Shown here piece by piece: positions 1-64,000 of a DNA stretch of 64,000 nucleotides. A model generated the notes under the pieces. It saw nothing but the letters and a program-made list of their open reading frames with translations. It was not told the DNA's origin and made no database searches. Both the position numbers and the translations under genes were made by a program. Where the stretch lies: NCBI GenBank assembly GCA_963796275.1, contig CAWCKY010000006.1, positions 2,496,001-2,560,000 of the forward strand, in the 5' to 3' direction. Within the stretch, counting starts at the first letter, position 1. The number at the start of each line of letters is the position of its first letter. The DNA comes from an uncultured Acidobacteriota bacterium (GTDB taxonomy: Bacteria > Acidobacteriota > Blastocatellia > RBC074).

Positions 1-2
1 TC

Positions 3-242
3 ATCCGCCTTGTGGTTGGGGGCGGCGCTTTTCCTGTGTTCATCGGAATTCTGGTGGGTCTAGGTGGGGCGATTGGCTTGGCCCGATTCATTCAATCGAT
101 GCTTTTTGCGACAGAGCCCATCGATCCTTTGACGCTCGCCGGAGTGTCTGTTCTGTTTGCCGCCGTCGCGTTGATGGCCTGTATTGTTCCGGCATGGAGA
201 ACGGCACGCGTCGATCCTATGGCGGCGTTAAGACAAGATTGA
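3..242 (+). CDS. C-terminal end of ADOP/FtsX-like ABC permease (5'-partial, runs off window start)
   Basis: Ends ...MLFATEPIDPLTLAGVSVLFAAVALMACIVPAWRTARVDPMAALRQD, the typical ADOP/MacB-like C-terminus; frame open from base 3. Confidence 0.9.
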   Translation: MRLVVGGGAFPVFIGILVGLGGAIGLARFIQSMLFATEPIDPLTLAGVSVLFAAVALMACIVPAWRTARVDPMAALRQD

Positions 243-251
243 CCCTCATGG

Positions 252-311
252 TCAGGCCACACATACCAGCAGCAAGGCGATCAGCGCGAAGGTCGCTGGA
301 TCGGTCGCGCT
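252..311 (-). pseudogene. Short remnant of another ADOP C-terminal segment
   Basis: Minus strand, overlapping the stop of the 311..2986 gene, reads SATDPATFALIALLLVCVA*, matching the ADOP 'GVSATDP.TF...' motif. Confidence 0.6.
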
Positions 312-2986
312 CAGTCCTGTCGTAGTGCGACCATTGGGTCAACCTTTGTCGCCCGGCGCGCCGGAATATAACAAGCCAACAACGCCACCAGCATAAGTGC
401 CATTGCGACCAGAAGCATTATCCGAGGATCAGTCGAGCTGACGCCGTAAAGAAGATTGGTCTTGAAACGAGTCAGCAACAACGAACCTGCCACACCAATC
501 AGCATGCCCGCGAGCGTCAACGCCAGCACCTGCCCAACAACCAGCCGCAAGATGTCAAAGCGTCTCGCGCCCAAGGCTATCCGAATGCCGATTTCCTGCC
601 GCCGTTCGCTGACGGCAAAACTGAGTACTCCGTAAATCCCCACCGCCGCCAGCAACAACGCGATCAAGGCAAAGCCGCCCACCAGCAGCATGCTGATCCG
701 GCGCGTCGCCGTCGAACGAGCAACCAGTTCGTCCATCGTGGCCAGCAGGTAGACCGGCGCTTCTGGATCCAGTTCGCGCACCTGTTGGCGCGCCGCATTC
801 GCCAGTCGGGACGGGTCGCCCGCCGTGCGCACGACGATGAACATGCTGCTTGAGCTGCTCTGCTCGAACAGGTCATAGGCACGTGGGTCAGGATCGAGCT
901 CCAGAGTGTGATGGCGCGCGTCGCCGACTACTCCGATGATTTCCCGCCAGTCGGCCTGATTCCTCGGCGCGCCGAAAGAAATGCGCTTGCCGACGGGGTT
1001 TTCGTTGGGAAAGACCCGCCGCGCCAGACTCTCATTAATCATAGCCACGCGTTGCGCGCGGACAGCGTATTCAGCGGTGAAATTGCGTCCGCGCAAAATT
1101 GGGATGCCCATTGTTTTGAAGTATCCCGCCGTAGCGGATTGCCAACCGATGGTCGGGGCTTGCTCGCCCACAGATAGCGGGCGGCCTTCCACGATGACCA
1201 CCGAGCCGCTGTTAGCCCCGCTGAGTGGCAGGCTGCTGACCACGCCAACCGATTCGACGCCCGGCAAGCTTGCCAGCCGCGTTTGGAGTTTCTGATAAAA
1301 ACCCACGCGCTGCGGCGTCTGGCTAGCGCGGGCAGCAGGCAGTGAAACGACAAATGTCAGCAACCGTTCGGTGTTGAATCCGACTTTGATGTTGAGCAAT
1401 GAAACGAAGCTGCTGACGAGCAGCCCCGCGCCAACCAGCAGTAGGAAGGCCAGCGAAACCTCCGCGACGATTAACAAGCTGCGCAGCCTTCGACTGCCTG
1501 CGCCTGCAGTCGTCCGTCCGGTGCCATTTTTCAACACTTGTTGCAAGTCGGGGTGCGCAGCCACGAGCGCTGGAATCAAGCCAAACAACAATACCGTCAT
1601 CAGCGCCAGCCCGAACGAGAAGCCCAACACTCTGGCGTCAACTCCGACTTCTTCGGCGCGTGGCAGATTGAGGCCGGGAAAGTTGACCAGCGCATTCATC
1701 AGGAGCCAGGCCAGCAATAACCCGGCCACTACGCCCATCAGCGCCAGCAATAAACTTTCCGTCAGCATTTGCCGTGTCAGCCTGCCGCGCCCGGCTCCCA
1801 GCGCTGCCCGAATGGCGATTTCTTTTTGCCGGACCCCACCCGCGCCCAGCAACAAACCAGCGACATTCACACAAGCGATCAACAACACGGCGCCGACCGC
1901 CGCCATCAATATATGCAGCAGCGGGCGGACACCGCCAGTCATCTGTTCCCGCAACGAAACCAGCTTGAAGCTGCGCCCCATGTTGGTGTCGGGATAAGTC
2001 TGTTCGAGCCGTTGTCCAATCGCTTTCAGCGCTGTGCGTGCCTGCGCTGGCTCGACGCTTTTTTGCAACCGCGCGATCACTTCGTACGTGTAAATTCCCC
2101 GGCTGCCCGCCCGTCCGTGTGCGCCGGTCAACGGCAACCAAAGATCGTTATCTTCAATACGGAAAGAGGGAGACAAAGGAAATTCCAGATCGAACCAAAC
2201 AGGCATTACGCCAACGACTGTCAGGCTTTCATCATTGACTTTGATTTTTCGCCCGACGATGTCCTCCGTCCCGCCAAGACGGTTTTGCCAAAGCCGGTGG
2301 CTGATGACTACCGCTTTGTCGTTACCGGGTTGATCCTCTGCGGGCGAAAAAACGCGGCCACGAATGGCTTCAACGCCGAGCAGGCGAAAGAAATTGGTCG
2401 AAACCAGCATACCTGGGAAACGCTCCGCACCGGCCTGATCCGTCAAAGTCAGCGACTGCAAAAAGATCGCGGCGGCTTCGTCAAAGATGTCGCGCTGCTG
2501 CCGGATGTCGGCAAAATCGAGGAAACTGACTTGCTGTTGCTGCTCGCCGTGCTGCGCGTGTTTCCCCCAAATCAACACTAGGCGATCGGGCTCGGCGTAT
2601 GGCAGCGCGCGCAACAATACGCCGTCAATCACGCTGAAAATCGCCGTGTTCGCGCCGATGCCCAGTGCCAGCGTCAACACGGCAATCGAGGTGAAAACGG
2701 GCGTCTTCCGCAACATTCGCACACCATAGCGCAAGTCTTGCCCAAAGGTTTCGAGCAATGGCAAGCCTCCCTGTTCACGGTAATGCTCTTGGGTCAACGT
2801 GACGCCGCCGAGTTTGATCAGCGCTTGTCGCCGCGCTTCTTCCGGCGACATCCCGGCGCGCAGATTGTCTTCAATGTGCATGGCCAGATGGCTCTCCAAC
2901 TCTTCGGCGAATTCATGCTCGCGCCGTTTGCGATTGATTGAGCCAAAGAGCTGCGCCAGCCAGCCGCGTATTCGTCGAATCTCCAT
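311..2986 (-). CDS. ADOP family duplicated orphan ABC permease (MacB_PCD/FtsX x2), 891 aa
   Basis: EELESHLAMHIEDNLRAGM N-terminus, QDLRYGVRMLRK, TLALGIGANTAIFS, PARRATKVDPMVALR; start set at ATG 2986, coupled to the PadR stop (TGATG). Confidence 0.93.
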   Translation of the reverse strand: MEIRRIRGWLAQLFGSINRKRREHEFAEELESHLAMHIEDNLRAGMSPEEARRQALIKLGGVTLTQEHYREQGGLPLLETFGQDLRYGVRMLRKTPVFTSIAVLTLALGIGANTAIFSVIDGVLLRALPYAEPDRLVLIWGKHAQHGEQQQQVSFLDFADIRQQRDIFDEAAAIFLQSLTLTDQAGAERFPGMLVSTNFFRLLGVEAIRGRVFSPAEDQPGNDKAVVISHRLWQNRLGGTEDIVGRKIKVNDESLTVVGVMPVWFDLEFPLSPSFRIEDNDLWLPLTGAHGRAGSRGIYTYEVIARLQKSVEPAQARTALKAIGQRLEQTYPDTNMGRSFKLVSLREQMTGGVRPLLHILMAAVGAVLLIACVNVAGLLLGAGGVRQKEIAIRAALGAGRGRLTRQMLTESLLLALMGVVAGLLLAWLLMNALVNFPGLNLPRAEEVGVDARVLGFSFGLALMTVLLFGLIPALVAAHPDLQQVLKNGTGRTTAGAGSRRLRSLLIVAEVSLAFLLLVGAGLLVSSFVSLLNIKVGFNTERLLTFVVSLPAARASQTPQRVGFYQKLQTRLASLPGVESVGVVSSLPLSGANSGSVVIVEGRPLSVGEQAPTIGWQSATAGYFKTMGIPILRGRNFTAEYAVRAQRVAMINESLARRVFPNENPVGKRISFGAPRNQADWREIIGVVGDARHHTLELDPDPRAYDLFEQSSSSSMFIVVRTAGDPSRLANAARQQVRELDPEAPVYLLATMDELVARSTATRRISMLLVGGFALIALLLAAVGIYGVLSFAVSERRQEIGIRIALGARRFDILRLVVGQVLALTLAGMLIGVAGSLLLTRFKTNLLYGVSSTDPRIMLLVAMALMLVALLACYIPARRATKVDPMVALRQD

Positions 2987-3327
2987 CACGACTCCTGTGG
3001 CGGCACGAAGAAGCGCGCCAGAATTGCCGTTGTCGTCTCCCATTTCTGGGTTTCTTTCGCCAGCCGTTTGCGCCCTGCGCGTGTCAGCTTGTAATACTTC
3101 GCTCTGCGATTGTTGTCCGACGATCTCCACTCCGACGCGATGTAGCCTTCCTGTTCGAGCTTCAACAAAGATGGATAGATCGTGCCGTAATTGATCGCCA
3201 GCTTGTTTTCGCTGATCTGTTCGATGCGCCGGGCGATGCCGTAGCCGTGCAATTGCCCCAGGGCTTCAAGCGTCTTGAGCACCATCAGGGCGAGAGTGCC
3301 TTGCCAGACATCGGTTTTCTCACTCAT
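2986..3327 (-). CDS. Acidobacterial PadR-family transcriptional regulator
   Basis: QGTLALMVLKTL..LHGYGIARRIEQIS..GTIYPSLLKLEQEG..NNRRAKYYKLT; directly upstream of an ADOP. Confidence 0.93.
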   Translation of the reverse strand: MSEKTDVWQGTLALMVLKTLEALGQLHGYGIARRIEQISENKLAINYGTIYPSLLKLEQEGYIASEWRSSDNNRRAKYYKLTRAGRKRLAKETQKWETTTAILARFFVPPQES

Positions 3328-3354
3328 GGTTTTTGACTCCTGATTTGTAAACCT

Positions 3355-3407
3355 CCTATGGGGAAGTTATAGGGAGAATGGCACAGCTTATATGGGAAAG
3401 CAATAGC
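3355..3407. promoter_or_regulatory. Putative PadR operator pair (two 19-bp sites, 34-bp period)
   Basis: CCTAT-N9-ATAGG at 3355-3373 and related TATATGGGAAAGCAATAGC at 3389-3407 (13/19 identical), upstream of padR. Confidence 0.5.
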
Positions 3408-3414
3408 AGAAATC

Positions 3415-3520
3415 AACAGCGTCGAACGAAAGGGCGAGTTGTGTAGGCATCCATTGATCTCCAGAAAATATAGAGTGGAGTGGCAATAAATGCTTAAAGG
3501 CCAGCCAGGCGAACAAGAAA
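3415..3520 (-). mobile_element. Remnant of the 5' end of an IS related to the 41630 transposase
   Basis: ATG at 3450 encodes MPTQLALSFDAV, identical to the first 12 aa of the 41630..43393 transposase; upstream ccactctatattttctggagatcaa also matches 41601-41626. Confidence 0.8.
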
Positions 3521-3595
3521 ACAATTATCCGACCGAATTGGACGCAATCACAGAAAAATATCATTTCAAATGCGAGCCAACCGATCCTTGTACTT

Positions 3596-6271
3596 CTATT
3601 CAGATTTGAGGGCTACTATTGGATCAACCTTGGTTGCGCGCCGCGCCGGTAGATAACAAGCCAGCAGCGCGACACTGATTAACAAAAGCGATACGCCCAT
3701 GAATGTCAGAGGGTCAGTTGCCCTCACTCCATACAGCACACTTGCCAGCAGGCGCATCATCGCCCATGCCGCAAGCAGGCCAATGGCCGCGCCGCGGAAC
3801 GTGAGCCTGGCGCCGTGGCGCATTATCAACATAAGCGCATCTGAAGGTTGCGCGCCCAGCGCCATTCGGAGTCCGATCTCCTGCGTACGGTGCGTGACTA
3901 CGTAAGACATCACTCCGTACAGCCCAACCACCGCCAACCCAACCGCGATCGCCGCGAAGATTCCGAGCAGCAGACTCAGAGACCGCAGCCATCGGGTTGA
4001 TCTCCAAACGGACTGGTCGAGCATCATTATGCCGACGACGGGCTGCTTCCTGTCGAGTTTGAGGATTTCCGAACGTATCGCTTCATTCAGACCGGATGGA
4101 TCGCCGTTGGCGCGCAGGACCAGAGTCATGAAAGGGAAGGGCTGCTGCAAGTATGGCTCATAGATTTGCGCGGGCGTCTCAATATTCAGGTAATTGGACT
4201 TTACATCGCCGGCTACGCCGACGATCTCGCGATATACTTCATCTCCGTTGGTTAATAGGATGCGTTTGCCGATCGGGTCTTCATTCGGGAAAAACTTCTT
4301 CGCCATCGTATTATTGATAATGGCGACGCGCGGGGCACCTTTTGTATCGCGCTCACTGAAATAACGACCTCTCAACAATGGAATTCCAATGGCTTTGAAA
4401 TAATCGGGACTTACCGAAGAGTAATAGGCGTGTGGCTCTTGTCCCGGTTCAAAAGGCGCCCGGCCTTCGATCCTGAAGCCTTGGTTCAGTAATTTGAACG
4501 CCTCTTCAAAATCGCCCCACTGACCGTCGCTGAATGGGACGGCGCATGCCGCGCCCGCGACCTGCACGCCCGGCAAAGCGGCGACTCTCTCTATCAATTG
4601 CGTATAGAATGCGGCTTGTTGATCTTTTCCGCGGTACTTCTCCTTCGGCAATGAAAACGAGATCGTCCGCACGTTGTTCGGATTGAAGCCCGGATCGACC
4701 TGTTGCAGGTTGATAAAGCTACGGATCATCAATCCGGCTCCGATTAACAGAATCACCGACATCGCGACCTCGATCACGACCAGAGCGTTGCGCATGAACT
4801 GTTGGCGCTGCCCGGATGTCGAGCCGCGCCCGGCGTCTTTCAGAATTTCATTCATGTTCGGTCTGGACGCCTGCAACGCTGGAACAATTCCAACTATGCA
4901 ACCCGTCAACAATACAACCGCGAGATTAAAGGCGAGCATGCGGTCGTCCAGAGAAAGATCAAGCACGCGTAGCTGATATTCGCCCATCAACGACGTCGCC
5001 ATCAGAATCTTGACGCCCCAGTTAGCCAACGCCGCGCCCACAACTCCGCCCGCCAGCGACAACAGCAAACTCTCGGTGAGCATCTGGCGGACGATGCGCC
5101 AGCGGCCGGCGCCGAGCGCGGCGCGAATGGCTATCTCCTTTTGGCGGGCGGCGGCGCGTGCCATCAGCAGGTTCGCTACATTTGCGCATGCGATCAAAAG
5201 GACGAAAGCGACGGCGCTCACCATGAGAGCCAACTGTGTCTTGGTGTGGTCGGCGGCGTAGTCGAGCAACGTAAGGAGCCTCACATTCCAGCCGGTGTTG
5301 GAGTCGGGGTATTGTTTCGCCAGATTGCTGGCGATGAGGCTCATTTCCATGCGCGCCTCTTCGAGCGTGACGCCCGGCTTGAGCCGCCCGCACGGAAAGA
5401 GATAGCGCGAGTCATATTGCTGAGATTGCTCGGCCGTGATCGCCAGCGGCGTCCAGACGTCAGTATCTTCCATACGTAGCCCCGTGGTTGGCGCCGTCAC
5501 GCCTATCACCGTGTAAAGCTGATCATCGAGTGTGATGGTCCGGCCCAGGATGTTTAGATCGCCGCCGAAGCGCCTCTGCCACAAATTGTAGCCAAGGATT
5601 ACCACCCTGTTGTGTCCTGGACGATCTTCCTCAGGCAGAAAATAGCGGCCGATCATCAGCCGCAGGCCGAACATGGGAAGAAAGCCAGGAGTAGAGGGCA
5701 TGCCGCGCACCCGCTCGGGATTGATCTCGTCGGTCAGGTTAAAATATCTGACGGTTATGGCTTCGAGAGGCGCAAACATCGTGTTCTGCTTTTGCCAGGC
5801 GAGGAACGCGGCCGGCGAAACCTGGGAGTCGTTGGTCTCCGGCAGTTTCGTCTCGCGCACCACTATCAGCCTGTCCGGGTCGGGATACGGAAGCGGGCGC
5901 AACCACACCGCATTGATGATGCTGAAAATCACGGTGTTCGCGCCGATGCCGAGCGCCAACGTCAGCATGGCGGTTAACGTGAAACCTGGATTGGTCCACA
6001 ATAGGCGCGCACCATAGCGCAGGTCCTGCCAGAGTGTTTCTAACCATCTCCCGCCGCGAATGTCATAGCCGCGTTCAGTGCTCCGGCTCAGGTCGCCGAA
6101 CCTTTTCAGGGCAGCGGCTCGCGCCTCGTCTGGCGACATCCCTCGCTCGATATTCGTCTCCGTCTCCATCTCGATGTGGACGCGCAATTCTTCTTCAATG
6201 TCACGCAATACGCTTTCTCGCCGAAACAAGGCGCGCAGCCGCGCCCTGAGAATGTTGAACCATTCCATCAT
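3596..6271 (-). CDS. ADOP family duplicated orphan ABC permease, 891 aa
   Basis: RDIEEELRVHIEME, WQDLRYGARLL, TLALGIGANTVIFS, LLIACANVANLL, PARRATKVDPIVALKSE. Confidence 0.95.
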   Translation of the reverse strand: MMEWFNILRARLRALFRRESVLRDIEEELRVHIEMETETNIERGMSPDEARAAALKRFGDLSRSTERGYDIRGGRWLETLWQDLRYGARLLWTNPGFTLTAMLTLALGIGANTVIFSIINAVWLRPLPYPDPDRLIVVRETKLPETNDSQVSPAAFLAWQKQNTMFAPLEAITVRYFNLTDEINPERVRGMPSTPGFLPMFGLRLMIGRYFLPEEDRPGHNRVVILGYNLWQRRFGGDLNILGRTITLDDQLYTVIGVTAPTTGLRMEDTDVWTPLAITAEQSQQYDSRYLFPCGRLKPGVTLEEARMEMSLIASNLAKQYPDSNTGWNVRLLTLLDYAADHTKTQLALMVSAVAFVLLIACANVANLLMARAAARQKEIAIRAALGAGRWRIVRQMLTESLLLSLAGGVVGAALANWGVKILMATSLMGEYQLRVLDLSLDDRMLAFNLAVVLLTGCIVGIVPALQASRPNMNEILKDAGRGSTSGQRQQFMRNALVVIEVAMSVILLIGAGLMIRSFINLQQVDPGFNPNNVRTISFSLPKEKYRGKDQQAAFYTQLIERVAALPGVQVAGAACAVPFSDGQWGDFEEAFKLLNQGFRIEGRAPFEPGQEPHAYYSSVSPDYFKAIGIPLLRGRYFSERDTKGAPRVAIINNTMAKKFFPNEDPIGKRILLTNGDEVYREIVGVAGDVKSNYLNIETPAQIYEPYLQQPFPFMTLVLRANGDPSGLNEAIRSEILKLDRKQPVVGIMMLDQSVWRSTRWLRSLSLLLGIFAAIAVGLAVVGLYGVMSYVVTHRTQEIGLRMALGAQPSDALMLIMRHGARLTFRGAAIGLLAAWAMMRLLASVLYGVRATDPLTFMGVSLLLISVALLACYLPARRATKVDPIVALKSE

Positions 6272-6279
6272 CAGCCTCC

Positions 6280-6612
6280 TCAGACTGCTTTTCTGACTTT
6301 CGCAATGGCCAGGACGAGCCGATCCCAGCTCTCTTCCTCGGCTTTGAGTTGTTTACTTCCTGCCTTGGTCAGCGTGTTGAACTTGGCTCGGCTGCCAGTC
6401 TCAGTTACGCCCCACTTGGAGGTGATCCAACCACGCTGCTCAATCCGGTAGACAGCTGGGTAGAGGGAGCCTTGTTCGACTTCCAGTAACTTGTCAGACA
6501 ACTGCCGAATGCGCTGGATGAGGCCGTAGCCGTGGAGCGGCCCTAAGCTGAGGGCCTTGAGATTGAGCATGTCGAGAGCGCCTTGCAGTATATCCGCCTT
6601 CGGTCGAGTCAA
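6280..6612 (-). CDS. Acidobacterial PadR-family transcriptional regulator
   Basis: LQGALDML.LKALSLGPLHGYGLIQRIRQLS..EQGSLYPAVYRIEQRGWI; GGAGG RBS before TTG start; upstream of an ADOP. Confidence 0.92.
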   Translation of the reverse strand: MTRPKADILQGALDMLNLKALSLGPLHGYGLIQRIRQLSDKLLEVEQGSLYPAVYRIEQRGWITSKWGVTETGSRAKFNTLTKAGSKQLKAEEESWDRLVLAIAKVRKAV

Positions 6613-6646
6613 ACTTAACCTCCAAATCGGGGGTGCTTATTAGTCA

Positions 6647-6699
6647 CACTCAGAAATTCTAGGTGTAGATTAGGCAGGGAGACCTAGAATGTCAATGCA
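6647..6699. promoter_or_regulatory. Putative PadR operator pair (two 19-bp sites, 34-bp period)
   Basis: Imperfect palindrome CACTCAGAAATTCTAGGTG (6647-6665) and GACCTAGAATGTCAATGCA (6681-6699); ACCTAGAA is the reverse complement of TTCTAGGT. Confidence 0.5.
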
Positions 6700-6895
6700 T
6701 AGTCCGTGAGGCTTCTACATAGTTAGGCGACGGATTTGTGCGCGGCGCGTACAGACATTACCCAATATATGCCCAAAGGTCAGCCAAACGAGAGTAAAAG
6801 CACCGTGTCAGGAGGAGGAGACACTCGGCGAGATAGCTCGATGGCTGATAGGCGAGGGCGAGTGGTGCACTCATCACAGACATCGCTCCCATATG

Positions 6896-7433
6896 ACATT
6901 CAGTTTGGTCGTTTAACGCCCATGCCGAATTGCAGCGTAGCGGCAGGGATGAGTCTAATCCGGCGTTTCAACGCTGCGTTTCAACGCCGGCACCGGCATC
7001 CATCGTCGCGTAGCGACGGCGTGAATATAGCTGTGGGTTTCAACCAATGGCTGGCTTTCCGTGAGTTAATACCGTCGTTACCTATATCTTTTCACGGAAG
7101 CCACATTTTCCTCGCCGCGATAGCGGCGGCTGATTGTAGCCGTGGGTTTCAACCAGGTTTCAACCCACGGTAGACACGTGAGATTGTTCCGCGTCGCGTC
7201 AGCGACGCTTGACTCAACCGTCGCTGACGCGACGCGGAGCGTTTTACTGGCTTTCCGTGCGTTAAAACGCACGGCTACATTCACGCCGTCGCTACGCGAC
7301 GAAGAAGGTGTACATTTCGTGCGAAAGTTTGGGAATAACAAAATGTTGAAATGCCGGGTTACATCCATAGCATCGAGATGTGGCGGAATCGAAGCAGACA
7401 ATCTTTGTTAAACCGATTGCCTGAAGCTCGATA
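6896..7433 (+). repeat. ~540-bp non-coding REP-rich repeat element, copy 1
   Basis: Aligns along its whole length with 26004..26524 on the opposite strand; nested palindromes CGTCGCGTAGCGACG, CGTCGCGTCAGCGACG and CCGTGGGTTTCAACC..GGTTTCAACCCACGG. Confidence 0.9.
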
Positions 7434-7816
7434 GTTACGGATTTCGAGAGAGCATAAAAAATCTATAGACTGTGTAGTCAAGCCTATGCAAATTTGATGA
7501 GATCAGGCCCAGGATAGAGCCGGAACTGTTGATCTTCCAAAGATATCTTTGCTGAATCATCATCATCATTAAGGTTGCACGTTTTTTTGCAATTTGGATT
7601 TAAGAGCGGGGTCCAAAGTAGACATCTGCAACAATTGCAACAGAGATATTAAGCTATTCGTGTCTGCCCTAAACTTGGCCTCCAGTCCGGCGAATAGTTC
7701 GTTTGAGACGTGAAGAAGGGCAGGCCGTATGCCCGTTTACGTTGTCAATCTGCCGAAGAACCTTGCGAATCGCAGGCCCTTCAACGACCGACCGGCGCAG
7801 CTCCGAGAAGCGAAAT

Positions 7817-9121
7817 TCATTTACCAAAAGCGTAAAGGTGGCTTTCGGTTCTCACGTAGATGCTACCTTCGATTAACGCGGGCGTTGCCATGATCGCACC
7901 GTCAAGTTTATTGGTGGCCAGAATTTTCAACTCGGCACCGGCATCCATAACAATCACCACGCCCTCTTCAGATGCAATGTATATCTTGTTATCGGCCGCC
8001 ACCGGGGATGAGTAGTAGTAGCCCGGCGCTCCCAGGCGCCCGCTGTAAACCAACTCGCCAGTTTTTGCCGCTCGACAGAAAACGATGCCGCCGTTCTGGA
8101 AAGTATAAAGTCGCCCGTTGTAATACAAGGGGGAGGGAACACCGGGCACCCCCTTCTTCTCCGACCATATGATATTCGCCTGGCCGATTTCACCCTTGGT
8201 GCCCGGGCGTACGGCCACTATGCGAGCAGAGTTGTTCGCATAGAACTGTGCGGCCCTATCAGGGTTCCGCTTTTCAGCCGCCGTCTCCAAAATTATGTCT
8301 GGCGCGGCGAAAAATAGCAGACCGCCGCCAATCACGGGTGTGCTTTTCCCACACGGCGGCAGACCTCCCACCCACCATCGCTCAACGCCATCCGTGAGGT
8401 TGTAGGACATCAGACGCTGGTCCGGCTTAAAGTCGCCTCCCAGAACGACAACCTCGTCGATTCCGTCGTGACGCCAATGCACAGGAGTCGACCATCCATA
8501 CTGAAACATTGATCGGTCCGTCATCCAGACTGTCCGCCCATTGCGGCGATTTACGCCGAACAGGTATGCATCTTTCCCTTGATGATTGAGCACAACCAAT
8601 TCACCGGCGACAATTGGTGAAGAGACCGCCCCATAGGGATTCTCCGGCAAAGGGAGTCGCCTTTCCCACTTCTGATTTCCATCCAGGTCGTAACACACTA
8701 ACCCGTAAGACCCGAAGTAGACATAGACCCGCTCTCCGTCAGTGGCGGGCGTGGCACCGGCGGGGCTGCTGATATCATGAACTTTTTCGATTTGTTCCGG
8801 CGCCACCGTACGCCGCCATAGAATCTTGCCCGTGCCTCGGTCGATGCACAGTGTTGCAAGAATCTTGTTCGCCCGATCGAATTCCGTCAGGAAAATCCGT
8901 CTTTCCCAGATGACTGGCGACGACAGGCCAGCCCCCACGGCAGTCTTCCAACGGACGTTCTGTCCGGGGCCGAAGTTAACTGGAGATTTGCCTTCGCCGA
9001 TACCCGAGGAATTCGGACCTCTAAACTGTGGCCACCACGCCTTGCCGCTGTTCTGCGATGAGCCTGCGAAACTTGACAGAATGATTGTGGCCAAAAGAGT
9101 GATCAAAAGAGCTCGTGACAT
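7817..9121 (-). CDS. Secreted PQQ-like/BamB-like beta-propeller repeat protein
   Basis: Signal peptide, WPQFRGPNSSG, repeated SSPV/TPATDG...W motifs, ends TESHLYAFGK. Confidence 0.88.
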   Translation of the reverse strand: MSRALLITLLATIILSSFAGSSQNSGKAWWPQFRGPNSSGIGEGKSPVNFGPGQNVRWKTAVGAGLSSPVIWERRIFLTEFDRANKILATLCIDRGTGKILWRRTVAPEQIEKVHDISSPAGATPATDGERVYVYFGSYGLVCYDLDGNQKWERRLPLPENPYGAVSSPIVAGELVVLNHQGKDAYLFGVNRRNGRTVWMTDRSMFQYGWSTPVHWRHDGIDEVVVLGGDFKPDQRLMSYNLTDGVERWWVGGLPPCGKSTPVIGGGLLFFAAPDIILETAAEKRNPDRAAQFYANNSARIVAVRPGTKGEIGQANIIWSEKKGVPGVPSPLYYNGRLYTFQNGGIVFCRAAKTGELVYSGRLGAPGYYYSSPVAADNKIYIASEEGVVIVMDAGAELKILATNKLDGAIMATPALIEGSIYVRTESHLYAFGK

Positions 9122-9639
9122 GATGGACTCCGGTTTGGTTTATCTTTCGAAATTCGATCCGGACGACAATCCGGTTCGTGTGCTCCCAGCAGCGAATGGT
9201 TTGCTCCGAGAATCCACAGCGACCTCTTGAGAAGCGGATATCTATCGAGTAAGTGATATCGGTAAGCAAGAAGTTTCAAGTTGGGAAAGTTTGCTGATCG
9301 GCGTGTGTCCAAGCCAAAGCCGTCGACCATCCGCCCCTGCGGTAACGGGCAAGTTGTCTAACCGCAAACAGTAAATGTCCGTGCCTGAGCAGTTCGGTGT
9401 GAAGGTTTTATTCGGATGTATGCGCCGAATGAATTGCTCTTAATGCCGTGGCCGCAAGCTAGATGCGGACTGCAAAAGCTGGCACAATACGCTCAGACAC
9501 CGAATGAATCCGGGAGATGCAATGCCCCGTATCCCGTATAAAACCCCGTATAGTAGGCCCCGTACAACCTTACAATAAGATTGACTCATTACTGCACCTC
9601 ACTGCGAACCGTGCAGAAACTAATTTTCGGAGCAAACGA

Positions 9640-10242
9640 ATGAAGAAATATGTCATGTTGTTGGTTCTTGCCGTTCTGATTATTACCTCCTTCTCCATCG
9701 CCCTGACGTGGGACGGAGGAGATCCTCTTAAAGATGGAGAGACGATGGTTGAAAAATCGGTGCTAGACTTCACTATGAAAAGCATCGACGGCGATGATGT
9801 AAAGCTGGACAGTTATAACGGGAAGGTTTTGATGCTGGTCAATGTCGCGAGCAAGTGCGGCTATACCAAGCAATATAAGGGGCTGGAGTCCGTCTATCAG
9901 AAATACAAAGAGCAAGGGCTGGTCGTAATGGGCTTCCCCGCCAATAATTTCTTTTGGCAGGAACCAGGGACGAACGAGGAGATAAAGACGTTTTGCACGA
10001 CGAAATACAACGTGACCTTTCCGATGTTCGCAAAGATTTCGGTCAAGGGAGGCAAGATTCACCCGCTGTACAAATTCCTGACGAGCAAGCAGACGAATCC
10101 GGAATTCAGCGGAGGCGTTTCATGGAATTTCAACAAGTTTCTGGTCGATCGAACAGGAAAGGTCATCGCCCGATTTTCAAGCAAAGATGAGCCGGAAAGC
10201 GTAAAAGTCGTAACGGCGATTGAGCAAGCTCTAAAGCAATGA
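9640..10242 (+). CDS. Cys-type glutathione peroxidase family protein with N-terminal signal/anchor
   Basis: NVASKCGYT, GFPANNF..QEPG, WNFNKFLVDRTG; start moved to MKKYVMLL (9640). Confidence 0.92.
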   Translation: MKKYVMLLVLAVLIITSFSIALTWDGGDPLKDGETMVEKSVLDFTMKSIDGDDVKLDSYNGKVLMLVNVASKCGYTKQYKGLESVYQKYKEQGLVVMGFPANNFFWQEPGTNEEIKTFCTTKYNVTFPMFAKISVKGGKIHPLYKFLTSKQTNPEFSGGVSWNFNKFLVDRTGKVIARFSSKDEPESVKVVTAIEQALKQ

Positions 10243-10264
10243 GCTCTAAGCGTTAAGACAAGGA

Positions 10265-10474
10265 TCAATCGATCGCGATCATCACATCGCTCGCTTTGAT
10301 GACGGCATAGACATCTTTGCCGGCAGACAAAGTTAGCCGCTCGGCCGATTCTTTTGTGATGATCGCGACGACCTCAAGTCCATCGGCGAGTTCGACGATC
10401 ACCTCAGTATTAACCGCACCGGGTAGTATCTGCTTGACCGTACCCTTCAGAGTATTGCGCGCGCTGATATCCAT
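10265..10474 (-). CDS. mop: Molybdenum-pterin-binding (Mop/TOBE) protein
   Basis: MDISARNTLKGTVKQILPGAVNTEV...IITKESAERL...AVIKASDVMI, classic molbindin. Confidence 0.93.
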   Translation of the reverse strand: MDISARNTLKGTVKQILPGAVNTEVIVELADGLEVVAIITKESAERLTLSAGKDVYAVIKASDVMIAID

Positions 10475-10748
10475 TATTTATACCGCTCCCATCTGTGAAT
10501 TTTGGCCTCAGGGAATCACTGTATATCATCTCTGCGTCCAGGCTCAATAAGAATCATCCGAAATACCATAAGACGTCAAAAAGTTTGATGAAACCATATC
10601 AAACCGTATAGGTATACGTGCATTCTATTGCGATAATCCGGTAGTAACGGTATAGGATAGTATACTTAGGTGTTTACATCGGCAATGTCGCATTTCAGCC
10701 GCGTTAGCCCACAAGAGCGCAAGGCTAATGCGGCTTAAAGAAGTCGCT

Positions 10749-11021
10749 ATGCTTTACATGATAATCGAGAAATTCAAGCATCAGGACCCGATTCCTGTCT
10801 ATCGGCGCTTCCGCGATCGCGGTCGTCTGGCTCCGGTAGGCTTGCAGTATATATCGAGCTGGGTCGATGAAAAGCTTGAACGTTGTTTTCAACTGATGGA
10901 GACATCAGATCGCAAACTTATTGACGATTGGATCGCCAATTGGATCGATCTCGTCGAGTTCGAAGTTTACCCGGTCATGCTCTCAGCGGAAGCTGCGGAG
11001 AGAGTCGCTGGGCGACTCTAG
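10749..11021 (+). CDS. DUF3303-like small protein
   Basis: MLYMIIEKF...VYRRFRDRGRLAP.GLQYISSWVD....CFQLMET...W...W.DLVEFEVYPV. Confidence 0.8.
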   Translation: MLYMIIEKFKHQDPIPVYRRFRDRGRLAPVGLQYISSWVDEKLERCFQLMETSDRKLIDDWIANWIDLVEFEVYPVMLSAEAAERVAGRL

Positions 11022-11039
11022 GGTAAGACAACAATTCAA

Positions 11040-11152
11040 TCAACTCCGAGTCGCCGTCAACCTACGGGTCCGCTATGCCAAGGGCCTAAGGACGCGTGAC
11101 CGATAGGGTGTGAGGGGAAACGCTCACGCCTCCCGTGCTTGGAAAGGAGAAG
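11040..11152 (+). ncRNA. Moco-class riboswitch (molybdenum/tungsten cofactor), apparently lacking P3
   Basis: AACTCCGAG...AACCTA...CTAAG...AGGGTGTGAGGGGAAACGCTCACGCCTCCCGTGCTTGGAAAGGAG then ATG 11155; P1 CTCC/GGAG contains the SD; the GCCTCCCGT...GGAAAGG 3' end resembles the E. coli moaA leader; Mop and Mo-domain genes are adjacent. Confidence 0.85.
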
Positions 11153-11154
11153 GC

Positions 11155-14100
11155 ATGTCAGTTTGGCGGGCGTCGCTAACGCGACGCGGGAATATCCTTC
11201 AAGCCTTCCGTGGATTTTGCGTCTTCCTGACGCCCATATTCACCATTATCTTTCTACTCACCTCGTCTTCTGTCGTGTTGGCGCAAGCCGGCCAGGCGGA
11301 ACTCACCGGCGAGGTACGCGACAGTTCGGGCGCCGGGATCGCGAAGGCGACGATCACCGTGACGCAGATTGAAACGGGGGATGTCACAAAAACGGCATCG
11401 GGGCAAAATGGCGTCTATACCATCACCAATCTGCGTCCCGGTCTCTATACTGTGACCGTCGAGGCAAACAGCTTTCGCCGCTCCGTGCAAGAAGGTGTGC
11501 GGCTGATGACGGGCGAGCGCATACGCCTGGACATGGCTCTGACCGCCGGCGAGATCAACGAGGAGATCAAGGTCACCGGCGACGCTTCGCTGCTGAGGAC
11601 CGAGAGCGGCAGTCTCGGGCAGGTCATTCCGAACCGCCGCATCGTCGATCTGCCGTTGAACGGGCGCAATTTCTTCTCACTTATCTCGCTCGTCCCTGGC
11701 GTCGCCGCGCCTCCGCCGACGACGGCAGGCCCTTCGTTTCCGCGTCTCAACGGCGGCAGACCGCGCGTCAATGAGTACCTCTACGATGGTATCTCTGCGC
11801 TGCAGCCCGAGCCGGGGCAGGTCGCATTCAATCCGGTGATCGATGCCATCCAGGAGTTCAAGGTCGAGGTCAACTCGCCGCCCGCCGAGTTCGGACGCTT
11901 CAACGGAGGCGTCGTCAACTTGACGACCAAATCAGGCACGAATGGATTCCACGGCACGGCGTTTGAATTCTTACGCAACGAAGCGCTCAACGCCCGCAAC
12001 CTGTTTGCGCCCGCGACGCCGGCCAATCCGAATAAGCCGGTTTTTCGCCGCAATCAGTACGGCTTCGCCCTCGGCGGTCCGATCATCAAAGATCGAACCT
12101 TCTTCTTTGGCGATTATCAGGGTGCGCGCCAGCTCATCGGACGAGTTGTAACCTCGAACGTGCCGACGCTCGCGCAGCGCAACGGTAACTTCTCTGCGAA
12201 TCTCGGAGCGCCGCTCTTCCTCCAGACAACGACGACGGGCGGCGTCACGACATCAAGCGCGACGACGACCAATACTGGTGTCCCGATCAACGTCCTTGCT
12301 ACTAACGGTGCTACGATCCAGGCCCGTGTCGGGCAAATCTTCCGCCCGAGCGATAAACTAGCCTATGTGGGCATCGTCAACGGCAACATCGTGGGCAACA
12401 TCATCCCGCTCACCGACTTCGATCCGGTCGCGAGACAACTGCTCGACCGCTATCCGTTGCCGACATCGGCGGGCGCGGCCAACAACTTCCGCCGCGTTGC
12501 CAACGAAGGAACGAATCAGGATCAGTTCGATGTGCGCCTCGATCATCGCTTTTCGGATCGCGACCAGGTCTTCGGGCGCTATTCGTTCTTCAACGAAGAC
12601 GCGACGCCGGTGACGCCGCTGCCTGACGGGAGCGGCGCCATCACACAGGGCGCGCTCGGATTTCAGAAGAGCCGCGGCTATCAGACTGTCGGCAACTACG
12701 TGCACGTTTTCGCCAAGCCGATCGTCAACGAGTTGCGCTTCGGTTATACGCGCCGCTCGATCGACCGCCGAGCGTTGCTGCTCGATGCGCCGCCGTCAGA
12801 GAGCCTGGGGTTACCCGGTATCCCGCAGAATGCGGCTTTTCAGAACGAATTGCCGACCTTCACGATCGCCGGCTTACAACAGCTCGGCCCAACGACGAGC
12901 ACAGACTCGCTCTTCAACACGGATGTGTGGCAGGTCTTCGATTCGGTCGGTTGGCAGCGCGGGCGCCACTCGATGAAGTTCGGCGTCGATTTTCGGATCG
13001 AGCGGCTGAACGTTCTGCAGCCGCCGTCGCCGACAGGCATCTTCAATTTCACCGCGCCTTTCACCAATTCACGAGGGACGGACAATACCATCGGCACACA
13101 GCCGGGCGGTGCGACGACAGGCACCGTGCTGGCCGGGCAGACTGGAAACGCCCTGGGGAGCTTCCTGCTCGGGCAGGTGAGCAACTTCTCGATCGACCTC
13201 CAGCAGGACGTGATTCACCCGCGCGCCCGCATCCTCGAGTTCTTCGCGCAGGACGATTTCAAGGTGACTCCGCGTCTCACCATCAACGCCGGAGTGCGTT
13301 ACACGCTGAACTTCCCATCGACCGAGACCGATAACCAGGGATCGATCTTCAATCTCGAAACGCAACAACTCGAATATCTCGGAGAGAATGGGTTTCCCAG
13401 AGCGGCGCGTCGAGTTGCACAAACTCAACTTCGGGCCGCGCCTCGGGATCGCTTACCGGCTGACCGATCGCACGGTGTTGCGCTCGGGTTACGGTTTGAT
13501 CTGGCAGGAGCAGGCCGGCATCACGACTCCGTTCACGATCCCGCAGTTTCCGTTCATTCAGACCGTCACGCAGCGCTCGCTCGACGGCGTGACGCCAGCG
13601 TTCGTGCTCTCGTCGGGTCCGAACGTCCAGCCCATTCCGCTAACGCCTGATGCGGGATTGGGGCAAGGCGTCTTCTCGGTCGATCGCGATTTGGGAAGCG
13701 GCTACGTCCAGCAATGGAACGTCGCAGTTCAGCGCGAGATCAGCGGCAACCTGGTCGCCGAGGTCGCATATGCGGGGTCGAAGGTCACGCACGTCGGCAT
13801 TCCTGATACGAACATCAATCAACTCACCGCTGAACAACTCGCGCAGGGAAACGCGTTGCTGCAACTGGTGCCGAACCCGTATCTTCGGACAGATCCCGCG
13901 CAATTCCACACTGGGCGACCCGACGATTCCGCGTGCACAGTTGCTACGGCCCTACCCGCGATTCACGGCTGTCAGCCTCTATCGCAACAACGTGGGCAAC
14001 ACGAGCTACCAAGCCCTGCAAGCGAAACTCGAAAAGCGCCTCTCGCGGGGGCTCGCGTTCCTTGTCAGCTATACCCGCTCGAAGCTGATCGACGACGCCG

Positions 14101-14739
14101 GGCAGGTCTTCGATCAGACCATCCAGACCGGACCGGTCGGCAACTTTCCCGTCGCCGACAGTTTCAACCGCGCGCTCGAACGCGACGTCTCGACCGGGGA
14201 CATCCCGAACGTCTTCGTCACCAGCTTCACCTATGAACTGCCGATGGGTAAGGGGCGCGGGTTCAATCTCTCCGGCATTGCCGACAAACTATTCGGCGGA
14301 TGGAATATCAACGGCATGGTTTGGTTGCAGTCGGGGTTGCCGTTCCCGGTCACGCAGATCACGAACTTCAACGCCTTCGCGGGATTCGGCACGCAGCGGC
14401 CGAATATTCTCCGCGATCCGACTCTGGCCGCCGACGAGCGGACGACCGATCGCTGGTTCGACACGTCGGCCTTTGCGGTCGCTCCGCAATTTACGATCGG
14501 GAACTCTTCGCGCAACCCGGTGCGTGGCCCTGGCTACACGCACGGCGGATATCGCGTTTATCAAGCGTACGTATTTCGGTGAGGACATAAACTTCGAATT
14601 CCGCACGGAGATATTCAACCTGACGAACACGCCGCCGCTCGCCAACCCGAACGGCGTGGTTGGCAATGCGGCGTTCGGCACGATCACATCGGCGGGAGAT
14701 CCGCGCGTGATCCAGTTCGGACTGAAGCTGAATTTCTGA
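11155..14739 (+). pseudogene. Oar-like TonB-dependent receptor, split by three +1 frameshifts (~13411, ~13883, ~14538)
   Basis: ORFs 11110, 13388, 13650 and 14233 join into one receptor: carboxypeptidase-regulatory N-domain, DLPLNGRNF, EFLRNEALNARN, NFGPRLGIAY, FNLTNTP, C-terminal PRVIQFGLKLNF; may be sequencing errors. Confidence 0.88.
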
Positions 14740-14802
14740 GGGAGAAAGATACTCCTTATGACCGGTCACCAATGATTCGAGAGGAGGCGTCAATGAGACT
14801 CC

Positions 14803-15306
14803 ATGATAATCCGCGGAATCCTTTGCTCCCTGATCATAACGTTTTACGCCACAGTTCCTGCCCCGGCGCAGACCGGTGAAACGAAGAAAAGCCTGCGGAT
14901 TAGCGGGGAAGTGGAGCGTCCGCTCACTCTCAAAGCCGAGGACCTGGCCAAATTGCCGCGCCGCAGCGTCAGGGCAAAAGACCACAGCGGAAAGGATTCG
15001 GAGTTCGAGGGCTCGCCGCTGGTCGCGGTCTTAACGCTTGCCGGCGTGAAATTCGGCGAAGATCTGCGCGGCAAGAATCTCGAGCTCTACCTCGTGGTCG
15101 AGGCGGCTGACGGTTATCGGGCGGTCTTCGCGCTGCCGGAACTTGATCCAGCCTATACAGACAAGGTCATCCTGCTGGCGGATAAACGCGACGGCAAGGC
15201 GATGGACGCCAGGGAAGGCCCGCTGAGGATCGTCGTGCCCGACGAGAAACGTCAAGCGCGCTGGGTTCGTCAGGTGACTGGGCTTGTCGTCAAACGCGCG
15301 CAATAA
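14803..15306 (+). CDS. Exported molybdopterin-binding-domain (Oxidored_molyb-like) protein
   Basis: Signal peptide; LRISGEVERPLTL..DLAKLP, VEAADGYRAVFALPELDP, EGPLRIVVPDEKRQARWVRQV. Confidence 0.85.
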   Translation: MIIRGILCSLIITFYATVPAPAQTGETKKSLRISGEVERPLTLKAEDLAKLPRRSVRAKDHSGKDSEFEGSPLVAVLTLAGVKFGEDLRGKNLELYLVVEAADGYRAVFALPELDPAYTDKVILLADKRDGKAMDAREGPLRIVVPDEKRQARWVRQVTGLVVKRAQ

Positions 15307-15335
15307 GCGGCTATGAACGGCGGTAGTATCGGAGA

Positions 15336-15545
15336 ATGGGAGTATCCCTCTCCCGGGTGAATCGAGGCATGGCCTTAGAGAAATTGGGACGGGATGATGA
15401 AGCGATGGAGGATTACGAGCAGGCTCAGTCGATCATCTTAGCCATTTGCCGGTGGAGCGATGTTACCCGGTATCGGTTGGACATGGGCATCGCGCTGCAG
15501 CATCCCCGGCAATACGAGCAGGCAATTCATGGAATCCATGAATGA
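15336..15545 (+). pseudogene. TPR-repeat fragment
   Basis: VNRGMALEKLGRDDEAMEDYEQA and LDMGIALQH..QYEQAI TPR-like helices in a short isolated ORF. Confidence 0.5.
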
Positions 15546-15702
15546 CTGAACGCCGTGGAGCCGCTATTTAAAAAATGAAGACCTCTATCCTGTAGTTTCG
15601 CTTTTACCGCTATTCCATATCCGCGCCTGCATGTCATGGACGACTTCTTCAAATTTCCGATAGGGGTTTTCCCGACAGTGCCAGATGTGCATAATGGCGC
15701 GA

Positions 15703-17844
15703 ATGTCTATATATCTTAAACACCTTCTCGGAATCATAATTATCGCTTCAATCGCCGGAGCGACCATTCAACCGGTCGCGCTGGCGCAGACGACAGAACC
15801 GAAAGCCCCGATTCGCTTGGAACCGATAACCGTCCACGTTTACAAAGATCCGGACGACGTGCAGCGGCTCCCGGTCAGCGTCACCGGTGTTTCGGAATCC
15901 GTGCTGCGAGGGGCCGGCGTCCTCAGGGTCAGCGACGCTGGAATTCTGGCGCCGAATACTTTTTTCTCGGAGTTCACGGCGCGCAAGCTCAGTAATGCGC
16001 GCTTTCGCGGGATCGGTTCGAGCCCGTCGAATCCCGGCATCACGACCTACATCGACGGTGTACCGCAACTCAATACAAATTCTTCAAGCATCGAGTTACT
16101 GGACATCGAGCAGATAGAATTCGTCCGCGGACCTCAGAGCGCGCTGTTCGGACGCAATACCCTTGGTGGACTCGTCAATATCACGACTCAACGGCCTGAA
16201 ATGAAGGGATGGACGGGCGGTCTCACAGTCCCGCTAGCCAATTACTCGGAATGGGATGCGAGAGCGAACATTTCAGGGCCGATCAGCGAGAAAGCCGGCG
16301 TCCGCGTGACGGTCGGGCGTGGGACGCGCGATGGTTACACGATCAACGATGTCACGGGAAACGATCTGGACTATCGAAGGACGTCCTATGGCAAGGCTCA
16401 ATTGTGGTGGGCGCCAACCAGCAGGTGGGAAGCGCGTTTGATTGTCACCGGCGAGCGGGATCAGGACGGCGATTATGCGCTCAACGACCTGGCGGCACTG
16501 CGCCAGAATCCGTTTCGTTCGTCGCGGGACTTCGAGGGAATAGTGGAGCGGGATGTTCTGGCATCGACCGTTCAGGTCCGTCGGGAAGGGAGCCGTTTTG
16601 CATTCAGCACCACCGCCGGCCTGGTGAACTGGAAGACGCGGGACGTCACCGACCTGGACTACACTGCGCGCCCATTGATCACGCGGGACAATAAAGAAAA
16701 GGATGTACAGTTCACCCAGGAAGTGCGGCTCGCATCGGCTGCCGGCGCCCCCGTCAGATTGGGGGACCGCGTGAGGTTGCGATGGCAGACCGGAGCGTTC
16801 TTCTTCTCGCAGAACTACGATCAGGACGCGATCAATAACTTCTCGCCTTTCCTCCTTTCCCCCCAGGTGGGATTTCCGGTGGCACAGCATTCTCCTCGGT
16901 CGGCGCTGAACGACACGGGCGCTGGCGTGTACGGGCAGATGACGGCGACCTTCAGCGAGAGCTTCGACCTGACGTTCGGCGCCCGCGTCGATCACGAAAA
17001 CAAGCGAGCGGACCTGCGCACGTTTTTCGATCCTGCAATCAGTCCCGAAAACAGAGTAATAGCGAAGAAAGGCTTCTCCAATGTGTCCCCACAGTTGGCG
17101 GCATCGTACCGGTTTGCGGGAAGTCGCATGGTCTATGCGTCGGTCGGCCGCGGATACAAGGCCGGGGGCTTCAATCCTGCATCGCCGGCAGGCAGCGAGG
17201 CCTATGGAGAAGAAGGAGCGTGGCACGTCGAGAGCGGCGTCAAGACACTGCTGGCCGGCGGCAAGTTGTCCGCCAACGCTGCGCTGTTCTACATCGACTG
17301 GAGCGGCTTGCAACTGAATGTGCCGAATCCGGCCGTGCCGGCGCAGTTCTTTATCAGGAACATCGGGCGCGCCACTAGCAAGGGATTCGAAGCCGAGCTC
17401 AACGCGCGGCCTCACGCCAATTTGGATCTTTTCGCCACTTTCGGATTGACGAATGCGCGGTTCGCGGATGCTACGTCTTCTGGAGGAGTCGACGTATCCG
17501 GTAACAAACTGCCCAGCGCGCCGGATCACACCTTCACCGTTGGGGCGCAGGTTACGAAGGACCTCAAAAGCAGCTTCGCACTCTACGGCCGCGGCGAGGT
17601 ATGGTTCAACGGCGGGTTCGAATACAATGACGCCAACACGCAAAGGCAGGAGGCGTATTCACTCGCGAATATCCGAGCCGGATTGCGCGGGCGATATATG
17701 TTTGTGGAAGCATGGATCAAGAACGCGTACGACACTCGGTATATTCCGATCGCTTTCGCCTACGGCAGCTTTGCGCCTTCTGGCTTCGTGGGTGAAATGG
17801 GAGCGCCGCGCCGTATTGGAATCACGATGGGCTTGACGTTTTAA
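15703..17844 (+). CDS. Classical TonB-dependent receptor (plug + barrel)
   Basis: LEPITV TonB box, RFRGIGS, YIDGVP, IEQIEFVRGPQSALFGRNTLGG, GYKAGGFN, terminal F; ORF open from 15685, ATG 15703 lies 7 nt after CATAAT. Confidence 0.92.
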   Translation: MSIYLKHLLGIIIIASIAGATIQPVALAQTTEPKAPIRLEPITVHVYKDPDDVQRLPVSVTGVSESVLRGAGVLRVSDAGILAPNTFFSEFTARKLSNARFRGIGSSPSNPGITTYIDGVPQLNTNSSSIELLDIEQIEFVRGPQSALFGRNTLGGLVNITTQRPEMKGWTGGLTVPLANYSEWDARANISGPISEKAGVRVTVGRGTRDGYTINDVTGNDLDYRRTSYGKAQLWWAPTSRWEARLIVTGERDQDGDYALNDLAALRQNPFRSSRDFEGIVERDVLASTVQVRREGSRFAFSTTAGLVNWKTRDVTDLDYTARPLITRDNKEKDVQFTQEVRLASAAGAPVRLGDRVRLRWQTGAFFFSQNYDQDAINNFSPFLLSPQVGFPVAQHSPRSALNDTGAGVYGQMTATFSESFDLTFGARVDHENKRADLRTFFDPAISPENRVIAKKGFSNVSPQLAASYRFAGSRMVYASVGRGYKAGGFNPASPAGSEAYGEEGAWHVESGVKTLLAGGKLSANAALFYIDWSGLQLNVPNPAVPAQFFIRNIGRATSKGFEAELNARPHANLDLFATFGLTNARFADATSSGGVDVSGNKLPSAPDHTFTVGAQVTKDLKSSFALYGRGEVWFNGGFEYNDANTQRQEAYSLANIRAGLRGRYMFVEAWIKNAYDTRYIPIAFAYGSFAPSGFVGEMGAPRRIGITMGLTF

Positions 17845-17898
17845 ATGTTGGGCACCGGTCGCTTCGCGGCGGGAACCTTGATGATTGGAGAGAGACCT

Positions 17899-18684
17899 AT
17901 GAGTCCAGCGATCACGGCGAGACAACTGGATGCCCGGGCGGTTCTGCAATATAAGGAAGACGGATTCCTTATCGTTCGCGGCGTCTTCTCGGCCGATGAA
18001 ATCTCCGCGCTCGACGGAGAGGCGGAGCGCCTTTACCACCGCAGCGACCTCATCGATACCGATAACATCCGCTGCCGCTGGCAAAATCACTTTCAGACGG
18101 GGGAATGCCGCTTCGATTGCTTCGATCCTGTCATCGATCTCAGCTCCGCTTACGAACGCGTTGCGCGCAGCCAGCATCTGCTCGATCTCGTAGGACAGCT
18201 CTACGGAGAGCGTGCGTGTCTCTTCAAGGATAAGCTGATCTTCAAGCCTCCCGGCGCAGAAGGTTACCACCTTCATCAGGATTACATCTCGTGGGATTCC
18301 TTTCCCACCAGCTTTCTCACCGCAGTCGTCGCTATCGATGCCTGCGATCGGGAGAATGGAGCGACCGAGGTCTTTCGCGGCTATCATCTCCGCGGATACA
18401 TGTCGCCCAAGGACGGAATGTATCACCAACTGCCGGACGAATCCGTGGACACATCGGCGGGGGTCGTTTTGACTTTATCTCCCGGCGATGTCGCCATCTT
18501 CAGTGGATATACGCCGCACCGTTCATCTCCCAATCGTTCCGGCCGCAGCCGGCGCCTGCTCTACCTGAGCTACAACGCATTCAGTGATGGCGGCGAACAG
18601 CGTGACCGTCATTACGCCGAGTTTGCGGATTGGCTGAAGGACCGATATGCCGAATACGGCAAGACGATGACGTACTTCCGATAG
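17899..18684 (+). CDS. PhyH-family Fe(II)/2-oxoglutarate dioxygenase
   Basis: YKEDGFLIVRGVFS, FKDKLIFKPPG, HQD...H(TPHRSSPNRS..SR) facial triad, ENGATEV; GGAG RBS upstream. Confidence 0.92.
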   Translation: MSPAITARQLDARAVLQYKEDGFLIVRGVFSADEISALDGEAERLYHRSDLIDTDNIRCRWQNHFQTGECRFDCFDPVIDLSSAYERVARSQHLLDLVGQLYGERACLFKDKLIFKPPGAEGYHLHQDYISWDSFPTSFLTAVVAIDACDRENGATEVFRGYHLRGYMSPKDGMYHQLPDESVDTSAGVVLTLSPGDVAIFSGYTPHRSSPNRSGRSRRLLYLSYNAFSDGGEQRDRHYAEFADWLKDRYAEYGKTMTYFR

Positions 18685-18688
18685 TTCT

Positions 18689-19921
18689 ATGAGCTTGATC
18701 AACTCTTGTATAAACGTCCTGATCGCCGCGTTAATTATGGTTGCAACGCTGCCCGGCAGGACACAGGGTTTGGGACTGATTACCGAGCCGCTGCTGCGCG
18801 ATCTGAATGTGGACCGTGTCACGTATGCCCACATTAACCTATGGGCGACACTTCTCGGGGCGATTGTTTGCCTGCCCGCCGGAAGGATCTTCGATCGATT
18901 GGGCCTGCGAATCGCGACCACATTGATCACGGCGCTGCTAAGCTTCGTTGTATGGCAAATGAGCGGCCTCGCGGGCGGAATCGCGGCTCTCTTCGTCCTG
19001 GTCTTTGCGACCCGCGCGCTCGGGCAGAGCGCACTTTCAGTTGCGAGCATCACGCTCGTGGGGAAAGCGTTCGATCGCCGCGTCGGTTTCGCCATGGGCG
19101 TCTATTCCGTGCTCTTGAGCATGTTTTTTGCAGGCGCATTCATCATTGTCGGCAGCGTCGTGCGCAATACCGGCTGGCGCGAAGCCTGGTCAGGAATCGC
19201 ATTGGTGTTGGTCTTGTTTATCGCGCCCGCTGTGCTGGTGTTTATTCGTGAGCCCGGCAGAGCCTCGCCCGCGCAAGAGGAGAAAGGCGCCGCCGGAGGC
19301 GAAGATCTCTCGTTGCGAGATGCCCTGGGGACATCCGCCTTCTGGGTATTCGCAGGCGCAACCTCTCTCTATGGCCTGGTGGCTTCGGGGCTGGGGTTGT
19401 TTAACGAAGCTCTGCTGGCCGAACGCGGCTTCAGCCAGGAGACTTATCATAAGTTTCTGGCGGGAACGGCAATCATTGCGCTGTTCGGGCAGCTCGGCTG
19501 CGGTCTGATGACGTTGCGGTGGTCGATGCAGCGGCTTGCCGCCTACGCTTTGTTCGCGTACGCGGTGGCATTGGTCGCGTTTCCTTTTTTGACGACGCTG
19601 CCCCAGCTCTGGGGGTTTGCGGCACTGATGGGTTTCTCCGGCGGAATGATCACCGTGATCTTCTTTGCCATCTGGCGCCGCGCCTATGGGATGACGCACC
19701 TGGGCCGGATTCAGGGGGCCGCCCAGATGCTGACCGTCCTGGCTTCAGCCATCGGGCCGTTGCTGTTCGCGAAAAGCGTAGAGCTGACGGGTTCTTATAT
19801 GCCGGTTCTGCGATTGCTCGCGCCCGCAGTCGCTTTGTTGGGCATTGCTGCATTGCGCGTGCGCTTGCCTTTGACACCGGCGCCCGTCGAAGCTGCGCCG
19901 GATCACGTAGCCGTAAGATGA
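18689..19921 (+). CDS. MFS transporter
   Basis: About 12 hydrophobic segments; GRIFDRLGLR motif A; YGMTHLGRIQG. Confidence 0.9.
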   Translation: MSLINSCINVLIAALIMVATLPGRTQGLGLITEPLLRDLNVDRVTYAHINLWATLLGAIVCLPAGRIFDRLGLRIATTLITALLSFVVWQMSGLAGGIAALFVLVFATRALGQSALSVASITLVGKAFDRRVGFAMGVYSVLLSMFFAGAFIIVGSVVRNTGWREAWSGIALVLVLFIAPAVLVFIREPGRASPAQEEKGAAGGEDLSLRDALGTSAFWVFAGATSLYGLVASGLGLFNEALLAERGFSQETYHKFLAGTAIIALFGQLGCGLMTLRWSMQRLAAYALFAYAVALVAFPFLTTLPQLWGFAALMGFSGGMITVIFFAIWRRAYGMTHLGRIQGAAQMLTVLASAIGPLLFAKSVELTGSYMPVLRLLAPAVALLGIAALRVRLPLTPAPVEAAPDHVAVR

Positions 19922-19938
19922 AGGTATAGGGAGGTCGT

Positions 19939-21003
19939 ATGACAGCTATTGATGCTTCGCTTATCAAATTTCACATTTCGCTCACTGCCAGCAACCTTGA
20001 CCGTTCTATCGCATTCTACCGCGCTCTTCTCGGTACGGAACCGGCAAAGGTCCGTGATGATTACGCCAAGTTCGAGCTTGCCGAACCGCCGCTCGTTCTA
20101 TCGTTAATCCCCGGTGGTGTCGGCGGAAACGTCAACCATGCGGGATTGCGCGTACGAACCGCCGATGAACTGGTAGACATTCAGCGGCGGCTCGAGATTG
20201 CAGGCATCGTGACCCAGCGCGAGGAGGGAGTTGAGTGCTGCTATGCCCTGCAGACCAAGTTTTGGGTCGCCGATCCGGATCGGATGCTGTGGGAGGTTTA
20301 TCTTTTCCATGAAGATATCGACGAACGTGGAGACGCCACCGTTCCGGTCGCAGCGCTCAACGCTCCAGTTTCTCTATCGTCAAAGCCGCTCTCGAACTGG
20401 ACGCACCGTCTGGGCAGCGCTTTCCCCGACCGAATTCCTCATGACGACAACTCGCTGAATGAAGTGTTGCTTGAAGGAAGCTTCAACGCGGAGCGTGACA
20501 ATGTAAACCGCGACAAGCTGATGGCCGAAGCGCTGCGGGTGCTGCGGCCCGGCGGTGAAATACGATTGCACATGCTGACAGGCGACTCTTCCGGAAATTA
20601 CGGAAAGCTTTCTCTACCGGGTCCGGCATCGGCTGTAGGGTACGCGCCGATGCCATCAGAGCTGACGGCCGCTCTGACTCGATCGGGGTTCCGCGACGTT
20701 CACATCGTCCTGCTATCGCAAAAGCCGTGTTTCGTGGCTGAAGGAGTGGCGATGCGCGAGTGCCGCATCCAGGCGAGGAAACCCGGCCACCGGACGCAGC
20801 AGAAACAGCATCACGCGGTCTATCGCGGGCCTCTAGCCGAAGTAACGGACGACTACGGCAACGTGTTTCGGCGGGGAGAACTCACGCCGTTGAATGTGCA
20901 CGACTGGCAGATGCTATCGAAGGGAGACGCGGCTGCATCATTCGTGTTCATGACGCCGGGTGAGAGGAGCGAGGCTGCTTGCTCTTCAGTCGTTGACCTA
21001 TGA
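19939..21003 (+). CDS. ArsI/CadI-family VOC metalloenzyme fused to a truncated methyltransferase-like domain
   Basis: FHISL...DDYAKF...NHAGLRV...ECCYALQTKFWVADPD...WEVY (ArsI signature); then IPHDDNSL.EV...AEALRVLRPGG and AVYRGPLAEVTDDYGNVFRRGE; GGGAGG RBS. Confidence 0.85.
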   Translation: MTAIDASLIKFHISLTASNLDRSIAFYRALLGTEPAKVRDDYAKFELAEPPLVLSLIPGGVGGNVNHAGLRVRTADELVDIQRRLEIAGIVTQREEGVECCYALQTKFWVADPDRMLWEVYLFHEDIDERGDATVPVAALNAPVSLSSKPLSNWTHRLGSAFPDRIPHDDNSLNEVLLEGSFNAERDNVNRDKLMAEALRVLRPGGEIRLHMLTGDSSGNYGKLSLPGPASAVGYAPMPSELTAALTRSGFRDVHIVLLSQKPCFVAEGVAMRECRIQARKPGHRTQQKQHHAVYRGPLAEVTDDYGNVFRRGELTPLNVHDWQMLSKGDAAASFVFMTPGERSEAACSSVVDL

Positions 21004-21354
21004 TGTTCGTTGATCGAACTGGAAGCTGCAACAGCCAAGATCCAGCACGCGCGCGTGTGCACGGCTGCGCCTGATTCTTTCCGGTACGACGTACAGGTGC
21101 TCCCGCCCATGTTTTTCGAGGTCGAGCAGTCCTGCTTCCCGAAGGATCCTGAGGTGTCTCGAAACGTTGTAGTACTCCAAGCCCAACCGGCGCGCAATTT
21201 CGCAGACGCCGAGAGGAGCGTCCATTAACAGACCGATGATGCGAACGCGATTGTCCTCGCCGAGCGCCTTGAGCGCATTCACGCAGTCGCCCCCGTCATA
21301 AAGCGGCAAATCGGGCTGCTTCTTCGCGATTCTTTGAGTGATAGATTTGCCCAT
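20998..21354 (-). CDS. ArsR/SmtB family transcriptional regulator
   Basis: DCVNALKALGEDNRVRII..L...LGVCEIA...NVSRHLRILREAGL..EKHGR; C-terminal LDLGCC. Confidence 0.9.
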   Translation of the reverse strand: MGKSITQRIAKKQPDLPLYDGGDCVNALKALGEDNRVRIIGLLMDAPLGVCEIARRLGLEYYNVSRHLRILREAGLLDLEKHGREHLYVVPERIRRSRAHARVLDLGCCSFQFDQRTS

Positions 21355-21874
21355 CGAAACGGATTATAGCATGAAGGGAATTTTGGATTGAGGGCCATAC
21401 AGGCAGGCGAGTTACCCTTCTTGTGCATGCGGGCGCGGCAGACTGTCGCAGTAGTTCTTTCGCAATTATCCACGAGCAGAAAATTAAGAGATAACAGGAC
21501 AAACGGAAACTACTTCAGGCTGGAGCTGTTGACATGGATGTTTATAGTCCCGCCTGACACAAGTCGTAAGTGAATTGCTTAAGAAGCGCTCCATGGTTTC
21601 GTTCAGATTAGGAATTTCGTCTTTGCCTGCACCCGCAATGAACAGAAGTATCCTATGGTAGATCGCTGACCGATCTCCCCGTGCACGGATATGCAAATCG
21701 CATTGCCTGGCCGAATCTTACGGTTGATCGGATTGTTGGGCCGGTGTCGCTTTAATTGCGAGCTATACTCCAGCGCGGCGCGCAACTAAGGTTTATCGAT
21801 ACAGGCGCCAGTTAGGCATCTAGTCTATGAGCGTCGTCGCTGATCTAGCACCAGGTGAAACTTCAGCCAGTCAG

Positions 21875-22609
21875 TCACTGGTTCCTCCATCCAGGCTCGT
21901 CTCGATCGAGGATCCGCTTCAAAGCCTCAAAATGAAGCAGGTATTGCTTCTCTTCGGCGATCTGCCGGCCGGTCAGCGCTGCGATCGAATCGTCAACGAG
22001 CTTCAGCGGTTTGCCAGTACTTTGAGCCAGGACTTGCACCATGCAAGTACGTTCGAGGTAATAGAGATCATTGAATGCTCTGGCCACTGAATCGCCGCAT
22101 ACGATCACACCGTGATTGGAGAGAAATAGGACATCCGCATTTTGCGTCTGCGCCGTGATACGGTCGCCTTCTTCCGGATCGAGCACCAGACCGTTGTAGC
22201 ATTCGTCGTAAGCCACGCGGCCATAAAACCGCAGCGCATTCTGATTCGCCCATTCCAGCCTGCCACCGTCAATGATAGTAAGCGCTGTCGTATAAGGCAT
22301 ATGCGTGTGCAGCACGCAAGCAGCGTTCGGTTTCCCCAGATGAAGCCGCCCGTGAATAAAAAACGCTGTCGCTTCGACCTCATGCCTGCCTTCGATGATA
22401 TTTCCATCGGAGTCGGTCATGACCAGATCAGCAGGTGTAATCTCAGACCAGTGCAATCCTTGCGGATTTATCAGAAAGCGATCGGCGGTGCCCGGAACTG
22501 CAAGACTGAAATGATTGCAGATACCTTCATTAAACCCTAATCGCTCTGCCCATCGAAGAGCTGCCGTGAGGTCGATTCGCGCTTGAACTATTCTATCGTC
22601 ATAGTGCAT
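21875..22609 (-). CDS. Class II aldolase/adducin family protein
   Basis: EGICNHFS, FLINPQGLHWSEI, EATAFFIH, CVLHTHMPY, LSNHGV; GGAGG RBS before ATG 22609. Confidence 0.9.
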   Translation of the reverse strand: MHYDDRIVQARIDLTAALRWAERLGFNEGICNHFSLAVPGTADRFLINPQGLHWSEITPADLVMTDSDGNIIEGRHEVEATAFFIHGRLHLGKPNAACVLHTHMPYTTALTIIDGGRLEWANQNALRFYGRVAYDECYNGLVLDPEEGDRITAQTQNADVLFLSNHGVIVCGDSVARAFNDLYYLERTCMVQVLAQSTGKPLKLVDDSIAALTGRQIAEEKQYLLHFEALKRILDRDEPGWRNQ

Positions 22610-22631
22610 AGAGATTGCCTCCAAATGGTAA

Positions 22632-22928
22632 TGGTATCGTCGAGAGCAGCCGTATGATCCCACCGTGGACGATCTGAAGGCGCCGGTCGGTACGAGAGTC
22701 CCGAGATCGGGACGGTCTTCCAGATCGAGTCCAAGTGAGACGGCATGCAAGTGCACCTCGAACACGCCGTCCAGAAGCCTGGAACTCAAGCCGGTCGACC
22801 GAGACATCGTCCAAAAATTCAGGATGACGGTGCGCTTCCCACGCGACAAGTACGGAAAAGTCGTGTCTCTCGGCTACCGCAGCTCGCTGGTACGCAACGT
22901 CAAATTCTCGAGGCTGATCTACCGCTAA
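22632..22928 (+). pseudogene. Degraded C-terminal fragment of a serine-hydrolase/beta-lactamase-like protein
   Basis: Across two frameshifts and a stop it reads YRREQPYDPTVDDLKA../YESPEIGTVFQIESK*DG../LELKPVDRD..TVRFPRDKYGKVVSLGY..LVRNVKFSRL; family call is by recollection only. Confidence 0.45.
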
Positions 22929-22974
22929 TGATGCGTACAATTATAAATTAGCCAGAGGCGTACCTCGTTTACGC

Positions 22975-24690
22975 TCATAGTGTGGCTTTGTCCCGTTTTA
23001 GCGACTCGTCGCGACGCGCTTTGAACTCCGTGCCCGGTTTCCACTCCGGCCAATTTTCTCCCTGCGCCACCTGGTACCCGACCTGGAAGAGCAGCCGTAA
23101 ATCATCAATGGCGCCAGACATATCCCAATCCGGTTTCACATCGTCAGAAACCTTGTGATAGTCGCGATCGGTGTACTCCTTGCGCTTCTGCAGGCCGTAC
23201 CCTTCAGGCTTGCCGATGAATTCAGTCCCTTCGTCGGTATAGAGCGCAGGCACACCCTGCTTGGCGAATTCAAAATGATCGGAGCGATAGAAGAATCCCT
23301 TCTCCGGCTCGGCGTCGGGTTTGACCACACGCCCTTGGGCAGACGCCGCCTCGACAAGCGTATCGTCGAGCGTCGAATTGCCGTAACCGACAATCACCAC
23401 GTCTCTGGTGCGCCCCCATAGGTTGAGTCCGTCCATATTGATGTTGGCCAGTGTGCGTTCGCGTGGGTAAAGCGGATTCTCGGCATAGTACTTCGCGCCC
23501 AGCAGTCCCTTCTCCTCCGCGGTCACTGCCAGGAACAGGAGCGAACGTTTGGGCGCGGGATTCAAGGTCGCGAACGCTTCGGCGAGTTCAAGCAGGCCGG
23601 CCGTGCCTGACGCGTTGTCGTGCGCGCCGTTGAAAATCTGATCGCCCTGCAATTTCGAGTCGCGACCCATATGGTCCCAGTGCGCGGTGTAAATCACGTA
23701 CTCATCTTTGAGCTTCTCATTCGAGCCTTCCAGTTTGGCGATCACGTTGGTCGAAGCCACTTCGCGCAGCGCGGTCTTGATCGTAAAGTTGGCTTTGGCG
23801 TTTAGGGGCATGGGCTTGAAATCTTTGCTGAGCGCGGCTTTCTTCAAACCGTCGAAATCCTGCCCGGCGGTGGTGAAGAGCTGTTTGGCCTTGTCAACAG
23901 TGATCCACGATTCAACTGCGACCTTACTCATATTTCTATCGGGTGTCTGAATACCGAAGTTCTCTTGCCGCCAACTGGCCAAAGCCGCGAATGGATAGCC
24001 TGCGGGACCGGTTTCGTGAACGATGATCGCAGCCGCCGCTCCTTTCTCCGAAGCGATCTCGTATTTGTACGTCCAGCGGCCGTAATAGGTCATCGCTCTG
24101 CCCTTGAACATCTTCTCGTCGAGCTTGTTCGCATCTACGGGATCGGGGATCGCCGGGTCGTTGATGAGCATGACGATCGTCTTGCCTTTGACGTCCACGC
24201 CTTTAAAATCGTCCCAGCCGTATTCGGGAGCTACGACTCCGTAACCAACGAAGATCACGTCCGAATTCTCGACTTTGGTCTCCGGCGTGAACCGGGGCGA
24301 GCGCGCCAGATAATCCTCACTGGCGAGAGGCATCTGCTTGCCGCCGATGGTGAATGACGCCGATGGCTGGGGGGTATAACCAACGAGCGGAACTTTCTGC
24401 GTATAACTGCCATCGGGATTCCCGGGCTTGAGGCCCAGACGTTTGAATTGTTCGGTCAGATAGTTAACAGTCAATTCCTCACCTTTGGTGCCCGGCGCGC
24501 GCCCTTCGAACTCATCCGAAGCGAGCGTTTTGATGTGCCCAAGCAGCTTGTCACTATTGACGCGGTCGAGCGCGGGCTTGATGTCGGCGGACGCCTCAGG
24601 CGCGACGTTGTTTTTTGTTTCGGGAGCGCAGGCCAATGCGAATGATACGAAGGCGAAAAATACGCCCCGGAAAAAAATGTGCTTTTTCAT
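22975..24690 (-). CDS. M28 family metallopeptidase with PA domain, probable lipoprotein
   Basis: [58 protein letters not shown]; FALAC lipobox. Confidence 0.93.
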
Positions 24691-25324
24691 TTTCGGTCCC
24701 TTCGGTTCTTTGTCTCAAGTTTGTGGTCGAACATTGCGTAATAGAAAATCCGCCTGAAATAGAGAGGCGGAAGTATGGTGCATTATTGATGATTTGTAGC
24801 GTCCGGCGCCAGACTTTTCAGCCGACGAAAATATTTCTAATTGCTTTGGTAACAAGGAAGCGGCCGCGTTGATCAACTGCAGCTACGCCACGTTCCGGCG
24901 GGCGGCGGTCAATGGAAAACTCAAAGCGGATTCTGTCGGTAATCGACAGCAAAATACTTGGATCAAAAATATTGCGTGGATTGAAACTGGATCAGGTGAA
25001 CTCACATTGATGAGTATATTTTTCAGCTGCTCAGAGCAGTCATTGGATCGACTTTCGTTGCCCGGCGTGCGGGCAGATAACAAGCAAGTAATGCAATGAA
25101 AAGCAGGAAGAGCGCCGTTCCCGCAAAGGTTACCGGATCGGTTGCGCTCACGCTGTAAAGCCAACCGGCGAGCATCCACGTCAGAGCGACCGTCAGTCCC
25201 AGACCAATGAAGATTCCAACCAGGTCACTCCCACTTGGTGCGCCCAGGGGCGAATTGGCTGAGACATCTTCAGGGTCCGGACAAAGTCGCCGCGTTGAGC
25301 GTCACCACACGCGATCAGTCACTT

Positions 25325-25981
25325 TCAGGTCGCGCCGAGCTTACTTGGGGTTGTCGCCTTAACTGCCCGATACTTCTTTACGTCAGCACCCGGTTCCGAG
25401 AATTTCAAGTCAAGGCCGCCGTCTTTGCGCTGCTCGATTTCAAGCACTGCGGCCTTGACTCCATCAAAGTAGTGAAGCAGGAAGGTCAATCCGTCAAAGC
25501 GCCCAGCTATCGGTCCCAACTCGCCGCTCGGGCGCGAAACGGTGGCAAAGGTGTCGTCGCCTTTCCGTCGGATTGTCAGGCGCCAGGCGGTGTCCGGCAC
25601 TTCCCAGGTTCCCGAGATATCCGGTCCTGCCTCGCCTACGAAGCCGCAAGTACAGAACTTTGACGCGGTGAACGGATGCATGTCCTGTCCACTCCCAATA
25701 GTGCCCTTAAGTTGCCCATCCGCCAGTGTAGCCTCAAGCCGTGTGCCGGATCCGAAAGTGAGGCGCACTGACCCAGCCTCAAAACTACCCTCCTTGGAAG
25801 CTACGCGGGAGTCGCCATTCACGAAAGAGCCCTTGAGCGTTTTGCCGTTGGGCTCGAAATGGATAATGAATGGAACATTCAGAGTGCCGAAGGTGATCGT
25901 TCCGTCCCATCGGTCGTCCGGTGCTTGCGCCCATCCGCAAGCCACGGCCAGAGTAACCATCGTGAATATTTTCAGGATCAT
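25325..25981 (-). CDS. Secreted two-domain beta-rich protein with central CTC motif
   Basis: Signal peptide MILKIFTMVTLAVACGWAQ; two related repeats (RWDGTI.../ISGTWEV...) linked by KFCTCGF; GGAG RBS; the TTG start at 26020 falls inside the repeat element. Confidence 0.75.
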   Translation of the reverse strand: MILKIFTMVTLAVACGWAQAPDDRWDGTITFGTLNVPFIIHFEPNGKTLKGSFVNGDSRVASKEGSFEAGSVRLTFGSGTRLEATLADGQLKGTIGSGQDMHPFTASKFCTCGFVGEAGPDISGTWEVPDTAWRLTIRRKGDDTFATVSRPSGELGPIAGRFDGLTFLLHYFDGVKAAVLEIEQRKDGGLDLKFSEPGADVKKYRAVKATTPSKLGAT

Positions 25982-26003
25982 TTGTTTATCTCCAGAGTTG
26001 AAA

Positions 26004-26524
26004 TATTGAGCTTCAGGCAATCAGTTTTACAAACATTGCCTGCTTCGTTTCCGCCGCGTCTCGACGCTATGGATGGAGCCCGGCGTTTCAAGGCCTTGTT
26101 ATGCCCAAACTTTCGCACGAAATGTACACCTTCTTCGTCGCGCCGCGACGGCGTGAATGTAGCCGTGCGTTTTAACGGAAAGCCAGTAAAAGGCTCCGCG
26201 TCGCGTCAGCGACGGTTGAGTCAAGCGTCGCTGACGCGACGCCGGGACAATCTCACGTGTCTACCGTGGGTTGAAACCCGATTGAAACCCACGGCTACAA
26301 TCAGCCGCCGCTAACGCGGCGAGGAAATGTGGCTTCCGTGAAAAGATATGGGTAACGACAGGTAATAACTCACGGAAAGACAGCCATTGGTTGAAACCCA
26401 CAGCTTACATTCACGCCGTCGCTACGCGACGATGGATGCCGGTGCCGGCGTTGAAACGCCGGATTAGACTTATCCCTGCAGCTACGGCAATTCGGCATCG
26501 GCATTAGACGACCAAACTTAATGT
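26004..26524 (-). repeat. ~520-bp REP-rich repeat element, copy 2 (inverted relative to 6896..7433)
   Basis: Direct alignment with copy 1, with small indels. Confidence 0.9.
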
Positions 26525-26566
26525 AAATAGATGAACCGACCAGCCTTATCGGCCGCGTCAAATTTG

Positions 26567-27746
26567 CTAATCATTGATTTGAAGCTCTTTCAGAGCACTT
26601 CGAGGTTTAAGCAGATGCTGAACCTCGAGCATAGTCTTGTGCACGTACGCGTCTTCCGCTGCTCTCCTGGATAGGGCGGTAGAAAATTTTAGAGCGTTGG
26701 CCAGGTCCTCAGGACGGTCGCCCATGGCTCGGGGGTCGGCATAGTCCTGCACGTGAGTAGTGAGCCAGGGCCCTTCTATTACAGCTTGTGCACGCAATCA
26801 ACACAAATTCGCGTCCCGGATGGTCTGCGGCCCCCATTAGGGCCGTCTCAGCTAGCACGCCTTGCAGTATGGTTGCCTGTTGAGCAGCCACGCTCATCCC
26901 TTGACCGTATACCGGATTGAACCGGCACATGGTATCAGCGAACGGGATAACATTACCCGGCAGAGCATAATTCCTGCCAAATCTCCTCCAGCGGCTCGCC
27001 TTGAATATGTATAACGCTGTATCACCGCGGAGCCTGGCTGCTCTTACGGCGTTGTACATGTCCGGTACGGGCAAATTCCGTAGATGTTCAACGAACTCCG
27101 AGGCCTTATTAGATGGCTTCTCATCGTAACGGCCGGTCAAAACCACCATCCAATTATTCCCCTCGATAGGAAACAGAAACGCAGCTCGGCGGTTCTCTTC
27201 AGGATGCGACAGAATAACGAGTGCCTTCCAGTCCTCTGGGGCGCTTTCCGGCATCTCGAAGATCGTTGTGGCATAGCACGCGCCATCAGGGGCTTGACAC
27301 CTGATGCTGCTGATGGTTTCGATGCTCGGGTCAAGCACGAACTCCAGTGCCTTCCAGCCCTGCAAAAAACGTATGTTTGGATATTGCTCAGTTCGTTTTC
27401 TGATAAGCAATTCAATCAGGGGGCGAGACATGCTGTAAATAGTCAAACCGAGATCACGGCGCGGAAAAGGATGATATCCGGGCCGGTACATCAAATACTC
27501 CTGAGTCAATCCAATCGGCACAGCACCGGCGGTAATCAGATCCTGATCGAATCCAGGAAATAAGGAGTTCAATGCGTTCATGCCGCCGGCCAACAACGCC
27601 TGAAGGTGCCTTGATTGCGGAGTACCCGGTCGTGGAACCGCGTTCTGCGGTAACGTATCGTTTTCAATTACTTCCACTTGATCGAAGTGATCGCTCAACG
27701 CTCGTGCCGCTGTCAGACCGCCCACACCCGCTCCGATGACGACAGC
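26567..27746 (-). pseudogene. FAD-dependent oxidoreductase/monooxygenase pseudogene
   Basis: AVVIGAGVGGL Rossmann motif, RPGTPQSRH, FNPVYGQGMSVAA; own start missing, apparent internal deletion (APDGA|CYATTIF, no ADLVVDASG segment), frameshift near 26800. Confidence 0.8.
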
Positions 27747-27840
27747 GAACCCTGTGCAGATGCGAGGCAATAGAACGAGAGCAAGCAGGCGATGAGGATA
27801 AAGCCGCGCCGTAAATTAGTCATGATAATTCTCCTATACA
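27713..27840 (-). pseudogene. RBS and signal peptide of a TBDR paralog, fused out of frame to the FAD gene
   Basis: AGGAG RBS then ATG 27823: MTNLRRGFILIACLLSFYCLASAQGS vs MNNLRRGSILIACLLSLTRLASAQGS of the 46109 TBDR (21/26 identical). Confidence 0.8.
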
Positions 27841-28179
27841 ATCAATGGGAATGACGAAAAGCGGCACCAGGTCGTCCTTAGACCGCAAATTTCAACTTCG
27901 AGAGAACTCGGACACCCCACCGCGCGGTCAAGGCCATTGTGAGGCAGCGTGTTGACGCACTCCGCAGGCACAATTGGACACACTACAACCATCACGAATC
28001 GTTTTTTCATGGATTTCCTTCTCGATTATTTGTTTTTCAAGTTCTGATTTTTGGGCTTCGTTTCTTTAACCCCGTACGCCTCCCACGGTTGCCGGCTCGC
28101 TACATTTCTTGTGTCGCGTCACGGCTTGGCGATGCTTATATCTGATCACTATCGGCCAGGTTGTGGCCGATCTATCGAA

Positions 28180-29274
28180 TCAGTCTCCCGCCCCCGCGCC
28201 AAGACTGGCGCCGTTCTCGTGACGCGCTTCGAGCTGGTCGAGCTTGTTCATCATCTGCACGCTGTGAACCAGCGCGATTCCGGCCGCCATCGCGCTGGCG
28301 ACGTGGACTGCTTCGCTCATCTGCGCTTCGCTCACGTGCATCTTGTGCAGTGTCGCGGTGTAGGAGTCTATGCAATAGGGGCATTTCAGCGCGTGCGACA
28401 CCGCCAGCGCAATCAGAGCTTTCTCGCGCCTGGTCAGCTCGCCGTCCGCCATGACCTGCCCGTAATAGGCGAAGAAGCCTTCCGCCATTTTCGGATTGGC
28501 GCGGCTGATTTCGCTGAAGCGGCCCAGGTCTTGCCGTTGATAATAGTTGCCGTAGCTGCCGCTCGCCGCATGGCCGTTGGCGCTGGCTGTCGCGGTCTCT
28601 GATGAGGTTTCGGCCCCGCAGCAGGAGATCGAGGCGGGATCGATCTTTTCGGGATTGGCCGGGCGCAGATCGCACCCCATCTTGTCGGGATTGACCTTCA
28701 GTGCGCCGTAAGCGAACTCAAGCGGAATGCCCGTATTTTCGCCTTCATCCGGGGGGTACAGCCAATGCTTCTCAGCCACCTCTACGTGGCAGCAGTAAAC
28801 GGGACGATCCGGGCCGCCCTGAGAGGCGTGCGCCCAATTGAGCGTCTGTGCCGCGGCTGGCAATGCGTCGAAGGTTTGGCGGACTGCCGCGGTTTCATCG
28901 CGCAGGTCGATTCCGATGTGATCCAGGAAAGGGCGCGGGCGGCGATTGGCTTCGGTCTCCAACAGTTCGTCCTGCGAGACTTTGATGTGGGAGAAGATGG
29001 CGTTGATGGCTCCGGGAAAACGATATTTGACGAAACCGTCTTTTTGATGATCGAGCCGCGCCCCCAAGTCGAAGAACTGATTGATCGGCAGCATGTGCGT
29101 ATCATCTACCTTGATGTGAAGATGCAAAGTCTCAGCCAACTCGACCGCGCCGTCGAGCGGCGAGTCAGGCGCGCCCAGACGGTTGACGACTTCAATTTCT
29201 CGGTTGTTGAGCAGGCCGCATTCTTGTAAGGCTTTGAGACTGGCGATCGCTTCGTCGTTGTTTCGAAATTTCAT
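28180..29274 (-). CDS. Fusion of a divergent VOC-like domain (CC motif) and an arsenosugar-biosynthesis-associated AhpD/CMD peroxidase-like domain
   Basis: N part LHLHIKVDD..LDHIGIDL..YCCHVEVAEKHWLYPP..LEFAYG; C part YYQRQDLGRF..FFAYYGQVMADGELTRREKALIALAVSHALKCPYCIDSYT..EAVHVA..LVHSVQMMNK (TIGR04169-like). Confidence 0.85.
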   Translation of the reverse strand: MKFRNNDEAIASLKALQECGLLNNREIEVVNRLGAPDSPLDGAVELAETLHLHIKVDDTHMLPINQFFDLGARLDHQKDGFVKYRFPGAINAIFSHIKVSQDELLETEANRRPRPFLDHIGIDLRDETAAVRQTFDALPAAAQTLNWAHASQGGPDRPVYCCHVEVAEKHWLYPPDEGENTGIPLEFAYGALKVNPDKMGCDLRPANPEKIDPASISCCGAETSSETATASANGHAASGSYGNYYQRQDLGRFSEISRANPKMAEGFFAYYGQVMADGELTRREKALIALAVSHALKCPYCIDSYTATLHKMHVSEAQMSEAVHVASAMAAGIALVHSVQMMNKLDQLEARHENGASLGAGAGD

Positions 29275-29389
29275 TTCAATCCTCTCCTTTCAATTGGGGC
29301 TTCATATCAATATCAGAGGTTCGTCACAGTTACCTGTCGCTGCGAATTACAGTCAATTGGATATATTTCACTGTAAATCGTCAGGAATT

Positions 29390-29403
29390 TTTGAATATTC
29401 AAA
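29390..29403. promoter_or_regulatory. Perfect 14-bp palindrome, candidate ArsR-type operator
   Basis: TTTGAATATTCAAA about 115 bp upstream of the 29274 start. Confidence 0.4.
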
Positions 29404-29715
29404 CGATAATAAAGAGGACCAAAACGAGTCGGGGTGATGTTCGGCCCTGTGAGATAATATCTTCGGCGCTCTTTGATGGTTATTGGATTGCTGCGCGGTG
29501 CATCGTAATTCTGGGGCACGTCAAAAGCGCATATTGTCTCTCGCGTATACGCCTCTCACTCGAACGCGGTTTCGCAAGAAACAACTAACATCTCAATTAC
29601 TATACAGATCGTATTTCGATATGTGGATTCTTACTGACATTCCAATCGAGCCACACATTGCAGCATCCGATCGGCTTGTATTTCCGCGTGTCTGTGGTAC
29701 TGCGAGGAACTCTTT

Positions 29716-30035
29716 TCTGTAGTTTTTGCGTTGACCTGTCCGGCTCGCGTCCGCGCATAATGCTTTGTTTTTCGATAAGGGTTTTCTCTACGAGATCACA
29801 TGTGCATAATAGCGCAATTGTCTAAACCCGTAAACATTTGCGGAATCATTGTAGTCGCTTCAATCGTCTGCCTGATCGTTCGATGAGTTCGCAGCGGGCG
29901 CGGATGCAGACAAACAGAACCGATCCGCCTGGAACCGATTACCATCCACGTGTACAAAAATGCGGCTGCCAATTAGAGTTCATCGAGGTTTCGGAATCCG
30001 TGCTTCGCGGGGCTGGCGTAACTACGCCGGAATCA
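29716..30035 (+). pseudogene. Degraded duplicate of the promoter and 5' end of the 15703 TBDR
   Basis: cgataagggttttc..atgtgcataat, ccgatccgcctggaaccgattaccatccacgtgtacaaa and gtttcggaatccgtgcttcgcggggctggcgt align with about 15590-15945. Confidence 0.8.
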
Positions 30036-30074
30036 TTGTGTTGAAGGTTGAATAAACTAAAAGGAGAATAGAGC

Positions 30075-30566
30075 ATGACGAAAAGACGTTTGGTAGTTTT
30101 ATTCAGTTTTTTGTTAATCATCGGCCTTGGCGTGGCCTCGGCTCAAAACGCTCAGACTGCTCAAAACCCGGCCTCACAAGCGAAGGATGCGGCCCCAGAC
30201 GTAACCGGAGAATGGACAGGCGTTTGGTTCGCCTACAATCCGTCGCAGCCCGTGAGTTCGCCGAAGGAATTGTGTAAGGCACTCTCAGCAAAGGTCTCGT
30301 CGAAGGAAGGCGTCTGGGAAGCGACGTTCGAAGGCGAATGCGGCAGGCCCTACAAGTACACGATCAAGATGGAAGGCCGTCAGGTAGGCAAGGCCGTGTT
30401 GTTCAAGGGAACGACCGACCTCGGCCCCAAGGACGGAGGAGTCTACGATTGGATCGGGCGGGCCAATGAGAAGGAGTTCGTCGGGTTCTATACGAGCGGC
30501 TACTACACCGGATCATTCGCTCTCAAACGGGCGATTAAGAAAGAGAATTCCGCCATTTCCCAATAA
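30075..30566 (+). CDS. Secreted hypothetical beta-barrel-like protein
   Basis: AAGGAG RBS, signal peptide, DVTGEWTGVW, two Cys, DLGPKDGGVYDWIG. Confidence 0.75.
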   Translation: MTKRRLVVLFSFLLIIGLGVASAQNAQTAQNPASQAKDAAPDVTGEWTGVWFAYNPSQPVSSPKELCKALSAKVSSKEGVWEATFEGECGRPYKYTIKMEGRQVGKAVLFKGTTDLGPKDGGVYDWIGRANEKEFVGFYTSGYYTGSFALKRAIKKENSAISQ

Positions 30567-30655
30567 CCGGTAATGCCCGATTGACTATCACTGCGGGTGT
30601 AGCCTCGCTACAGGCCGCGCCACGTATTATCCCCGGCGACAGAAAGGCTCGATAG

Positions 30656-33600
30656 ATGTACGTTATACCATTGAGATCGCTTCTTCTTCTTTTACTCCTC
30701 ACTCTCCCTGTTTTGGCGCAGAACTATCGCGGCACGATTCGCGGGAGAATCGCAGATTCGCGGAGCGCCGTCATTCAGGGGGCCTCGATAAAAGCGACGC
30801 ATCTGGAGACTAACGAGTCGCGCTCAGCCGTCACCAGCCAGAGTGGAGAGTTCGCGCTGACCTTGCTCCGGCCTGGATATTACAGGCTCGACGTTGAGAG
30901 CAATGGGTTCGATAATTATTCGGCCGAAGTGATAGTCTCAGTAGGTCAGGATATCCGCCACGACGTTATACTCGGAGTGGCTGCCACGACTCAGGATCCG
31001 ATCCAGATCACCGATTACGGCCTCCTCAGGCAATCGTCGCCGGCGCTCGGCGCGGTAGTTGAAAACAGACAGGTCACGGGATTACCGCTCGACGGGCGTA
31101 ATTTTCTCGAACTCTCCTTGCTCGTCCCGGGCGCGGCGCCACCAGCGCAAGGTTCAGCCGCTACAGTGCGCGGCGATTTCGCCTTCAATCTCAACGGCGC
31201 GCGCGAGGATTCCAACAATTTCCTGCTCGATGGCGTCTATAACATCAATCCGACGCTCAACTCTGCCGGCGTCGTACCGCCTGTTGATGCGATCCGTGAG
31301 TTCGAGGTCGCCACCAGCAATTATGACGCTTCATTCGGGCGCAGCGCGGGCGGGCAGATCAGTGTCGCGATGAAATCCGGTTCTAACAACATTCACGGCA
31401 CGGTCTATGAATTTCTGCGCAACAAATCGTTCGACGCGCGCAACTTCTTCGCACCTCCCAACGAGGCCGCGCCACAATATCAACGCAATCAATTCGGCTT
31501 CAGCCTGGGCGGGCGCATTATCAGGGATCGCAGCTTTTTCTTCGCCGACTATGAAGGCACGCGTCTCCGCGAAGGCGTCACGCGCGTGACCAACGTGCCC
31601 ACGCTGGAGGAGCGCAACGGCAACTTTTCGCAGAGCCTGCTGACGAAACCGGTTATTCCTCAGGGCCAACCAGGGGCGGGATTTCCGTTTCCAGGTGGCC
31701 AGCTGCCGTTTATCAATCCGATCGGGCAGGGGATCGCCGCTCTCTATCCGCTGCCCAATCGCGACACGCCGTTCGCGAACTTCGTCTCTTCGCCTACGCG
31801 CCGTGACCGTAATGATCTGTTCGACATACGTGTGGACAATCAGATCAGCCGGGCATCACAAATCTCCGCGCGCTACAGCTTCAACGACCGCGATCTCTAC
31901 GACCCATTCACGGGGCCGAGCTTTGCGCAGGTTCCCGGTTTCGGCGTCCGCGTGCCGCGCCGCGGCCAGAATGCGATGATCGGCGAAACGCACGTCTTCT
32001 CGCCCACGCTGATCAACGATGTGCGCATCGCCTTCAGCCGTACGTCCTCCGCCGTCAACCATGAGAACCAGGGAAGCAGTATCAACCAGCAGGTCGGGAT
32101 GCCCGAGCTATCCGACAACCCGCGCGATTTCGGCCTGAGCTTTATCACGATCACGGGCTATTCGCCCATCGGCGACGAGTACAACAACCCGCAATCCAGT
32201 GCGATCGACGTCTTTCAGCTGCTCGACACGGCGACCTGGTCGCGCGGGCGGCATCTTCTCAAATTCGGCCTGGACATCCGCAAAATTCAACAGAACGCTT
32301 TCCGCGACGTGCAATCACGCGGCTTCCTGACCTTCTCGTCGTTCACTCTGGATGAGCAGGGGCAACCGGTTCCCGCGATCACTGGCAACGCGCTGGCTGA
32401 CCTTCTGTTCGGTGTGCCGATCTTCACGGGCGGCGCGCGGCTCGATAACCCGCAACACCGGCGGACCGAAAGCTATAACTTTTTCATCAACGATGGCTGG
32501 CAAATCCGGCCGAACCTTTCGCTCTCGTACGGGTTGCGTTACGAATACAACTCGCCGGCAGTGGATGCCGACGACCGCGCGAGCGTTTATGATGTGAATA
32601 CGGGCAATCTTGTCGCAGTCGGTACGAACGGCGTCCCGCGCGGCGGCTACGAACCGGACAGGAACAACTTCGCTCCGCGCCTCGGCCTCGCCTGGACATT
32701 GATCGAAAAGACCGTGCTGCGCGCCGGCTACGGCATTTACTACGACCAGTCCTCGCTGGCGGCGGGTGAAGGGCTCTACTTCAACGCGCCCTATTTCAAT
32801 CTGAATCTCTATTTCCCGCTGCCGCAGCTACCGCTGCAACTCTCGGATCCGTTCCCCGCAAACTTTCCCGTCACGATGCCGCAATCGGCTAACGCGTTCC
32901 AGCGGGATCTGCGCACTTCGTACGTGCAACATTGGAACTTCGGTCTGCAAAGGCAATTGGGAGCGAGCCGCGTGCTAGAGGTAGGATACGTCGGCTCCAA
33001 AGGGACGAAGCTCCTGGCCGCGCGAGACGTCAATCAGCCGCGCCCGGGGCCGGAACTACCGAACCCGCTCATCCCATACCTGCGTCCTGATCCACGTTTC
33101 GAGGACGTCACCTATCAGGAGTCGAGCGCGAATTCGATCTATCACAGCCTGCAAACGCGCTTTCAACAGCGTCTTGCCGCCGGGCTGTCGGTACTCTCGT
33201 CCTACACGTGGTCGAAATCCCTAGACAACGCTTCCGGTATCTTCACCAGCGCGGGCGATCCGAACTTCCCGCAAGACAGTCTTAACCTTAGTGCCGAACG
33301 AGGGCGCTCGAATTTCGACGTTCGACACCGCTTCGCGTTCAGCTACGCGTACGATCTACCGTTCGGTGCTGGGGCGACCTCGGGTTTGAAAAAAGGATTG
33401 CTGGCGGGCTGGCAGACGTATGGCGTGATCACCTTGCAGACCGGGCGCCCATTCACGGTGGCATTGCTGCCGGATATAGACAACAGCAATACGGGGCGCT
33501 CGACCCTCGGTTTCGGCGCGAATGACCGGCCGAATGTGATCGGGCAGGGAGAGCTGGGCGATCCAACTCCGGAGCGATGGTTCGATACGGCGGCGTTTCA

Positions 33601-33862
33601 GTTCTCCGCGCCGTTCACCTTCGGTAACGCCGGTCGCAACGTACTGGATGGGCCGGGCTATCAGAACGTTAACTTCTCGCTGGTCAAAAACACGGCATTG
33701 CGAGAGTCGTTGAATCTGCAAATTCGCACGGAGTTCTTCAATTTTTTCAATCACCCGAATTTCGATCTGCCTGATAATTTCCTGGGCTCGCCTTCGTTTG
33801 GGAGCATCCGTTCGGCACAGAGTCCGCGCCGCGTGCAGTTCGGCATGAAATTGTTGTTTTGA
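30656..33862 (+). CDS. Oar-like TonB-dependent receptor, 1068 aa
   Basis: Carboxypeptidase-regulatory domain, [48 protein letters not shown]. Confidence 0.95.
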
Positions 33863-33998
33863 TGGAGAGGCTTGATGGATTGCGTTCCACCGTCCCCCTA
33901 CAAGGCAGATGAGGACTGCCAGGTTGGCACAATACTTTCATCTGGCCGGTGGAAGTACCGGCTGCTGAACAAACTGTAGTTCACCTTGAGGAGTTTGA

Positions 33999-34605
33999 AT
34001 GTCCAAGTCCGACACAAAAGGCCTTTCTCGCCGTGGTTTCATCAAAACTGCCGGCAGCTTGCCGTCTTATTGAATGGAGACAACCTGCTCGATCGGCGCC
34101 AGCTGGAAGGGCTGTCCACCTTTGACTGTCAAACGGGATTATCGAAAGAGAAGGACGTCGAATTCGATTTCACGCGTCAGTCCGCCGCTTTGCAGCCGGA
34201 CAAAATCGTAGACAGCGCTTGCCAGTTCTGTAATTCCCTGTGTCGCCTGAAAGTGCATATGAAGAGCGGGCGTATCATCGATATTCTGGGTGAGCCCGAC
34301 GATCCGGTTCAGGCGGGGAACTTTTTATATAAAGGGGCCGATGATGACGCAACTGGTCTATAACCGCCATCGCCTCACGACTCCCTTGAAACGGGTCTCC
34401 GGGGAGAAGGGCTCGCCCGATTCCCAATTCTCCCCGATCTCATGGGATGAAGCGCTGACAACCATTGCACAGAAATTCCTTGCGCTAAGAGACGCCGGCG
34501 AGGCGAGAGCGATTGCGAATAGAACATCGGGCCGGTTGCCGCGCGGGCCGGGTTCACTGGTCAATCGTTTCTTTACGCTCCTCGGAAGTCCGAACGATTA
34601 TTGCA
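33999..34605 (+). pseudogene. Truncated Tat-exported DMSO-reductase-family molybdopterin oxidoreductase
   Basis: GAGGAG RBS, MSKSDTKGLSRRGFIK Tat motif; frameshift; CQFCNSLC Fe-S motif with the expected fourth Cys read as Tyr; frameshift; RLTTPLKR..ISWDEAL..IA; homology ends at LLGSPND. Confidence 0.85.
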
Positions 34606-34712
34606 AGGGAAGGTTCACGGGTTTCCGCTCGCCGCCGAACGCCTGGCAGTCTGTTAGTGATCTGTCCGATAAGAGTTGAGCTGAAGTTAGTATTCAGCAG
34701 GTTGAATGAATT

Positions 34713-35480
34713 TCAGCGTCGCTTCCATAGCGTCAAACGCGAGATTCCCAACAATCCGGCAAGCGTCAAAGCCATGCTGATCCCTGACGCCGCTGCGACC
34801 AGCGGGCTCAGTGTGTAGCGCAAGTTGGGCCAGATCACTTTGGGAAGGGTTTCCGTCTCGGGCGTGCCTAAGAATAACGCCATCACAAATTCATTCAGCG
34901 ATAGCACGAACGCCATGACTGCCGCGGCGGCCAAGGAAGGGGCGACAAGGGGAAGCGTTACCCTGATGAAAGTGCGCATCGGACCTGCGCCCAGGCCACG
35001 GGCTGCGCGTTCAAGGTCGGGATCGACACCTTCCAGCGCGCCGCGCATCACGAGGAATACCACCGGCAGGCTCCAGAGACTGTGTGCGACCGCAATCGAA
35101 AAATTCGAGCCCCAGAGACCGAGTGCCCGCATGAACGGAAGCAGCCCCATACCCAGCACGACTGTCGGAACAAAGAGAGGAAGTATGATCATGAGATTGA
35201 AAGCCTCCCGCCCTCGGAAATGATACCGGGTCACGGCAAGCGCCGCCGCCGTTCCGGCCACGAGGGCGCCCCCCACCGCGAGAACGGCGATCTCGAAACT
35301 GTTGCGCAGCGCCGCGGTCCACTGGGGACTTGCAAAGAACTGTCGGTACCAGCGCACAGACCATGCGCCTGTGGGCGGTTCCAACAGCTCGCCGGGACTG
35401 AACGATATCCAGACCGCGTAAACCAGCGGCGCTATAACGAGCGCGAGCAGCGCCGCCGCCGCCGCTCGTGCCAGAATCAT
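34713..35480 (-). CDS. ABC transporter permease, PotC-like
   Basis: LERAARGLGA EAA loop, SLNEF, TLP. Confidence 0.9.
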   Translation of the reverse strand: MILARAAAAALLALVIAPLVYAVWISFSPGELLEPPTGAWSVRWYRQFFASPQWTAALRNSFEIAVLAVGGALVAGTAAALAVTRYHFRGREAFNLMIILPLFVPTVVLGMGLLPFMRALGLWGSNFSIAVAHSLWSLPVVFLVMRGALEGVDPDLERAARGLGAGPMRTFIRVTLPLVAPSLAAAAVMAFVLSLNEFVMALFLGTPETETLPKVIWPNLRYTLSPLVAAASGISMALTLAGLLGISRLTLWKRR

Positions 35481-36388
35481 CCATCCCGTGCTAATGTTTC
35501 CCTCCAGGCCCGTTTCAATGCGACATTAAGCCCCTGCCAGATCAGCACGATCACGATGAGCGTGGCGAGCATGATGACCGCCTCGGCCGCGCCGCGTGGC
35601 CAGTTCAGGTTCTCGAATGTCTGTTTCTGAACATCCACTGCGACGGTGAGCTCCTCCGGGCTCCCCATCAGGTAAGGGCTTACGAAAGCGCCGAAAGCGA
35701 AAATCAGACTGAGGAAAAATACCAGCGCCACTCCTGGCAGAGAGAGCGGAAATGTGACCCGCCAAAACGTCCTCCACGGACCAGCGCCCAGTCCACGAGC
35801 TGCCAGAGCCAGGGACGGATCGATCCGGTCCAGGGTGACGATCAGCATGAGAACGGCGTAGGGAAGAATAAGGTATGTCTCTGCGACCAGCGCCCCGGTC
35901 AGGTTGTGCAGGAGATCGACGGGCGACGCTGAAATGCCGAGCACCTGCACTAGTCGGTTGACCGGGCCATTCGTACCCATCAACAGCTTCAACCCGTAGA
36001 TGACCACCAGCACATTGGCGAGTTTTGGAAGGATGACGGCGGAGACGGCTACAAGCTTCCACTTCCCCGGCAGGCGTGAAATCAGAAATGCCGTCGGATA
36101 GGCGATTGCCACAGTCGCGAGTGCCACGACCAAGCCGAACATCAGAGTGAAAGCCAGTATCGACCGGAAATACCCGTCCGCCAGTAGCTCGCGATACGCA
36201 TGCAGCGACCACGTGCCGGGTTTATAGAAGGATCCGCCGATGCCGAAACCGCTCTGACCGCCCCCTTCATAGAGGCTGACGCGTCCCAGAAGAAGTCCGG
36301 GGACCAGGAAGAAAAAGAGCAAGAGCACAAGGGCAGGAGCGGCCAGGACAAGCACATGGAGCCAGCTGGATCGTTTATGCGTTCCCAT
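35477..36388 (-). CDS. ABC transporter permease, PotB-like
   Basis: IAYPTA, NGPVN, IDPSLALAARGLGA, NWPRGAA; start at ATG 36388 after GGAGG. Confidence 0.9.
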   Translation of the reverse strand: MGTHKRSSWLHVLVLAAPALVLLLFFFLVPGLLLGRVSLYEGGGQSGFGIGGSFYKPGTWSLHAYRELLADGYFRSILAFTLMFGLVVALATVAIAYPTAFLISRLPGKWKLVAVSAVILPKLANVLVVIYGLKLLMGTNGPVNRLVQVLGISASPVDLLHNLTGALVAETYLILPYAVLMLIVTLDRIDPSLALAARGLGAGPWRTFWRVTFPLSLPGVALVFFLSLIFAFGAFVSPYLMGSPEELTVAVDVQKQTFENLNWPRGAAEAVIMLATLIVIVLIWQGLNVALKRAWRETLARDG

Positions 36389-37481
36389 GCGCGTCCTCCT
36401 GTGAAGATGCCGCGACCCAATCCGGATCCTGTTCGGGAATGACCCAGGCATTGGCAGCATCTACCGCGACGCTGACTTCATCGCCGATTCGAGCGGACGG
36501 CAAGACATCCGGCGCGGATCGGACCTTGAGCGACCCGCCTTTTGTAAGTCCGATGTCGAATATCTGATCGGCGCCCAAAAAAGAGAGCCCATGAAGAATT
36601 CCCCGGGCATGATGAGGATGAGCGGATGCCCTAGGCCCCAACATAACGCGTTCAGGCCGAAGAAGAATATCCGCGCCCGGCCTGCACGCCAATCCGTCTG
36701 ACGGGAGAGTCAGACCGCCCTCTAGAAAAATAGATCCGTCCCTCGCCTCTGCGACACGAATCACGTTGGCGTCGCCGAGCAGGCGCGCGATCGCCGGCAT
36801 GCGAGGCCGCTCGTAAAGCTCACGTGGCGGGCCTACTTGAAGAATGCGGCCAGCAAGCATGACTGCAATCTGGGTGGCCAGCGAAAGCGCTTCCTCCTGG
36901 TCGTGTGTCACAAGTATCGTCGTGACGCCAGTCCGGCGTTGAAGTTCGCGGAGTTCGTCGCGCATTCTCTCGCGGAGATGGCGGTCGAGGTTGGCTAGAG
37001 GCTCGTCCAGAAGCAGGAGTTTCGGCTCGATCACCAGCGCCCGCGCCAGCGCCACCCGCTGCTGCTGCCCGCCGGAGAGCTCGCGCGGCTTGCGTTCGCG
37101 TTCGCCCGGCGACAGCCGGATACGATCCAGCATCTCCTCGACCCGGCGACGCCGTTCGACTGCCGATATGCCCCGTGCTGCGAGACCGAATCCCACGTTC
37201 TCGCGCGCGGTGAGATGAGGGAAAAGCGCGTAGTTCTGGAATACCATGCCCATTCCGCGTTTTTCCGGCTGCCATCCGGTTACGTTCTGACCGTCCAGGA
37301 TGACCGTTCCATACTCCGGCTGAAGGTAACCGCCGACCAATCGTAAAAGCGTGGTTTTCCCACAGCCTGAAGGACCGAGTAGACAACAGAAGGCCCCCGC
37401 CTCTACCGCAAGCGAGACTTCGTTCAAGACGTCGCGCCGGCCGTAGCGGCAGACGACGTCCCTTAACTCCAGAAACGCCAT
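36375..37481 (-). CDS. ABC transporter ATP-binding protein, PotA-like
   Basis: GPSGCGKTT, FQNYALFPHLT, LSGGQQQRVALARAL, LLLDEP, VTHDQEEA, TOBE-like tail. Confidence 0.94.
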   Translation of the reverse strand: MAFLELRDVVCRYGRRDVLNEVSLAVEAGAFCCLLGPSGCGKTTLLRLVGGYLQPEYGTVILDGQNVTGWQPEKRGMGMVFQNYALFPHLTARENVGFGLAARGISAVERRRRVEEMLDRIRLSPGERERKPRELSGGQQQRVALARALVIEPKLLLLDEPLANLDRHLRERMRDELRELQRRTGVTTILVTHDQEEALSLATQIAVMLAGRILQVGPPRELYERPRMPAIARLLGDANVIRVAEARDGSIFLEGGLTLPSDGLACRPGADILLRPERVMLGPRASAHPHHARGILHGLSFLGADQIFDIGLTKGGSLKVRSAPDVLPSARIGDEVSVAVDAANAWVIPEQDPDWVAASSQEDAHGNA

Positions 37482-37485
37482 GGGA

Positions 37486-38628
37486 TTATCCTTTGCGCAG
37501 AATCTCCCTGTCCCAGGTGGCGACGATGTTGTCCCAATCCTTGAAGTAGACATCGTACGGATAATACTTCACGTTCTTTAACGCCTCCTCGGTCGATGGA
37601 TATATCTGGCCCCACAGTGGATCGGAAGCCGCTTTTTTCTGCGCGACCGAGAGCACTGACGTGGCGGAACCGTTCATCACGAGGGATTCCTGCATCTCTT
37701 CCGAGAGTAGGAAGTTGATTGCCTCTTCGGCAAGTTCCTTGCGAGCGCCGGCCGGAATAACCCACATCAGCTGGACGAAGGCGCGGTCGACGTCCGGCAC
37801 GATGGCGCCGAGTTCTGGGCGCTGGCGCAGGGCAACCAGCATATCCCCGCTGTGCATATTACCGATGGAGCAGTTCTGCTGGGACAGGCTGAAGGCCATG
37901 TCGGTCGATGTCGGCCACCAGTATTTCACCCGATCGCGATTTTCCCGGGCGAACTGGATCACGCCGTTCAGGTTGTTGACGCATTCCGCCGCGGCTGTGC
38001 CGGGTCTTCCTTCGACGGCTACTTTGAGGCACGCGAATGTATAGAGCGACATATAGAAAGAGTTGTAGAAGCCGAGCTTGCCATTCACCTCATCCCGCAT
38101 CAGGTCGCCCCAACTCTTGGGTTCGAAATTCAACAGTTTCTTGTTATAGCCCAGCGTCATGGCCCCCTCCGGAAACGGTATGCCATAGCCTTCGTGGTAG
38201 ACCCAATTGTCGAGCACCGAAGGGGCGAGCTTTCCGATATTGGGAATGCGGTTCATGTCGATCTTTTGGAAGAGGCCCTCACGTATCGCGGGGTAACCCT
38301 GGGTCGCATCCGTGAGGACAAGATCGAAGGCCGGCTGTCCGGGAGGTGACGCCTTCAGCTTCGGTATCGAGTCCCACCAGCCTGGATCGGGAATCACGGT
38401 GGCGCCGGTTCGAGCCTGGAAACGCGGCGCGAATTCTTCGCGGATGGCTTTCTCCCAATGGCCGGAATAGATGAAGAGCCGGAGCGTTTGCCCGGCGAAT
38501 GCTCCTATGGGACTGCCAGACGGCGTCGCGGTTGAATCCCTACTTTGACATCCCAGGATCGAAAGACCACCGGCTGCGGCGCCGGCCCAACCAAGAAATT
38601 GTCGGCGATCGATGCGATGTGGCTTCAT
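37486..38628 (-). CDS. PotD/PotF-like extracellular solute-binding protein, Tat lipoprotein
   Basis: DRRQFL twin-arginine motif, ILGC lipobox, PKSWGDL, ELAEEAINFLLS. Confidence 0.88.
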   Translation of the reverse strand: MKPHRIDRRQFLGWAGAAAGGLSILGCQSRDSTATPSGSPIGAFAGQTLRLFIYSGHWEKAIREEFAPRFQARTGATVIPDPGWWDSIPKLKASPPGQPAFDLVLTDATQGYPAIREGLFQKIDMNRIPNIGKLAPSVLDNWVYHEGYGIPFPEGAMTLGYNKKLLNFEPKSWGDLMRDEVNGKLGFYNSFYMSLYTFACLKVAVEGRPGTAAAECVNNLNGVIQFARENRDRVKYWWPTSTDMAFSLSQQNCSIGNMHSGDMLVALRQRPELGAIVPDVDRAFVQLMWVIPAGARKELAEEAINFLLSEEMQESLVMNGSATSVLSVAQKKAASDPLWGQIYPSTEEALKNVKYYPYDVYFKDWDNIVATWDREILRKG

Positions 38629-38909
38629 GATTTATTCTCCTCAGCAGGGAAGTGAGTTTCCGGAACAAGCGCGACGGGGCGCACCCATCCGGCGCTCCCT
38701 CCGCGAAGTTTGACGGGAAAAGCGACAAACAGAAATCCGTGCGGGCGCGGTAGCGCGCCGAGATTCGTCAGTTTCTCGATGAACGCTTCGGGCCGGCCGT
38801 TTTGGATTTTTCGCCGCGCGAAAAAAGACCTGGATGGAAGCCCGCTACTTCTTCACGAATCCCAAGGCCGAAACAATAATAACAATCACTATCTAGGAGG
38901 ACAGAATCA

Positions 38910-40352
38910 ATGAAGAGAAAAATATTTTTACCCGTCGCAATCCTTTTGTTCCTCGCATTTATTTCAACGCACGCGAATGCACAAATCTATGGCATCTCTG
39001 ATGTCGAGGAGAATCCCGAATTTGGAATTATTGAGGGGTTCGGCGCTACTCTGCTTGAATATGAAGTTGCAGCCTGGTACATCGGCTACACTGAGTCTTT
39101 TCTCCAAGAAGGGGAGGTCTTGAAAGATTCAGGCGCGGCTTTCGACCGCGACGTGCCGGAACTTCAGCTCTTCGTCGCCGATGTCTATACTGAAACCCCG
39201 GTCAATCCTGATACTGCGAACGAAGACGATTATTTTATTTTCACCGATCACTATCTCACGTTTTACGTCTTTCATCCCACTCTTGGGTTCTACGATCCCT
39301 TTGGTGTGCGCTTCGTTGAGGCAGAAGAATATGGAACCGAAAACACATGGTTTGTCAGCATCAACGAGGGCTACTATACTTTAGAATACGTATTGTTAGG
39401 CACGACATCAGACGTCAAAAGAAAGATCAAGGTCAAGATCGTCAAGAGCGATGGGACCGATGTCACTAATGCGAATCTTAATGCCATTGTCGGAGAGTAT
39501 GGTAGCTTGAGACTAAAGACCGAGCCAGACGTCCAATTCACCAATCTCATTTGGGATATTACCGGGTCGACGAGAATGGATTGGATTGTGAACTATATCT
39601 CGCCTACAAATGGCGTCAGTTCGGCAGTCGACTTCGGTATTTTGATCGGTTCAAATCCCATACAATTTTTCTGGTTCAATGGGGACTTTAACGGAGGAAA
39701 GTCAGAGACCGTGACCGCTACTCTCAAGATCAATAACAGACCATATACGCGCAAGGTCAATTATCGCGTCTTCGAGCCACTGGTCACAGTAGAGCAGATG
39801 CAAAAGGCCGCCGCCGTCACCGTCGATTCGAATTTTGATCTTCCCGGTCCGGCCCTTCATGACGGAAGAGCCATAGTCAACCCGGGTATAAGATTCTTGT
39901 ATAATAGTGTGGCGATCCCCTTGGGGTACACAGGGCAATGGCAGTGGGTTCAAACCGCCCAGGCCAATCGAGAGGCCCGTATGTCATCGACAATTTTCAG
40001 ATATACAGATTTCGGACTCGATGCAAACTATCCCGGTTCGATTAGAACGGATTTCGAAGATTCGCCCGGCCAAGGACTCGATTCTTCCTTTGACACCTAT
40101 ATCGTTAACGGTGAAAGTTTTGAAACCTACCTGATGTTCAAACCAAATCTCCCTGACGCGCGTTGGGTCTCGATGGCGAAAGCGTCTTGGACCTGGTCCG
40201 GGACAGCTGATAATAGCCTCTTGTCTGGATTTTCGCTGCGACCCGGGACTGCGAGCAATCCCAATGCGACTATTACGCTAGGCTTTTTGGAGGCGATTCC
40301 GCATCCGAGGTGGAATAAAAATAATCTGCCTAACTTCGTGGAGGTGAAATGA
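38910..40352 (+). CDS. Secreted hypothetical protein, 480 aa
   Basis: AGGAGG RBS, signal peptide, acidic N-region, C-domain WQWVQ..FEDSPG..FETYLMFKP..WVSM..WTWSG. Confidence 0.8.
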   Translation: MKRKIFLPVAILLFLAFISTHANAQIYGISDVEENPEFGIIEGFGATLLEYEVAAWYIGYTESFLQEGEVLKDSGAAFDRDVPELQLFVADVYTETPVNPDTANEDDYFIFTDHYLTFYVFHPTLGFYDPFGVRFVEAEEYGTENTWFVSINEGYYTLEYVLLGTTSDVKRKIKVKIVKSDGTDVTNANLNAIVGEYGSLRLKTEPDVQFTNLIWDITGSTRMDWIVNYISPTNGVSSAVDFGILIGSNPIQFFWFNGDFNGGKSETVTATLKINNRPYTRKVNYRVFEPLVTVEQMQKAAAVTVDSNFDLPGPALHDGRAIVNPGIRFLYNSVAIPLGYTGQWQWVQTAQANREARMSSTIFRYTDFGLDANYPGSIRTDFEDSPGQGLDSSFDTYIVNGESFETYLMFKPNLPDARWVSMAKASWTWSGTADNSLLSGFSLRPGTASNPNATITLGFLEAIPHPRWNKNNLPNFVEVK

Positions 40353-40855
40353 ACACATTTGCATTGATTATTATTCTGACGGCGATTCTTTCCGGGGTCG
40401 GCGTGTCACAAGAGCCGCCATTCGATTTCAGACGACATCAGGAAGCGTTGAAGAAGATGGAAATGAAAATTGATGCGGCTTCCAAAGATTGGAGACTCGG
40501 CGCGCAGATCAACATTCGAGTAGAGATCACCAACAAAGGAGCAGAGACGGTCAAAATACCCGACCCTCCGCCCTATAGCCGCTATGATGTGTCAGTCATC
40601 GGGCCTTTCAATCAACCACTGAGCAGAATACCAGTCGGGAATTCTCCCATCGAACGGCTCAATCGAGGGGCCGCAAGTGGGCGTGTGCGGGATATTGAAG
40701 CGGGGAAGAGCGTCGAAGAGAAGATTCGCCTCGATGAATTATTCGAGTTCAAACAAGTCGGCGTTTACAAGATTACCTTCAAAAGGCAGGTCGGAATTAG
40801 AGAAACGCCACACGTCTTGACGAGTAACACTTTCGTCTTGAACGTGACCAGATAG
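40349..40855 (+). CDS. Secreted Ig-like hypothetical protein, translationally coupled to the upstream gene
   Basis: ATGA overlap, GGAGG RBS, signal peptide, INIRVEITNKG..IEAGKS..GVYKITF..LTSNTFVLNV. Confidence 0.8.
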   Translation: MNTFALIIILTAILSGVGVSQEPPFDFRRHQEALKKMEMKIDAASKDWRLGAQINIRVEITNKGAETVKIPDPPPYSRYDVSVIGPFNQPLSRIPVGNSPIERLNRGAASGRVRDIEAGKSVEEKIRLDELFEFKQVGVYKITFKRQVGIRETPHVLTSNTFVLNVTR

Positions 40856-40917
40856 AGAGAGTCAGCGCGCTCGCTCGAGGCAACGCAGCGGGCGCACATT
40901 TCTTCTCACTCTTTCCC

Positions 40918-40960
40918 AGTACGAGCGCTGCCGGCGACGTGCGGCGCTCGTACTTTCTAT
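40918..40960 (+). terminator. Putative intrinsic terminator
   Basis: AGTACGAGCGCTGC / GCGGCGCTCGTACT stem with a T-rich tail, after the 40855 stop. Confidence 0.55.
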
Positions 40961-41629
40961 GCAGTGGCATTGCTGGAGGTCAGCGATCCTCCAGCTAGCT
41001 CTGCAAGTACGAAAGGAGCGGCACAATCCAACTTCGATTGTGATGATAGAAGCCTAATGGACCGAGCTGAGTAATTTCGATAATGCCAGATTTCTTTGCC
41101 CGTTAGGCATTTGAAAATGGCCCAGCAATTTATTGTTAGGCTCGGGGGAAACAAGGCGATCCAAGTTGACTCTTGCAATCTCTTCAACTGTCCCTACGGA
41201 TTTGGTTGGCGTTGCTGCGGCATTGAAAGATTTCATTCCGAAATTCTCCCCGAGTTATTAGCCACATGGTGGGAATCTTTTGTTGAATACGCTCGCCCTC
41301 CTATCCACTGCCATAGCGCACAGAATGAAATTGCGCAGAATCCTGTTACAGCGAAATTTCTCTATCTCTGACCTTCCTTTAGGTTATGGCGGAAAAGAAG
41401 GCTTCAAAGGAGCATAAAGCGCGTGGTCATTCGGCAATCGCGCAATCTCATTTTAGCTTGCCACAATTTGAACGTGTAAGTCTGTGGGAGAGATCGACGA
41501 GGCTTAATGGAGGTTTTCCGACGAATGTGGTAATGCCCACATCACTTCGATGAGGCACCTTTGCTCTTGCTCGACTGTCGTTCGGGCGTATATTGACCAT
41601 CCACTCTACATTTTTCTGGAGGTCAAGGA

Positions 41630-43393
41630 ATGCCCACACAGCTCGCCCTTTCGTTCGACGCTGTCCCCGTCACCTGCGAAGTTCAACAACGCTATCATTC
41701 CATCGCCCCCTGCCTCGCCGGAATCGGCACTCCGGCCGAACAGGCACAAGCGCTCAATCTTGGTTACTCGACCGTCACTCGCTGGCTACGCGAATTTCGT
41801 GAAAAGGGCATGCTGGGACTCTTTCCGGAAACTCAGTTCCCGCGTGACCCCTACACTCCGGAGTGCGTCATCGTGCAGTCGATCTTTTTCAAATGCTGCG
41901 CGCCGAAAGCGGGCGACCGCGAACTGGCGCGTGTCGCTCACCACCTGACCGGACATCGGATTGATCACCATACCGTCAAAGCTCTCTGCGAACGCTTCTT
42001 CTTCTGGCGGCATCCTGAGTTTCAGCAGCTCGTCCGCTATCCGGTCCCAACTGATCCGCAGGCGCTGCGTCTGGAGGTGGTCCGACTAAGTCAGCAGGGC
42101 TGGACAGAGACCCGAACTGCCGAATTGCTGCGCACCTCACGCAAGACAGTTCGCAAATGGTTGCGCCGCGCACGACAGCAGGCGCAACAGAGTGACGGTT
42201 CACAGCCTCTGCTAATCGATCTGCCGCGCGCTCCTCACCACCCACGGCGCAAGGTCTATTTCGGGGCTATTCATGCCGTCCTCACGCTGCAAAAGAAATA
42301 CGGCTATGCTGGATGGTTCCGCATCAAGGGGTATCTGGAACAGGACTACGGCATCTATCTCAGCTCGACCACGATCAAGAAGATCATGGCACTTAATCGC
42401 CGCCTCCATCTGGCGCCGCAACGCCCCACGGTCATTGTTGAAGTACGCGATCCACGCGAGGGGCCGAAGAAAAGTCATCACCCGTTCGAGCACACTTACG
42501 TTGACTTGCGCTACCTCGACGCCAAGCCCGCCGGCGTACAACTCTATTCCTGTCTGCTGTTGGAAGGATTCTCCAGAACCATCCTCGCCGGCTCGCTCAC
42601 GCCGGAACAGGGGGTCGGTGTGGTCCTGCACGTCTATTTTCAGGCGCTGCTGCGCTGGGGACTTTGGAAAGAGTTGGTCTCTGATCACGGAGGCCAGTTC
42701 ATCAGCCACGATTTCGCGCGCGTCAATAAGCGGCTCGGCATTCACCACCACCTCTATGAAAAAGGTCACCCCTGGCAGAACCTGATTGAGAGCCAGTTCG
42801 GCATTCAAGCCCGAATCGGCGAATATCGTTGGGAACAATGCCAGAGCGTCGAGGCCGCAGTCGAATTTCATCGCGATCTGATCCGCGATCACAATCGCTT
42901 GCCGCACTGGGCGCATCGCCAGCGCAACGACGAGAAGCACTCGCCTCTGGCGGTTCTTGGAGAGGCAAGAGGCGCACGCATCGAACTTGCCGACCTGCAG
43001 CGGGCCTTCGGGCAGCGCTATTGTCAGCGGATGACCGACGCCCGCGGTTTCGTCAAGATCGGAGACTGGAAGATATATGTCGAAGATGGCTTACCTCGAA
43101 CTCCCGTGCAGCTTTCGTACTGGGATGGACGATTACGGGCTGAGTATCAGTCTCGGCTCCTGACGGAATATCAGTGCAAATGGACCAAGCAGTCTGCCCG
43201 CCCGACAGTCATTTCGCATCCGCAATATCACGCTCACCCGTTTCAGTCGAGACAGATGTCTCTCTTTGACCCGTTGTGGGTGCGAGACCCGATAGAACCT
43301 GAGAACCAAAAGACTCAAAGACCTGGGAGGAAACCAGCTGAAGCCAAACAGTTACGGCTGTATCTTGGGCCGGAGCTAATTAAATCCGCGTAG
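41630..43393 (+). mobile_element. DDE (rve/IS481-like) transposase with two HTH regions, 587 aa
   Basis: YSTVTRWLREF and SRKTVRKWLRR HTHs; TYVDLRYL / LVSDHGGQF / QNLIESQF DDE triad; GGAGG RBS; element ends not resolved. Confidence 0.88.
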
Positions 43394-43761
43394 GGTCTTG
43401 ACTCCACAATCTATTGGAATAGTACGCTCATTTGAAATTCCCCACTGCTGTAACCCATGTTGATGTCCACCGCACGGCCGACCGCCTGAAAATGAACGGG
43501 AACCCGATAACTGAATTCTGACAGCATCGCGCCCGTGAGGTTTTCAACATGTGCGCAATTATACATATAGCGCTATAACGGACAATAACCGGCGAGAGAC
43601 ATGCAAATTAGATGTTATGGATGTTGGCGCTCAAGCCCTTGAATGCGGGCCAACTAGCAGTCTACGTCTTTCTCAGAAACACGCCTGTTCATAGTGCGGC
43701 TCCCGGCCGTTGAAGCAGAGTTCCACATCAGCTCGATTCGGCGCGCAATGATGCGATGTGT

Positions 43762-44034
43762 TCATTCCTTGTTCGACGAACCGAATATATATGCGAGTGT
43801 AACCGGGCTTTTGTTAGCGGCGTTGAAAAACCATAGGAGCAGGAGGCCCGTACAGAACCCCGCGCCAATCCAGCGCAACAGCCCAGTCCCGAAGACGACC
43901 GTGGCATTGAAGAAAATGAAGATCAGAAAGCCGTGCCAGATCGCGGTCAGTAGTCGCGGACGTCTGCGGTAAGCTTCAGGCCACCCCCACCACCAGATAA
44001 CGTCTATCACCCAGCCCAGGACAGCTTTAGTCAT
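43762..44034 (-). pseudogene. Probable C-terminal fragment of a membrane protein
   Basis: WVIDVIWWW..YRRRPR..WHGFLIFIFFNATVVFG; hydrophobic and apparently N-terminally truncated. Confidence 0.45.
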
Positions 44035-44124
44035 TTCTTATCAAGCTTCTCCAGGAGCGCCCGTGAAAATCTTGACAGATTCATGATTTCCCTTATTATC
44101 GCGGCATAGATATTTGCGCAAATA

Positions 44125-44385
44125 CGCATATATTTTCTGTCCTGTTTGCTCATCGCGGGCTGGGCGGCGTGGGCGTCGCAATCAATCCTCGGGTGCATCT
44201 GGGACAGAGTTACAGATAGCGAGCATAAGCCCCTTACCGGCGCGTATCCCTTGTCATCGAAGAAGAAAAAATCGGAGCCGGGCCGCCAGTACGGGCGATA
44301 GCGGCGGATTCGTGTTGCCTGACGGCAGTTGCCGCGTGGAGACAAGTAACTCCGGCTACCAGAAGTCTGTGTGCACGGTAGACCG
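44125..44385 (+). pseudogene. Degraded N-terminus of an Oar-like TBDR
   Basis: RIYFLSCLLIAGWAAWASQSILGCIWDRVTDSEHKPLTGA, frameshift, TGDSGGFVLPDGSCRVETSNSGYQKSV; TTGACA-N16-TATTAT upstream (44072-44099). Confidence 0.55.
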
Positions 44386-44522
44386 GCTGATCAAAAAATC
44401 AGGAAATTGTCATCACGATTCAGCTGCTGCCCGAAATATTCACTGAGTACGGCCTGGCGGGATCGGGGGCTGGTGTGCGTAGAGGGCTGACGCTCAATCT
44501 CCTGGAGAAATTAACCATCCAT

Positions 44523-45941
44523 ATGAAGAAGCAGATGCGCCTGAACGCGTTGGACATGAACTGTGTAGGGTGTTGTCCTGGCCTGTGGCTTCACCCCGAG
44601 GATCAAACTATCCGCTACAACACGCTCGAATATTGGACGGAGATGGCCCTCGTGCTGGAGCGAGGCTTATTCGACTCGCTGTTTATTGCAGACATCTATG
44701 GCATCTACGACGTGTACGGAGGCAATCCGGAAGCAGCGTTCCGCAATGCCGTTGAATTTCCCGTAAACGATCCGTTCCTGTTAGTTCCGGCGATGGCTAT
44801 GGTCACTAATCATCTTTCATTCGGCATCACGGGCACGGTGACTTATGAGCCGCCGTACAGTTTCGCGCGGAGACTTTCCACACTCGACCATCTGACCAAC
44901 GGGAGGATCGCCTGGAACATCGTGACCGGCTATCTGGAGAGCGCGGCTAAAGCCTTCGGCCAACACGAACAGCTCCCGCACGATGAGCGATATGCATTGG
45001 CGAACGAATATATGGAGGTGGTCTATAAGCTTTGGGAGGGAAGCTGGGAAGACGGTGCTGTCCTGCGCGACAAAGTAAACCGGATATTTGCCAGGCCTGA
45101 GAAGATTCATAAAGTCCGTCATCAGGGGAAATATTTTCGAATGGAGGCCTACCACATCTGCGAGCCTTCGCCGCAGCGCACGCCCGTGCTGTTTCAAGCG
45201 GGCGCTTCTTCCAAGGGCCGGCAGTTCGCCGCTCAGCACGCGGAGTGTGTCTTCGTCTCCGGCCCGAACCGGAAAATAGTGGCCGGCATCGTATCAGACA
45301 TACGGAAACGCGCTGCGGAGCATGGACGCGATCCTAACAGTCTGATCATCTTCGCCGGAGTTGGGGTGATCACGGGACAGACGGATGCGGAGGCGCAAGC
45401 CAAACTGGCAGATTATCGCAAGCACGTCAGCATCGAAGGCGCACTGGCTCTATTTGGCGGCTACATGGGAATCGACTTTGCCAAATACGATCTGGATCAG
45501 ACGCTTGAGTATGTAGAGATCGACGCCATTCAGACGTTTATGGAGAGTTTTACCAAGGCCGATCCCACCCGCCGGTGGACGCTGCGTGAGATCGCCGAGT
45601 ATTTGAACACTGGGAGAACCACGCTGGTAGGCTCTCCGTCGACTGTGGCAGACGAACTCATCGACTGGATGGACGAAACCGGAGTGGATGGCTTCAATAT
45701 CCGTTATCTCGTCAGTCCAGGCGACATTATCGCTTTCGTAGACCTGGTTGTTCCCGAGTTACAGCGCCGCGGCGTTTATAAGACCAGCTACGAGGAAGGC
45801 ACGTTCAGGGAAAAGCTGTACGGAAAGGGGCGGAATTACCTTCCCGATGACCACCCGGCGGCGAATTACCGGTATGGCCACCCGAAGTTCGATTCCTCGG
45901 CAGTTTCGACTGAGAGAGCAAAAGCCCCTAGCCACCGATAG
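44523..45941 (+). CDS. NtaA/DszA/DmoA-family FMNH2-dependent monooxygenase
   Basis: LERGLFDSLFIAD, NDP, FARRLSTLDHLTNGRIAWNIVT, HDERY, EPSPQRTPVLFQAG, VVPELQRRG. Confidence 0.93.
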   Translation: MKKQMRLNALDMNCVGCCPGLWLHPEDQTIRYNTLEYWTEMALVLERGLFDSLFIADIYGIYDVYGGNPEAAFRNAVEFPVNDPFLLVPAMAMVTNHLSFGITGTVTYEPPYSFARRLSTLDHLTNGRIAWNIVTGYLESAAKAFGQHEQLPHDERYALANEYMEVVYKLWEGSWEDGAVLRDKVNRIFARPEKIHKVRHQGKYFRMEAYHICEPSPQRTPVLFQAGASSKGRQFAAQHAECVFVSGPNRKIVAGIVSDIRKRAAEHGRDPNSLIIFAGVGVITGQTDAEAQAKLADYRKHVSIEGALALFGGYMGIDFAKYDLDQTLEYVEIDAIQTFMESFTKADPTRRWTLREIAEYLNTGRTTLVGSPSTVADELIDWMDETGVDGFNIRYLVSPGDIIAFVDLVVPELQRRGVYKTSYEEGTFREKLYGKGRNYLPDDHPAANYRYGHPKFDSSAVSTERAKAPSHR

Positions 45942-46108
45942 GCCTGTGAGCACGAGCGAAGGGAAACGATCTGGAAGCGATCATTCGATGCGACAGATTC
46001 CATGAAGAAATATCGATGAATACGGGCCACTCGAATCGATCCAGCGAAATTCAGAAGATAAAGCGGTGCCGCATACCGATTCATTCAAACCTATAGAGGA
46101 GAATTGTC

Positions 46109-49100
46109 TTGAATAATCTACGACGGGGCTCGATCCTCATCGCATGCTTGCTCTCACTGACTCGCCTTGCATCTGCTCAAGGTTCAGGCGTTGTTGTCGG
46201 AACCATTACTGACAGCACCGGTAACGTAGTACCACGCGCGAAGGTTGTAGCGGTCAATCTCAGTACCTTGATCGAGAGAACTACAGTGGCTACCGACGCA
46301 GGAGAATTTCAGATTCCGGGACTCCCGGCCGGAAACTACACAATCGAAGTCTCTCACTCCGGTTTCAAGGCGCTGAAGAGCTCCGAGCTCGCCGTCAACG
46401 TAGGACAGGAACGACGCGTCAATCTGACTCTCGAGGTTGGCGCCGTGAGTGAGACCGTCACCGTGCAGGCAACCGCGGCTGCAGCAGTAACTGAAACGGC
46501 AACGCTCTCAACAGTCGTGGATCAGAGAAGCATCGTCGATCTCCCGCTCAATGGCAGGCAATTGCAGAATCTGGCGCTGCTGGTGCCTGGTGTGACCGCC
46601 AGTTGGCGGAGAACAACGGCAGCAGACCGTTACGCCAAGGCACGAGAGGGCCTATCGGGTGCATTCGTCGTGAATGGCGCTCGCCCACGGTCCAACGATT
46701 TCATTCTCGATGGCGTGCCGATGAACCTGCTGCAGTATGGAGTGGTAAATTTCATTCCATCGAACGAAGCCGTCCAGGAATTCGAGATCAAGACCAGCGT
46801 TCCCCAAGCAGAATATGGCAGGGCGATGGGCTCCACGGTGAACATGGTCACGCGCGGCGGTACCAACGGTTATCATGGGAGTCTCTACGAGTTCTTCCGC
46901 AATGACTGGATGGACGCCAATAATACCTTTAACAAACGGAGCAATGTCGGACGCGGCGTGCTTCGGCAGAACCAGTTCGGTGGATCGTTTGGCGGCCCTA
47001 TCGTTCGGAACAAACATTTCTTCTTCGCTAACACAGAACTTACGCGTATCGTGGAGGGGGTGGAATCACGCCTCACCAGCGTGCCCACTCCCGCCGAGAA
47101 GGCAGGCATGATTGAGTACGCTGACGCGGCCGGAACGCGCCAGGTCCTCGATCTTTCTGGACGCATAACACCGCTATCGGCCAGGCTGCTGCAGTTCTAT
47201 CCGCTGCCGAATGTTTCCACGACCACCGGATTCAACTACAACGCGCCGCAAACGATCTTGCTCAATGATTACCAGGTGCATGCTCGCACCGACCATCACC
47301 TTACCGACCGAGATACGGTGATGGCTCGTGTCTCGTGGAATCTGAACGACCAGGATTATCTGATCTATCGTTTTGGCGGCCCGTTCGTTCCCGGATTCAA
47401 TTTGCCGAATCCGGAGACTACTTCCAACGGAACTGTGGGCCACCTGCATACCTTCGGCACGAACATGGTGAACGAGTTGCGTGTTGGGTGGACGCGCTAC
47501 TCCAACGATCTCGGAAATGGGGACCAGACCAGCGCGACCGAAATCGGCCTTCCCAACGGCTATGATATCGCACCAGGTATACCTGCCATTAACTTCCTGG
47601 CTGGCGGCATTGCCGACATAGGCGGGCGAAGCCTGTACGGGAGCCGCTGGCAGAACGAGACATCGGGCCTGCTCTCGGATACGCTCAGTTGGAGCCGAGG
47701 CCGTCACAATTTCAAAACGGGCGGCCAGGTCGCTCGCTATCACCTCAATACCCGGGGCGCCATCAATCAGCGCGGCACAGTCGAGTTTGACGGTTCGCGG
47801 AATAGCCTGATTCCAGCGACTACGGCCAATGCCCGCGCGAATACGCTGGCTGATCTGCTGCTCGGGCTGCCCGTTCGCGCATCCATCACGATCGGCGAGT
47901 TCGGACGCGGGTACCGGCAATGGGCATACGCTGGGTTTATTCAAGATGGCTGGCGCGCGACGTCAAAACTGACGGTGAATCTCGGTCTCCGATACGAAAA
48001 CAACGTGCCCTGGACGGAAGTGAATGGAAAACTCACCAACCTGGTTCCCGGCGGCTCGCTCGAGGTGGTGGGCAGCTCTGCCTTGAAGAACTTCTATCAA
48101 CCCGATCGCAACAATTTCGGTCCTCGCGTGGGACTGGCGTACGATCTTTCCGGCAACGGCAAAACCGTAATCAGGGCCGGATTCGGGATGGTCTACGAAA
48201 CTCTGCAACAAACGAACTCGGTGCAGCCCGTGGAAAACAATCCGCCGTATTCGCTGCCCGCCGTGGTTCGTCTGCCGGCGCCGTTCTCTACGACCGGCGC
48301 GCCATCGACCACGCTGCTCGATCTCCGAACTTCGGCGCAGCCCTCTCGCGCGATCGCAGTGGTCGGTGTAGATGATTTCCGCAATCCCTACGCGATGCAG
48401 ACCAACTTCTCGATCCAGCGCATGCTGACGCCGCAGTTGCTCATGGAAGTGGGATACGCCGGAACGCGAGGCGTGAGGCTGCCGGTCTTCACCGATTTGA
48501 ACCAGGCGCCGCTCGAAAGGCTGACCCCGGCGCAGCGCAACTCGATTGCCGCCGAGATTGCCGCGGGACGCGACACAACGCCGATTCTGTCGCAACTTCG
48601 TCCTTATCCCCAATACGACTCCATCACCTTCAGTTCGAACGCCGCGTCGTCCACTTACCACAGTCTGCAGCTGAAGTTGGAGAAGCGATTCGGTACCGGG
48701 CCGATGCTTCTCGGGTCCTACACATTCGGAAAATCGATCGACAACGCAAGCGACCACGCATCGACTGATTCCTCGGAGATGGTCCTGGACTCGAATAATC
48801 TGGCGCATCAGCGAGGGCTTTCGAGCTTCGATATCGAGCATCGGTTTAGCCTCGCTTTTAACTACGATCTTCCCTTCAAACAGTTTCTTCCCGGACCGAA
48901 GGGACTCCTCGACGGTTGGCAGGTCAACGGCATCATTTCCCTGCAGACCGGCCAGCCGCTCACGCCGTTCGTGAACACGCTCGACCCATACCGCAACGAA
49001 TCCTTCAACCGGCCCAACCTGATCGGCGATCCGAATGCCAACGTTCCCGCGGGCTATGCCTTTAACCCGGCGGCATTCCAACTTGCCGCCCCGGGGACAT

Positions 49101-49339
49101 TCGGAAACGCGGGGCGGAATATCGTTCGAGGCGACGGTTTCCGCAGCGTGGACATGTCACTGTTCAAGAACATTCGGATCAGCGAACGGATTGGTTTGCA
49201 GATGCGATTCGAATCGGTGAACAGCTTCAACCATACGAACTTTCAGGCGCCGGTTACGAATCTTGCGGCGAATGCGGGGTTGTATATCGCTGCCGCCCAA
49301 CCGAGGATATTGCAACTGGGATGTAAGCTATCTTTCTAG
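46109..49339 (+). CDS. Oar-like TonB-dependent receptor, 1076 aa
   Basis: GAGGAG RBS, TTG start, DLPLNGR, YEFFRND, DRNNFGPRVG, PRILQLGCKLSF. Confidence 0.95.
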   Translation: MNNLRRGSILIACLLSLTRLASAQGSGVVVGTITDSTGNVVPRAKVVAVNLSTLIERTTVATDAGEFQIPGLPAGNYTIEVSHSGFKALKSSELAVNVGQERRVNLTLEVGAVSETVTVQATAAAAVTETATLSTVVDQRSIVDLPLNGRQLQNLALLVPGVTASWRRTTAADRYAKAREGLSGAFVVNGARPRSNDFILDGVPMNLLQYGVVNFIPSNEAVQEFEIKTSVPQAEYGRAMGSTVNMVTRGGTNGYHGSLYEFFRNDWMDANNTFNKRSNVGRGVLRQNQFGGSFGGPIVRNKHFFFANTELTRIVEGVESRLTSVPTPAEKAGMIEYADAAGTRQVLDLSGRITPLSARLLQFYPLPNVSTTTGFNYNAPQTILLNDYQVHARTDHHLTDRDTVMARVSWNLNDQDYLIYRFGGPFVPGFNLPNPETTSNGTVGHLHTFGTNMVNELRVGWTRYSNDLGNGDQTSATEIGLPNGYDIAPGIPAINFLAGGIADIGGRSLYGSRWQNETSGLLSDTLSWSRGRHNFKTGGQVARYHLNTRGAINQRGTVEFDGSRNSLIPATTANARANTLADLLLGLPVRASITIGEFGRGYRQWAYAGFIQDGWRATSKLTVNLGLRYENNVPWTEVNGKLTNLVPGGSLEVVGSSALKNFYQPDRNNFGPRVGLAYDLSGNGKTVIRAGFGMVYETLQQTNSVQPVENNPPYSLPAVVRLPAPFSTTGAPSTTLLDLRTSAQPSRAIAVVGVDDFRNPYAMQTNFSIQRMLTPQLLMEVGYAGTRGVRLPVFTDLNQAPLERLTPAQRNSIAAEIAAGRDTTPILSQLRPYPQYDSITFSSNAASSTYHSLQLKLEKRFGTGPMLLGSYTFGKSIDNASDHASTDSSEMVLDSNNLAHQRGLSSFDIEHRFSLAFNYDLPFKQFLPGPKGLLDGWQVNGIISLQTGQPLTPFVNTLDPYRNESFNRPNLIGDPNANVPAGYAFNPAAFQLAAPGTFGNAGRNIVRGDGFRSVDMSLFKNIRISERIGLQMRFESVNSFNHTNFQAPVTNLAANAGLYIAAAQPRILQLGCKLSF

Positions 49340-49556
49340 TCGCTGGAGCGCGATGACTCGATGACATTGAACAAACTTTGGGAGACTGTGGTGGTGGACA
49401 TGCCGGCGAAAACGAGACGGCATTTCTGAGCTATGCCACGCTCTTTCAAAGCGGATATCCGCATCGAAGTTGGCGCGGCTCGTTCGCCGGAATAATCAAT
49501 CGACTCGCGTACGAATTGCCGAAAGGGAAGAGGCCATTGGAGGCCATCCGTCAAAT

Positions 49557-49973
49557 TTAAGCTTTCTTTGCCTCGCTCAACGAAAACCAGTTGCCAGAAT
49601 CGTCTTCAAAGACGGCATTGAAGCCGTAAAACTCTTTTGTAGGTTCCTTGGTAAATTTCACGCCTTTTGCTTTCAGCTCTTCGTAGGTCGCGAGCATGTC
49701 GTCGCATTCGAACACGGCAAATCCAAACGTGTTTTTCTTCACCAGTTCGCGCATGATCGCCGCCGATTCCGCGTTAAACATCATCTTGTCGTCGATCGCC
49801 ATCAGGGTGATCTCAAGGTCAGGCTGCTCCGGCGGATTGACCGTCAGCCAGCGGCCTTTCGGACCCATCTCGGCATCGGTGTTCACTTTGAACCCGAGCT
49901 TGTTTACATAAAAATCGTAGGCGCTCTTCTGGTCCAGCACAAAGATCGAAAAATGGTTCGCTTTAGTTATCAT
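49557..49973 (-). CDS. VOC/glyoxalase family protein
   Basis: HFSIFVLDQKSAYDFYVNKLGF..RWLTV..YEELKAKGVKF..FEDDSGNWFSL; GGAGG RBS. Confidence 0.9.
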   Translation of the reverse strand: MITKANHFSIFVLDQKSAYDFYVNKLGFKVNTDAEMGPKGRWLTVNPPEQPDLEITLMAIDDKMMFNAESAAIMRELVKKNTFGFAVFECDDMLATYEELKAKGVKFTKEPTKEFYGFNAVFEDDSGNWFSLSEAKKA

Positions 49974-50259
49974 TTCTTCTTCCTCCAAGACTGTGATGTT
50001 GGAAGAATACAGGGAAGGGAACCGGCGTGCTTCTCGAAAATTGCTATTCTCGTATTGCGCCCTGCAAAAAACTCCCCTCCTTGTCAAAGAGGGGCGGCAC
50101 GATGAAGCCATGGCGAGGTGGTCACTGCTTTGTCAGAAACAACTGGGTAGGTCTTGCGCGGCCATCCATTCACGACTTGTTGCTTTCGTGCTTTATCATG
50201 TGATGCATCGTTAAAACCGGTTCGGCTTTCTCACGAATCAAACTAAATACACAAAAGAC

Positions 50260-50676
50260 TCACTGAAAACGCATCGCAAAACATCCCGGAATGAACCTTA
50301 GCGGTTCTTTACTGATCTCAGCTTTGCGTTCGAGCTGCTGCCGTTGGTATTCGGAAGGCGTCACACCGGTACGGCGTTTAAAGAGCGAGGTGAAACTCCC
50401 CAGGCTGTCAAACCCCACCGCAAAGCACGCCTCCGTCACCGACACTTCCCGTTCCAGCAGTTCCTTGGCCCGCTCGATGCGCACATGCGTCAGGTATTGA
50501 TGTGGCGTCCGCCCATAGATGCTTTTGAACGTGCGGATAAAATGAAACTTCGAGTAACACGCCTCATCCGCGATCTCTCTCGCATCGATCCGCTCGGAAT
50601 AATTGCTGTCTATGAACAGCTTCGCCTGCACGATCCGGCGATAAAGATCTAATTTCGGCAAGTTTTCTGGTGACAT
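50260..50676 (-). CDS. Short AraC-family regulator (commonly paired with VOC genes)
   Basis: AKLFIDSNY..SKFHFIRTFK..TPHQYL..SVTEACFAVGFDSLGSFTSLFK..FIPGCF. Confidence 0.92.
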   Translation of the reverse strand: MSPENLPKLDLYRRIVQAKLFIDSNYSERIDAREIADEACYSKFHFIRTFKSIYGRTPHQYLTHVRIERAKELLEREVSVTEACFAVGFDSLGSFTSLFKRRTGVTPSEYQRQQLERKAEISKEPLRFIPGCFAMRFQ

Positions 50677-50782
50677 TTCTCAATAGACTACTTCAATTCA
50701 ATCAGTTGACCAAGGTATGAACAAAATGGGATCCCCCAAATCGCTTAAAGAATAACGGTTCGATCAATGTCCCTTGTTCATC

Positions 50783-51045
50783 AATTAACTGAAGACTGTG
50801 CAAATAAAAAGTTAAATGGAATCAGCATTTTCTGATCTGAGCGCCAGAGGCGCGGGATGTTTATAGATTCGATCACCAAAGTTCTCACGAGCTCCGGAGG
50901 AGCGACAGGTAGGCATTTATATGTCGCTCCTCCGGAGCTCAGGTTATGGTTAGAATCGTGAGCTATAGACATTACGCGCCTCCGGCGCTGAGATGCGAGA
51001 CTATTGATTCTGTTGGATTTTAATTTGCACAAGCTTCAATTAACT
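50783..51045. mobile_element. 247-bp MITE (50791-51037) with terminal inverted repeats and 8-bp target-site duplication
   Basis: AATTAACT at 50783-50790 and 51038-51045; ends GAAGACTGTGCAAATAAAAA / (rc) GAAGCTTGTGCAAATTAAAA; internal perfect 19-bp IR at 50889-50907 / 50922-50940. Confidence 0.8.
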
Positions 51046-51144
51046 CTTCACGTCCTGCCGTCCTGCCAGGCAGCGAAGCACTCCAATCTATTTTTAGATA
51101 ACTTCCAGGTACTGCTCTCATATGTCCTCTACCAAGCAAAAGCT

Positions 51145-51219
51145 GTCTAACGTGGCATCAACGGCGTTCACGAAGAAAAGACACGTTAATTGCGCATACG
51201 CTGCATGCCATTCTTAGGT
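51145..51219 (-). other. Degenerate integron attC site
   Basis: Minus strand ACCTAAG-AATGGCATGCAGCG....CGTTGATGCCAC-GTTAGAC just after the 51226 stop; GTTRRRY core intact. Confidence 0.65.
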
Positions 51220-51225
51220 CGCAGC

Positions 51226-52053
51226 CTACGAATGCGGCGCCAGCACAAGGCGGAGGCCAATACATCCGTCATGGGCGTCAGGTTGAATACCATATCGCCA
51301 CCACACGCGGCAATGCAGATCCCAGTTATGGTGGCAACCGCCCCGGAGGCGTCGATCGGTTCCCGGTCCATCGTATGGGCGCCCGTCGCTGGGGAGAGCC
51401 TCGAGATCGTCGGTGCAGGTGTCCTGGCACCATTCCCATACGTTCCCGGACATATCGTAGAGCGACAATTGATTCGGCGCTTTCATGGCAACCGGATGGG
51501 TCCGCGTGTGGCTGGGCAAGAGCTTTCGTAGTCGATTGGCAACACGCCAGCCAGCAGGCCAGCCAAGTACCCTCACGAGAGTCTGGTCGGCACGGCCCCA
51601 GCGCGGCCCATACCAAGCCACGGCATCTGGGTCGTTACTACCGCTGAAAGCAAAGTTGTCGCGCCAATGCGGACCGCCACGTGCAGCATATTCCCATTCA
51701 GTCTCGGTCGGGAGGCGAAAACGCAGGCTGGGATCACTACTCGCAACGGACGTGAGCACCTCGCCGGCATTGATTCGATCAAGAAATCCGTCGGGCTCCG
51801 TGATACGCTCCCAAGATATGTTCTCGACTGGACAACGGGGATCCCGATGCACGGCGGGGTTGTCGCCCATAACTAGTTCCCATAACGCCTGTGTAACCGG
51901 TGTCGTGCCGATATAGTAGCTGGTTATGTGAAACGTTGGCCGGCGGACACCGTGACCAAAGGAATACGGAATCCCCGAAGTCCCAGGCACCTGCGCGAAA
52001 ACAATCTCCTGAAACCCATTCTGTCTAGACCAAGCAAAACGTATCGGTTCCAT
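51226..52053 (-). CDS. SUMF1/FGE-sulfatase domain protein (probable gene cassette)
   Basis: PVTQALWELVMGDNP, FRLPTETEWEYAARGG, PNQLSLYDMSGNVWEWC, IGLRL. Confidence 0.88.
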   Translation of the reverse strand: MEPIRFAWSRQNGFQEIVFAQVPGTSGIPYSFGHGVRRPTFHITSYYIGTTPVTQALWELVMGDNPAVHRDPRCPVENISWERITEPDGFLDRINAGEVLTSVASSDPSLRFRLPTETEWEYAARGGPHWRDNFAFSGSNDPDAVAWYGPRWGRADQTLVRVLGWPAGWRVANRLRKLLPSHTRTHPVAMKAPNQLSLYDMSGNVWEWCQDTCTDDLEALPSDGRPYDGPGTDRRLRGGCHHNWDLHCRVWWRYGIQPDAHDGCIGLRLVLAPHS

Positions 52054-52083
52054 TTTGTTGTGTCGTAAGTGAGTTCAAGTACC

Positions 52084-52154
52084 GGATGACTTTGAGGTGA
52101 GCCGCCGCTGGGGCCCACAGGCCGGAAGCGGTCGGCTCGACCATACGATTAGGC
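52084..52154 (-). other. Degenerate integron attC site
   Basis: GCCTAAT (overlaps the stop codon) ..TCGAGCCGACCGCT..AGCGGCGGCTCACC..GTCATCC; paired L-box arms, mutated core. Confidence 0.55.
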
Positions 52155-52595
52155 CTGTCTTTTCCGGGCAGCAGTTTTCTCGTGCTTTATGCTAGTTCCA
52201 ATCTGAATTCCCAACCAGGCCATCGGCAGGTACGCAACCAGCAGGTCAAGCGCGATGAACCAGATTGGGGCGGGAATCATGAAACTTGCCGCCACACCAC
52301 CGCAAAGAAAAACTGCGCCAATCGCATAAGCAATTTGCGCCTTGTAGTTCGCTGCGATCAGGTAGGCAGCGAGCGCGCCGGCGAGTGTACCAACTGCGTG
52401 CGCCAAGAACGGCATTATGAAATGCCTCGGCTCAAATAGGTGTATAGCGTTCCTCAGGCTTTCGGCGCTATTTACGTCCACACCCGCAGGGGGAGGAATG
52501 AGCGATGGGCTGACGGTGATGAGTGCCGCGTTGACGATTCCTCCGATGGCGATTCCACCGAGGAGGGCAAGCACATTTCGAAGTAGGTTGGGCAT
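52149..52595 (-). CDS. Conserved hypothetical membrane protein (probable gene cassette)
   Basis: Four hydrophobic segments; PPPAGVD..FEPRHFIMPFLAHAVGT..IPAPIWFIALDL; GTTAGGG about 20 bp upstream. Confidence 0.8.
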   Translation of the reverse strand: MPNLLRNVLALLGGIAIGGIVNAALITVSPSLIPPPAGVDVNSAESLRNAIHLFEPRHFIMPFLAHAVGTLAGALAAYLIAANYKAQIAYAIGAVFLCGGVAASFMIPAPIWFIALDLLVAYLPMAWLGIQIGTSIKHEKTAARKRQA

Positions 52596-53307
52596 GTGTG
52601 ATTCTCCGGAGATTCCCTAACTATTTATGTATGCGGATGGCGTCAGTGTCTAGTATTGGATACCTGATGGTTTTTGATATCAGATACTTCCAGCTTAACG
52701 ATCCGCTTCTTGAGATCAAGCGCCACGGATGGCCGTGGGGAATTTTCCAGACTAGTATTGCGGAATTCCCTTCGCCACCCGCCTGTTTCACACGACGCAT
52801 CAACTAGGTTTCGTAGATTCGATTCGCAATCCGACAATCTCCGGCTTCTCAGGTAGAGACCAGCCGGATTCTTTGACGATGATTCGACAGTTGTGAAGTG
52901 TTTGCGCCACTGTTCGTCGTAGCGATAGCGGACACGAGATCAATTGTTCGCATAACGTTCAAGGGACTTCTTTGTGCCTTGATGACCGGGAGCCAATGTC
53001 TGCTTAGCTTCATAAGCATCACTACTGACTGGTAGAGAAACAATGCGACTGATTGATTTACGTTCGAGTCTGAGACGGCGCGGAGTATAATCGCGCGCCA
53101 TAGCCAAGGTAATCAATCAGAGGTATAAGCGTCAATCCGCTTCTCACCTGCTGTCAACCAAACGATAAAACATCCCACGATCAGCAGCAACAGACGGAGG
53201 ATGTTCCTCCCAATACTACAACGATTAATACTCCGTCACCGCTTCACCGAATCTCGGTTCGCTTCCGCGGGTCGATAAAGGTCGCTTATGCGTGTTATTT
53301 TTAGCCT

Positions 53308-54552
53308 ATGCAGTCCTGGATGCTCGATCCGAAACAGGCGGTGATCGACGCCAAAGCCGCGCTTCTGGCGAGGATGCCCGATTATGCCGAGCGCATGGCA
53401 ATCCTGGATCGATGGCTGGCCGGCGAGGTGGACGTAGTTCGGGCAGAAGGCGCGGCTGCGATACCGCAAATCGATTACCGCGAGATCCTCGCCGGCGCCG
53501 TGAGCGCGGGTCAGCAGGATCGAATTCGGCGGCGCGGGTGTGTGGTGATTCGCGGCGTCTATGACCGCGACCAGGCCGCCTCCTGGAATGAAGCTATCGG
53601 TCGCTACATCGAAGAGAACGATTATCTTACTCGGGCCCGGGAAAAGATGGGCCTGGATCGATACTTCAGCGCCCTGGCCTCGGGACGGCCGCAGATTTAC
53701 GGTTTGTACTGGTCACGGCCGCAAATGGCGGCGCGGCAGCATGAAAACATGGACCGGACGCGGCGCTTTCTGAATCGCCTGTGGAATGCCACGCGGGCCG
53801 ACGGAACGCCGGAGTTCGATCCCGATCGCCAATGCAATTATGCCGATCGCTTGCGCCGCCGTGAACCCGGCGATACCTCGCTGGGGCTCTCGGCTCATTG
53901 CGATGGCGGTTCGATAGAGCGTTGGTGCGATCCGAGCTTTCATCGCGTCTATCAAGACGTGTTGTTCGGTGAGATCGATGCTTACGATCCTTTCCGCGCG
54001 GAAGGGCGCACCCAGACCGACGAGATTCCGTCGCCGGCGGTGTGCAGCATGTTTCGGACTTTTCAGGGGTGGACGGCGATGACGGCGCAGGGACCGGGCG
54101 ACGGAACATTGAAACTCGTGCCCATCGCTCGCGGCATGGCCTGGGTGCTGTTGAGGGCTTTGCAGGATGATGTCGCGCCTGATGACCTCTGCGGTGCGAC
54201 TGCCGGACGCGCTCTGGCCGCAGATCGGCGTTGGCATCGCGCCCTGCTGGAGGCCGAAGTTAGCATTCCCAGAGTCGAACCCGGTGATACAGTGTGGTGG
54301 CATCCCGACCTGATTCACGCGGTAGAAGACAAACATTGCGGTCGCGAGGCGAGCAACGTCGTTTATATCGGCTCTGCCCCCTGGTGCGAGAAGAATGCGC
54401 GATTTCTAAAAAAACAGGCGGACTGTTTTTTAACCGGGCGGAGTTCGCCTGATTTTGCCCCCGAAGATTACGAAGTCGATTTCAACGACCGCGCAATGCT
54501 CGAACATCTTTCCGATCTCGGCAAAAAACAGATGGGTCTGGTGGCCTGGTAG
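53308..54552 (+). CDS. YbiU/DUF1479 (Gig2-like) oxygenase-fold protein
   Basis: IRRRGCVVIRGV, PQIYGLYWSRPQ, YADRLRRREPGD, HCDGGSIERW, FRTFQGW, GDTVWWHPDLIHAVE. Confidence 0.88.
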   Translation: MQSWMLDPKQAVIDAKAALLARMPDYAERMAILDRWLAGEVDVVRAEGAAAIPQIDYREILAGAVSAGQQDRIRRRGCVVIRGVYDRDQAASWNEAIGRYIEENDYLTRAREKMGLDRYFSALASGRPQIYGLYWSRPQMAARQHENMDRTRRFLNRLWNATRADGTPEFDPDRQCNYADRLRRREPGDTSLGLSAHCDGGSIERWCDPSFHRVYQDVLFGEIDAYDPFRAEGRTQTDEIPSPAVCSMFRTFQGWTAMTAQGPGDGTLKLVPIARGMAWVLLRALQDDVAPDDLCGATAGRALAADRRWHRALLEAEVSIPRVEPGDTVWWHPDLIHAVEDKHCGREASNVVYIGSAPWCEKNARFLKKQADCFLTGRSSPDFAPEDYEVDFNDRAMLEHLSDLGKKQMGLVAW

Positions 54553-54665
54553 ACTGATCGCGAGGAGGATGAAGCCCAAGCGCATTCCATGCCTGCAGAT
54601 TGTATTTTCAGAATCTGATTGGCTGTCGATGCGTTATCTTCACTCTATTTTTCGAGTTTCTATTT

Positions 54666-55457
54666 TTAAGCCAAAAAACCACTTCGCCCGCTGAACTGCG
54701 AACTCAATTCATCATTAGTTGGATCGTCGAGCGCCAGCAACTGCCTCAATTCAGGGGCCAGCCGGCTTTGCACTTCGGGGCGCAGCAGTTGCATCTGATA
54801 CTGTTGCTGTGGCACATCGCGCCGACAATAAAAACTGTGTAGGGCCAGTCGTGGCTTATCGGTTTGGTTGGCAGTGCCGCCGTGCCACAGATGCGCATTC
54901 ATCACGACGACGGTTCCGGCTCTACCGATAATCAGCTTTTCGTCGATGTGCGGCGCCGATGGATCGGCGAGCACATCCTGCGGCAGTTTTCCCCAGCGAT
55001 GTGAGCCTGGCACGTAGCGCGTTGCGCCGTTATCGCGCGTGAAGTCATCCAACATCCAAATGATGTTGCAAACCCGATTGCCGCAAGAGTCCGGCAATTC
55101 TCCCGTATCACAATGCAGAGGTTGTAGCCCGTTTGCATGGGGGCGGGCGGATCGCGCATTCAAACTGCTAAGTTTAAACTGCGATCCCAGTACCTGCTCG
55201 ACGCAGGCGAGCAGCTTCGGCTCGGCAATCACCGATCGAAACAATTCATCGTAATCTACCAAGTTAGCCAGGCGATCGGTTCCAGGTTCCTGTTTAAATT
55301 CAGACCCCGCTCTTGCTCCCAGTTGAGCGAACAATTCCGCGATCCTACTGCGGATAGCGCTCACCAGGGTGGCGTCAGCGAAGTCTTCCAGGACCAGAAA
55401 CCCTTCTTGATCGAGCCGCCGTCGCGCTTCGTCATCGAGTGTAATTGGCTTGTTCAT
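54666..55457 (-). CDS. PhyH-family Fe(II)/2OG dioxygenase
   Basis: [43 protein letters not shown]. Confidence 0.9.
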
Positions 55458-55593
55458 CGCTCTGCCTGTGCGTGTTGAGCCCCAATGCACGAAGCTCAGC
55501 GTCTCAAAGATTTCAAAATATCCACCACGTGTAAATAATCAAACAGATGATAGTGGAACGATCAGGTAACGACCATAGCTCGGTGAGGCGCTC

Positions 55594-55622
55594 TTGACAG
55601 AAAAAAATCACCTGCATATAGT
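55594..55622 (+). promoter_or_regulatory. Near-consensus sigma70 promoter
   Basis: TTGACA-N17-TATAGT. Confidence 0.6.
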
Positions 55623-56142
55623 TTGCACCTCAAACTAAGGGGAAGATCCGTTTCGCAATACTAACGCGACCATCTCCGCCGCGACTAACCAAGCGAGGCG
55701 CGCAGAGCACGTTTCGCCTCTAACGGGCAAGTGGGAAAATCCGCTGCCGCAAAGCTTTTCCCGACACAATCAGCTCCGCCATAAGGTTAAGTTGTAATAT
55801 GTGTACTACTAACCTCGTGAGTTGCGCAGAACACATTTCGCTGCCAACCAGATCAGCGAGAGGAGCTAAATGTGGGTGACGCCGCCGATTATAGTTGTAG
55901 ACGCGAACTAATATCACGGGTTGAATCCCAAAGCTTCTTCCAAGATTACCATCGCCGCCGGCCGGCCGCAGAAGCAGTTGGGAGTTCCGGGCCAGGGAAA
56001 ACAAGCGAAAGGAGAAGACCGCGTAAACGCGGAACTCCCAACAATTTATGAAGTGACTTCCCTTGTTGTCGATCGCGCCAGCAAACTTCAAGTCCGAACA
56101 GAATGACGACACGAGAGAACAACGAAAATAAGGAGACTAGCC

Positions 56143-58018
56143 ATGCCTAAGTATCACAACAATTTCAGTCTTACCAAAGCATCTCTTTCGCTAGCGTTAC
56201 TGCTTATTGCGTTGGTTGCCACACTGGGAACATCTGCTCAGGAGAGTCCGAGCATTCCTTTAGTCTATAGCGTTGAGAACACGGCTGCGAACTACCCGCC
56301 GACGGCCTTCCCAGCTTTCGCTCAGCTTCCGATCATTCGACCTTTGACAGACCCGTTTCGGTTTGCTGATGGAACTCGCGACATCTCGTTCGCAAACTGG
56401 GAGCGACGGCGTAGTGAGATCAAGGCTGCGATCGAAAAATATGAGATCGGCCCAAAGCCGGATTGTTCGGACTGCACCATTACAGCCACATACACACCGC
56501 CGTTGTCAGCAGCAGCCAGGGGTTCACTGACAGTGGTAGTTACCAGGAATGGGAAGTCGTTAACTTTGACTTCGAACGTATACATTCCACAGGGGATGGG
56601 CAGCGGCCCGTTTCCGGCATTGATTCCGATGACGTTCTTTGCACGCCCCACAGGCGCCAATTATGGCAGTCTCCCAGCCAGCGTTTTTGCGAGCCGCCCG
56701 ATAGCAACCGTCGACTTCGTCCACAACAATGTATCCATATATGGAGTGAGTGATCATACCAATGACCCCTTCTACCAGCTTTACCCTGAACTTTGCGCTG
56801 GAACATGCAATGGTAATGTCAGCAATTCGGGACAATACGCCGCGTGGGCGTGGGGAGTGAGCCGTCTCATCGATGGCATGGAGATCGCTACCCACCAGTC
56901 AGTCAACTCGCTACCAATCGATATGCAACACCTGGCAGTCACCGGATGCTCCTATGCGGGGAAGATGGCGCTCTTCGCCGGGGCGTTCGACGAGCGGATT
57001 GCCCTGACTATTCCCCAGGAAAGCGGAGGTGGTGGCGCGCCATCGTGGCGAGTTACGCGTGGGATCGAGGCTTATGGCGCGTCGGAAGATATACAGCGTA
57101 CAGATTATAACTGGTTCGCGGGGCAGATGCGCCAGTTCAGCGGCGACAATGGTTACAAACTTCCGACGGATCATCACGAATTGATGGCCATGGTGGCGCC
57201 CAGAGCATTGCTGGAGACGGGCAATACAGATTTCTACTGGCTATCCAATCGCTCGAATTATATCTCGGCACGAGCAGCGCAGCGGGTCTATAACACACTT
57301 GGAATCGGAGACAGGTTTGGATTCTATATTGATGGCGGACACGGACACTGTGCAACACTCCCGGCTGAGGCCCCGGCCATAGCAGCCTTTGTCGACAAAT
57401 TCCTGCTCGGTGATGTGACGGCCAATACGAATGTGGCGGTCAACCCTTACAAGTCGCTCGATTACAGCCGGTGGACCGACTGGTGGGGAAAACCGGATAC
57501 CAAAATTCCCAGGCAATTGGAACCCGGGAAACGGTTCGGTCATTATTTCAATGACCCGTCCTATTCGCATCAATTCTGGTGACACCGTTTTTGCAGGCTA
57601 TGCTTTGTCGATGTCCGACGGCCACTTGGGAGCGACCGTATCGCTGGCGGGCGGGAACGTGCAGACGGACGTCTCTTGTCCGGATGGCAGTTCCTACACA
57701 CTCACAATACCGCTCCCGAACCAGACCTATTCGATCCCAGCCGGCGACGGCTCCTGGTTTCCATCACCCAACCAGAAGAGTCCACTGGTTTACCAGGGCT
57801 CCGCTACGGCCTCTGGTTGCATTGGGGGTGTTGCGAGAAGCTTTTACCTCAGCGCGTTGGGAGTAAGCGCCGGGACGGGCAACCCGCCGGCAGCCCCTGG
57901 TTTCACTACCACTGACACCACGTATCCGCTCAATGTGAGGTTCCACTTCACCAGCACCAACGACGACGGCGCTGGAGGAAGCTGGAGCCCGACGGTAACC
58001 GTTAACTATAATCCGTAA
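56143..58018 (+). pseudogene. CE15 (glucuronoyl esterase-like) secreted protein with C-terminal domain, +1 frameshift near 57499
   Basis: AAGGAG RBS, signal peptide, AWAWGVSRLID, VTGCSYAGK, DERIALTIPQESGGGG, LPTDHHELMAMVAPR, GHGHC; continues in ORF 57431..58018. Confidence 0.82.
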
Positions 58019-58040
58019 TCGTATGTTCGGAAAAAAGTTT

Positions 58041-58068
58041 CGGGGTGGGATTCCGTATCCCCACCCCG
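58041..58068. terminator. GC-rich hairpin between convergent genes
   Basis: CGGGGTGGGAT / ATCCCCACCCCG stem, A-tract on the left. Confidence 0.5.
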
Positions 58069-58178
58069 CACTTCTGTTGCAATCTCTCGCGGTGTGAGTA
58101 ATGCCTGCAAAGCGGGCGCTCAATTCGGCCGCCAAGGTCACCTCGCAACTGATCTCTGCCTCAGCGATGGGGAATCGC

Positions 58179-58237
58179 GTGAACCGAGAATCATCCACTA
58201 TAACGCCGATTTGGGCGTTTAGTGGCGGAAGTGTCAA
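58179..58237 (+). mobile_element. IS200/IS605 (TnpB) right-end-like remnant, copy 1
   Basis: GTGAACCGAGAATC..CCACTATAAC..TTTGGGCGTTTAGTGG..GTGTCAA; homologous to 61892..61949. Confidence 0.6.
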
Positions 58238-58247
58238 TAGCCCCGGA

Positions 58248-59777
58248 TTACTGCCGATCGTTATTTGCCATACGGAGGTTCATGATAACTCGTCGGTATG
58301 AAGTTAAAGCAGGCGAACCGTTATCAGTAACAGCAAGGATAATGTGGGCAATTCCCTTGGGACATGCTCTGGCGCCGCCGAGCCACGCTGGACGACACGT
58401 AGCCGTTGCCGTCACGATTGCTTTCGCTGTGTTTCCACGCTCAATTCTGACTGCTCCCAAGTTTGCCTCGGGCACAAAGCCAGCTTCTTCGTAATGAAAC
58501 CATTGATAACTGATCTTGTGTCCATCCGGATCTTTACTTGCGCTAGCATCAAGTGTGACCGGTTGGCCCACTTGCGCCTCGATCAAGATCGGAGCGGCGC
58601 CATCCTTGTCATTCACCGTGACTACCGGATTATGGTTTGCCTCAGCAAAAGGTTTGATCGTCCAGTCCATGCGCGCGGCGAATTCATGCTGAAAAGCTGT
58701 TCGCCAGCGCCAAATCGTCGCCTGATCCGAGATGTAGGTTTTGCCATCCGCTCCGATGACACTGTCTTGCGAGGTGACACGCGGGAAGAGATCGCCACCC
58801 TGTGACCAGATCGGATGCGTCTCGCCATAGGGTAGCCGCCAGACATAGCGACCGCCCCAGCCGCCCCAACTCGGATTGCGATAGCTGTTAAGACCGTTGT
58901 TGGTGAGGCCAAGAAAAGCAGGTGTGTCGCCTTCCATGATGAATGCGAACTTCGGATAGAACTTGCCGAGTGGCCCTTTGACGCGAATGTTCGTCTCCAG
59001 CCAATCGTTGGTGACCGTACTTCCATCTGCCCCCATACAGTTGCGGTAGTAAACATCGCCGCTTATCCCCGTCCAGGTAGCAGAAGCATATTCGCCGCCA
59101 TCAGGACTGCTCGGCTTGACGATGTAGTGCAGATTAGGGAATTCGCGGCGGATCCACGGCCCGGCATCGTCTTGATCTGAAATCGAACTGACGCGGAGCT
59201 TGGCGACAAACCTGTCTACTTCGGGACCTGAACGTGTTGCACGCACATGTTGTAATGCCTGCGCCAGCGTGTTCGCGCCGCCCCAGATCGTGATCCAAAT
59301 CGGCCGTGGATCAATTCTGCCTGTAGCGCGAATAATCGCCTCGGCTCCGGGCGACATCTTTCCGGGACCGACAGCCGCCATGCCATATGCAGGCTGGCCG
59401 GAAGTCACGACCGCATTCAATTGCGCGGCTTCAGGCCAACCCTGAGCATGTTTCAGTAGGTTGGCTCGCACTTCGCCATAGGCGGCAACTATCTTACGCA
59501 TTGTTTCAGGTTGGACTTTGTTCTTCTGCCAGGTCGATGTTGTCGCGATCAAAGCTTCTAGATCCAATTCATTGGAATAAAGCAGCAACCGCACAAAGGA
59601 CATCTGATCATCGGGTTCGTTGCCGATATCACTCAAAACTACAACGCGTGGATTACCGGCGAAATTATCTATATAGCCGGGCTGCAATGATTGAACGGCT
59701 GCACTGGCATAGCAGAGGCGCCACCAAACAATTGCTGCTAAAATCAAGTGTTGTAACTTCGTGCTACTGATGCGCAT
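58248..59777 (-). CDS. DUF1593 nucleoside-hydrolase-like secreted protein with C-terminal Ig/PKD-like domain
   Basis: PRVVVLSDIGNEPDDQMSFVRLLLYSNE, WGGANTLAQAL, ISDQDD, MEGDTP, FAARMDW, NHNPV, LDASASKDPDG; AAGGA RBS before ATG 59777. Confidence 0.88.
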   Translation of the reverse strand: MRISSTKLQHLILAAIVWWRLCYASAAVQSLQPGYIDNFAGNPRVVVLSDIGNEPDDQMSFVRLLLYSNELDLEALIATTSTWQKNKVQPETMRKIVAAYGEVRANLLKHAQGWPEAAQLNAVVTSGQPAYGMAAVGPGKMSPGAEAIIRATGRIDPRPIWITIWGGANTLAQALQHVRATRSGPEVDRFVAKLRVSSISDQDDAGPWIRREFPNLHYIVKPSSPDGGEYASATWTGISGDVYYRNCMGADGSTVTNDWLETNIRVKGPLGKFYPKFAFIMEGDTPAFLGLTNNGLNSYRNPSWGGWGGRYVWRLPYGETHPIWSQGGDLFPRVTSQDSVIGADGKTYISDQATIWRWRTAFQHEFAARMDWTIKPFAEANHNPVVTVNDKDGAAPILIEAQVGQPVTLDASASKDPDGHKISYQWFHYEEAGFVPEANLGAVRIERGNTAKAIVTATATCRPAWLGGARACPKGIAHIILAVTDNGSPALTSYRRVIMNLRMANNDRQ

Positions 59778-59828
59778 TGGTAGTTCCTTTCGCGACTCGC
59801 TCACTGAATGTCAGTAAAAATAAATCCC

Positions 59829-59945
59829 TGCGAATTGATGGAGAAATATCAGGATACTCGATCGATTTGGTAGATGCCTCCATCGTCTCGCTTGCTGAAT
59901 GCACGGACCGCGCCGGTCTTCACTATCGATTCCCGATATGAAATC
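59829..59945 (+). pseudogene. Degraded C-terminal fragment of a PIN/VapC toxin
   Basis: Across frameshifts: ELMEKYQD / IDLVDASIVSLAE / PVFTIDS. Confidence 0.5.
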
Positions 59946-60380
59946 GATGCCATTCCTTCTCGCATTGCCTTCATCTACCATTGGCTGTATGGTAATGAGA
60001 TGGCTCAACGCCACGGGATCTTTCTGGCTGGAGTTGGGGCCGGAAAACCTGGGCGGCGTTCGCGTAACCCCCAAGACCATAACTTTCAATTTCATCGACA
60101 CATTCGCCCCGGATGACCCTACACGAGTTACTTTTTCAAACATAAAGCCACTTTACGTGGAGTGGGGAAAGATCTCTCGATCAAGGAAAAACATGGACTG
60201 TATTCATGGTCATCGAGGCGCGCCAAATGACACAGCCTAACGAACGGATCTCCCGGCGATGGTCAACCTGATCGCGTGCGCTCCGGAAGCAGCTACGATC
60301 TTGTTCAAACACCCGCTCAGATCGACCCCACCGCGGAAATAGGTGTATCGCGCATTTCCAGCAGATTCTGGAGCATAAAA

Positions 60381-61664
60381 TCACTTACCGGGCGAGAAGC
60401 TGAATTCAATATTTCCGCGCACGCTCACCGGCACTCCATCTTTAATTGCCGGGTTAAATCGGATTTTATGAGCAGCCTCAATAGCTTTCTCCGTCAGCCC
60501 ATCAGGCAATCCGCGCACGACCCTGATACTCCTGATTTTACCCTCTGCTGTGAAGACGACGTTCAAAACTACAGTTCCTTCTATTCTGTTGCGGAGCGCC
60601 TCTTCCGTGTATTTTCCTCTCTCTTTGTAGAGTATTGTCGGCCTCAGTTCGGCGGTCATCGGTAGCACCCCGTTACTCGGCTGATCGCCAAAAGATACTG
60701 TCGCCATCTCTTTGTTCTGCTCCCGATGCAACTTCGCTCTGGCTGCGTCCTCCGGATTCGCTACCGTAAGATCGACCACATCGGCTCCCGTTTTGGCTGA
60801 ATTGTCCGGACTCACCGACGTTAACTCCTGGACTTTGTAATCCGAGGGAATTTCAAAAAGCGTTGCGTCCGGCTCGCCCAGATTGATATTGGTCATTTTC
60901 CCCGTCGATTCTCCCGATCGAGGATCGGATGATTTTATCAATACAAACAGCTGTAACTCCTGGGAGTACCATCGCTCGAAGATGATCTCGATCGGTCTTT
61001 CATTATCTATCGATCCCGCCGGTATCGTGTGAGTGATGCGCGTGCCTTCGGCCGCCACTCCCTCGATCGTCTGAGTGCCGAGCGTTTCATCTTTTATATT
61101 TGAATTGTCGGTAAATCCGAGAATCGGTTTTATGAATCCGGGTCCACACGTATTACCCATTGCAATGGCCGCTCTATTCGCCGCCGGGTCGGAAATCGAA
61201 GTCCTCGCTGTAATTACACGTTCCATCATAGGCTGGATCGGTCTGGGGAATTTTCTTGCCGTGCGATTTTGCGGATCGAGTAAAAAGATATGGCCGCCGA
61301 AATGATCGATTACCTGGATCGTTTTATACTCTTGGCCTTCACCGCCATCGACGCGCCGGATTTTGCCCGAACTCTCCCGGCGGATGCGCCCCGCTCCGTC
61401 ACGATAGATCATTGTCGTCGTTCGAGTTACGATACGATTGCCGTCGGCCAGCGTTTGTGCACTCTCACATACCATCTCTCCCGAGAACGGAGCATTCTTG
61501 ATAGCCGCAATCGTTCCGTCGGAACCGCCACGTAGGACTAATGAAGGTGGTTTCCTCTTCTGACTTTCATCCTGTGCAGATGCATTATTGCCGCAGATGC
61601 CCGCCGATAACGCCAGCACGACTGCGAAAAATTGGGGAAATATCATTCTCGTCGTTTTTCTCAA
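60381..61664 (-). CDS. TonB C-terminal domain protein with N-terminal acidobacterial beta-sheet domain
   Basis: Signal peptide; APFSGE..QTLADGNRI..YRDGAGRIRRE..LGTQTIEGV..EPDATLFEIPSDY; then YTEEALRNRIEGTVVL..GLTEKAIEAA..FNPA..DGVPV. Confidence 0.85.
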   Translation of the reverse strand: MRKTTRMIFPQFFAVVLALSAGICGNNASAQDESQKRKPPSLVLRGGSDGTIAAIKNAPFSGEMVCESAQTLADGNRIVTRTTTMIYRDGAGRIRRESSGKIRRVDGGEGQEYKTIQVIDHFGGHIFLLDPQNRTARKFPRPIQPMMERVITARTSISDPAANRAAIAMGNTCGPGFIKPILGFTDNSNIKDETLGTQTIEGVAAEGTRITHTIPAGSIDNERPIEIIFERWYSQELQLFVLIKSSDPRSGESTGKMTNINLGEPDATLFEIPSDYKVQELTSVSPDNSAKTGADVVDLTVANPEDAARAKLHREQNKEMATVSFGDQPSNGVLPMTAELRPTILYKERGKYTEEALRNRIEGTVVLNVVFTAEGKIRSIRVVRGLPDGLTEKAIEAAHKIRFNPAIKDGVPVSVRGNIEFSFSPGK

Positions 61665-61891
61665 AATAGAATCTCCTTCAGATTGTGAAAGTATAGATGG
61701 GGCTGTCGATTACATTTCAAACATAGAACGCAGGCGGGAGCGTGAAGTTGCAAAATATGGAATCCGACAGCGTCATCGACGGTATTTCACGACCATGACT
61801 GACCATTACTTATCCACTAGAATTCAAACAAAAACCATCTATGGGGAGAACGAGCGAGGCATTTCATTATGTGCCGGTCTGCATTCAGCGT

Positions 61892-61949
61892 GTGAACCGA
61901 GAATCTCCACCTATAACCTCAGTTTGGGCGTTTAGGTGGAGCGTGTCAA
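61892..61949 (+). mobile_element. IS200/IS605 (TnpB) right-end-like remnant, copy 2
   Basis: GAATCTCCACCTATAAC...TTTAGGTGGAGCGTGTCAA; CTCCACCTA/TAGGTGGAG hairpin followed by TCAA. Confidence 0.65.
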
Positions 61950-62150
61950 TAAGTGAGTTGTCGTCTATTTTGCCGGCCTCGGCATCGGGGCTCCCCTTAC
62001 ACAGAGACGAATTACCCATTGCGTGGCCTCGCATAGGATTGCCCCTCAATCGCAACGATCATTCATCTCGGGACCGAGAGGTCGATGGGTTCGAGTCCAT
62101 TCGCCCCGACTCGGAGAAGCAATAAGTTACGGGTTCCGAATGGAAGCCAA

Positions 62151-63404
62151 TTACCTCTCCGTCGCGTAGGTAATGCCCGAATACTGCATCTCTTCCCATG
62201 TCTGCTCGCCCCAGCGCACCGTGACTTTCGGGTCGGGATTCCAGGGATTCCCCACCGAATTGTCGTAGTGTGCCGTCGCTTCGAGCCGTGCGCCCTTAGG
62301 TACGGCCAGCGGCTTGGCGTAGATGTAATACGTCTGCCAATTAAAATCATACTTGGGGACGGACAGCACGACTTCCTTGCGGCCATCGGGGTAGACGAGC
62401 CTGTACTCCCAACTCTTGCCGCGCAGGTGAGTATGCGGGAAAAGCGCGAAAATTTGCACGTCCTCGTTGAATTCAATCGCCGACTCGACCGATTCGTTGC
62501 TGGCACCCGGCGGTATGCGCAACAGCGGGTTGGCAAAGGCGCTCGATCGGACTTCCAGTTGCGGCGGCTGCTTGGCGAAGATGATGCCGACGCTTGAGGT
62601 ATCGCTGGCTGCCGTGCCGTTTGTCGTGTAGTGCATCTGGAACGTCAGCACGGAACCGGACTTGAGACGTAGCGCCGTGCCGGGTTTGAAAATCATCGCG
62701 TTCGTGCCCGGCGCGGTCGTGGCGATCAATGAGCCCGGCATTTGCCGGCGCGCGCCGGCAGACAGTTGCGGCACGACTTGTTTGTAGGCCGCCGACTGCG
62801 GCTCTGCTCCGCCCGGCTCGCGGCAAAACACCAGGATGTGATGCACGACGCTGCGCGCGCCGGGGCGCACTTCGATGGCCTGCACCCATTTGTCTTCAGT
62901 GAAATTCGTCGGTGCCTGGAAATACTGATAATCAATTGTGCCTTCCCCCGGCACTGCATATGGTTTTGGCATGCTGATGACCGCGTCGGGCGTGCCGATT
63001 TCCCAGCCATCGGCGAATTTCGGCGCGGGCGGCAAATCCTTGGCCTCGCCTTTCAGCGCGCCGCTGCCCACCCAAGCAATCAGCGTCGCTTTCTCTTGTT
63101 CACTCAAGCGCCGGTCGTTTGAGAACGTGCCGTGCGATTCCGCCGCGTGCCAGGGCGGCATCTGTCCGCTGGCGACTTGTTCGCGGATAGCTTTGGCCCA
63201 GGGGCGCGCTTGTTCGTAGGTCAGCAAAGACATCGGCGCGATGTCGCCGGGGCGATGGCAACTCGCGCAATGCTTGTAGAGAATCGGCGCCACGTCTTTG
63301 GTGAACGTCGGCGACCCCGCCGTCGTTTGGGGCGTGCGCGCCGAGAAGAAAACTAAAAGCATAGCACCCAATGCCGCTACGCCCGTCAGGCGAGTCCTTG
63401 TCAT
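62151..63404 (-). CDS. Cytochrome c + copper type II (PHM/DBH-like) monooxygenase-domain protein
   Basis: CASCH heme motif, MPPW, VVHHIL, FQMHY, PHTHLRGK, YDFNWQ, EEM. Confidence 0.85.
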   Translation of the reverse strand: MTRTRLTGVAALGAMLLVFFSARTPQTTAGSPTFTKDVAPILYKHCASCHRPGDIAPMSLLTYEQARPWAKAIREQVASGQMPPWHAAESHGTFSNDRRLSEQEKATLIAWVGSGALKGEAKDLPPAPKFADGWEIGTPDAVISMPKPYAVPGEGTIDYQYFQAPTNFTEDKWVQAIEVRPGARSVVHHILVFCREPGGAEPQSAAYKQVVPQLSAGARRQMPGSLIATTAPGTNAMIFKPGTALRLKSGSVLTFQMHYTTNGTAASDTSSVGIIFAKQPPQLEVRSSAFANPLLRIPPGASNESVESAIEFNEDVQIFALFPHTHLRGKSWEYRLVYPDGRKEVVLSVPKYDFNWQTYYIYAKPLAVPKGARLEATAHYDNSVGNPWNPDPKVTVRWGEQTWEEMQYSGITYATER

Positions 63405-63607
63405 ATCAATTCCTCTCTTATTGATCCAAGTTGCTTGGCAGCAAACGGCCTAATTCGCCGCGCTTTTAAGCGCGCCGCCGCCCAGCCGGCCGGTGAGCAT
63501 GATGGGCAGATCATTACCTTGGTTGCCGAGAGGAAGAGGCGGAAAAGAAGCACCAGAGTGATTTTCACCCTTCCTCTCGGCCAAAGCAAAGCCAAAGGGA
63601 TATCAGA

Positions 63608-64000
63608 TCACTTCTGTTGTTGGTTGTCGTAATTGATCATCCAGTGAATTCCAAACTTGTCGCGAAAGGAGCCGAAATAAGCACCCCAGAACACGTCCTG
63701 GAGCGGCATCTCCACGTTTCCTCCGGCGGAGAGTCCGTTGAAGAGTCGTTCTGCTTCCTCTCTGCTCTCCGGCTGGATGGCAATGTGCATGTTATTGCCG
63801 AACGTAAGTTTTTGCCCAAACGATTCAAGCGCATCGGTCCCCATCAGGAGGTTACCTTTACCGATAGGCAAGGAAACGTGCATGATCTTGTCTTTATCCC
63901 CCTGAGGAACATCACCGGCATGCGGCGTGTCCTTGAATCGTTGCAAGGTGACAAATTCTCCGCCGAACACAGATTTGTAGAAGTTGAACGCCTCCTCAGT
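63608..64000 (-). CDS. PhnB-like VOC family protein (5'-partial, runs off window end)
   Basis: EEAFNFYKSVFGGE..IMHVSL..LSAGG.VEMPLQDVFWGAYFG..DKFGIHWMIN. Confidence 0.9.
   Translation of the reverse strand, partial: TEEAFNFYKSVFGGEFVTLQRFKDTPHAGDVPQGDKDKIMHVSLPIGKGNLLMGTDALESFGQKLTFGNNMHIAIQPESREEAERLFNGLSAGGNVEMPLQDVFWGAYFGSFRDKFGIHWMINYDNQQQK

Follow-up and report, generated by a model that had tools for sequence, protein, structure and literature searches.

In the btuB system, a cobalamin riboswitch represses the TonB-dependent receptor for B12, which is taken up via BtuB, BtuF, and BtuCD. The cargo of TonB-dependent receptors (TBDRs) is normally a chelate or a large ligand. The textbook ModABC/ModE/Mop system for molybdenum has no dedicated outer-membrane component; reviews describe molybdenum uptake via ModABC only, and list TonB-dependent transporters for Fe, Zn, Co, and Ni (PMC4965479). 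The Moco riboswitch of Escherichia coli moaA belongs to the RF01055 family, carries the ribosome-binding site inside stem P1, and controls a biosynthesis gene. A form of this family without stem P3 is proposed to sense Tuco by Regulski et al. (2008, PMC2408646), in the main text of whose paper "TonB" and "outer membrane" have no occurrence. For Eubacterium limosum, a report places P3-less riboswitches before metal-uptake operons, where some sequester the translation start, and before two ABC transporters with an iron-transport annotation (PMC11725836). No description of a Moco riboswitch paired with a TBDR was found in the searchable literature.

In this study, such a pairing was analysed in a window of 64,000 nucleotides (the whole stretch of DNA studied) from an uncultured soil bacterium of the Acidobacteriota (Table 1). 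A cmscan search matched the full RF01055 model (1-135) with 55.6 bits (E 1.3e-10) against a gathering score of 36 bits, and this is the only copy in the 9.46-Mb genome. The earlier note had read the leader as Moco-class, had been unable to fold P3, and had placed the Shine-Dalgarno (SD) sequence of an Oar-type TBDR in a CTCC/GGAG P1 stem; the analysis bore out each of these points. The P3 positions are deleted in the RF01055 alignment, and the GGAG strand of P1 (11146-11149) lies within AAGGAG, 5 nt before the TBDR start codon at 11155. The leader is a bona fide Moco-class riboswitch that lacks P3, has the SD inside P1, and still falls within RF01055. It shares the family and the position of the ribosome-binding site with the E. 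coli moaA riboswitch, but precedes an outer-membrane receptor gene and has no P3. All 17 TBDR-linked riboswitches of the bacterial family lack P3. Across the 17 family sequences P1 is invariant except for one mismatch, with CTCC in 16 of them (CCCC in G012); GGAAAGGAG at the P1 3' strand and SD is unchanged in all, and the GGAG-to-ATG spacing is always 4-7 nt. Compensatory changes occur in 7 of 23 predicted pairs of the alignment, mostly in P4. This anatomy of P1 predicts ligand-dependent control of TBDR translation.

Table 1. Features of the riboswitch-TBDR locus, in window coordinates.
Feature	Position	Strand	Basis
mop, encoding a 69-aa molbindin with TOBE domain; transcribed away from the riboswitch locus	10265..10474	-	Pfam, NCBIfam
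Two AAC(C/G)GTATAGG direct repeats, 44 nt apart	10602..10665		Sequence search
DUF3303 gene, ending 10 nt 5' of the riboswitch	10728..11021	+	Pfam, 96.5 bits
Moco/Tuco-class riboswitch aptamer without P3	11032..11162	+	RF01055
P1 5' strand, CTCC	11044..11047	+	cmscan structure line
AAGGAG, P1 3' strand and TBDR Shine-Dalgarno	11144..11149	+	cmscan structure, sequence
TBDR segment 1: signal peptide, CarboxypepD_reg, divergent plug region, barrel start	11155..13410	+	Pfam
Extra base 1, +1 frame shift	13411	+	Orthologue comparison
TBDR segment 2	13412..13882	+	91.1% identity to G004, collinear with 6 orthologues
Extra base 2	13883	+	Orthologue comparison
TBDR segment 3	13884..14537	+	90.4% identity to G004 orthologue
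Extra base 3	14538	+	Orthologue comparison
TBDR segment 4 to stop codon, C-terminal ...FGLKLNF	14539..14739	+	95.5% identity to G004 orthologue
Small exported cysteine-less SUOX-fold protein, PruR-like (OxMo)	14803..15306	+	Pfam, AlphaFold2, Foldseek

The gene behind the leader encodes an Oar-type TBDR, as first proposed (CarboxypepD_reg 64 bits, OMP_b-brl_4 392 bits; Pfam). The link between riboswitch and receptor, drawn at first from this single locus, recurs throughout the family. Above-cut-off RF01055 matches were present in 17 of 87 family genomes, and 16 of the 17 lie directly 5' of the orthologous TBDR (58-85% amino-acid identity); one additional match (35.3 bits) just below the cut-off of 36 also precedes it. 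The exception, in G011, stands before moaA and has P3. Among six relatives with enough context, five keep the small protein encoded after the TBDR, and four carry modA 3' of both genes, with modB and modC confirmed in three. The order is TBDR, small protein, ModA, MOSC, ModB, and ModC in G004; TBDR, small protein, ModA, Mop, ModB, and ModC in G020 and G006; and TBDR, small protein, and ModA in G089. In G004, G020, and G006, this modA is the only one found in the genome. The assignments of ModA (TIGR01256, 225 bits in G004 and 218 bits elsewhere, cut-off 62.5) and ModB (TIGR02141, 240 bits, cut-off 182.6) are at equivalog level; ModC reached 216 bits, under its cut-off of 285.

Two genomes gave no RF01055 hit even at E 0.01. 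One is G001, a member of the same genus, wherein the riboswitch-less TBDR orthologue follows modB. In the other, G030, the TBDR is preceded by a perfect palindrome and an ORF that, from reading the sequence alone, closely resembles the HTH-TOBE regulators of the window's genome and G081; 3' of the TBDR are an SBP_bac_11 binding protein and ModB/ModC-like genes (47-49% amino-acid identity, tblastn). A TOBE-domain regulator appears to replace the riboswitch in G030. Taken together, gene order makes a strong case that this TBDR is tied to molybdenum handling.

The divergent mop gene named in the earlier note was recovered (TOBE 71 bits in Pfam, TIGR00638 79.7 bits in NCBIfam), and its product shares 70% identity with the Mop whose gene stands between modA and modB in the G020 and G006 riboswitch operons. 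Each of the direct repeats between mop and the DUF3303 gene sits in a GTATA-N-TATAC inverted repeat; GTATA-N(1-8)-TATAC sites number only 23 in 9.46 Mb, and two of them are here. A similar AACCGTAT pair occurs upstream of the riboswitch-less TBDR orthologue in G001. The repeats may be a candidate operator for a molybdenum-responsive regulator. The DUF3303 gene had gone unnoticed in the first reading; a tblastn search over 20 family riboswitch loci found it only at its own locus and at none of the 19 others. The truncated remnant of a molybdopterin oxidoreductase is found 19 kb downstream of the locus.

The small protein had been described as an exported protein with a molybdopterin-binding domain. 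The Oxidored_molyb match (42.3 bits, cut-off 24; Pfam) and the signal-peptide-like N-terminus hold, but the protein is not classed as a molybdoenzyme: no cysteine was found in the mature part of 27 aligned OxMo family sequences. A sulfite-oxidase-family (PF00174) enzyme was rejected on this lack of a Mo-ligating cysteine and on the length of 167 aa, roughly half that of a SUOX enzyme. PruR is a small periplasmic protein with a SUOX fold, wherein the pterin is stacked between Tyr and Trp and hydrogen-bonded by Asn (PMC11194511). The AlphaFold2 model of OxMo (pLDDT 77.9) has PruR chains as its closest size-matched solved structures (TM 0.68-0.74, target-length normalised; Foldseek), and also matches SUOX Moco domains (E 1e-7). 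A sequence profile search with OxMo gave no PruR hit, and identity is only about 20%. The invariant D103-x-Y105 and W154 of OxMo follow the same order as the PruR Asn/Tyr/Trp pterin contacts; by motif order, without superposition, they may correspond to them. PruR (PDB 7kou, 7rkb; PMC11194511) is likewise small, exported, and without a Mo-ligand cysteine, but its partner is DcpA, encoded in a pruR-dcpA operon, whereas OxMo has no DcpA-type gene beside it and is partnered by the TBDR and molybdate transporters. Elsewhere, the neighbor of OxMo homologues is an HTH_17+TOBE regulator in G081 and a molybdate transporter matching MFS_MOT1 (196.6 bits) in G025.

On balance, these findings are best explained if the locus is the front part of an acquisition operon for molybdenum, possibly tungsten, that is translationally repressed by the riboswitch, a reading that we regard as probable. 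Ample pterin cofactor would bind the aptamer, P1 would form, and the buried AAGGAG would leave the first gene untranslated; when the cofactor is low, the site would open and the Oar-type TBDR would be made. The TonB-energised TBDR may then carry a scarce molybdenum (or tungsten) species across the outer membrane, the periplasmic PruR-type protein would handle the cargo, and ModABC would move molybdate through the inner membrane, from the same operon, presumably co-transcribed, in relatives. This arrangement adds a TBDR to the ModA, ModB, ModC, and Mop orthologues of the textbook system, and suggests that molybdenum crosses the outer membrane by an energised route not yet described. Two further observations speak for this reading. 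Classical Plug-and-barrel TBDRs follow 9 of the 27 riboswitch loci examined in other families of the phylum, and all nine riboswitches are P3-less. There is also demand for the cofactor: besides moaA, the window's genome carries PF00384 genes (at least six) and PF02738 genes (at least 11). Several observations count against an acquisition operon. In the window's genome, modABC is 620 kb from the locus, behind an HTH-TOBE regulator, and in the complete genome G029 the riboswitch, TBDR, and small protein are all present but a TIGR01256 modA is absent. The neighborhood of the locus showed no genes for metallophore biosynthesis. The Plug domain of the orthologue is weakly detectable in its expected place (residues 144-238, E 0.066, 14.2 bits, cut-off 23.9), and the nearest solved relatives of the small protein bind pterins rather than oxyanions. 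The riboswitch abuts the DUF3303 gene, and no convincing promoter was found. Downstream of the classical riboswitch-linked TBDRs of other families, molybdenum genes were absent from the six loci examined.

The earlier note's interpretation, a cofactor-repressed receptor importing a Mo/W complex or the cofactor itself, stands as to the P3-less riboswitch, its conserved TBDR link, and the link with molybdenum genes, but it overlooked that the window's TBDR is broken by three single-base insertions. The pieces cover OMP_b-brl_4 profile positions 1-441 and 574-777, whereas an intact orthologue covers 1-838 of 838 (749.7 bits). Seven of eight orthologues read full-length have an uninterrupted frame (G004, G029, G020, G006, G098, G089, and G001); that of G030 is split across two frames. 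The base at 13411 is absent from every covering soil-metagenome contig (one each in X1, X2, and X6); X1, X2, and X6 contigs also omit one base at 13881 or 13883, and two X6 contigs omit one at 14538 or 14539. No reads of the strain itself were found over the three sites, and the only near-identical run found, X5, has no coverage there.

A real, recently inactivated pseudogene, which became dispensable and gained three frameshifts after modABC moved under the HTH-TOBE regulator, is unlikely but carries some weight. The breaks, three in 1.2 kb, are far denser than the one or so per 12-20 kb averaged over the assembly, so a very recent pseudogene keeps this weight; none of the extra bases is part of a homopolymer of 3 or more bases, all are absent from the related soil contigs, and both the distant modABC and the oxidoreductase remnant downstream agree with such a loss. 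However, 4 of 35 long orthologues in a random sample are frame-broken in the same assembly, and because essential genes (glmS, nadA, pfk) are among them, frame-breaking indels are a feature of the assembly. About 25 of the at least 155 Oar-type loci in the genome are also broken, and in one further gene two breaks fall within some 450 nt. The window's TBDR shows no in-frame stop, deletion, or excess amino-acid divergence past the breaks; read with X at the breaks, it is collinear with six orthologues, and its identity to G004 after the breaks (91, 90, and 95%; segment 1 has 87.3%) matches that among intact orthologues. The riboswitch and the small downstream gene are both intact. The three insertions are thus most likely assembly errors.

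As an alternative to molybdenum acquisition, the TBDR could import Moco, molybdopterin, a precursor, or a pterin-metal complex, which the PruR-like protein would bind; this is quite unlikely. A cofactor riboswitch repressing an outer-membrane receptor follows the logic of btuB, and here, too, a riboswitch and TBDR are joined by a binding protein of the periplasm and an ABC-type importer. The conserved adjacency of the small protein, its PruR-type fold, and its D-x-Y and W residues also favor this alternative. The system differs from BtuB in its Oar-type receptor and in that the sensed Moco/Tuco is probably not the transported molecule. Against this alternative, the ABC transporter of the operon is the oxyanion importer ModABC, and no candidate pterin importer was seen. 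Moreover, homologues of the small protein adjoin a MOT1 transporter and a TOBE regulator, Moco that is not protein-bound is highly unstable, and moaA is present in the window's genome and kept by all five genomes checked. In its fuller form, with TBDR and PruR-like protein salvaging pterin-bound molybdenum or tungsten (Moco, molybdopterin, or a pterin-metal complex) from other soil organisms, the proposal is rather improbable; if true, it would describe a salvage route shut off by the cofactor it supplies, a "BtuB for the molybdenum cofactor." Finally, import of another need of molybdoenzymes (e.g., iron for Fe-S clusters), or export of a protein or chelator as by the Myxococcus Oar protein, which works outward, is very improbable: the iron-annotated transporters of E. 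limosum and the large Oar-like class of mostly unknown substrates leave room for it, but the conserved part of the operon showed neither iron-regulation nor siderophore genes, and the co-operonic ModABC and Mop and the TOBE-regulator swap point specifically to molybdenum or tungsten.

Between these two metals, the acquisition reading leans to molybdenum. The report on the E. limosum "Tuco" riboswitches (PMC11725836) describes P3-less RNAs before metal-uptake operons, with the translation start sequestered in some, as here, but in a tungsten-using Gram-positive organism that has WOR1 and TupABC; an AOR-type tungstoenzyme gene was found in none of the five genomes searched here, and the operon's binding protein is ModA-type. 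P3-less forms also lie 5' of moaA, moeA, and moaC in the phylum.

The Rfam scan of the whole window found a Moco/Tuco riboswitch (RF01055) directly upstream of the Oar-type TonB-dependent receptor (TBDR), with a score of 55.6 bits against a gathering score of 36 bits, which was used as the cut-off. It is the only Rfam family above its gathering score in the window, and the only RF01055 match in the genome (G000; 9.46 Mb, 7 contigs). The earlier note had folded this leader without a P3 stem and had placed the Shine-Dalgarno sequence (SD) within P1, and the alignment bears out both points: P1, P2, P4, and P5 are visible, the positions of the P3 hairpin are deleted, and the 3' strand of P1 lies in the AAGGAG that precedes the next ATG. 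The TBDR, the exported protein matching Oxidored_molyb, and the divergent mop gene were also found as described there; the DUF3303 gene that ends just before the riboswitch was absent from that account. A single-sequence minimum-free-energy fold of the leader did not reproduce P1, was no better than shuffles (z -0.86), and is uninformative for the riboswitch. Scans for promoters and terminators near the leader and past the small gene gave no signal above shuffle expectation.

Features of the riboswitch locus and of related genes in the window
Feature	Position	Strand	Remarks
Mop/TOBE protein, 69 aa	10265-10474	-	
Two repeats, AAC(C/G)GTATAGG	10602-10665		44 nt apart, each within a GTATA-N-TATAC palindrome; between mop and DUF3303
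DUF3303 gene	10728-11021		3' end 10 nt before riboswitch
RF01055 match	11032-11162	+	E 1.3e-10; model positions 1-135
P1 3' strand, GGAG	11146-11149		
Oar-type TBDR	ATG at 11155	+	Signal-peptide-like N-terminus; CarboxypepD_reg 64 bits, OMP_b-brl_4 392 bits
Single extra bases in this TBDR	13411, 13883, 14538		
Small SUOX-fold protein, 167 aa, exported	14803-15306	+	Oxidored_molyb 42.3 bits
TPR fragment, 69 aa	15336-15545		Between small SUOX-fold gene and next cluster
Cluster with second, classical TBDR (Plug+barrel, 719 aa)	15685-21003	+	Begins 380 nt past small gene; then PhyH dioxygenase, MFS transporter, glyoxalase-fold protein; missing at relatives' orthologous loci
Oar-type TBDR, intact	30656-33859	+	OMP_b-brl_4 positions 1-838/838
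Two overlapping short ORFs, molybdopterin oxidoreductase N-terminus	33980-34676	+	Molybdop_Fe4S4, then Molybdopterin positions 1-75/353; looks like a truncated, frame-shifted molybdoenzyme remnant
ABC permease	from 34716	-	Next gene past the molybdoenzyme ORFs
IS-type transposase	41597-43390	+	HTH_23 and rve integrase core
Oar-type TBDR, intact	46097-49336	+	OMP_b-brl_4 positions 1-838/838
TonB_C-domain protein	60384-61709	-	

The link between riboswitch and receptor is conserved in the bacterial family. Among 87 family genomes (G000 included), 17 carry RF01055 above the cut-off, and an orthologous TBDR with 58-85% amino acid identity follows directly in 16 of them; the exception, in G011, is a P3-bearing riboswitch (99.6 bits) before moaA. 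In G012, a sub-cut-off match (35.3 bits) is also followed by the orthologous TBDR. P3 is missing in all 17 TBDR-linked leaders, among which GGAAAGGAG is invariant, CTCC occurs in 16 (CCCC in G012), and GGAG always lies 4-7 nt before the ATG. Compensatory changes were found at 7 of the 23 predicted pairs.

The expectation that orthologous TBDRs carry the leader did not hold for two of them, in G001 and G030, where RF01055 gave no match even at E 0.01. In G001, which belongs to the same genus as the window's organism, modB precedes the TBDR, and the 150-nt spacer contains an AACCGTAT pair, which resembles the repeats between mop and DUF3303 in the window. In G030, the TBDR lies behind a perfect palindrome and an ORF that, read from the sequence, closely resembles the HTH-TOBE regulators of G000 and G081; past the TBDR are a partial small-protein gene, an SBP_bac_11 binding protein (199.9 bits), and ModB-like and ModC-like genes (49 and 47% identity to those of the relative G004 by tblastn). 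A putative molybdate-sensing protein thus appears to take the place of the riboswitch in G030, and since the TBDR of G001 lies behind modB, the two leader-less orthologues strengthen the molybdenum link. Two independent predicted sensors would tie the TBDR to molybdenum status: RF01055 in the majority of its orthologues, and in one of them a TOBE-domain regulator. The window's repeats are a candidate operator for a molybdenum-responsive regulator. Neither modA of G000 nor its regulator showed the GTATA..TATAC or AACCGTAT motif upstream, and the sole other identical site in that genome (C4:586142) has neighbours with no relation to molybdenum.

Further evidence comes from the operons of six relatives whose contigs extend sufficiently past the TBDR. 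In G004, an unpublished genome on which this gene order rests, the TBDR is followed by the small SUOX-fold protein, ModA (TIGR01256, 225 bits), MOSC, ModB (TIGR02141, 240 bits), and ModC. The order in G020 and G006 is TBDR, small protein, ModA, Mop, ModB, and ModC, with a Mop 70% identical to the window's mop product. The operon modA is the sole modA found in each of these three genomes. G089 has the TBDR, small protein, and ModA; G029 has the TBDR, small protein, and a Soli_cterm protein, and no modA was found in its genome; G098 has the TBDR and no match to the small protein. In G000, the orthologous modABC (C6:1885150-1887941) is 620 kb away from the riboswitch and stands behind an ORF whose sequence suggests an excisionase-type HTH fused to a TOBE domain. 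Thus, the window locus looks like a rearranged form of an ancestral operon, whose order would have been TBDR, small protein, modA, mop, modB, modC.

P3-less forms are proposed to sense the tungsten cofactor (Tuco) by Regulski et al. (PMC2408646), and are likewise treated as the Tuco type in an E. limosum study (PMC11725836). A gene of the AOR family (PF02730) was not found in any of the five genomes searched. The operon binding protein in relatives is an equivalog-level ModA; ModA-type proteins bind both oxyanions, molybdate and tungstate. G000 has moaA, at least six PF00384 genes, and at least eleven PF02738 genes. These three results point towards molybdenum; tungsten is possible.

Molybdate is usually assumed to pass the outer membrane passively, and to our knowledge, characterised molybdate transport concerns the inner-membrane step (ModABC) alone. 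Acidobacteria are abundant in soil and possess many molybdoenzyme genes. A full-text literature search returned no paper linking a Moco riboswitch, or uptake of molybdenum or tungsten, to a TonB-dependent receptor. 'TonB' and 'outer membrane' have no occurrence in the main text of Regulski et al. (PMC2408646); genes of this kind may already appear in its supplementary gene tables or among the regulons of RegPrecise. In the Caldithrix genome paper, NikR sites and a TPP riboswitch are placed upstream of annotated TBDRs, and the gene given for the Moco riboswitch encodes an MFS transporter. The earlier note had interpreted the locus as import of a metallophore complex or of the pterin cofactor itself. 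The conserved riboswitch-TBDR link and the molybdenum genes in relatives' operons support this in part. We consider it rather likely that the locus functions in cofactor-repressed, TonB-dependent acquisition of some form of molybdenum, possibly of tungsten. The novelty lies in adding a member to the regulon of a known riboswitch and, for TBDRs, in a presumed class of substrate. Often in one operon with modABC, the TBDR is a testable candidate for energised molybdenum scavenging in Acidobacteria; if true, the Moco/Tuco riboswitch regulon would widen.

The small protein is one of a large family: 2280 homologues were found at E <=1e-5, several of them in genomes of Blastocatellia or Acidobacteria, and their names at source are 'molybdopterin-dependent oxidoreductase' or 'YedY-like'. 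Among 27 aligned members, no cysteine occurs in the mature part, so the molybdenum ligand of sulfite-oxidase enzymes is absent. H61, D103, Y105, R129, K132, E138-G-P-L-R142, R153, and W154 are among the invariant residues. An AlphaFold2 model (pLDDT 77.9) resembles SUOX Moco domains among solved structures (E about 1e-7), and its best size-matched counterparts are periplasmic pterin-binding PruR structures of 134-149 residues (TM 0.68-0.74, normalised to target length). A sequence-profile search of the PDB gave marginal SUOX matches only (E 0.05 or worse) and none to PruR. PruR (PMC11194511) is without cysteine and stacks the pterin between Tyr and Trp, with a hydrogen bond from Asn. The small protein likewise lacks cysteine, and has a D-x-Y and a W in an order matching these contacts; we infer from motif order, rather than residue superposition, that they may correspond. 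Other genomes of the family encode more distant homologues (48-67% identity). Of the six such loci examined away from the orthologous TBDR, two have molybdenum-related neighbours: G081 has an HTH_17+TOBE regulator (Pfam-confirmed) with a TauE permease, and G025 has an MFS_MOT1 molybdate transporter. No recognisable molybdenum-related neighbour was seen at the other four (G018, G008, G005, and G011). A tRNA and two Acido-Lenti-1 sRNA matches (L090 11603-11778; 45 and 39 bits) are close to the G018 homologue. With the proposed role in molybdenum acquisition, the large family of cysteine-less SUOX-fold small proteins would gain a first physiological context.

Riboswitch loci beyond the family were surveyed in a phylum sample of 151 genomes, 29 of which have RF01055 above the cut-off; 45 matches were tabulated, the window's included. 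Classification covered 27 of 29 loci, leaving out L058 and the sub-threshold L059. The riboswitch is followed first by moaA at 11 of the 27, by a classical Plug+barrel TBDR at nine, and at one each by moeA, moaC, a ModA-like binding protein, a hydrogenase-like protein, or an aldehyde dehydrogenase; no Pfam family was found at two. Since the TBDR is Oar-type in the window's family and Plug+barrel in others, two structurally different TBDR classes stand under RF01055. All nine leaders before classical TBDRs are without P3, with the SD situated within P1; in the same phylum, moaA, moeA, and moaC also lie behind P3-less leaders, and moaA behind P3-bearing ones as well. No molybdenum-related Pfam family was found downstream of classical riboswitch-linked TBDRs in six loci. 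At a contig end in G153, RF02003, the model of a group II intron domain, matches L038 2263-2349 with 67 bits, about 640 nt from a classical TBDR linked to the riboswitch.

The window's TBDR spans orthologue residues 1-1173 in four frame pieces, with a single extra base at each of three breaks. With X placed at the breaks, it is collinear with six orthologues, and no residue is gained or lost there. Its post-break segments are 91.1, 90.4, and 95.5% identical to the G004 orthologue, compared with 89.2, 87.6, and 95.5% between the intact G004 and G089 orthologues; identity is thus not lower in the window. G004 was the main reference for this mapping, and the picture from other relatives agrees with it here as well as for the operon order. 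Soil-metagenome contigs from three sequencing runs (X1, X2, and X6), which are 88-95% alike and represent relatives of the window's strain, have one base fewer at each break place; a fourth run (X5) is >99% alike, with no coverage of the three sites. Runs containing matching DNA hold small shares only (<=0.17). G000 has at least 155 long Oar-type loci, and 28 of 155 are multi-frame; discounting about three cases of tandem genes, true breaks number about 25 across 539 kb. For a sample, twenty 20-kb stretches were spaced evenly over the complete genome of the relative G029, and 35 long ORFs from them (59.6 kb in total) were used, each with a G000 orthologue at >=55% identity and >=80% coverage. 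Five orthologues were flagged as multi-frame, one being a neighbouring paralogue; the other four (glmS, nadA, phosphofructokinase, and a Ser/Thr kinase) together contain five frame breaks. Example loci of frame breaks are C3:1188330-1190194, C3:523568-524687, and C1:659307-660399. Because joint loss of glmS, nadA, and pfk is unlikely in a free-living bacterium, the assembly itself would carry about one frame-breaking indel per 12-20 kb, and at this rate the three TBDR breaks are most likely artefacts. That the TBDR is a real, recent pseudogene is improbable given that the same assembly breaks glmS, nadA, and pfk; we keep a small chance for it since break density is high, with three breaks within 1.2 kb. 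Pseudogene calls anywhere in G000 require confirmation at read level. The G030 TBDR orthologue (L096 7304-7311; 9-contig assembly) is likewise split across two frames, probably by a long-read indel error of the same kind as in G000.

What the first reader, a model, noticed from the sequence alone, without database searches (positions are those of the whole stretch)
15590..29403. Candidate undescribed organoarsenical uptake-and-cleavage system
Seen: a co-oriented, closely spaced operon of TBDR (15703), PhyH dioxygenase, MFS and an ArsI-domain fusion; a convergent ArsR with Cys residues including a C-terminal CC; and, 7 kb away, a VOC(CC)-AhpD fusion. That gene sits divergently from a decayed copy of this operon's own promoter and 5' end, which ties the two loci together historically. 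Known: ArsI cleaves C-As bonds of trivalent organoarsenicals using a vicinal Cys pair, and PhyH-type enzymes (PhnY, TmpA) hydroxylate phosphonates ahead of C-P cleavage. Inference: an outer-membrane importer is unexpected in a pure resistance operon, so this may import and catabolise a complex organoarsenical (arsenosugar, arsenolipid or arsenobetaine-like) by hydroxylation followed by C-As cleavage. No arsB/acr3/arsC or arsS gene is recognisable in the window.
Basis: partly seen in the sequence, partly recalled or inferred. Interest (0 to 1): 0.87.

Follow-up and report, generated by a model that had tools for sequence, protein, structure and literature searches.

The report
Conserved organoarsenical uptake-and-cleavage gene cluster
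A soil acidobacterium carries a regulated operon, conserved in three bacterial phyla, that joins a carbon-arsenic bond-cleaving enzyme to a hydroxylase and transporters, and it probably imports and breaks down organic arsenic compounds by a route nobody has described.

Summary
A tightly packed operon encodes a TonB-dependent receptor, a PhyH-type Fe/2OG oxygenase, an MFS permease and an ArsI fusion protein, with a convergent ArsR. About 7 kb away lies a VOC(CC)-AhpD gene next to a decayed copy of the operon's promoter and 5' end. That relic sits at about 29705-30035, just past the stated end.

The fusion is ArsI (all catalytic residues kept) joined to a truncated ArsM-like domain. That domain has no SAM-binding half and no arsenic-binding cysteines.

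Of 58 related loci with enough flank, 52 have the PhyH gene and 46 the MFS gene, across Acidobacteriota, Verrucomicrobiota and Planctomycetota. The TBDR is an accessory (11 of 80 loci). Planctomycetes carry a DUF1559 pseudopilin-like gene in its slot (27 loci).

The PhyH protein is closest to methylphosphonate hydroxylase PhnY*. A conserved inverted repeat over the -10 box is a likely ArsR operator. The genome also has two ordinary ArsI detox clusters, so this operon is something extra.

Linkage to the distal gene is historical and limited to close relatives. The substrate and the direction of MFS transport remain inferred. No paper describing the cluster was found.

The parts
15683..15706 (+). 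Candidate ArsR operator and promoter core. It is an inverted repeat (consensus ACATGTGC-N8-GCACATGT) whose spacer holds a -10-like CATAAT (15690-15695). A -35-like TTTTCC lies 17 nt upstream (15667-15672). ATG 15703 would then be at or next to the transcript start.
   Evidence: Conserved in the TBDR-upstream alignment of the window, L002, L003, L097 and the relic. There are 2 matches in the window at <=3 mismatches against 0.20 expected. It also occurs, with the CATAATGG spacer, in L004, L010, L037 and L058. The hexamer reading and the ArsR binding are inference.
15685..17844 (+). TonB-dependent outer-membrane receptor of 719 aa (likely true start 15703).
   Evidence: Plug and TonB_dep_Rec_b-barrel domains. 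TIGR01783 siderophore-receptor subfamily scores 149.5 bits, below its cut-off of 223.5. The closest solved chain is the FyuA pesticin/yersiniabactin receptor, 4epa, E 6.3e-32.
17845..18684 (+). PhyH-family Fe(II)/2-oxoglutarate oxygenase of 279 aa. Its nearest characterised family is methylphosphonate hydroxylase PhnY*.
   Evidence: PF05721, 102 bits. NF052437 scores 91.2 bits (cut-off 500), against 33 bits for the next family. H144-x-D146, H225, R236/R237 and an N74-x-R76-C77-R78 motif are invariant in 21 orthologues and >=97% conserved in 55.
18689..19921 (+). MFS permease of 410 aa. Direction of transport is unknown.
   Evidence: MFS_1. The best NCBIfam match is the L-lactate transporter SfMCT, 48.9 bits. 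The planctomycete orthologue in L023 best matches PgtP, the galactonate transporter and SfMCT, with ArsK at only 21 bits. No solved chain matches at E <= 0.01.
19939..21003 (+). Fusion protein of 354 aa. Residues about 10-128 form an ArsI-type C-As lyase domain. A disordered linker runs from about 129 to 152. Residues about 153-340 form a truncated ArsM-like domain.
   Evidence: NF041414, 130.1 bits against 116; NF040538 ArsM positions 169-320, 39 bits. T. curvata ArsI 5c4p, E 7.2e-24, with the CC, His and Glu aligned and Gln8 replaced by His12. The AF2 model gives Foldseek hits to ArsI 5cb9 and to ArsM 4fr0/6cx6 and AS3MT 8xt7. C100, C101, H12, H67 and E119 are invariant in 16 sequences.
20998..21354 (-). 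ArsR/SmtB repressor of 118 aa with Cys24 and a C-terminal Cys107-Cys108 pair.
   Evidence: HTH_5. NF033788, 66.6 bits against 55. A vicinal CC is present in 33 of 34 cluster-linked ArsRs, 32 of them as GCC.
28180..29274 (-). Two-domain protein of 364 aa. The N-terminal VOC-fold domain carries an invariant C161-C162-H163. The C-terminal AhpD-like domain has a CPYC motif. It is linked to the operon historically.
   Evidence: TIGR04169, 153.6 bits against 120. Invariant residues are listed. AF2 model. ArsI chains are the top Foldseek matches. VIA-align gives Z 8.3-8.4, rmsd 3.0-3.1 A, 112-113 residues, for model 47-191 against ArsI 4-122; other VOC enzymes score within 1 Z unit.
29705..30035 (+). 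Decayed relic of the operon's promoter/operator and the first 230 nt or so of the TBDR gene. It marks the operon's ancestral position next to the VOC-AhpD gene. The inverted repeat survives at 29798-29821.
   Evidence: In L097 the order is VOC-AhpD | TBDR-PhyH-MFS-fusion-ArsR | homologue of window 34712-34997.

Best explanation
This is an ArsR-controlled operon for acquiring and oxidatively dealkylating an organoarsenical. The substrate is most likely a small anionic, pentavalent, methylated species of the methylarsonate or dimethylarsinate type.

Proposed steps:
1. The ArsR repressor (vicinal Cys pair) sits on the inverted repeat that overlaps the -10 box. It leaves when a trivalent (organo)arsenical binds. 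This step is inferred.
2. The TBDR brings the compound across the outer membrane. In planctomycetes a DUF1559 pseudopilin-like protein holds that position. The MFS permease, which resembles organic-anion importers, carries the compound across the inner membrane. This step is inferred.
3. The PhnY*-like Fe/2OG oxygenase hydroxylates the carbon bound to arsenic. This is inferred by analogy with methylphosphonate hydroxylation.
4. The ArsI domain binds the trivalent intermediate through C100/C101 and cleaves the C-As bond with its Fe(II) site (H12, H67, E119). The enzyme family is shown; the activity is inferred.
5. The ArsM-derived domain has lost SAM binding and the arsenic-binding cysteines. 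It would serve as a substrate-binding or docking module, perhaps towards the oxygenase.

The distal VOC(CC)-AhpD gene is a former divergent neighbour of the operon. It may be a second, thiol-assisted arsenical-processing enzyme, but it is not part of the conserved core.
For: - Family assignments above curated cut-offs: ArsI/CadI, ArsR and TIGR04169.
- The ArsI catalytic residues are kept and invariant.
- The fold of both halves of the fusion matches solved ArsI and ArsM/AS3MT structures.
- The C-domain family is small and found mostly in this architecture: 395 representative clusters at E <= 0.001, and most full-length hits place it at about residue 150-350 of proteins of 340-385 aa.
- Core synteny across three phyla. 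All 80 loci have both fusion halves; PhyH is in 66, MFS in 56 and ArsR in 34 of 80. Among the 58 loci with >=3 kb upstream, PhyH is in 52 (51 co-oriented), MFS in 46 (all co-oriented) and both in 43.
- An envelope component sits directly upstream and co-oriented: a TBDR cluster in 11 loci and DUF1559 in 27 loci.
- In the window the TBDR stop and the PhyH start abut with no gap.
- PhyH scores 91 bits to the PhnY* model against 33 bits for the next family. It has an intact HxD...H...R motif plus invariant basic residues.
- The MFS relatives are anion importers, not ArsK.
- The inverted repeat over the -10 box is conserved in 7 other acidobacterial loci. In L037 it sits directly before the fusion gene, where no TBDR, PhyH or MFS lies upstream.
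- The genome already has two canonical ArsI-ArsC-domain-ArsN2 clusters and an arsM/arsC pair elsewhere, so this operon is additional.
- There is precedent that bacteria take up and demethylate methylarsenicals for energy by unknown enzymes: passages of PMC6426599.
- PhyH-fusion complex prediction gave weak support only. The score was 0.57 and the best control 0.01. That mark was reached by 58 of 80 solved complexes and 2 of 110 mismatched pairs. At 0.60 or under it was reached by only 7 of those 80 solved complexes and by both passing mismatches. The runs agree in at least 0% of contacts, and the partner's pLDDT is at least 79.
Against: - No experiment or expression data exist.
- The TBDR is a minority feature (9 of 58 by tblastn). 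Its closest relatives are metallophore receptors such as FyuA and CntO.
- The function of DUF1559 is unknown.
- The direction of MFS transport cannot be read from sequence. The cluster has no other efflux gene, and the genome shows no Acr3 or ArsB above cut-off. The MFS could therefore export As(III).
- In one close relative (L093) the MFS gene is precisely missing between PhyH and the fusion. In another (L001) a 231-aa ORF is inserted there. The MFS is therefore dispensable in some genomes.
- ArsI alone suffices for MAs(III) cleavage in known systems, so a hydroxylation step is not required by precedent.
- PhyH is far below the PhnY* cut-off (91 against 500), and no PhnZ-type partner is present.
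- ArsR types respond to trivalent species only, according to passages of PMC11868830. Induction by a pentavalent substrate would therefore need prior conversion.
- arsR's own upstream region lacks the inverted repeat.
- Two cultured hosts of the fusion (L053, L055) have MFS and two tandem fusion paralogues but no PhyH nearby.
Confidence: 0.45

Rival explanations
1. Detoxification only. The cluster protects against trivalent organoarsenicals that enter passively. The fusion cleaves MAs(III)-type compounds, the MFS pumps out As(III) or the organoarsenical (as ArsK or ArsP do), and PhyH oxidises or modifies a toxic arsenical. The TBDR or DUF1559 gene is a neighbour with no role in substrate supply.
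For: - ArsI, ArsR and an MFS are the usual ingredients of organoarsenical resistance operons.
- The cluster has no separate efflux gene, and the genome has no Acr3 or ArsB above cut-off.
- The TBDR is present in only 11 of 80 loci.
- The ArsR carries the vicinal Cys pair of the type that senses trivalent species.
Against: - The genome already holds two canonical ArsI detox clusters.
- The TBDR is packed against PhyH with no gap and lies behind the conserved operator.
- Some envelope gene, TBDR or DUF1559, occupies the first position in 38 of 80 loci across phyla.
- The MFS resembles anion importers, with ArsK at only 21 bits.
- A strictly conserved 2OG oxygenase has no known place in arsenic detoxification. 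Searches found no such report.
Confidence: 0.3
2. The true substrate is not an arsenical. The operon scavenges a phosphonate or another small oxyanion (PhnY*-like step), or a metal chelate (FyuA-like TBDR plus MFS). The ArsI/CadI-type domain and the ArsR would then serve another soft metal or metalloid such as Sb or Cd.
For: - PhyH's nearest family is a phosphonate hydroxylase.
- The TBDR's nearest solved relatives carry metallophores.
- NF041414 covers CadI as well as ArsI.
- CobW-type GTPase genes lie near the cluster in 7 loci.
Against: - The fusion's closest solved relative is the C-As lyase, with the substrate-binding CC pair invariant.
- Its second domain is ArsM/AS3MT-like.
- The historical neighbour carries an arsenic-associated AhpD domain.
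- No HD-domain PhnZ or C-P lyase gene appeared among the recurrent neighbours.
- No Fur-box match was found at <=3 mismatches. That consensus was recalled from memory and is from E. coli, so this is weak evidence.
Confidence: 0.12
3. The distal VOC(CC)-AhpD gene is functionally independent of the operon. Its nearness and the relic reflect only local rearrangement in one lineage.
For: - It lies within 10 kb of the fusion in 0 of 80 loci.
- Among 56 loci of its own family, only 3 close relatives (>=86% identity) have operon genes nearby.
- No shared operator was found upstream of it.
- The region is rearrangement-prone, with a wandering orf231 and small relics.
Against: - In L097 it is the divergent neighbour of the intact operon, and the window keeps that junction as a relic.
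- Both of its domains have arsenic-linked relatives.
Confidence: 0.55

Closest known systems
ArsI C-As lyase (solved for Thermomonospora curvata: 5c4p, 5cb9, 5v0f)
   Same: VOC fold, the vicinal Cys pair that binds trivalent organoarsenicals, His and Glu metal ligands, and an NCBIfam score above cut-off.
   Different: The first metal ligand is His where TcArsI has Gln. The domain is fused to an ArsM-like domain of about 200 aa. It scores lower than the genome's own stand-alone ArsI genes (130 against 158-162 bits). It is embedded with an oxygenase and transporters instead of a resistance operon.
PhnY*/PhnZ oxidative methylphosphonate pathway of Gimesia maris (Gama et al. 2019, known here only through the abstract of PMC6581173, and NCBIfam NF052437)
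   Same: A PhyH-family Fe/2OG hydroxylase is paired with a second non-haem-iron enzyme that cleaves the carbon-heteroatom bond. It acts on small anionic substrates and occurs in planctomycetes.
   Different: PhyH scores 91 bits against a cut-off of 500. The partner is an ArsI-type VOC enzyme, not an HD-domain PhnZ. Regulation is by ArsR, not by phosphate starvation.
ArsM / AS3MT arsenite methyltransferases (4fr0, 6cx6, 8xt7)
   Same: The fusion's C-domain aligns structurally over about 186-207 columns at 14-21% identity, and weakly by sequence to ArsM positions 169-320.
   Different: There is no N-terminal SAM-binding half. No invariant Cys occupies the arsenic-binding positions (the only invariant Cys residues of the whole protein are C100 and C101). 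It is therefore not a methyltransferase.
Type-2 ArsR repressors: AfArsR (Cys95/96/102) and the MAs(III)-selective SpArsR (two Cys). Taken from passages of PMC11868830.
   Same: A vicinal Cys pair near the C-terminus, and no third Cys a few residues downstream, as in SpArsR.
   Different: A conserved N-terminal Cys (C24) could supply a third ligand from the other subunit. The ligand specificity is untested. The subfamily carries its own LGCC motif.
TIGR04169 'arsenosugar biosynthesis-associated peroxidase-like protein' (AhpD-like)
   Same: The C-terminal domain of the distal protein scores 153.6 bits against 120 and keeps the CxxC motif. NCBI names a 77%-identical Zavarzinella protein this way.
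   Different: Here it is fused to a VOC(CC) domain of about 220 aa. No ArsS-type radical SAM gene is found in the genome above cut-off (best 27.8 bits against 300).
TBDR + MFS metallophore import pairs such as FyuA/YbtX and FptA/FptX (recalled from memory, not from a call)
   Same: An outer-membrane TonB-dependent receptor is co-transcribed with an inner-membrane MFS importer. FyuA is the closest solved relative of this TBDR, and FptA is also among the hits.
   Different: No siderophore biosynthesis genes and no Fur box were seen. The operon is behind an ArsR-type operator and carries arsenic enzymes.

Membership tests
ArsI/CadI VOC metalloenzymes (NF041414) | Whole-protein score above the curated cut-off | tested here: met
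   130.1 bits against 116. The L055 paralogues score 125.1 and 116.5.
ArsI C-As lyase | Vicinal cysteine pair for trivalent organoarsenical binding | tested here: met
   C100-C101 align with the CC of TcArsI and are invariant in 16 of 16 sequences.
ArsI C-As lyase | Fe(II) triad (Gln/His-His-Glu) | tested here: met
   H12 (Gln in TcArsI), H67 and E119 align with the TcArsI ligands and are invariant. The TcArsI ligand numbering is recalled from memory.
ArsI C-As lyase | C-As bond cleavage activity | not testable with these tools
   Needs an enzyme assay.
ArsM As(III) SAM methyltransferase | Complete Rossmann SAM-binding domain | tested here: not met
   The match covers only ArsM model positions 169-320. 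The domain starts after a disordered linker at about residue 153.
ArsM As(III) SAM methyltransferase | Conserved arsenic-binding cysteines | tested here: not met
   There is no invariant or nearly invariant Cys in residues 150-354 of the 16-sequence alignment.
ArsM As(III) SAM methyltransferase | Fold similarity of the C-terminal half | tested here: met
   Foldseek hits to 4fr0, 6cx6, 5eg5 and 8xt7, E 2.8e-10 to 1.1e-8, 186-194 columns.
Methylphosphonate hydroxylase PhnY* (NF052437) | Score above the curated cut-off | tested here: not met
   91.2 bits against 500; 71.3 bits for the L023 orthologue.
PhyH Fe(II)/2OG oxygenases (PF05721) | HxD...H iron ligands and a 2OG-binding Arg | tested here: met
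   H144, D146, H225 and R236/R237 are invariant in 21 sequences. Pfam score 102 bits against 22. Assigning the residues to these roles is inference.
PhnY*/PhnZ pathway | Adjacent HD-domain oxygenase PhnZ | tested here: not met
   No such family appeared among the annotated recurrent neighbour clusters of the 80 loci. Only the largest clusters were annotated.
ArsR/SmtB metalloregulators (NF033788) | Winged-helix HTH_5 and a score above cut-off | tested here: met
   66.6 bits against 55; HTH_5, 47.8 bits.
Arsenic-sensing ArsR | Cysteine cluster able to bind As(III) or MAs(III) | tested here: met
   C107-C108 plus C24. A CC pair is present in 33 of 34 cluster-linked homologues. Ligand binding itself is not testable here.
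TIGR04169 arsenosugar-associated AhpD-like | Score above cut-off, with the CxxC motif | tested here: met
   153.6 bits against 120; CPYC.
TIGR04169 arsenosugar-associated AhpD-like | Companion ArsS radical SAM gene (TIGR04167) | tested here: not met
   The best match in the genome is 27.8 bits against 300; the genome is 94.7% complete. The radical SAM gene near some relatives is of the peptide-maturase type.
TonB-dependent siderophore receptors (TIGR01783) | Score above the subfamily cut-off | tested here: not met
   149.5 bits against 223.5. The Plug and barrel domains are present.
VOC superfamily (N-domain of the distal protein) | Paired beta-alpha-beta-beta-beta fold | tested here: met
   Foldseek's top hits are ArsI chains, TM 0.66-0.74 normalised to the target. 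VIA-align gives Z 8.3-8.4. Pfam Glyoxalase gives no hit, and the profile comparison with the fusion family gives probability 0.8%. Homology to ArsI specifically is therefore not established.

The most novel reading that the evidence does not exclude
The cluster is the missing aerobic route for demethylating pentavalent methylarsenicals, MAs(V) and DMAs(V).
- A dedicated envelope receptor and an anion permease import the compound.
- The PhnY*-like oxygenase hydroxylates an arsenic-bound methyl group.
- The alpha-hydroxymethyl product collapses to formaldehyde plus a trivalent arsenical. This bypasses the never-identified methylarsenate reductase.
- The trivalent product both induces the ArsR and is passed, within an oxygenase-lyase complex docked by the ArsM-derived domain, to the ArsI site. 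There the last carbon is removed.

This would be the first known receptor-mediated uptake of an arsenic compound and an arsenic counterpart of the PhnY*/PhnZ pathway.
Probability: 0.15. Interest if true: 0.9.

Novelty: new variant of a known kind. Interest (0 to 1): 0.74.

Why it matters
- Demethylation of methylated arsenic controls arsenic toxicity and mobility in soils and rice paddies. Only the ArsI step on trivalent methylarsenite is understood. The passages read in PMC6426599 stress how little is known of the enzymes that act on dimethylarsenate or of how cells take these compounds up.
- A conserved, regulated gene set found here links ArsI to a 2OG oxygenase, a permease and an envelope receptor. 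It occurs in abundant soil phyla (Acidobacteriota, Planctomycetota, Verrucomicrobiota). It gives concrete candidate genes for that gap.
- It also provides a new ArsR subfamily with a defined candidate operator, usable as a biosensor part.
- It provides an unexplored ArsI-ArsM-derived fusion whose second domain has lost methyltransferase features.
- If the import reading is right, bacteria actively seek out organoarsenicals instead of merely resisting them.

Tried and rejected
- **Expression data.** The look-up of sequencing runs listed no RNA holder. The best DNA holder had 0.23 of the words, and no reads were laid.
- **Homology of the distal N-domain to the fusion's ArsI domain.** The profile-profile comparison gave probability 0.8%. 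Only fold similarity remains.
- **ArsS near relatives of the distal gene.** The radical SAM/SPASM gene there matches peptide maturases weakly, not ArsS.
- **A genome-wide regulon for the inverted repeat.** There were 14 matches per strand against 7 for the reversed control at <=2 mismatches. None of them has the CATAAT spacer apart from the relic. The functional copy, with 3 mismatches, is not in that list.
- **Fur box.** There were 0 matches at <=3 mismatches. The consensus was recalled from memory, is from E. coli, and may not apply here.
- **Generic promoter and terminator scan.** The counts equal the shuffled expectation.
- **Rfam.** There was no hit inside the finding.
- **Phylogenetic profile across 201 Acidobacteriota genomes.** 24 matched at E <= 1e-30, but only the window's genome matched over the whole fusion. 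The other 23, one of them the unpublished G024, matched the ArsI part only. The sample cannot test co-occurrence.
- **An early idea that some planctomycetes have the two domains split or swapped.** This was wrong. L055 has two tandem full-length fusion paralogues.
- **ESM Atlas for PhyH.** It returned only generic PhyH clusters.
- **MFS against solved structures.** No match at E <= 0.01.
- **Literature searches**. They found no paper in the held library that links ArsI with a PhyH/2OG oxygenase, a TonB-dependent receptor, or an ArsI-ArsM-type fusion. Subscription journals are largely outside that library.
- **The PhyH mention in PMC12981691.** It concerns a vesicle proteome, and the authors infer no arsenic role.
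- **Earlier notes of this scan.** Nothing was found.

Full report
**1. Observation**

The window lies in a 9.46 Mb, 7-contig genome. Its closest relatives are Blastocatellia (Acidobacteriota) MAGs.

| Gene | Coordinates | Strand | Family evidence |
|---|---|---|---|
| TonB-dependent receptor | 15685-17844 | + | Plug and barrel domains |
| PhyH oxygenase | 17845-18684 | + | PF05721 |
| MFS permease | 18689-19921 | + | MFS_1 |
| ArsI fusion, 354 aa | 19939-21003 | + | N-terminus passes the ArsI/CadI cut-off, 130.1 bits against 116 |
| ArsR | 20998-21354 | - | Ends in ...DLGCCSFQFDQRTS |
| VOC(CC)-AhpD, 364 aa | 28180-29274 | - | C-terminus passes TIGR04169 "arsenosugar biosynthesis-associated peroxidase-like", 153.6 bits against 120; N-terminus carries YCCH and SCCG |

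The four + strand genes are separated by 0, 4 and 17 nt.

The decayed copy of the operon's start is real. Four collinear repeat segments sit at a nearly constant offset with 71-85% identity, and the gapped alignment has 77% mean column identity. The relic lies at about 29705-30035, so it is outside the finding's end coordinate.

**2. The fusion protein**

By sequence, the N-domain matches the solved Thermomonospora curvata C-As lyase at E 7.2e-24. The vicinal cysteines and the His and Glu ligands align. The first ligand is His here where TcArsI has Gln.

In 16 family members spanning 59-90% identity, C100, C101, H12, H67 and E119 are invariant. No cysteine is conserved in the C-terminal 200 residues.

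The C-domain matches only positions 169-320 of an ArsM model, at 39 bits. An AlphaFold model (mean pLDDT 75.8, with a disordered linker at 127-150) hits ArsI for the first domain. For the second it hits ArsM/AS3MT structures over about 186-207 columns at 14-21% identity.

The protein is therefore ArsI joined to the back half of an ArsM-like fold. That half has lost the SAM-binding part and the arsenic-binding cysteines.

A full-library search with the C-domain alone found 395 representative clusters at E <= 0.001. Most full-length hits carry the domain at residues about 150-350 of proteins of 340-385 aa, which is the same architecture.

The whole-protein family is large and no source names it for arsenic. 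There were 2078 hits among 8000 scored candidates. Of the 120 listed, 116 cover >=94% of the query at >=57% identity, and the only source names are generic ones such as [quoted passage not shown].

**3.

A scan of one genome per species found 244 relatives among 279 pattern matches, and the best 80 loci were kept. By record titles, about 60 are Planctomycetota, 11 Acidobacteriota and 7 Verrucomicrobiota. The remaining two are one Alcaligenaceae-labelled short contig and one unclassified record.

| Window protein (tblastn) | All 80 loci | 58 loci with >=3 kb upstream of the fusion |
|---|---|---|
| Both fusion halves | 80 | not counted separately |
| PhyH | 66 | 52 within 6 kb (51 co-oriented) |
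| MFS | 56 | 46 (all co-oriented) |
| PhyH and MFS together | not counted | 43 |
| ArsR | 34 | not counted |
| TBDR | 10 | 9 |
| Either domain of the distal protein | 0 | not counted |

PhyH orthologues are 50-90% identical to the window's protein across phyla. That is more conserved than the fusion itself.

Unbiased clustering of neighbouring ORFs gave the architectures:
- TBDR > PhyH > MFS > fusion, with ArsR on either side, in Acidobacteriota, Verrucomicrobiota and a few Pirellulales. The TBDR cluster covers 11 loci.
- DUF1559 > PhyH > MFS > fusion, or DUF1559 > MFS > PhyH > fusion, in 27 planctomycete loci. The DUF1559 protein carries a prepilin-type N-terminus.

CobW-type GTPase genes (7 loci) and GcvH genes (5 loci) recur near the acidobacterial clusters. 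Several planctomycetes, including the cultured Limnoglobus roseus PX52, have two tandem fusion paralogues.

The core is thus PhyH + MFS + fusion, usually with ArsR. An envelope component of a lineage-specific kind sits in the first position.

**4. The other core proteins**

- **PhyH.** It scores 91 bits to NCBI's model of the Gimesia maris methylphosphonate hydroxylase PhnY*, against 33 bits for the next family, ectoine hydroxylase. It is far under that model's cut-off of 500. The best solved relatives are ectoine hydroxylase and other PhyH enzymes, at E about 1e-8. H144-x-D146, H225 and R236/R237 are invariant. So are several basic residues (R76, R78, K128, K130, K134, R253) and C77. This pattern would suit a small oxyanion, which is inference.
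- **MFS.** It resembles the lactate, phosphoglycerate and galactonate transporter families, not ArsK.
- **TBDR.** Its closest solved relative is the yersiniabactin/pesticin receptor FyuA (E 6.3e-32), followed by other metallophore receptors.
- **ArsR.** Of the 34 cluster-linked ArsRs, 33 have a vicinal CC near the C-terminus (32 as GCC), and nearly all have an N-terminal Cys. According to passages of PMC11868830, C-terminal Cys95/96/102 define the AfArsR site. SpArsR lacks the third Cys and responds to methylarsenite only. No third Cys follows the pair here, but Cys24 could serve from the partner subunit.

**5. Regulation**

Aligning the TBDR upstream regions of the window, three orthologous loci and the relic exposes one sharply conserved element, ACATGTGC-ATAATGGC-GCACATGT. 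It is an 8-N8-8 inverted repeat whose spacer contains CATAAT.

In the window it occurs at 15683-15706 (3 mismatches) and at 29798-29821 (2 mismatches), against 0.2 matches expected by chance. It is also present, with the same spacer, in L004, L010, L037 and L058. In L037 it lies directly in front of the fusion gene, in a locus without TBDR, PhyH or MFS upstream. It is not a genome-wide motif.

This is inference. arsR's own upstream region has a TGCTATAAT box 9 nt before its ATG but not this repeat.

**6. The distal gene and the relic**

The 364-aa architecture is itself a conserved family (608 hits). NCBI names a 77%-identical Zavarzinella formosa protein by its AhpD-like domain. Versions with the N-domain alone also exist.

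Invariant residues of the N-domain include H51, H53, D118, H119, C161, C162, H163, E186 and C201. Its AlphaFold model has pLDDT 75.7 overall and about 90 over residues 10-190. It is a VOC fold, and ArsI chains are the top Foldseek hits. They are also the top VOC hits by VIA-align: Z 8.3-8.4, rmsd 3.0-3.1 A, 112-113 residues. Other VOC enzymes follow within one Z unit, and the profile comparison with the fusion family is negative. The fold is therefore shown, and a specific kinship to ArsI is not.

Of 56 metagenomic loci of this family, only three close relatives have operon genes nearby. One of them is decisive for history. In L097 the order is distal gene | TBDR-PhyH-MFS-fusion-ArsR | homologue of window 34712-34997. 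That is exactly the slot where the window now has the relic, a 163-aa ORF and a 1068-aa outer-membrane protein gene.

The operon therefore once sat divergently next to the distal gene and has been displaced by 14 kb. The region is unstable in relatives:
- A 231-aa ORF (window 25325-26020) appears upstream of the TBDR in L002 and between MFS and the fusion in L001.
- L093 lacks the MFS gene precisely.
- L002 keeps an 84-nt scrap of the distal gene.

**7. Genome context**

The genome has two stand-alone 162-aa ArsI genes scoring 158-162 bits. Each sits in an ordinary cluster with an ArsC-domain protein and ArsN2. An ArsM-like gene (223 bits, cut-off 263) lies beside an ArsC-like gene on another contig. 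No ArsS, Acr3 or ArsB was found above cut-off in this 94.7%-complete assembly. The fusion operon is thus an addition to standard arsenic detoxification, not a replacement for it.

**8. Mechanism and rivals**

I favour an acquisition-plus-cleavage pathway (0.45). The TBDR (or DUF1559 protein) and the MFS bring in an anionic organoarsenical. The PhnY*-like oxygenase hydroxylates the arsenic-bound carbon. The ArsI domain cleaves the trivalent intermediate. ArsR releases the operator when a trivalent species appears.

A complex prediction for PhyH with the fusion gave weak support only. The score was 0.57 and the best control 0.01. The mark was reached by 58 of 80 solved complexes and 2 of 110 mismatches, but at 0.60 or under by only 7 of those 80 and by both mismatches. 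The runs agree in at least 0% of contacts, and the partner's pLDDT is at least 79.

Uptake of methylarsenicals for energy has precedent. SAR11 demethylates DMA and MMA and oxidises the methyl groups, by enzymes not yet identified (passages of PMC6426599).

The idea that an alpha-hydroxymethyl arsenical would collapse to formaldehyde plus a trivalent arsenical is my chemical inference and is untested.

The main rival (0.30) is a resistance operon in which the MFS exports As(III) or the organoarsenical. It gains weight from the missing Acr3/ArsB, from the natural MFS deletion in L093, and from the minority status of the TBDR. It does not explain the strictly conserved oxygenase or the envelope gene in first position.

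A non-arsenic substrate (0.12) fits the PhnY* and FyuA likenesses. It does not fit the invariant ArsI Cys pair, the ArsM-derived domain or the arsenic-linked neighbour.

**9. Novelty**

Six full-text searches found no paper in the held library that connects ArsI with a PhyH/2OG oxygenase, with a TonB-dependent receptor, or with an ArsM-derived fusion domain. Most subscription-journal papers are outside that library.

I class the finding as a new variant of a known kind: an ars-type, ArsR-regulated organoarsenical cluster with new conserved components. It could turn out to be a new pathway if the import and hydroxylation steps are confirmed.

Noticed in passing
window 11032-15306: A Moco (molybdenum cofactor) riboswitch at 11032-11162 (55.6 bits, cut-off 36) precedes a CarboxypepD_reg/OMP_b-brl_4 outer-membrane protein gene. 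That gene is split into two ORFs (11110-13650 and 13650-14582). A 167-aa Oxidored_molyb-domain ORF follows at 14803-15306. This may be a Moco-regulated outer-membrane uptake unit, and the split may be a frameshift or an assembly error.
   Followed up: no
window 25325-26020 and 26135-26432; L001 2349-3021; L002 4816-5571; L095 708-1384: A 231-aa ORF with no Pfam or NCBIfam match lies at different places relative to the operon in close relatives. It is upstream of the TBDR in L002 and between MFS and the fusion in L001. In the window it sits beside a 27-nt inverted repeat pair that is 93% complementary. It looks like a small mobile or rearrangement-prone unit.
   Followed up: partly
window 29798-33862: The relic keeps the inverted repeat and the -10-like box and now lies upstream of a 163-aa ORF (30075-30566, no family) and a 1068-aa OMP_b-brl_4 gene (30656-33862). 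The captured promoter might place these genes under arsenic control.
   Followed up: no
L093 (metagenome contig) 2-1346: In this close relative the PhyH gene is followed directly by the fusion gene. The MFS gene (window 18699-19916) is cleanly absent.
   Followed up: no
own genome: L153 (C6:2829000-2846000) and L154 (C2:728000-745000); C1:88552-90330: There are two near-duplicate canonical clusters of ArsI (162 aa), an ArsC-domain protein and ArsN2. One of them lies next to a CrcB fluoride channel gene. A separate ArsM-like/ArsC-like pair lies on contig 1. No Acr3 or ArsB was found above cut-off anywhere in the assembly.
   Followed up: partly
L003, L004, L008, L010, L058 (acidobacterial loci): A CobW/COG0523-type GTPase gene and a GcvH (lipoyl carrier) gene recur beside the cluster, often divergent from the TBDR. 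A dithiol lipoyl protein next to arsenical enzymes is suggestive, but this was not pursued.
   Followed up: no
window 29391-29404: A perfect 14-nt palindrome, TTTGAATATTCAAA, lies 117 nt upstream of the VOC-AhpD start codon. It is not visible in the corresponding region of L097.
   Followed up: partly
L002 16487-16570: An 84-nt fragment 80% identical to the 5' end of the VOC-AhpD gene lies about 5 kb beyond arsR in this relative. It is another relic of rearrangement.
   Followed up: no

What the first reader, a model, noticed from the sequence alone, without database searches (positions are those of the whole stretch)
19939..21003. ArsI C-As lyase fused to a methyltransferase-like domain that lacks the SAM-binding motif
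The first ~125 aa keep the ArsI hallmarks: His/His/Glu metal ligands in FHI, NHA and WEV, plus CCYAxQxKxW. The remainder has only the second half of a class I methyltransferase fold (IPxxDNS..EALRVLRPGG) with no GxGxG motif I. It ends in a YRGP..V.DD.G.V.RRGE extension that I recall from long ArsM-like methyltransferases in arsenosugar-type clusters. A demethylating domain joined to a probably inactive methyltransferase body suggests a repurposed substrate-binding or scaffolding module (inference).
Basis: partly seen in the sequence, partly recalled or inferred. Interest (0 to 1): 0.8.

Follow-up and report, generated by a model that had tools for sequence, protein, structure and literature searches.

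The report
ArsI lyase fused to ArsM relic
This gene encodes an arsenic-carbon bond-cleaving enzyme joined to a crippled remnant of an arsenic methyltransferase; it sits in a gene cassette shared by three soil bacterial phyla that may be an undescribed route for breaking down organic arsenic compounds.

Summary
Window 19939-21003 (+) is a real 354-aa gene. Residues 10-133 are an ArsI/CadI-type VOC dioxygenase scoring over NCBIfam's cut-off, with the Fe(II) ligands (H12, H67, E119) and the substrate Cys pair (C100-C101) in place. Residues 154-338 are a relic of an ArsM/AS3MT arsenic methyltransferase. The relic keeps strand 1, strands 4-7 and the ArsM-specific C-terminal subdomain. It has lost the SAM-binding segment and both arsenic-binding cysteines, so methyl transfer is very unlikely. 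The relic is nevertheless almost as conserved as the catalytic domain.

The fusion is not an assembly oddity: hundreds of relatives occur in Planctomycetota, Verrucomicrobiota and Acidobacteriota, and their VOC domains form one clade apart from the canonical ArsI I sampled. The gene ends a tight operon of TonB receptor, PhnY*-like 2-oxoglutarate dioxygenase (two invariant cysteines), MFS transporter and the fusion. A convergent ArsR carries a conserved C-terminal Cys pair. The dioxygenase/MFS/fusion trio recurs across all three phyla.

Most likely this is an ArsR-controlled organoarsenical C-As cleavage module, with the relic acting as a recognition or docking domain. Substrate, transport direction and the relic's role are untested. 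My literature searches found no description of it.

The parts
15685..17844 (+). TonB-dependent outer-membrane receptor, first gene of the apparent operon
   Evidence: Pfam Plug + TonB_dep_Rec_b-barrel. TIGR01783 siderophore-receptor subfamily scores 149.5 bits, below its cut-off. A homologue is present in 17 of 80 related loci: Acidobacteriota, Verrucomicrobiota and one Tepidisphaeraceae. The gene ends 1 nt before the next gene starts.
17845..18684 (+). PhyH-family Fe(II)/2-oxoglutarate dioxygenase, closest to methylphosphonate hydroxylase PhnY*
   Evidence: Pfam PhyH E 7e-29. NF052437 methylphosphonate hydroxylase scores 91 bits, far below its cut-off of 500. It is the best family for 22 of 22 cassette partners, best E 1.3e-30, against 3e-12 for ectoine hydroxylase. 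H144, D146, H225 and R236 are invariant, and so are two cysteines, C77 and C88. At the aligned positions ectoine hydroxylase has no cysteine.
18689..19921 (+). MFS transporter, direction of transport unknown
   Evidence: Pfam MFS_1 E 8e-27. The only NCBIfam hit is the L-lactate transporter SfMCT, 48.9 bits, below its cut-off. No PDB sequence match. A homologue lies upstream on the same strand in 51 of 63 loci with enough flank.
19939..21003 (+). The fusion gene (354 aa + stop)
19966..20322 (+). ArsI-type VOC dioxygenase domain (aa 10-128) with H12/H67/E119 and C100-C101
   Evidence: The full-length model matches C-As lyase 5cb9 at Foldseek E 1.7e-10, 42% identity. Mean column identity is 0.85.
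20323..20397 (+). Variable, disordered linker (aa 129-153)
   Evidence: pLDDT is below 50 for residues 128-150. Mean column identity is 0.45.
20398..20787 (+). Truncated class I methyltransferase core (aa 154-283): strand at the strand-1 position, then strand 4 to strand 7; no SAM-binding segment
   Evidence: VIA-align gives Z 12.4 to CrArsM 5evj, rmsd 3.2, 131 residues spread over chain range 82-277; generic methyltransferases are tied at Z 10-12. Mean column identity is 0.70.
20806..20952 (+). ArsM/AS3MT-type C-terminal subdomain (aa 290-338; YRGP..DD.GN.FRRG..)
   Evidence: The A2 profile aligns here with human AS3MT 8xt7 residues 223-289 and CmArsM up to residue 339. ArsM Foldseek hits span 185-210 of 215 columns, generic methyltransferases 125-175. 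Mean column identity is 0.81.
20953..21000 (+). Poorly conserved tail with one Cys (C348)
   Evidence: A tail Cys is present in 92 of 119 long forms among the best 120 hits (CC in 37), and in 33 of 55 long forms in the loci.
20998..21354 (-). ArsR/SmtB repressor, convergent, overlapping the 3' end of the fusion gene by 6 nt; C-terminal LGCC pair
   Evidence: Pfam HTH_5 E 1.3e-12. NF033788 scores 66.6 bits against a cut-off of 55. ArsR-like ORFs lie in 37 of 80 related loci. By my reading of the listing, about 33 of these loci carry the GCC pair, in all three phyla. One database protein (P0171, 471 aa) is the fusion protein joined to an ArsR HTH.

Best explanation
The gene encodes a member of a widespread, uncharacterised subfamily of ArsI-type Fe(II) dioxygenases. 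Shown: the N-domain keeps the complete ArsI active site, namely the metal triad and the vicinal Cys pair. The C-terminal 200 residues descend from an ArsM/AS3MT arsenic methyltransferase. They have lost the SAM-binding segment and the two arsenic-binding cysteines, yet stay under strong constraint. The gene belongs to a conserved cassette with a PhnY*-like 2OG dioxygenase, an MFS transporter and a Cys-pair ArsR. Inferred: (1) the VOC domain binds a trivalent organoarsenical through C100-C101 and cleaves its C-As bond with O2, as ArsI does; (2) the ArsM relic cannot methylate and serves as a substrate-recognition, gating or docking module built on the former arsenic-binding face; (3) the neighbouring dioxygenase, whose two invariant cysteines could also hold a trivalent arsenical, hydroxylates the carbon substituent in a two-oxygenase breakdown analogous to PhnY*/PhnZ for methylphosphonate; (4) ArsR switches the operon on when its Cys pair binds the arsenical; (5) the MFS, with the TonB receptor in diderm lineages, moves substrate or product.
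For: ArsI identity and residues. ArsM ancestry of the C-part: NF040538 is hit by 23 of 23 family members, best E 1e-14. The top PDB profile hits are only ArsM/AS3MT, E 3.5e-5 to 5e-5. The first 12 Foldseek hits are ArsM/AS3MT. Loss of methyltransferase features: no motif I in 0 of 150 relatives. The ArsM Cys of SNCVIN aligns with invariant G180, and the Cys224 loop aligns with LPGPAA. The model has no helix A to helix C. Constraint: column identity is 0.70 and 0.81 in the two C-subdomains against 0.85 for the VOC domain and 0.45 for the linker. Fusion is the rule: 57 of 58 representatives of at least 330 aa that carry the C-domain also carry the VOC domain. One origin: in the tree the fused VOC domains separate from 27 canonical ArsI with support 100/99. 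Cassette: of 63 loci with at least 2500 nt upstream, PhyH is present in 56, MFS in 51, both in 46, either in 61. No other gene family recurs in more than 9 of 80 loci, apart from ArsR (37) and the TonB receptor (17). Cysteine motifs occur in all three soluble partners. A natural fusion of the protein with ArsR exists, P0171. A two-Cys C-terminal ArsR site responds to MAs(III): PMC11868830, passages. PhnY*/PhnZ precedent: PMC6581173, abstract in the listing.
Against: No activity data exist for any member. No classical arsenic genes (arsB/acr3, arsC, arsH, arsP, arsM) lie in the window or recur in the flanks. A TonB receptor plus MFS looks like uptake, which is odd for a toxic substrate. The fused VOC domains sit on a long stem (1.29 changes per column in the quick tree). 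They also score lower against NF041414 than the genome's two canonical ArsI, 132.5 against 158-162 bits, so specificity or chemistry may have shifted. The PhyH match to PhnY* is far below the curated cut-off, 91 against 500 bits. Inter-domain geometry is not predicted with confidence (pTM 0.46). Short forms without the C-terminal subdomain exist in about 15 Planctomycete loci, so that subdomain is not indispensable.
Confidence: 0.6

Rival explanations
1. It is an ordinary ArsI methylarsenite demethylase. The ArsM relic is only a stabilising or oligomerisation appendage, and the PhyH and MFS neighbours serve an unrelated purpose.
For: The score is above the NF041414 cut-off and the active site is complete. 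Short forms and VOC-only ORFs occur in Gemmataceae.
Against: The genome already has two canonical arsI genes. The fused clade is separated by a long, well supported branch. The PhyH/MFS linkage is kept across three phyla. The relic's C-terminal subdomain is nearly as conserved as the catalytic domain.
Confidence: 0.2
2. The cassette degrades a phosphonate (C-P), not an arsenical. The PhnY*-like enzyme hydroxylates it, and the VOC domain stands in for the HD-domain oxygenase PhnZ.
For: The best family for all 22 PhyH partners is methylphosphonate hydroxylase. No PhnZ-like gene recurs in the flanks. TonB receptor plus MFS suggests nutrient uptake. VOC enzymes of the Fos type act on a phosphonate, and the family gives weak Fos hits.
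Against: The vicinal Cys pair is invariant. The regulator is an ArsR with a Cys pair. The C-domain comes from an arsenic methyltransferase. The PhyH match is far below the family cut-off.
Confidence: 0.08
3. The protein is not an enzyme but an arsenical-binding buffer, chaperone or sensor that hands a thiol-bound arsenical to the MFS or to ArsR.
For: Cys-containing tails are common. Tandem Gemmataceae paralogues split the CC pair and the tail Cys between two copies. A fusion to ArsR exists.
Against: The Fe(II) triad is conserved as strictly as the cysteines, which a pure binding protein would not need.
Confidence: 0.05
4. The C-domain is still an active methyltransferase that binds SAM in a non-canonical way or with a partner supplying the missing half.
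For: The fold is clearly methyltransferase-derived.
Against: There is no motif I, no strand 2/strand 3 region, and the arsenic-binding cysteines are absent. No gene for a complementing half recurs nearby.
Confidence: 0.02

Closest known systems
ArsI C-As lyase (Bacillus sp. MD1; Thermomonospora curvata, PDB 5c4p/5cb9)
   Same: VOC fold, Fe(II) ligand positions, vicinal Cys pair and about 40% identity over 115-120 residues. The score is above the NF041414 cut-off.
   Different: 354 aa instead of about 120-160, because of the added ArsM-derived domain. It forms a separate clade on a long stem. It is not in a classical ars operon but sits with a 2OG dioxygenase and an MFS transporter.
ArsM / AS3MT arsenite S-adenosylmethionine methyltransferase (CmArsM 4fr0, CrArsM 5evj, human AS3MT 8xt7; NF040538 arsinothricin-type ArsM)
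   Same: Strand 4 to strand 7 of the core and the family-specific C-terminal domain are homologous.
   Different: It lacks the N-terminal region, motif I and strands 2-3. The positions of ArsM's C-terminal arsenic-binding cysteine pair, Cys174 and Cys224, hold Gly and the LPGPAA loop. The region with the N-terminal pair (Cys44, Cys72) is absent altogether. It scores 39 bits against a cut-off of 500.
PhnY*/PhnZ oxidative methylphosphonate pathway (Gimesia maris)
   Same: A PhyH-family 2OG hydroxylase, whose closest characterised family is PhnY*, is paired with a second non-haem iron oxygenase and a transporter. The pathway itself is known to me only from the abstract of PMC6581173 in the search listing.
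   Different: The second enzyme is a VOC/ArsI type, not an HD-domain PhnZ. The hydroxylase has two invariant cysteines. The regulator is an ArsR. The substrate is presumed to be an arsenical.
Anamorsin N-terminal domain
   Same: A methyltransferase-like domain that is not annotated as a methyltransferase. It gives weak sequence hits and a clear fold match: PF20922 E 0.017 and 4m7r Foldseek E 3.4e-7.
   Different: No arsenic link and no ArsM C-terminal subdomain. That anamorsin's domain does not bind SAM is recalled, not checked here.
AfArsR / SpArsR type ArsR with C-terminal cysteines
   Same: The cassette's ArsR has a conserved vicinal Cys pair near the C-terminus. [quoted passage not shown]
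   Different: The motif context (LDLGCC.F) and an additional N-terminal Cys differ. Ligand specificity is untested.

Membership tests
ArsI/CadI VOC metalloenzyme (NF041414) | Score above the curated equivalog cut-off | tested here: met
   130.1 bits against a cut-off of 116, residues 10-133. All 23 of 23 aligned relatives match.
ArsI/CadI VOC metalloenzyme (NF041414) | Fe(II) ligand triad at the TcArsI Gln8/His65/Glu117 positions | tested here: met
   H12, H67 and E119 align to these positions (residue roles from PMC6138428). Conserved in 117-120 of 120 relatives.
ArsI/CadI VOC metalloenzyme (NF041414) | Vicinal cysteine pair for the trivalent arsenical | tested here: met
   C100-C101 align to Cys98-Cys99. 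Present in 120 of 120 best hits. In the loci the second Cys is present in 79 of 87 rows; 7 of the misses are the Gly/Ala tandem paralogues and 1 is a gap.
ArsI/CadI VOC metalloenzyme (NF041414) | VOC fold | tested here: met
   Foldseek to 5cb9 E 1.7e-10, 42% identity, 115 columns. Domain pLDDT is about 77-93, with a dip to 65 at residues 61-70.
ArsI/CadI VOC metalloenzyme (NF041414) | Single-domain protein encoded in an ars operon | tested here: not met
   Two-domain 354-aa protein. The neighbours are PhyH, MFS, TonB receptor and ArsR; no arsB/acr3/arsC/arsH/arsP is present.
ArsI/CadI VOC metalloenzyme (NF041414) | C-As lyase activity | not testable with these tools
   Needs an enzyme assay.
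ArsM/AS3MT arsenite methyltransferase | SAM-binding motif I and strands 1-3 of the class I fold | tested here: not met
   Pfam matches only positions 53-93 of 95. No motif I in 0 of 150 relatives. The model has one strand followed directly by strand 4.
ArsM/AS3MT arsenite methyltransferase | Four conserved cysteines (CmArsM 44, 72, 174, 224) | tested here: not met
   The region holding the first two is absent. The Cys of SNCVIN aligns with G180, and the Cys224 loop aligns with LPGPAA. No invariant Cys occurs in the C-domain.
ArsM/AS3MT arsenite methyltransferase | Family-specific C-terminal domain | tested here: met
   Profile alignment to 8xt7 residues 223-289 and to CmArsM 180-339. ArsM hits span 185-210 of 215 model columns.
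ArsM/AS3MT arsenite methyltransferase | Curated family score | tested here: not met
   NF040538 39.2 bits against 500. NF008823 12.7 bits against 263.
PhnY*/PhnZ-type oxidative C-X cleavage pathway | PhnY*-type 2OG hydroxylase | tested here: inconclusive
   NF052437 is the best family for 22 of 22 partners, but at 91 bits against a cut-off of 500. The HxD...H triad is invariant.
PhnY*/PhnZ-type oxidative C-X cleavage pathway | HD-domain oxygenase PhnZ | tested here: not met
   No further gene family recurs in more than 9 of 80 flanks. The second oxygenase is the VOC fusion.
ArsR/SmtB metalloregulator with C-terminal (type 2-like) site | HTH_5 domain and family score | tested here: met
   PF01022 E 1.3e-12. 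NF033788 66.6 bits against 55.
ArsR/SmtB metalloregulator with C-terminal (type 2-like) site | C-terminal vicinal cysteines; a third cysteine for As(III) | tested here: inconclusive
   The GCC pair is conserved. An N-terminal Cys is also common and might act as a third ligand. Binding was not tested.

The most novel reading that the evidence does not exclude
The cassette is an undescribed aerobic two-oxygenase pathway for an organoarsenical that plain ArsI handles poorly, for example dimethylated arsenic, arsinothricin-like or longer-chain alkyl arsenicals. A cysteine-bearing PhnY*-like hydroxylase activates the carbon, and the ArsI domain then cuts the C-As bond. The former arsenic-binding face of an ArsM, stripped of its thiols and SAM site, supplies substrate recognition or couples the two enzymes.
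Probability: 0.25. Interest if true: 0.85.

Novelty: new variant of a known kind. Interest (0 to 1): 0.65.

Why it matters
ArsI is the only characterised C-As lyase, and it is known as a small single-domain enzyme. How soils degrade methylated and more complex organoarsenicals is only partly understood, including dimethylarsenate, which causes rice straighthead disease. The 2023 and 2026 abstracts listed still call the drivers of demethylation unresolved.

This family is common in abundant, poorly studied soil phyla. It joins a lyase to a methyltransferase relic and is always partnered with a second oxygenase. That makes it a concrete, testable candidate for a missing step of the arsenic cycle. 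It is also a clear case of an enzyme domain recycled after losing its cofactor site. Cultured carriers exist for experiments: Limnoglobus roseus PX52, Zavarzinella formosa DSM 19928 and Anatilimnocola sp. NA78.

Tried and rejected
- Oligomer and partner binding: complex prediction for a homodimer was unavailable. Whether the relic dimerises or docks the PhyH enzyme remains open.
- ESM Atlas: neither the query nor the homologue P0117 was held.
- Expression: no RNA holder was listed, and the DNA holders carried only small shares (at most 0.12) of the sampled words. I laid no reads.
- Promoter and operator search: 0 sigma-70-like sites in 14700-21900, and the terminator-like sites were not convincing. 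No inverted repeats in 15300-15700 or 21340-21880.
- Earlier findings of this scan: nothing by place, sequence or words.
- MFS transporter against PDB sequences: no match.
- Context of the genome's two canonical arsI genes: the 3.4-kb loci were uninformative.
- A complete ArsI-ArsM fusion as an evolutionary intermediate: none appeared among the 120 listed near-length hits or the 150 C-domain representatives. The 'longer' length class was not searched.
- Arsinothricin-specific ancestry of the relic: considered because NF040538 scores best. Not accepted, because general ArsM/AS3MT structures match the same region, and the shorter ArsM models (NF008823, 272 positions, against 356 for NF040538) may simply not reach the C-terminal domain (my assumption, not checked).
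- VIA-align: it did not separate ArsM from generic methyltransferases for the truncated core (Z 12.4 against 10-12). The ArsM-specific signal comes from sequence profiles and from Foldseek alignments that include the C-terminal subdomain. Those alignments have high global rmsd (about 11 A), so the subdomain arrangement may differ from ArsM.
Full report
**The gene**

Window 19939-21003 (+) is an intact 354-aa ORF with an ATG start. The opposite strand holds only short fragments. The window has 55.5% G+C and no N. It lies in a 9.46-Mb genome of 7 contigs, at G000:C6:2496001-2560000. An acidobacterial PadR paralogue model matches at 6280-6612. The closest fusion relatives are Blastocatellia MAGs. 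The host is therefore an acidobacterium.

**N-terminal domain**

- NCBIfam NF041414 (ArsI/CadI) scores 130.1 bits over residues 10-133; the curated cut-off is 116.
- Pfam sees only the generic Glyoxalase/VOC family.
- The best solved relatives are all T. curvata C-As lyase entries, E about 1e-23.
- In that alignment H12, H67 and E119 fall on Gln8, His65 and Glu117, and C100-C101 fall on Cys98-Cys99. A review I read in passages names these as the Fe(II) ligands and the organoarsenical site (PMC6138428).
- In the 120 best database hits the five positions are kept in 117, 118, 120, 120 and 120 rows. The misses are gaps in truncated rows.
- In 87 locus-encoded copies the counts are 84, 86, 85, 86 and 79. 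Of the 8 rows without the second Cys, 7 (6 Gly, 1 Ala) are a distinct paralogue and 1 is a gap.
- The full-length AlphaFold model (mean pLDDT 79.3) has a confident VOC domain. Its best Foldseek hit is C-As lyase 5cb9, E 1.7e-10, 42% identity.

**C-terminal part**

- Pfam Methyltransf_11 touches only profile positions 53-93 of 95, E 0.013.
- NCBIfam's arsinothricin-type ArsM model NF040538 aligns positions 169-320 of 356 with residues 170-319. E is 4.5e-10, but 39 bits is far below the cut-off of 500.
- All 23 of 23 aligned family members give this hit, best E 1e-14.
- I built a profile (A2) from 19 sequences that start after, or late in, the VOC domain and so cover essentially only the C-terminal part. 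Its top PDB matches were only arsenic methyltransferases: human AS3MT 8xt7 at 3.5e-5 and CmArsM entries at about 5e-5. The matches cover CmArsM residues 180-339, which includes the domain after the methyltransferase core.
- The model of residues 140-354 is confident (pLDDT 89.8, pTM 0.68). Its first 12 Foldseek hits are ArsM/AS3MT, E 1e-10 to 2.7e-9, over 185-210 columns. Generic methyltransferases follow at 1e-7 or worse, over fewer columns.
- Caveat: the global rmsd of the ArsM alignments is about 11 A, so the two subdomains may be arranged differently than in ArsM.
- VIA-align on the truncated core alone does not separate ArsM (Z 12.4, rmsd 3.2, 131 residues) from other class I methyltransferases (Z 10-12).

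**What the relic has lost**

- The model has one strand (aa 153-157), a coil, then the elements that align with strand 4, helix D, strand 5, helix E and strands 6-7.
- The VIA alignment places 131 residues across ArsM residues 82-277. About 65 ArsM residues are skipped, which I read as helix A to helix C.
- No motif-I-like G.G.G occurs in any of the 150 representative relatives.
- The Cys of ArsM's SNCVIN motif aligns with the invariant G180.
- The loop holding CmArsM Cys224 aligns with the invariant LPGPA motif. Cys174 and Cys224 bind the arsenical in ArsM (PMC6138428).
- No cysteine is invariant in the C-domain.
- Methyl transfer is therefore very unlikely.
- The relic is still constrained. 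Mean column identity is 0.70 for the core and 0.81 for the C-terminal subdomain. It is 0.85 for the VOC domain, 0.45 for the linker and 0.33 for the tail.
- The residues that stay conserved (G180, N183, H211, D216, LPGPA, R273, E274) lie where the alignments place ArsM's substrate-binding loops. I infer a re-lined pocket. This was not checked in 3D.

**The fusion is a family, not an accident**

- A search of 5.8 billion clustered proteins gave 2078 hits at E 1e-3 or better among 8000 scored candidates. The 120 listed are 57-100% identical, and most cover 94-100% of the query; a few are fragments.
- A scan of one genome per species found 599 pattern matches, of which 573 encode a relative. Among the 80 kept, by my count of record titles, 58 are Planctomycetota, 11 Acidobacteriota, 7 Verrucomicrobiota and 4 carry other or no phylum labels.
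- Cultured carriers include Limnoglobus roseus PX52, Zavarzinella formosa DSM 19928, Gemmata sp. IIL30 and Anatilimnocola sp. NA78.
- Searching with the C-domain alone against 1.84 billion representatives gave 395 clusters at E 1e-3 or better.
- Of the 58 listed representatives of at least 330 aa, 57 also carry the VOC domain. The exception, P0236, matches only the C-terminal subdomain. Four ORFs of about 200 aa might be stand-alone C-domains or fragments.
- In 201 sampled Acidobacteriota genomes, 26 have an ArsI over the cut-off, but only the window's genome has the fused form. That genome also has two canonical 162-aa-frame arsI genes.
- A maximum-likelihood tree of 114 VOC domains separates the 87 fused copies from the 27 canonical ArsI with ultrafast bootstrap/SH-aLRT support of 100/99. 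The stem was 1.29 changes per column in the quick tree.
- The acidobacterial and verrucomicrobial copies nest within planctomycete ones, but the root is only a midpoint.
- One outgroup row (L124) comes from a genome flagged unpublished (G024). No claim depends on it.

**Variants**

- About 15 Planctomycete loci encode a short form that ends right after strand 7, without the ArsM C-terminal subdomain.
- Seven loci have two tandem copies. The upstream copy has VCG (VCA in one copy) instead of ECC and carries a Cys-containing tail. The downstream copy has the CC pair and no tail Cys. The cysteines that sit together in the window's protein are thus split between two proteins.
- The L. roseus genome has 5 matches to the C-domain profile, Z. 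formosa has 7 and Anatilimnocola has 1.
- One Z. formosa region holds a 189-aa ORF with the VOC domain joined directly to the C-terminal subdomain.
- One database protein (P0171, 471 aa) is the fusion protein followed by an ArsR HTH.

**Context**

- In the window the genes are packed as follows:
  - TonB-dependent receptor, 15685-17844;
  - PhyH-family dioxygenase, 17845-18684;
  - MFS transporter, 18689-19921;
  - the fusion, 19939-21003;
  - an ArsR on the other strand, overlapping the fusion's end, 20998-21354.
- I found a fusion ORF in 79 of the 80 related loci; in L064 it ran off the contig end.
- Of the 63 loci with at least 2500 nt upstream, 56 have the PhyH gene upstream on the same strand, 51 the MFS, 46 both and 61 at least one.
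- An unbiased clustering of all flanking ORFs found no other recurrent family beyond ArsR (37 loci) and the TonB receptor (17 loci). Nothing else exceeded 9 loci, and no classical ars genes recur.
- Each of the four whole genomes I searched has one or two copies of this PhyH subfamily. In each genome one copy lies next to a fusion gene; the second, lower-scoring Z. formosa copy was not checked.

**The PhyH partner**

- All 22 of 22 partners match NCBIfam's methylphosphonate hydroxylase (PhnY*) best. The best E is 1.3e-30, against 3e-12 for ectoine hydroxylase, but the score is far below the cut-off (91 against 500 bits).
- The HxD...H iron ligands are invariant.
- Two cysteines, C77 and C88, are also invariant. 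They lie in a segment where solved ectoine hydroxylases have none.

**The ArsR**

- It carries a conserved LGCC motif near its C-terminus. I saw this in about 33 loci by eye in the listing, across all three phyla.
- According to passages of PMC11868830, AfArsR binds As(III) with Cys95, Cys96 and Cys102. [quoted passage not shown]

**Interpretation**

All three soluble proteins of the cassette carry conserved cysteine motifs. The regulator is of the arsenic-sensing kind, and the relic comes from an arsenic enzyme. I therefore read the cassette as an organoarsenical module.

- The shown part is the anatomy.
- The inferred part is the chemistry. The VOC domain binds a trivalent arsenical on C100-C101 and cleaves C-As with O2, like ArsI.
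- The PhnY*-like enzyme may hydroxylate the carbon substituent first. This would be analogous to PhnY*/PhnZ, a pathway I know only from the abstract of PMC6581173 in the listing.
- The relic may recognise the substrate or dock a partner.

Points against this reading:
- there are no classical ars genes nearby;
- the TonB receptor and MFS give the cassette the look of an uptake system;
- the long stem and the lower family score of the fused VOC domain suggest a shift in function;
- the PhnY* match is sub-threshold;
- the inter-domain geometry of the model is uncertain (pTM 0.46);
- there is no experimental or expression evidence.

The main rivals are a plain ArsI with a structural appendage, a phosphonate pathway, a non-catalytic arsenical binder, and a still-active methyltransferase. 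I rank them at about 0.20, 0.08, 0.05 and 0.02.

**Novelty**

Full-text searches found no description of this fusion or cassette. The searches were:
- ArsI with C-As lyase and fusion;
- ArsI with phytanoyl-CoA dioxygenase;
- dimethylarsenate, demethylation, ArsI and dioxygenase;
- arsI with Planctomycetes, Acidobacteria and organoarsenical;
- C-As lyase, methylarsenite and 2-oxoglutarate.

A 2018 survey of ars genes, read in passages, lists other fusions but not this one (PMC6205960). Subscription journals and supplements were not covered. Sources name the protein only as a 'catechol 2,3-dioxygenase-like lactoylglutathione lyase family enzyme' or 'hypothetical protein'. I rate it a new variant of a known kind, with a real chance of marking an undescribed pathway.

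Noticed in passing
window 28180-29274 (-): A 364-aa ORF whose C-terminal 110 residues match TIGR04169, the 'arsenosugar biosynthesis-associated peroxidase-like protein' (153.6 bits, cut-off 120; AhpD/CMD fold). The N-terminal 240 residues match nothing, so the ORF may be over-extended. It is the only other arsenic-flavoured hit in the window.
   Followed up: no
window 11110-14739 (+): A large CarboxypepD_reg/OMP_b-brl_4 outer-membrane receptor seems to be broken. The 846-aa ORF covers only profile positions 1-441 of 838. The rest continues in overlapping ORFs in other frames (13388-14236, 13650-14582, 14233-14739). This could be frameshifts, a pseudogene or assembly errors.
   Followed up: no
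window 17845-18684 (+) and alignment A3: The PhyH-family dioxygenase next to the fusion has two invariant cysteines (C77, C88) in a segment where solved ectoine hydroxylases have none. This may be a thiol site for a trivalent arsenical.
   Followed up: partly
L026, L028, L040, L041, L045, L048, L082: Planctomycete genomes (mostly Gemmataceae) carry tandem pairs of the fusion gene with complementary cysteines. The upstream copy has VCG (VCA in one copy) plus a Cys tail. The downstream copy has ECC and no tail Cys.
   Followed up: partly
protein P0171 (471 aa, from the representative library): A natural fusion of the whole ArsI-ArsM-relic protein with an ArsR-type HTH at residues 386-430. It could be a Rosetta-stone link to the regulator or a read-through gene call.
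   Followed up: no
L126 3316-4973 (Zavarzinella formosa scaffold region): Further architectures: a 189-aa ORF with the VOC domain joined directly to the ArsM C-terminal subdomain, a VOC-only ORF, and a C-domain-only ORF, next to an MFS gene.
   Followed up: no
G000:C6:2837197-2837571 and G000:C2:736431-736793 (L001, L002): The same genome has two nearly identical canonical arsI genes (162-aa frames, 162 and 158 bits) on different contigs. One lies beside an ECF-type sigma factor gene.
   Followed up: partly
window 41630-43393 (+) and 34290-34679 (+): An IS481-family transposase-like ORF (93.5 bits, below its cut-off), and a 129-aa ORF that matches only the first 76 positions of the molybdopterin oxidoreductase family, probably a gene fragment.
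   Followed up: no
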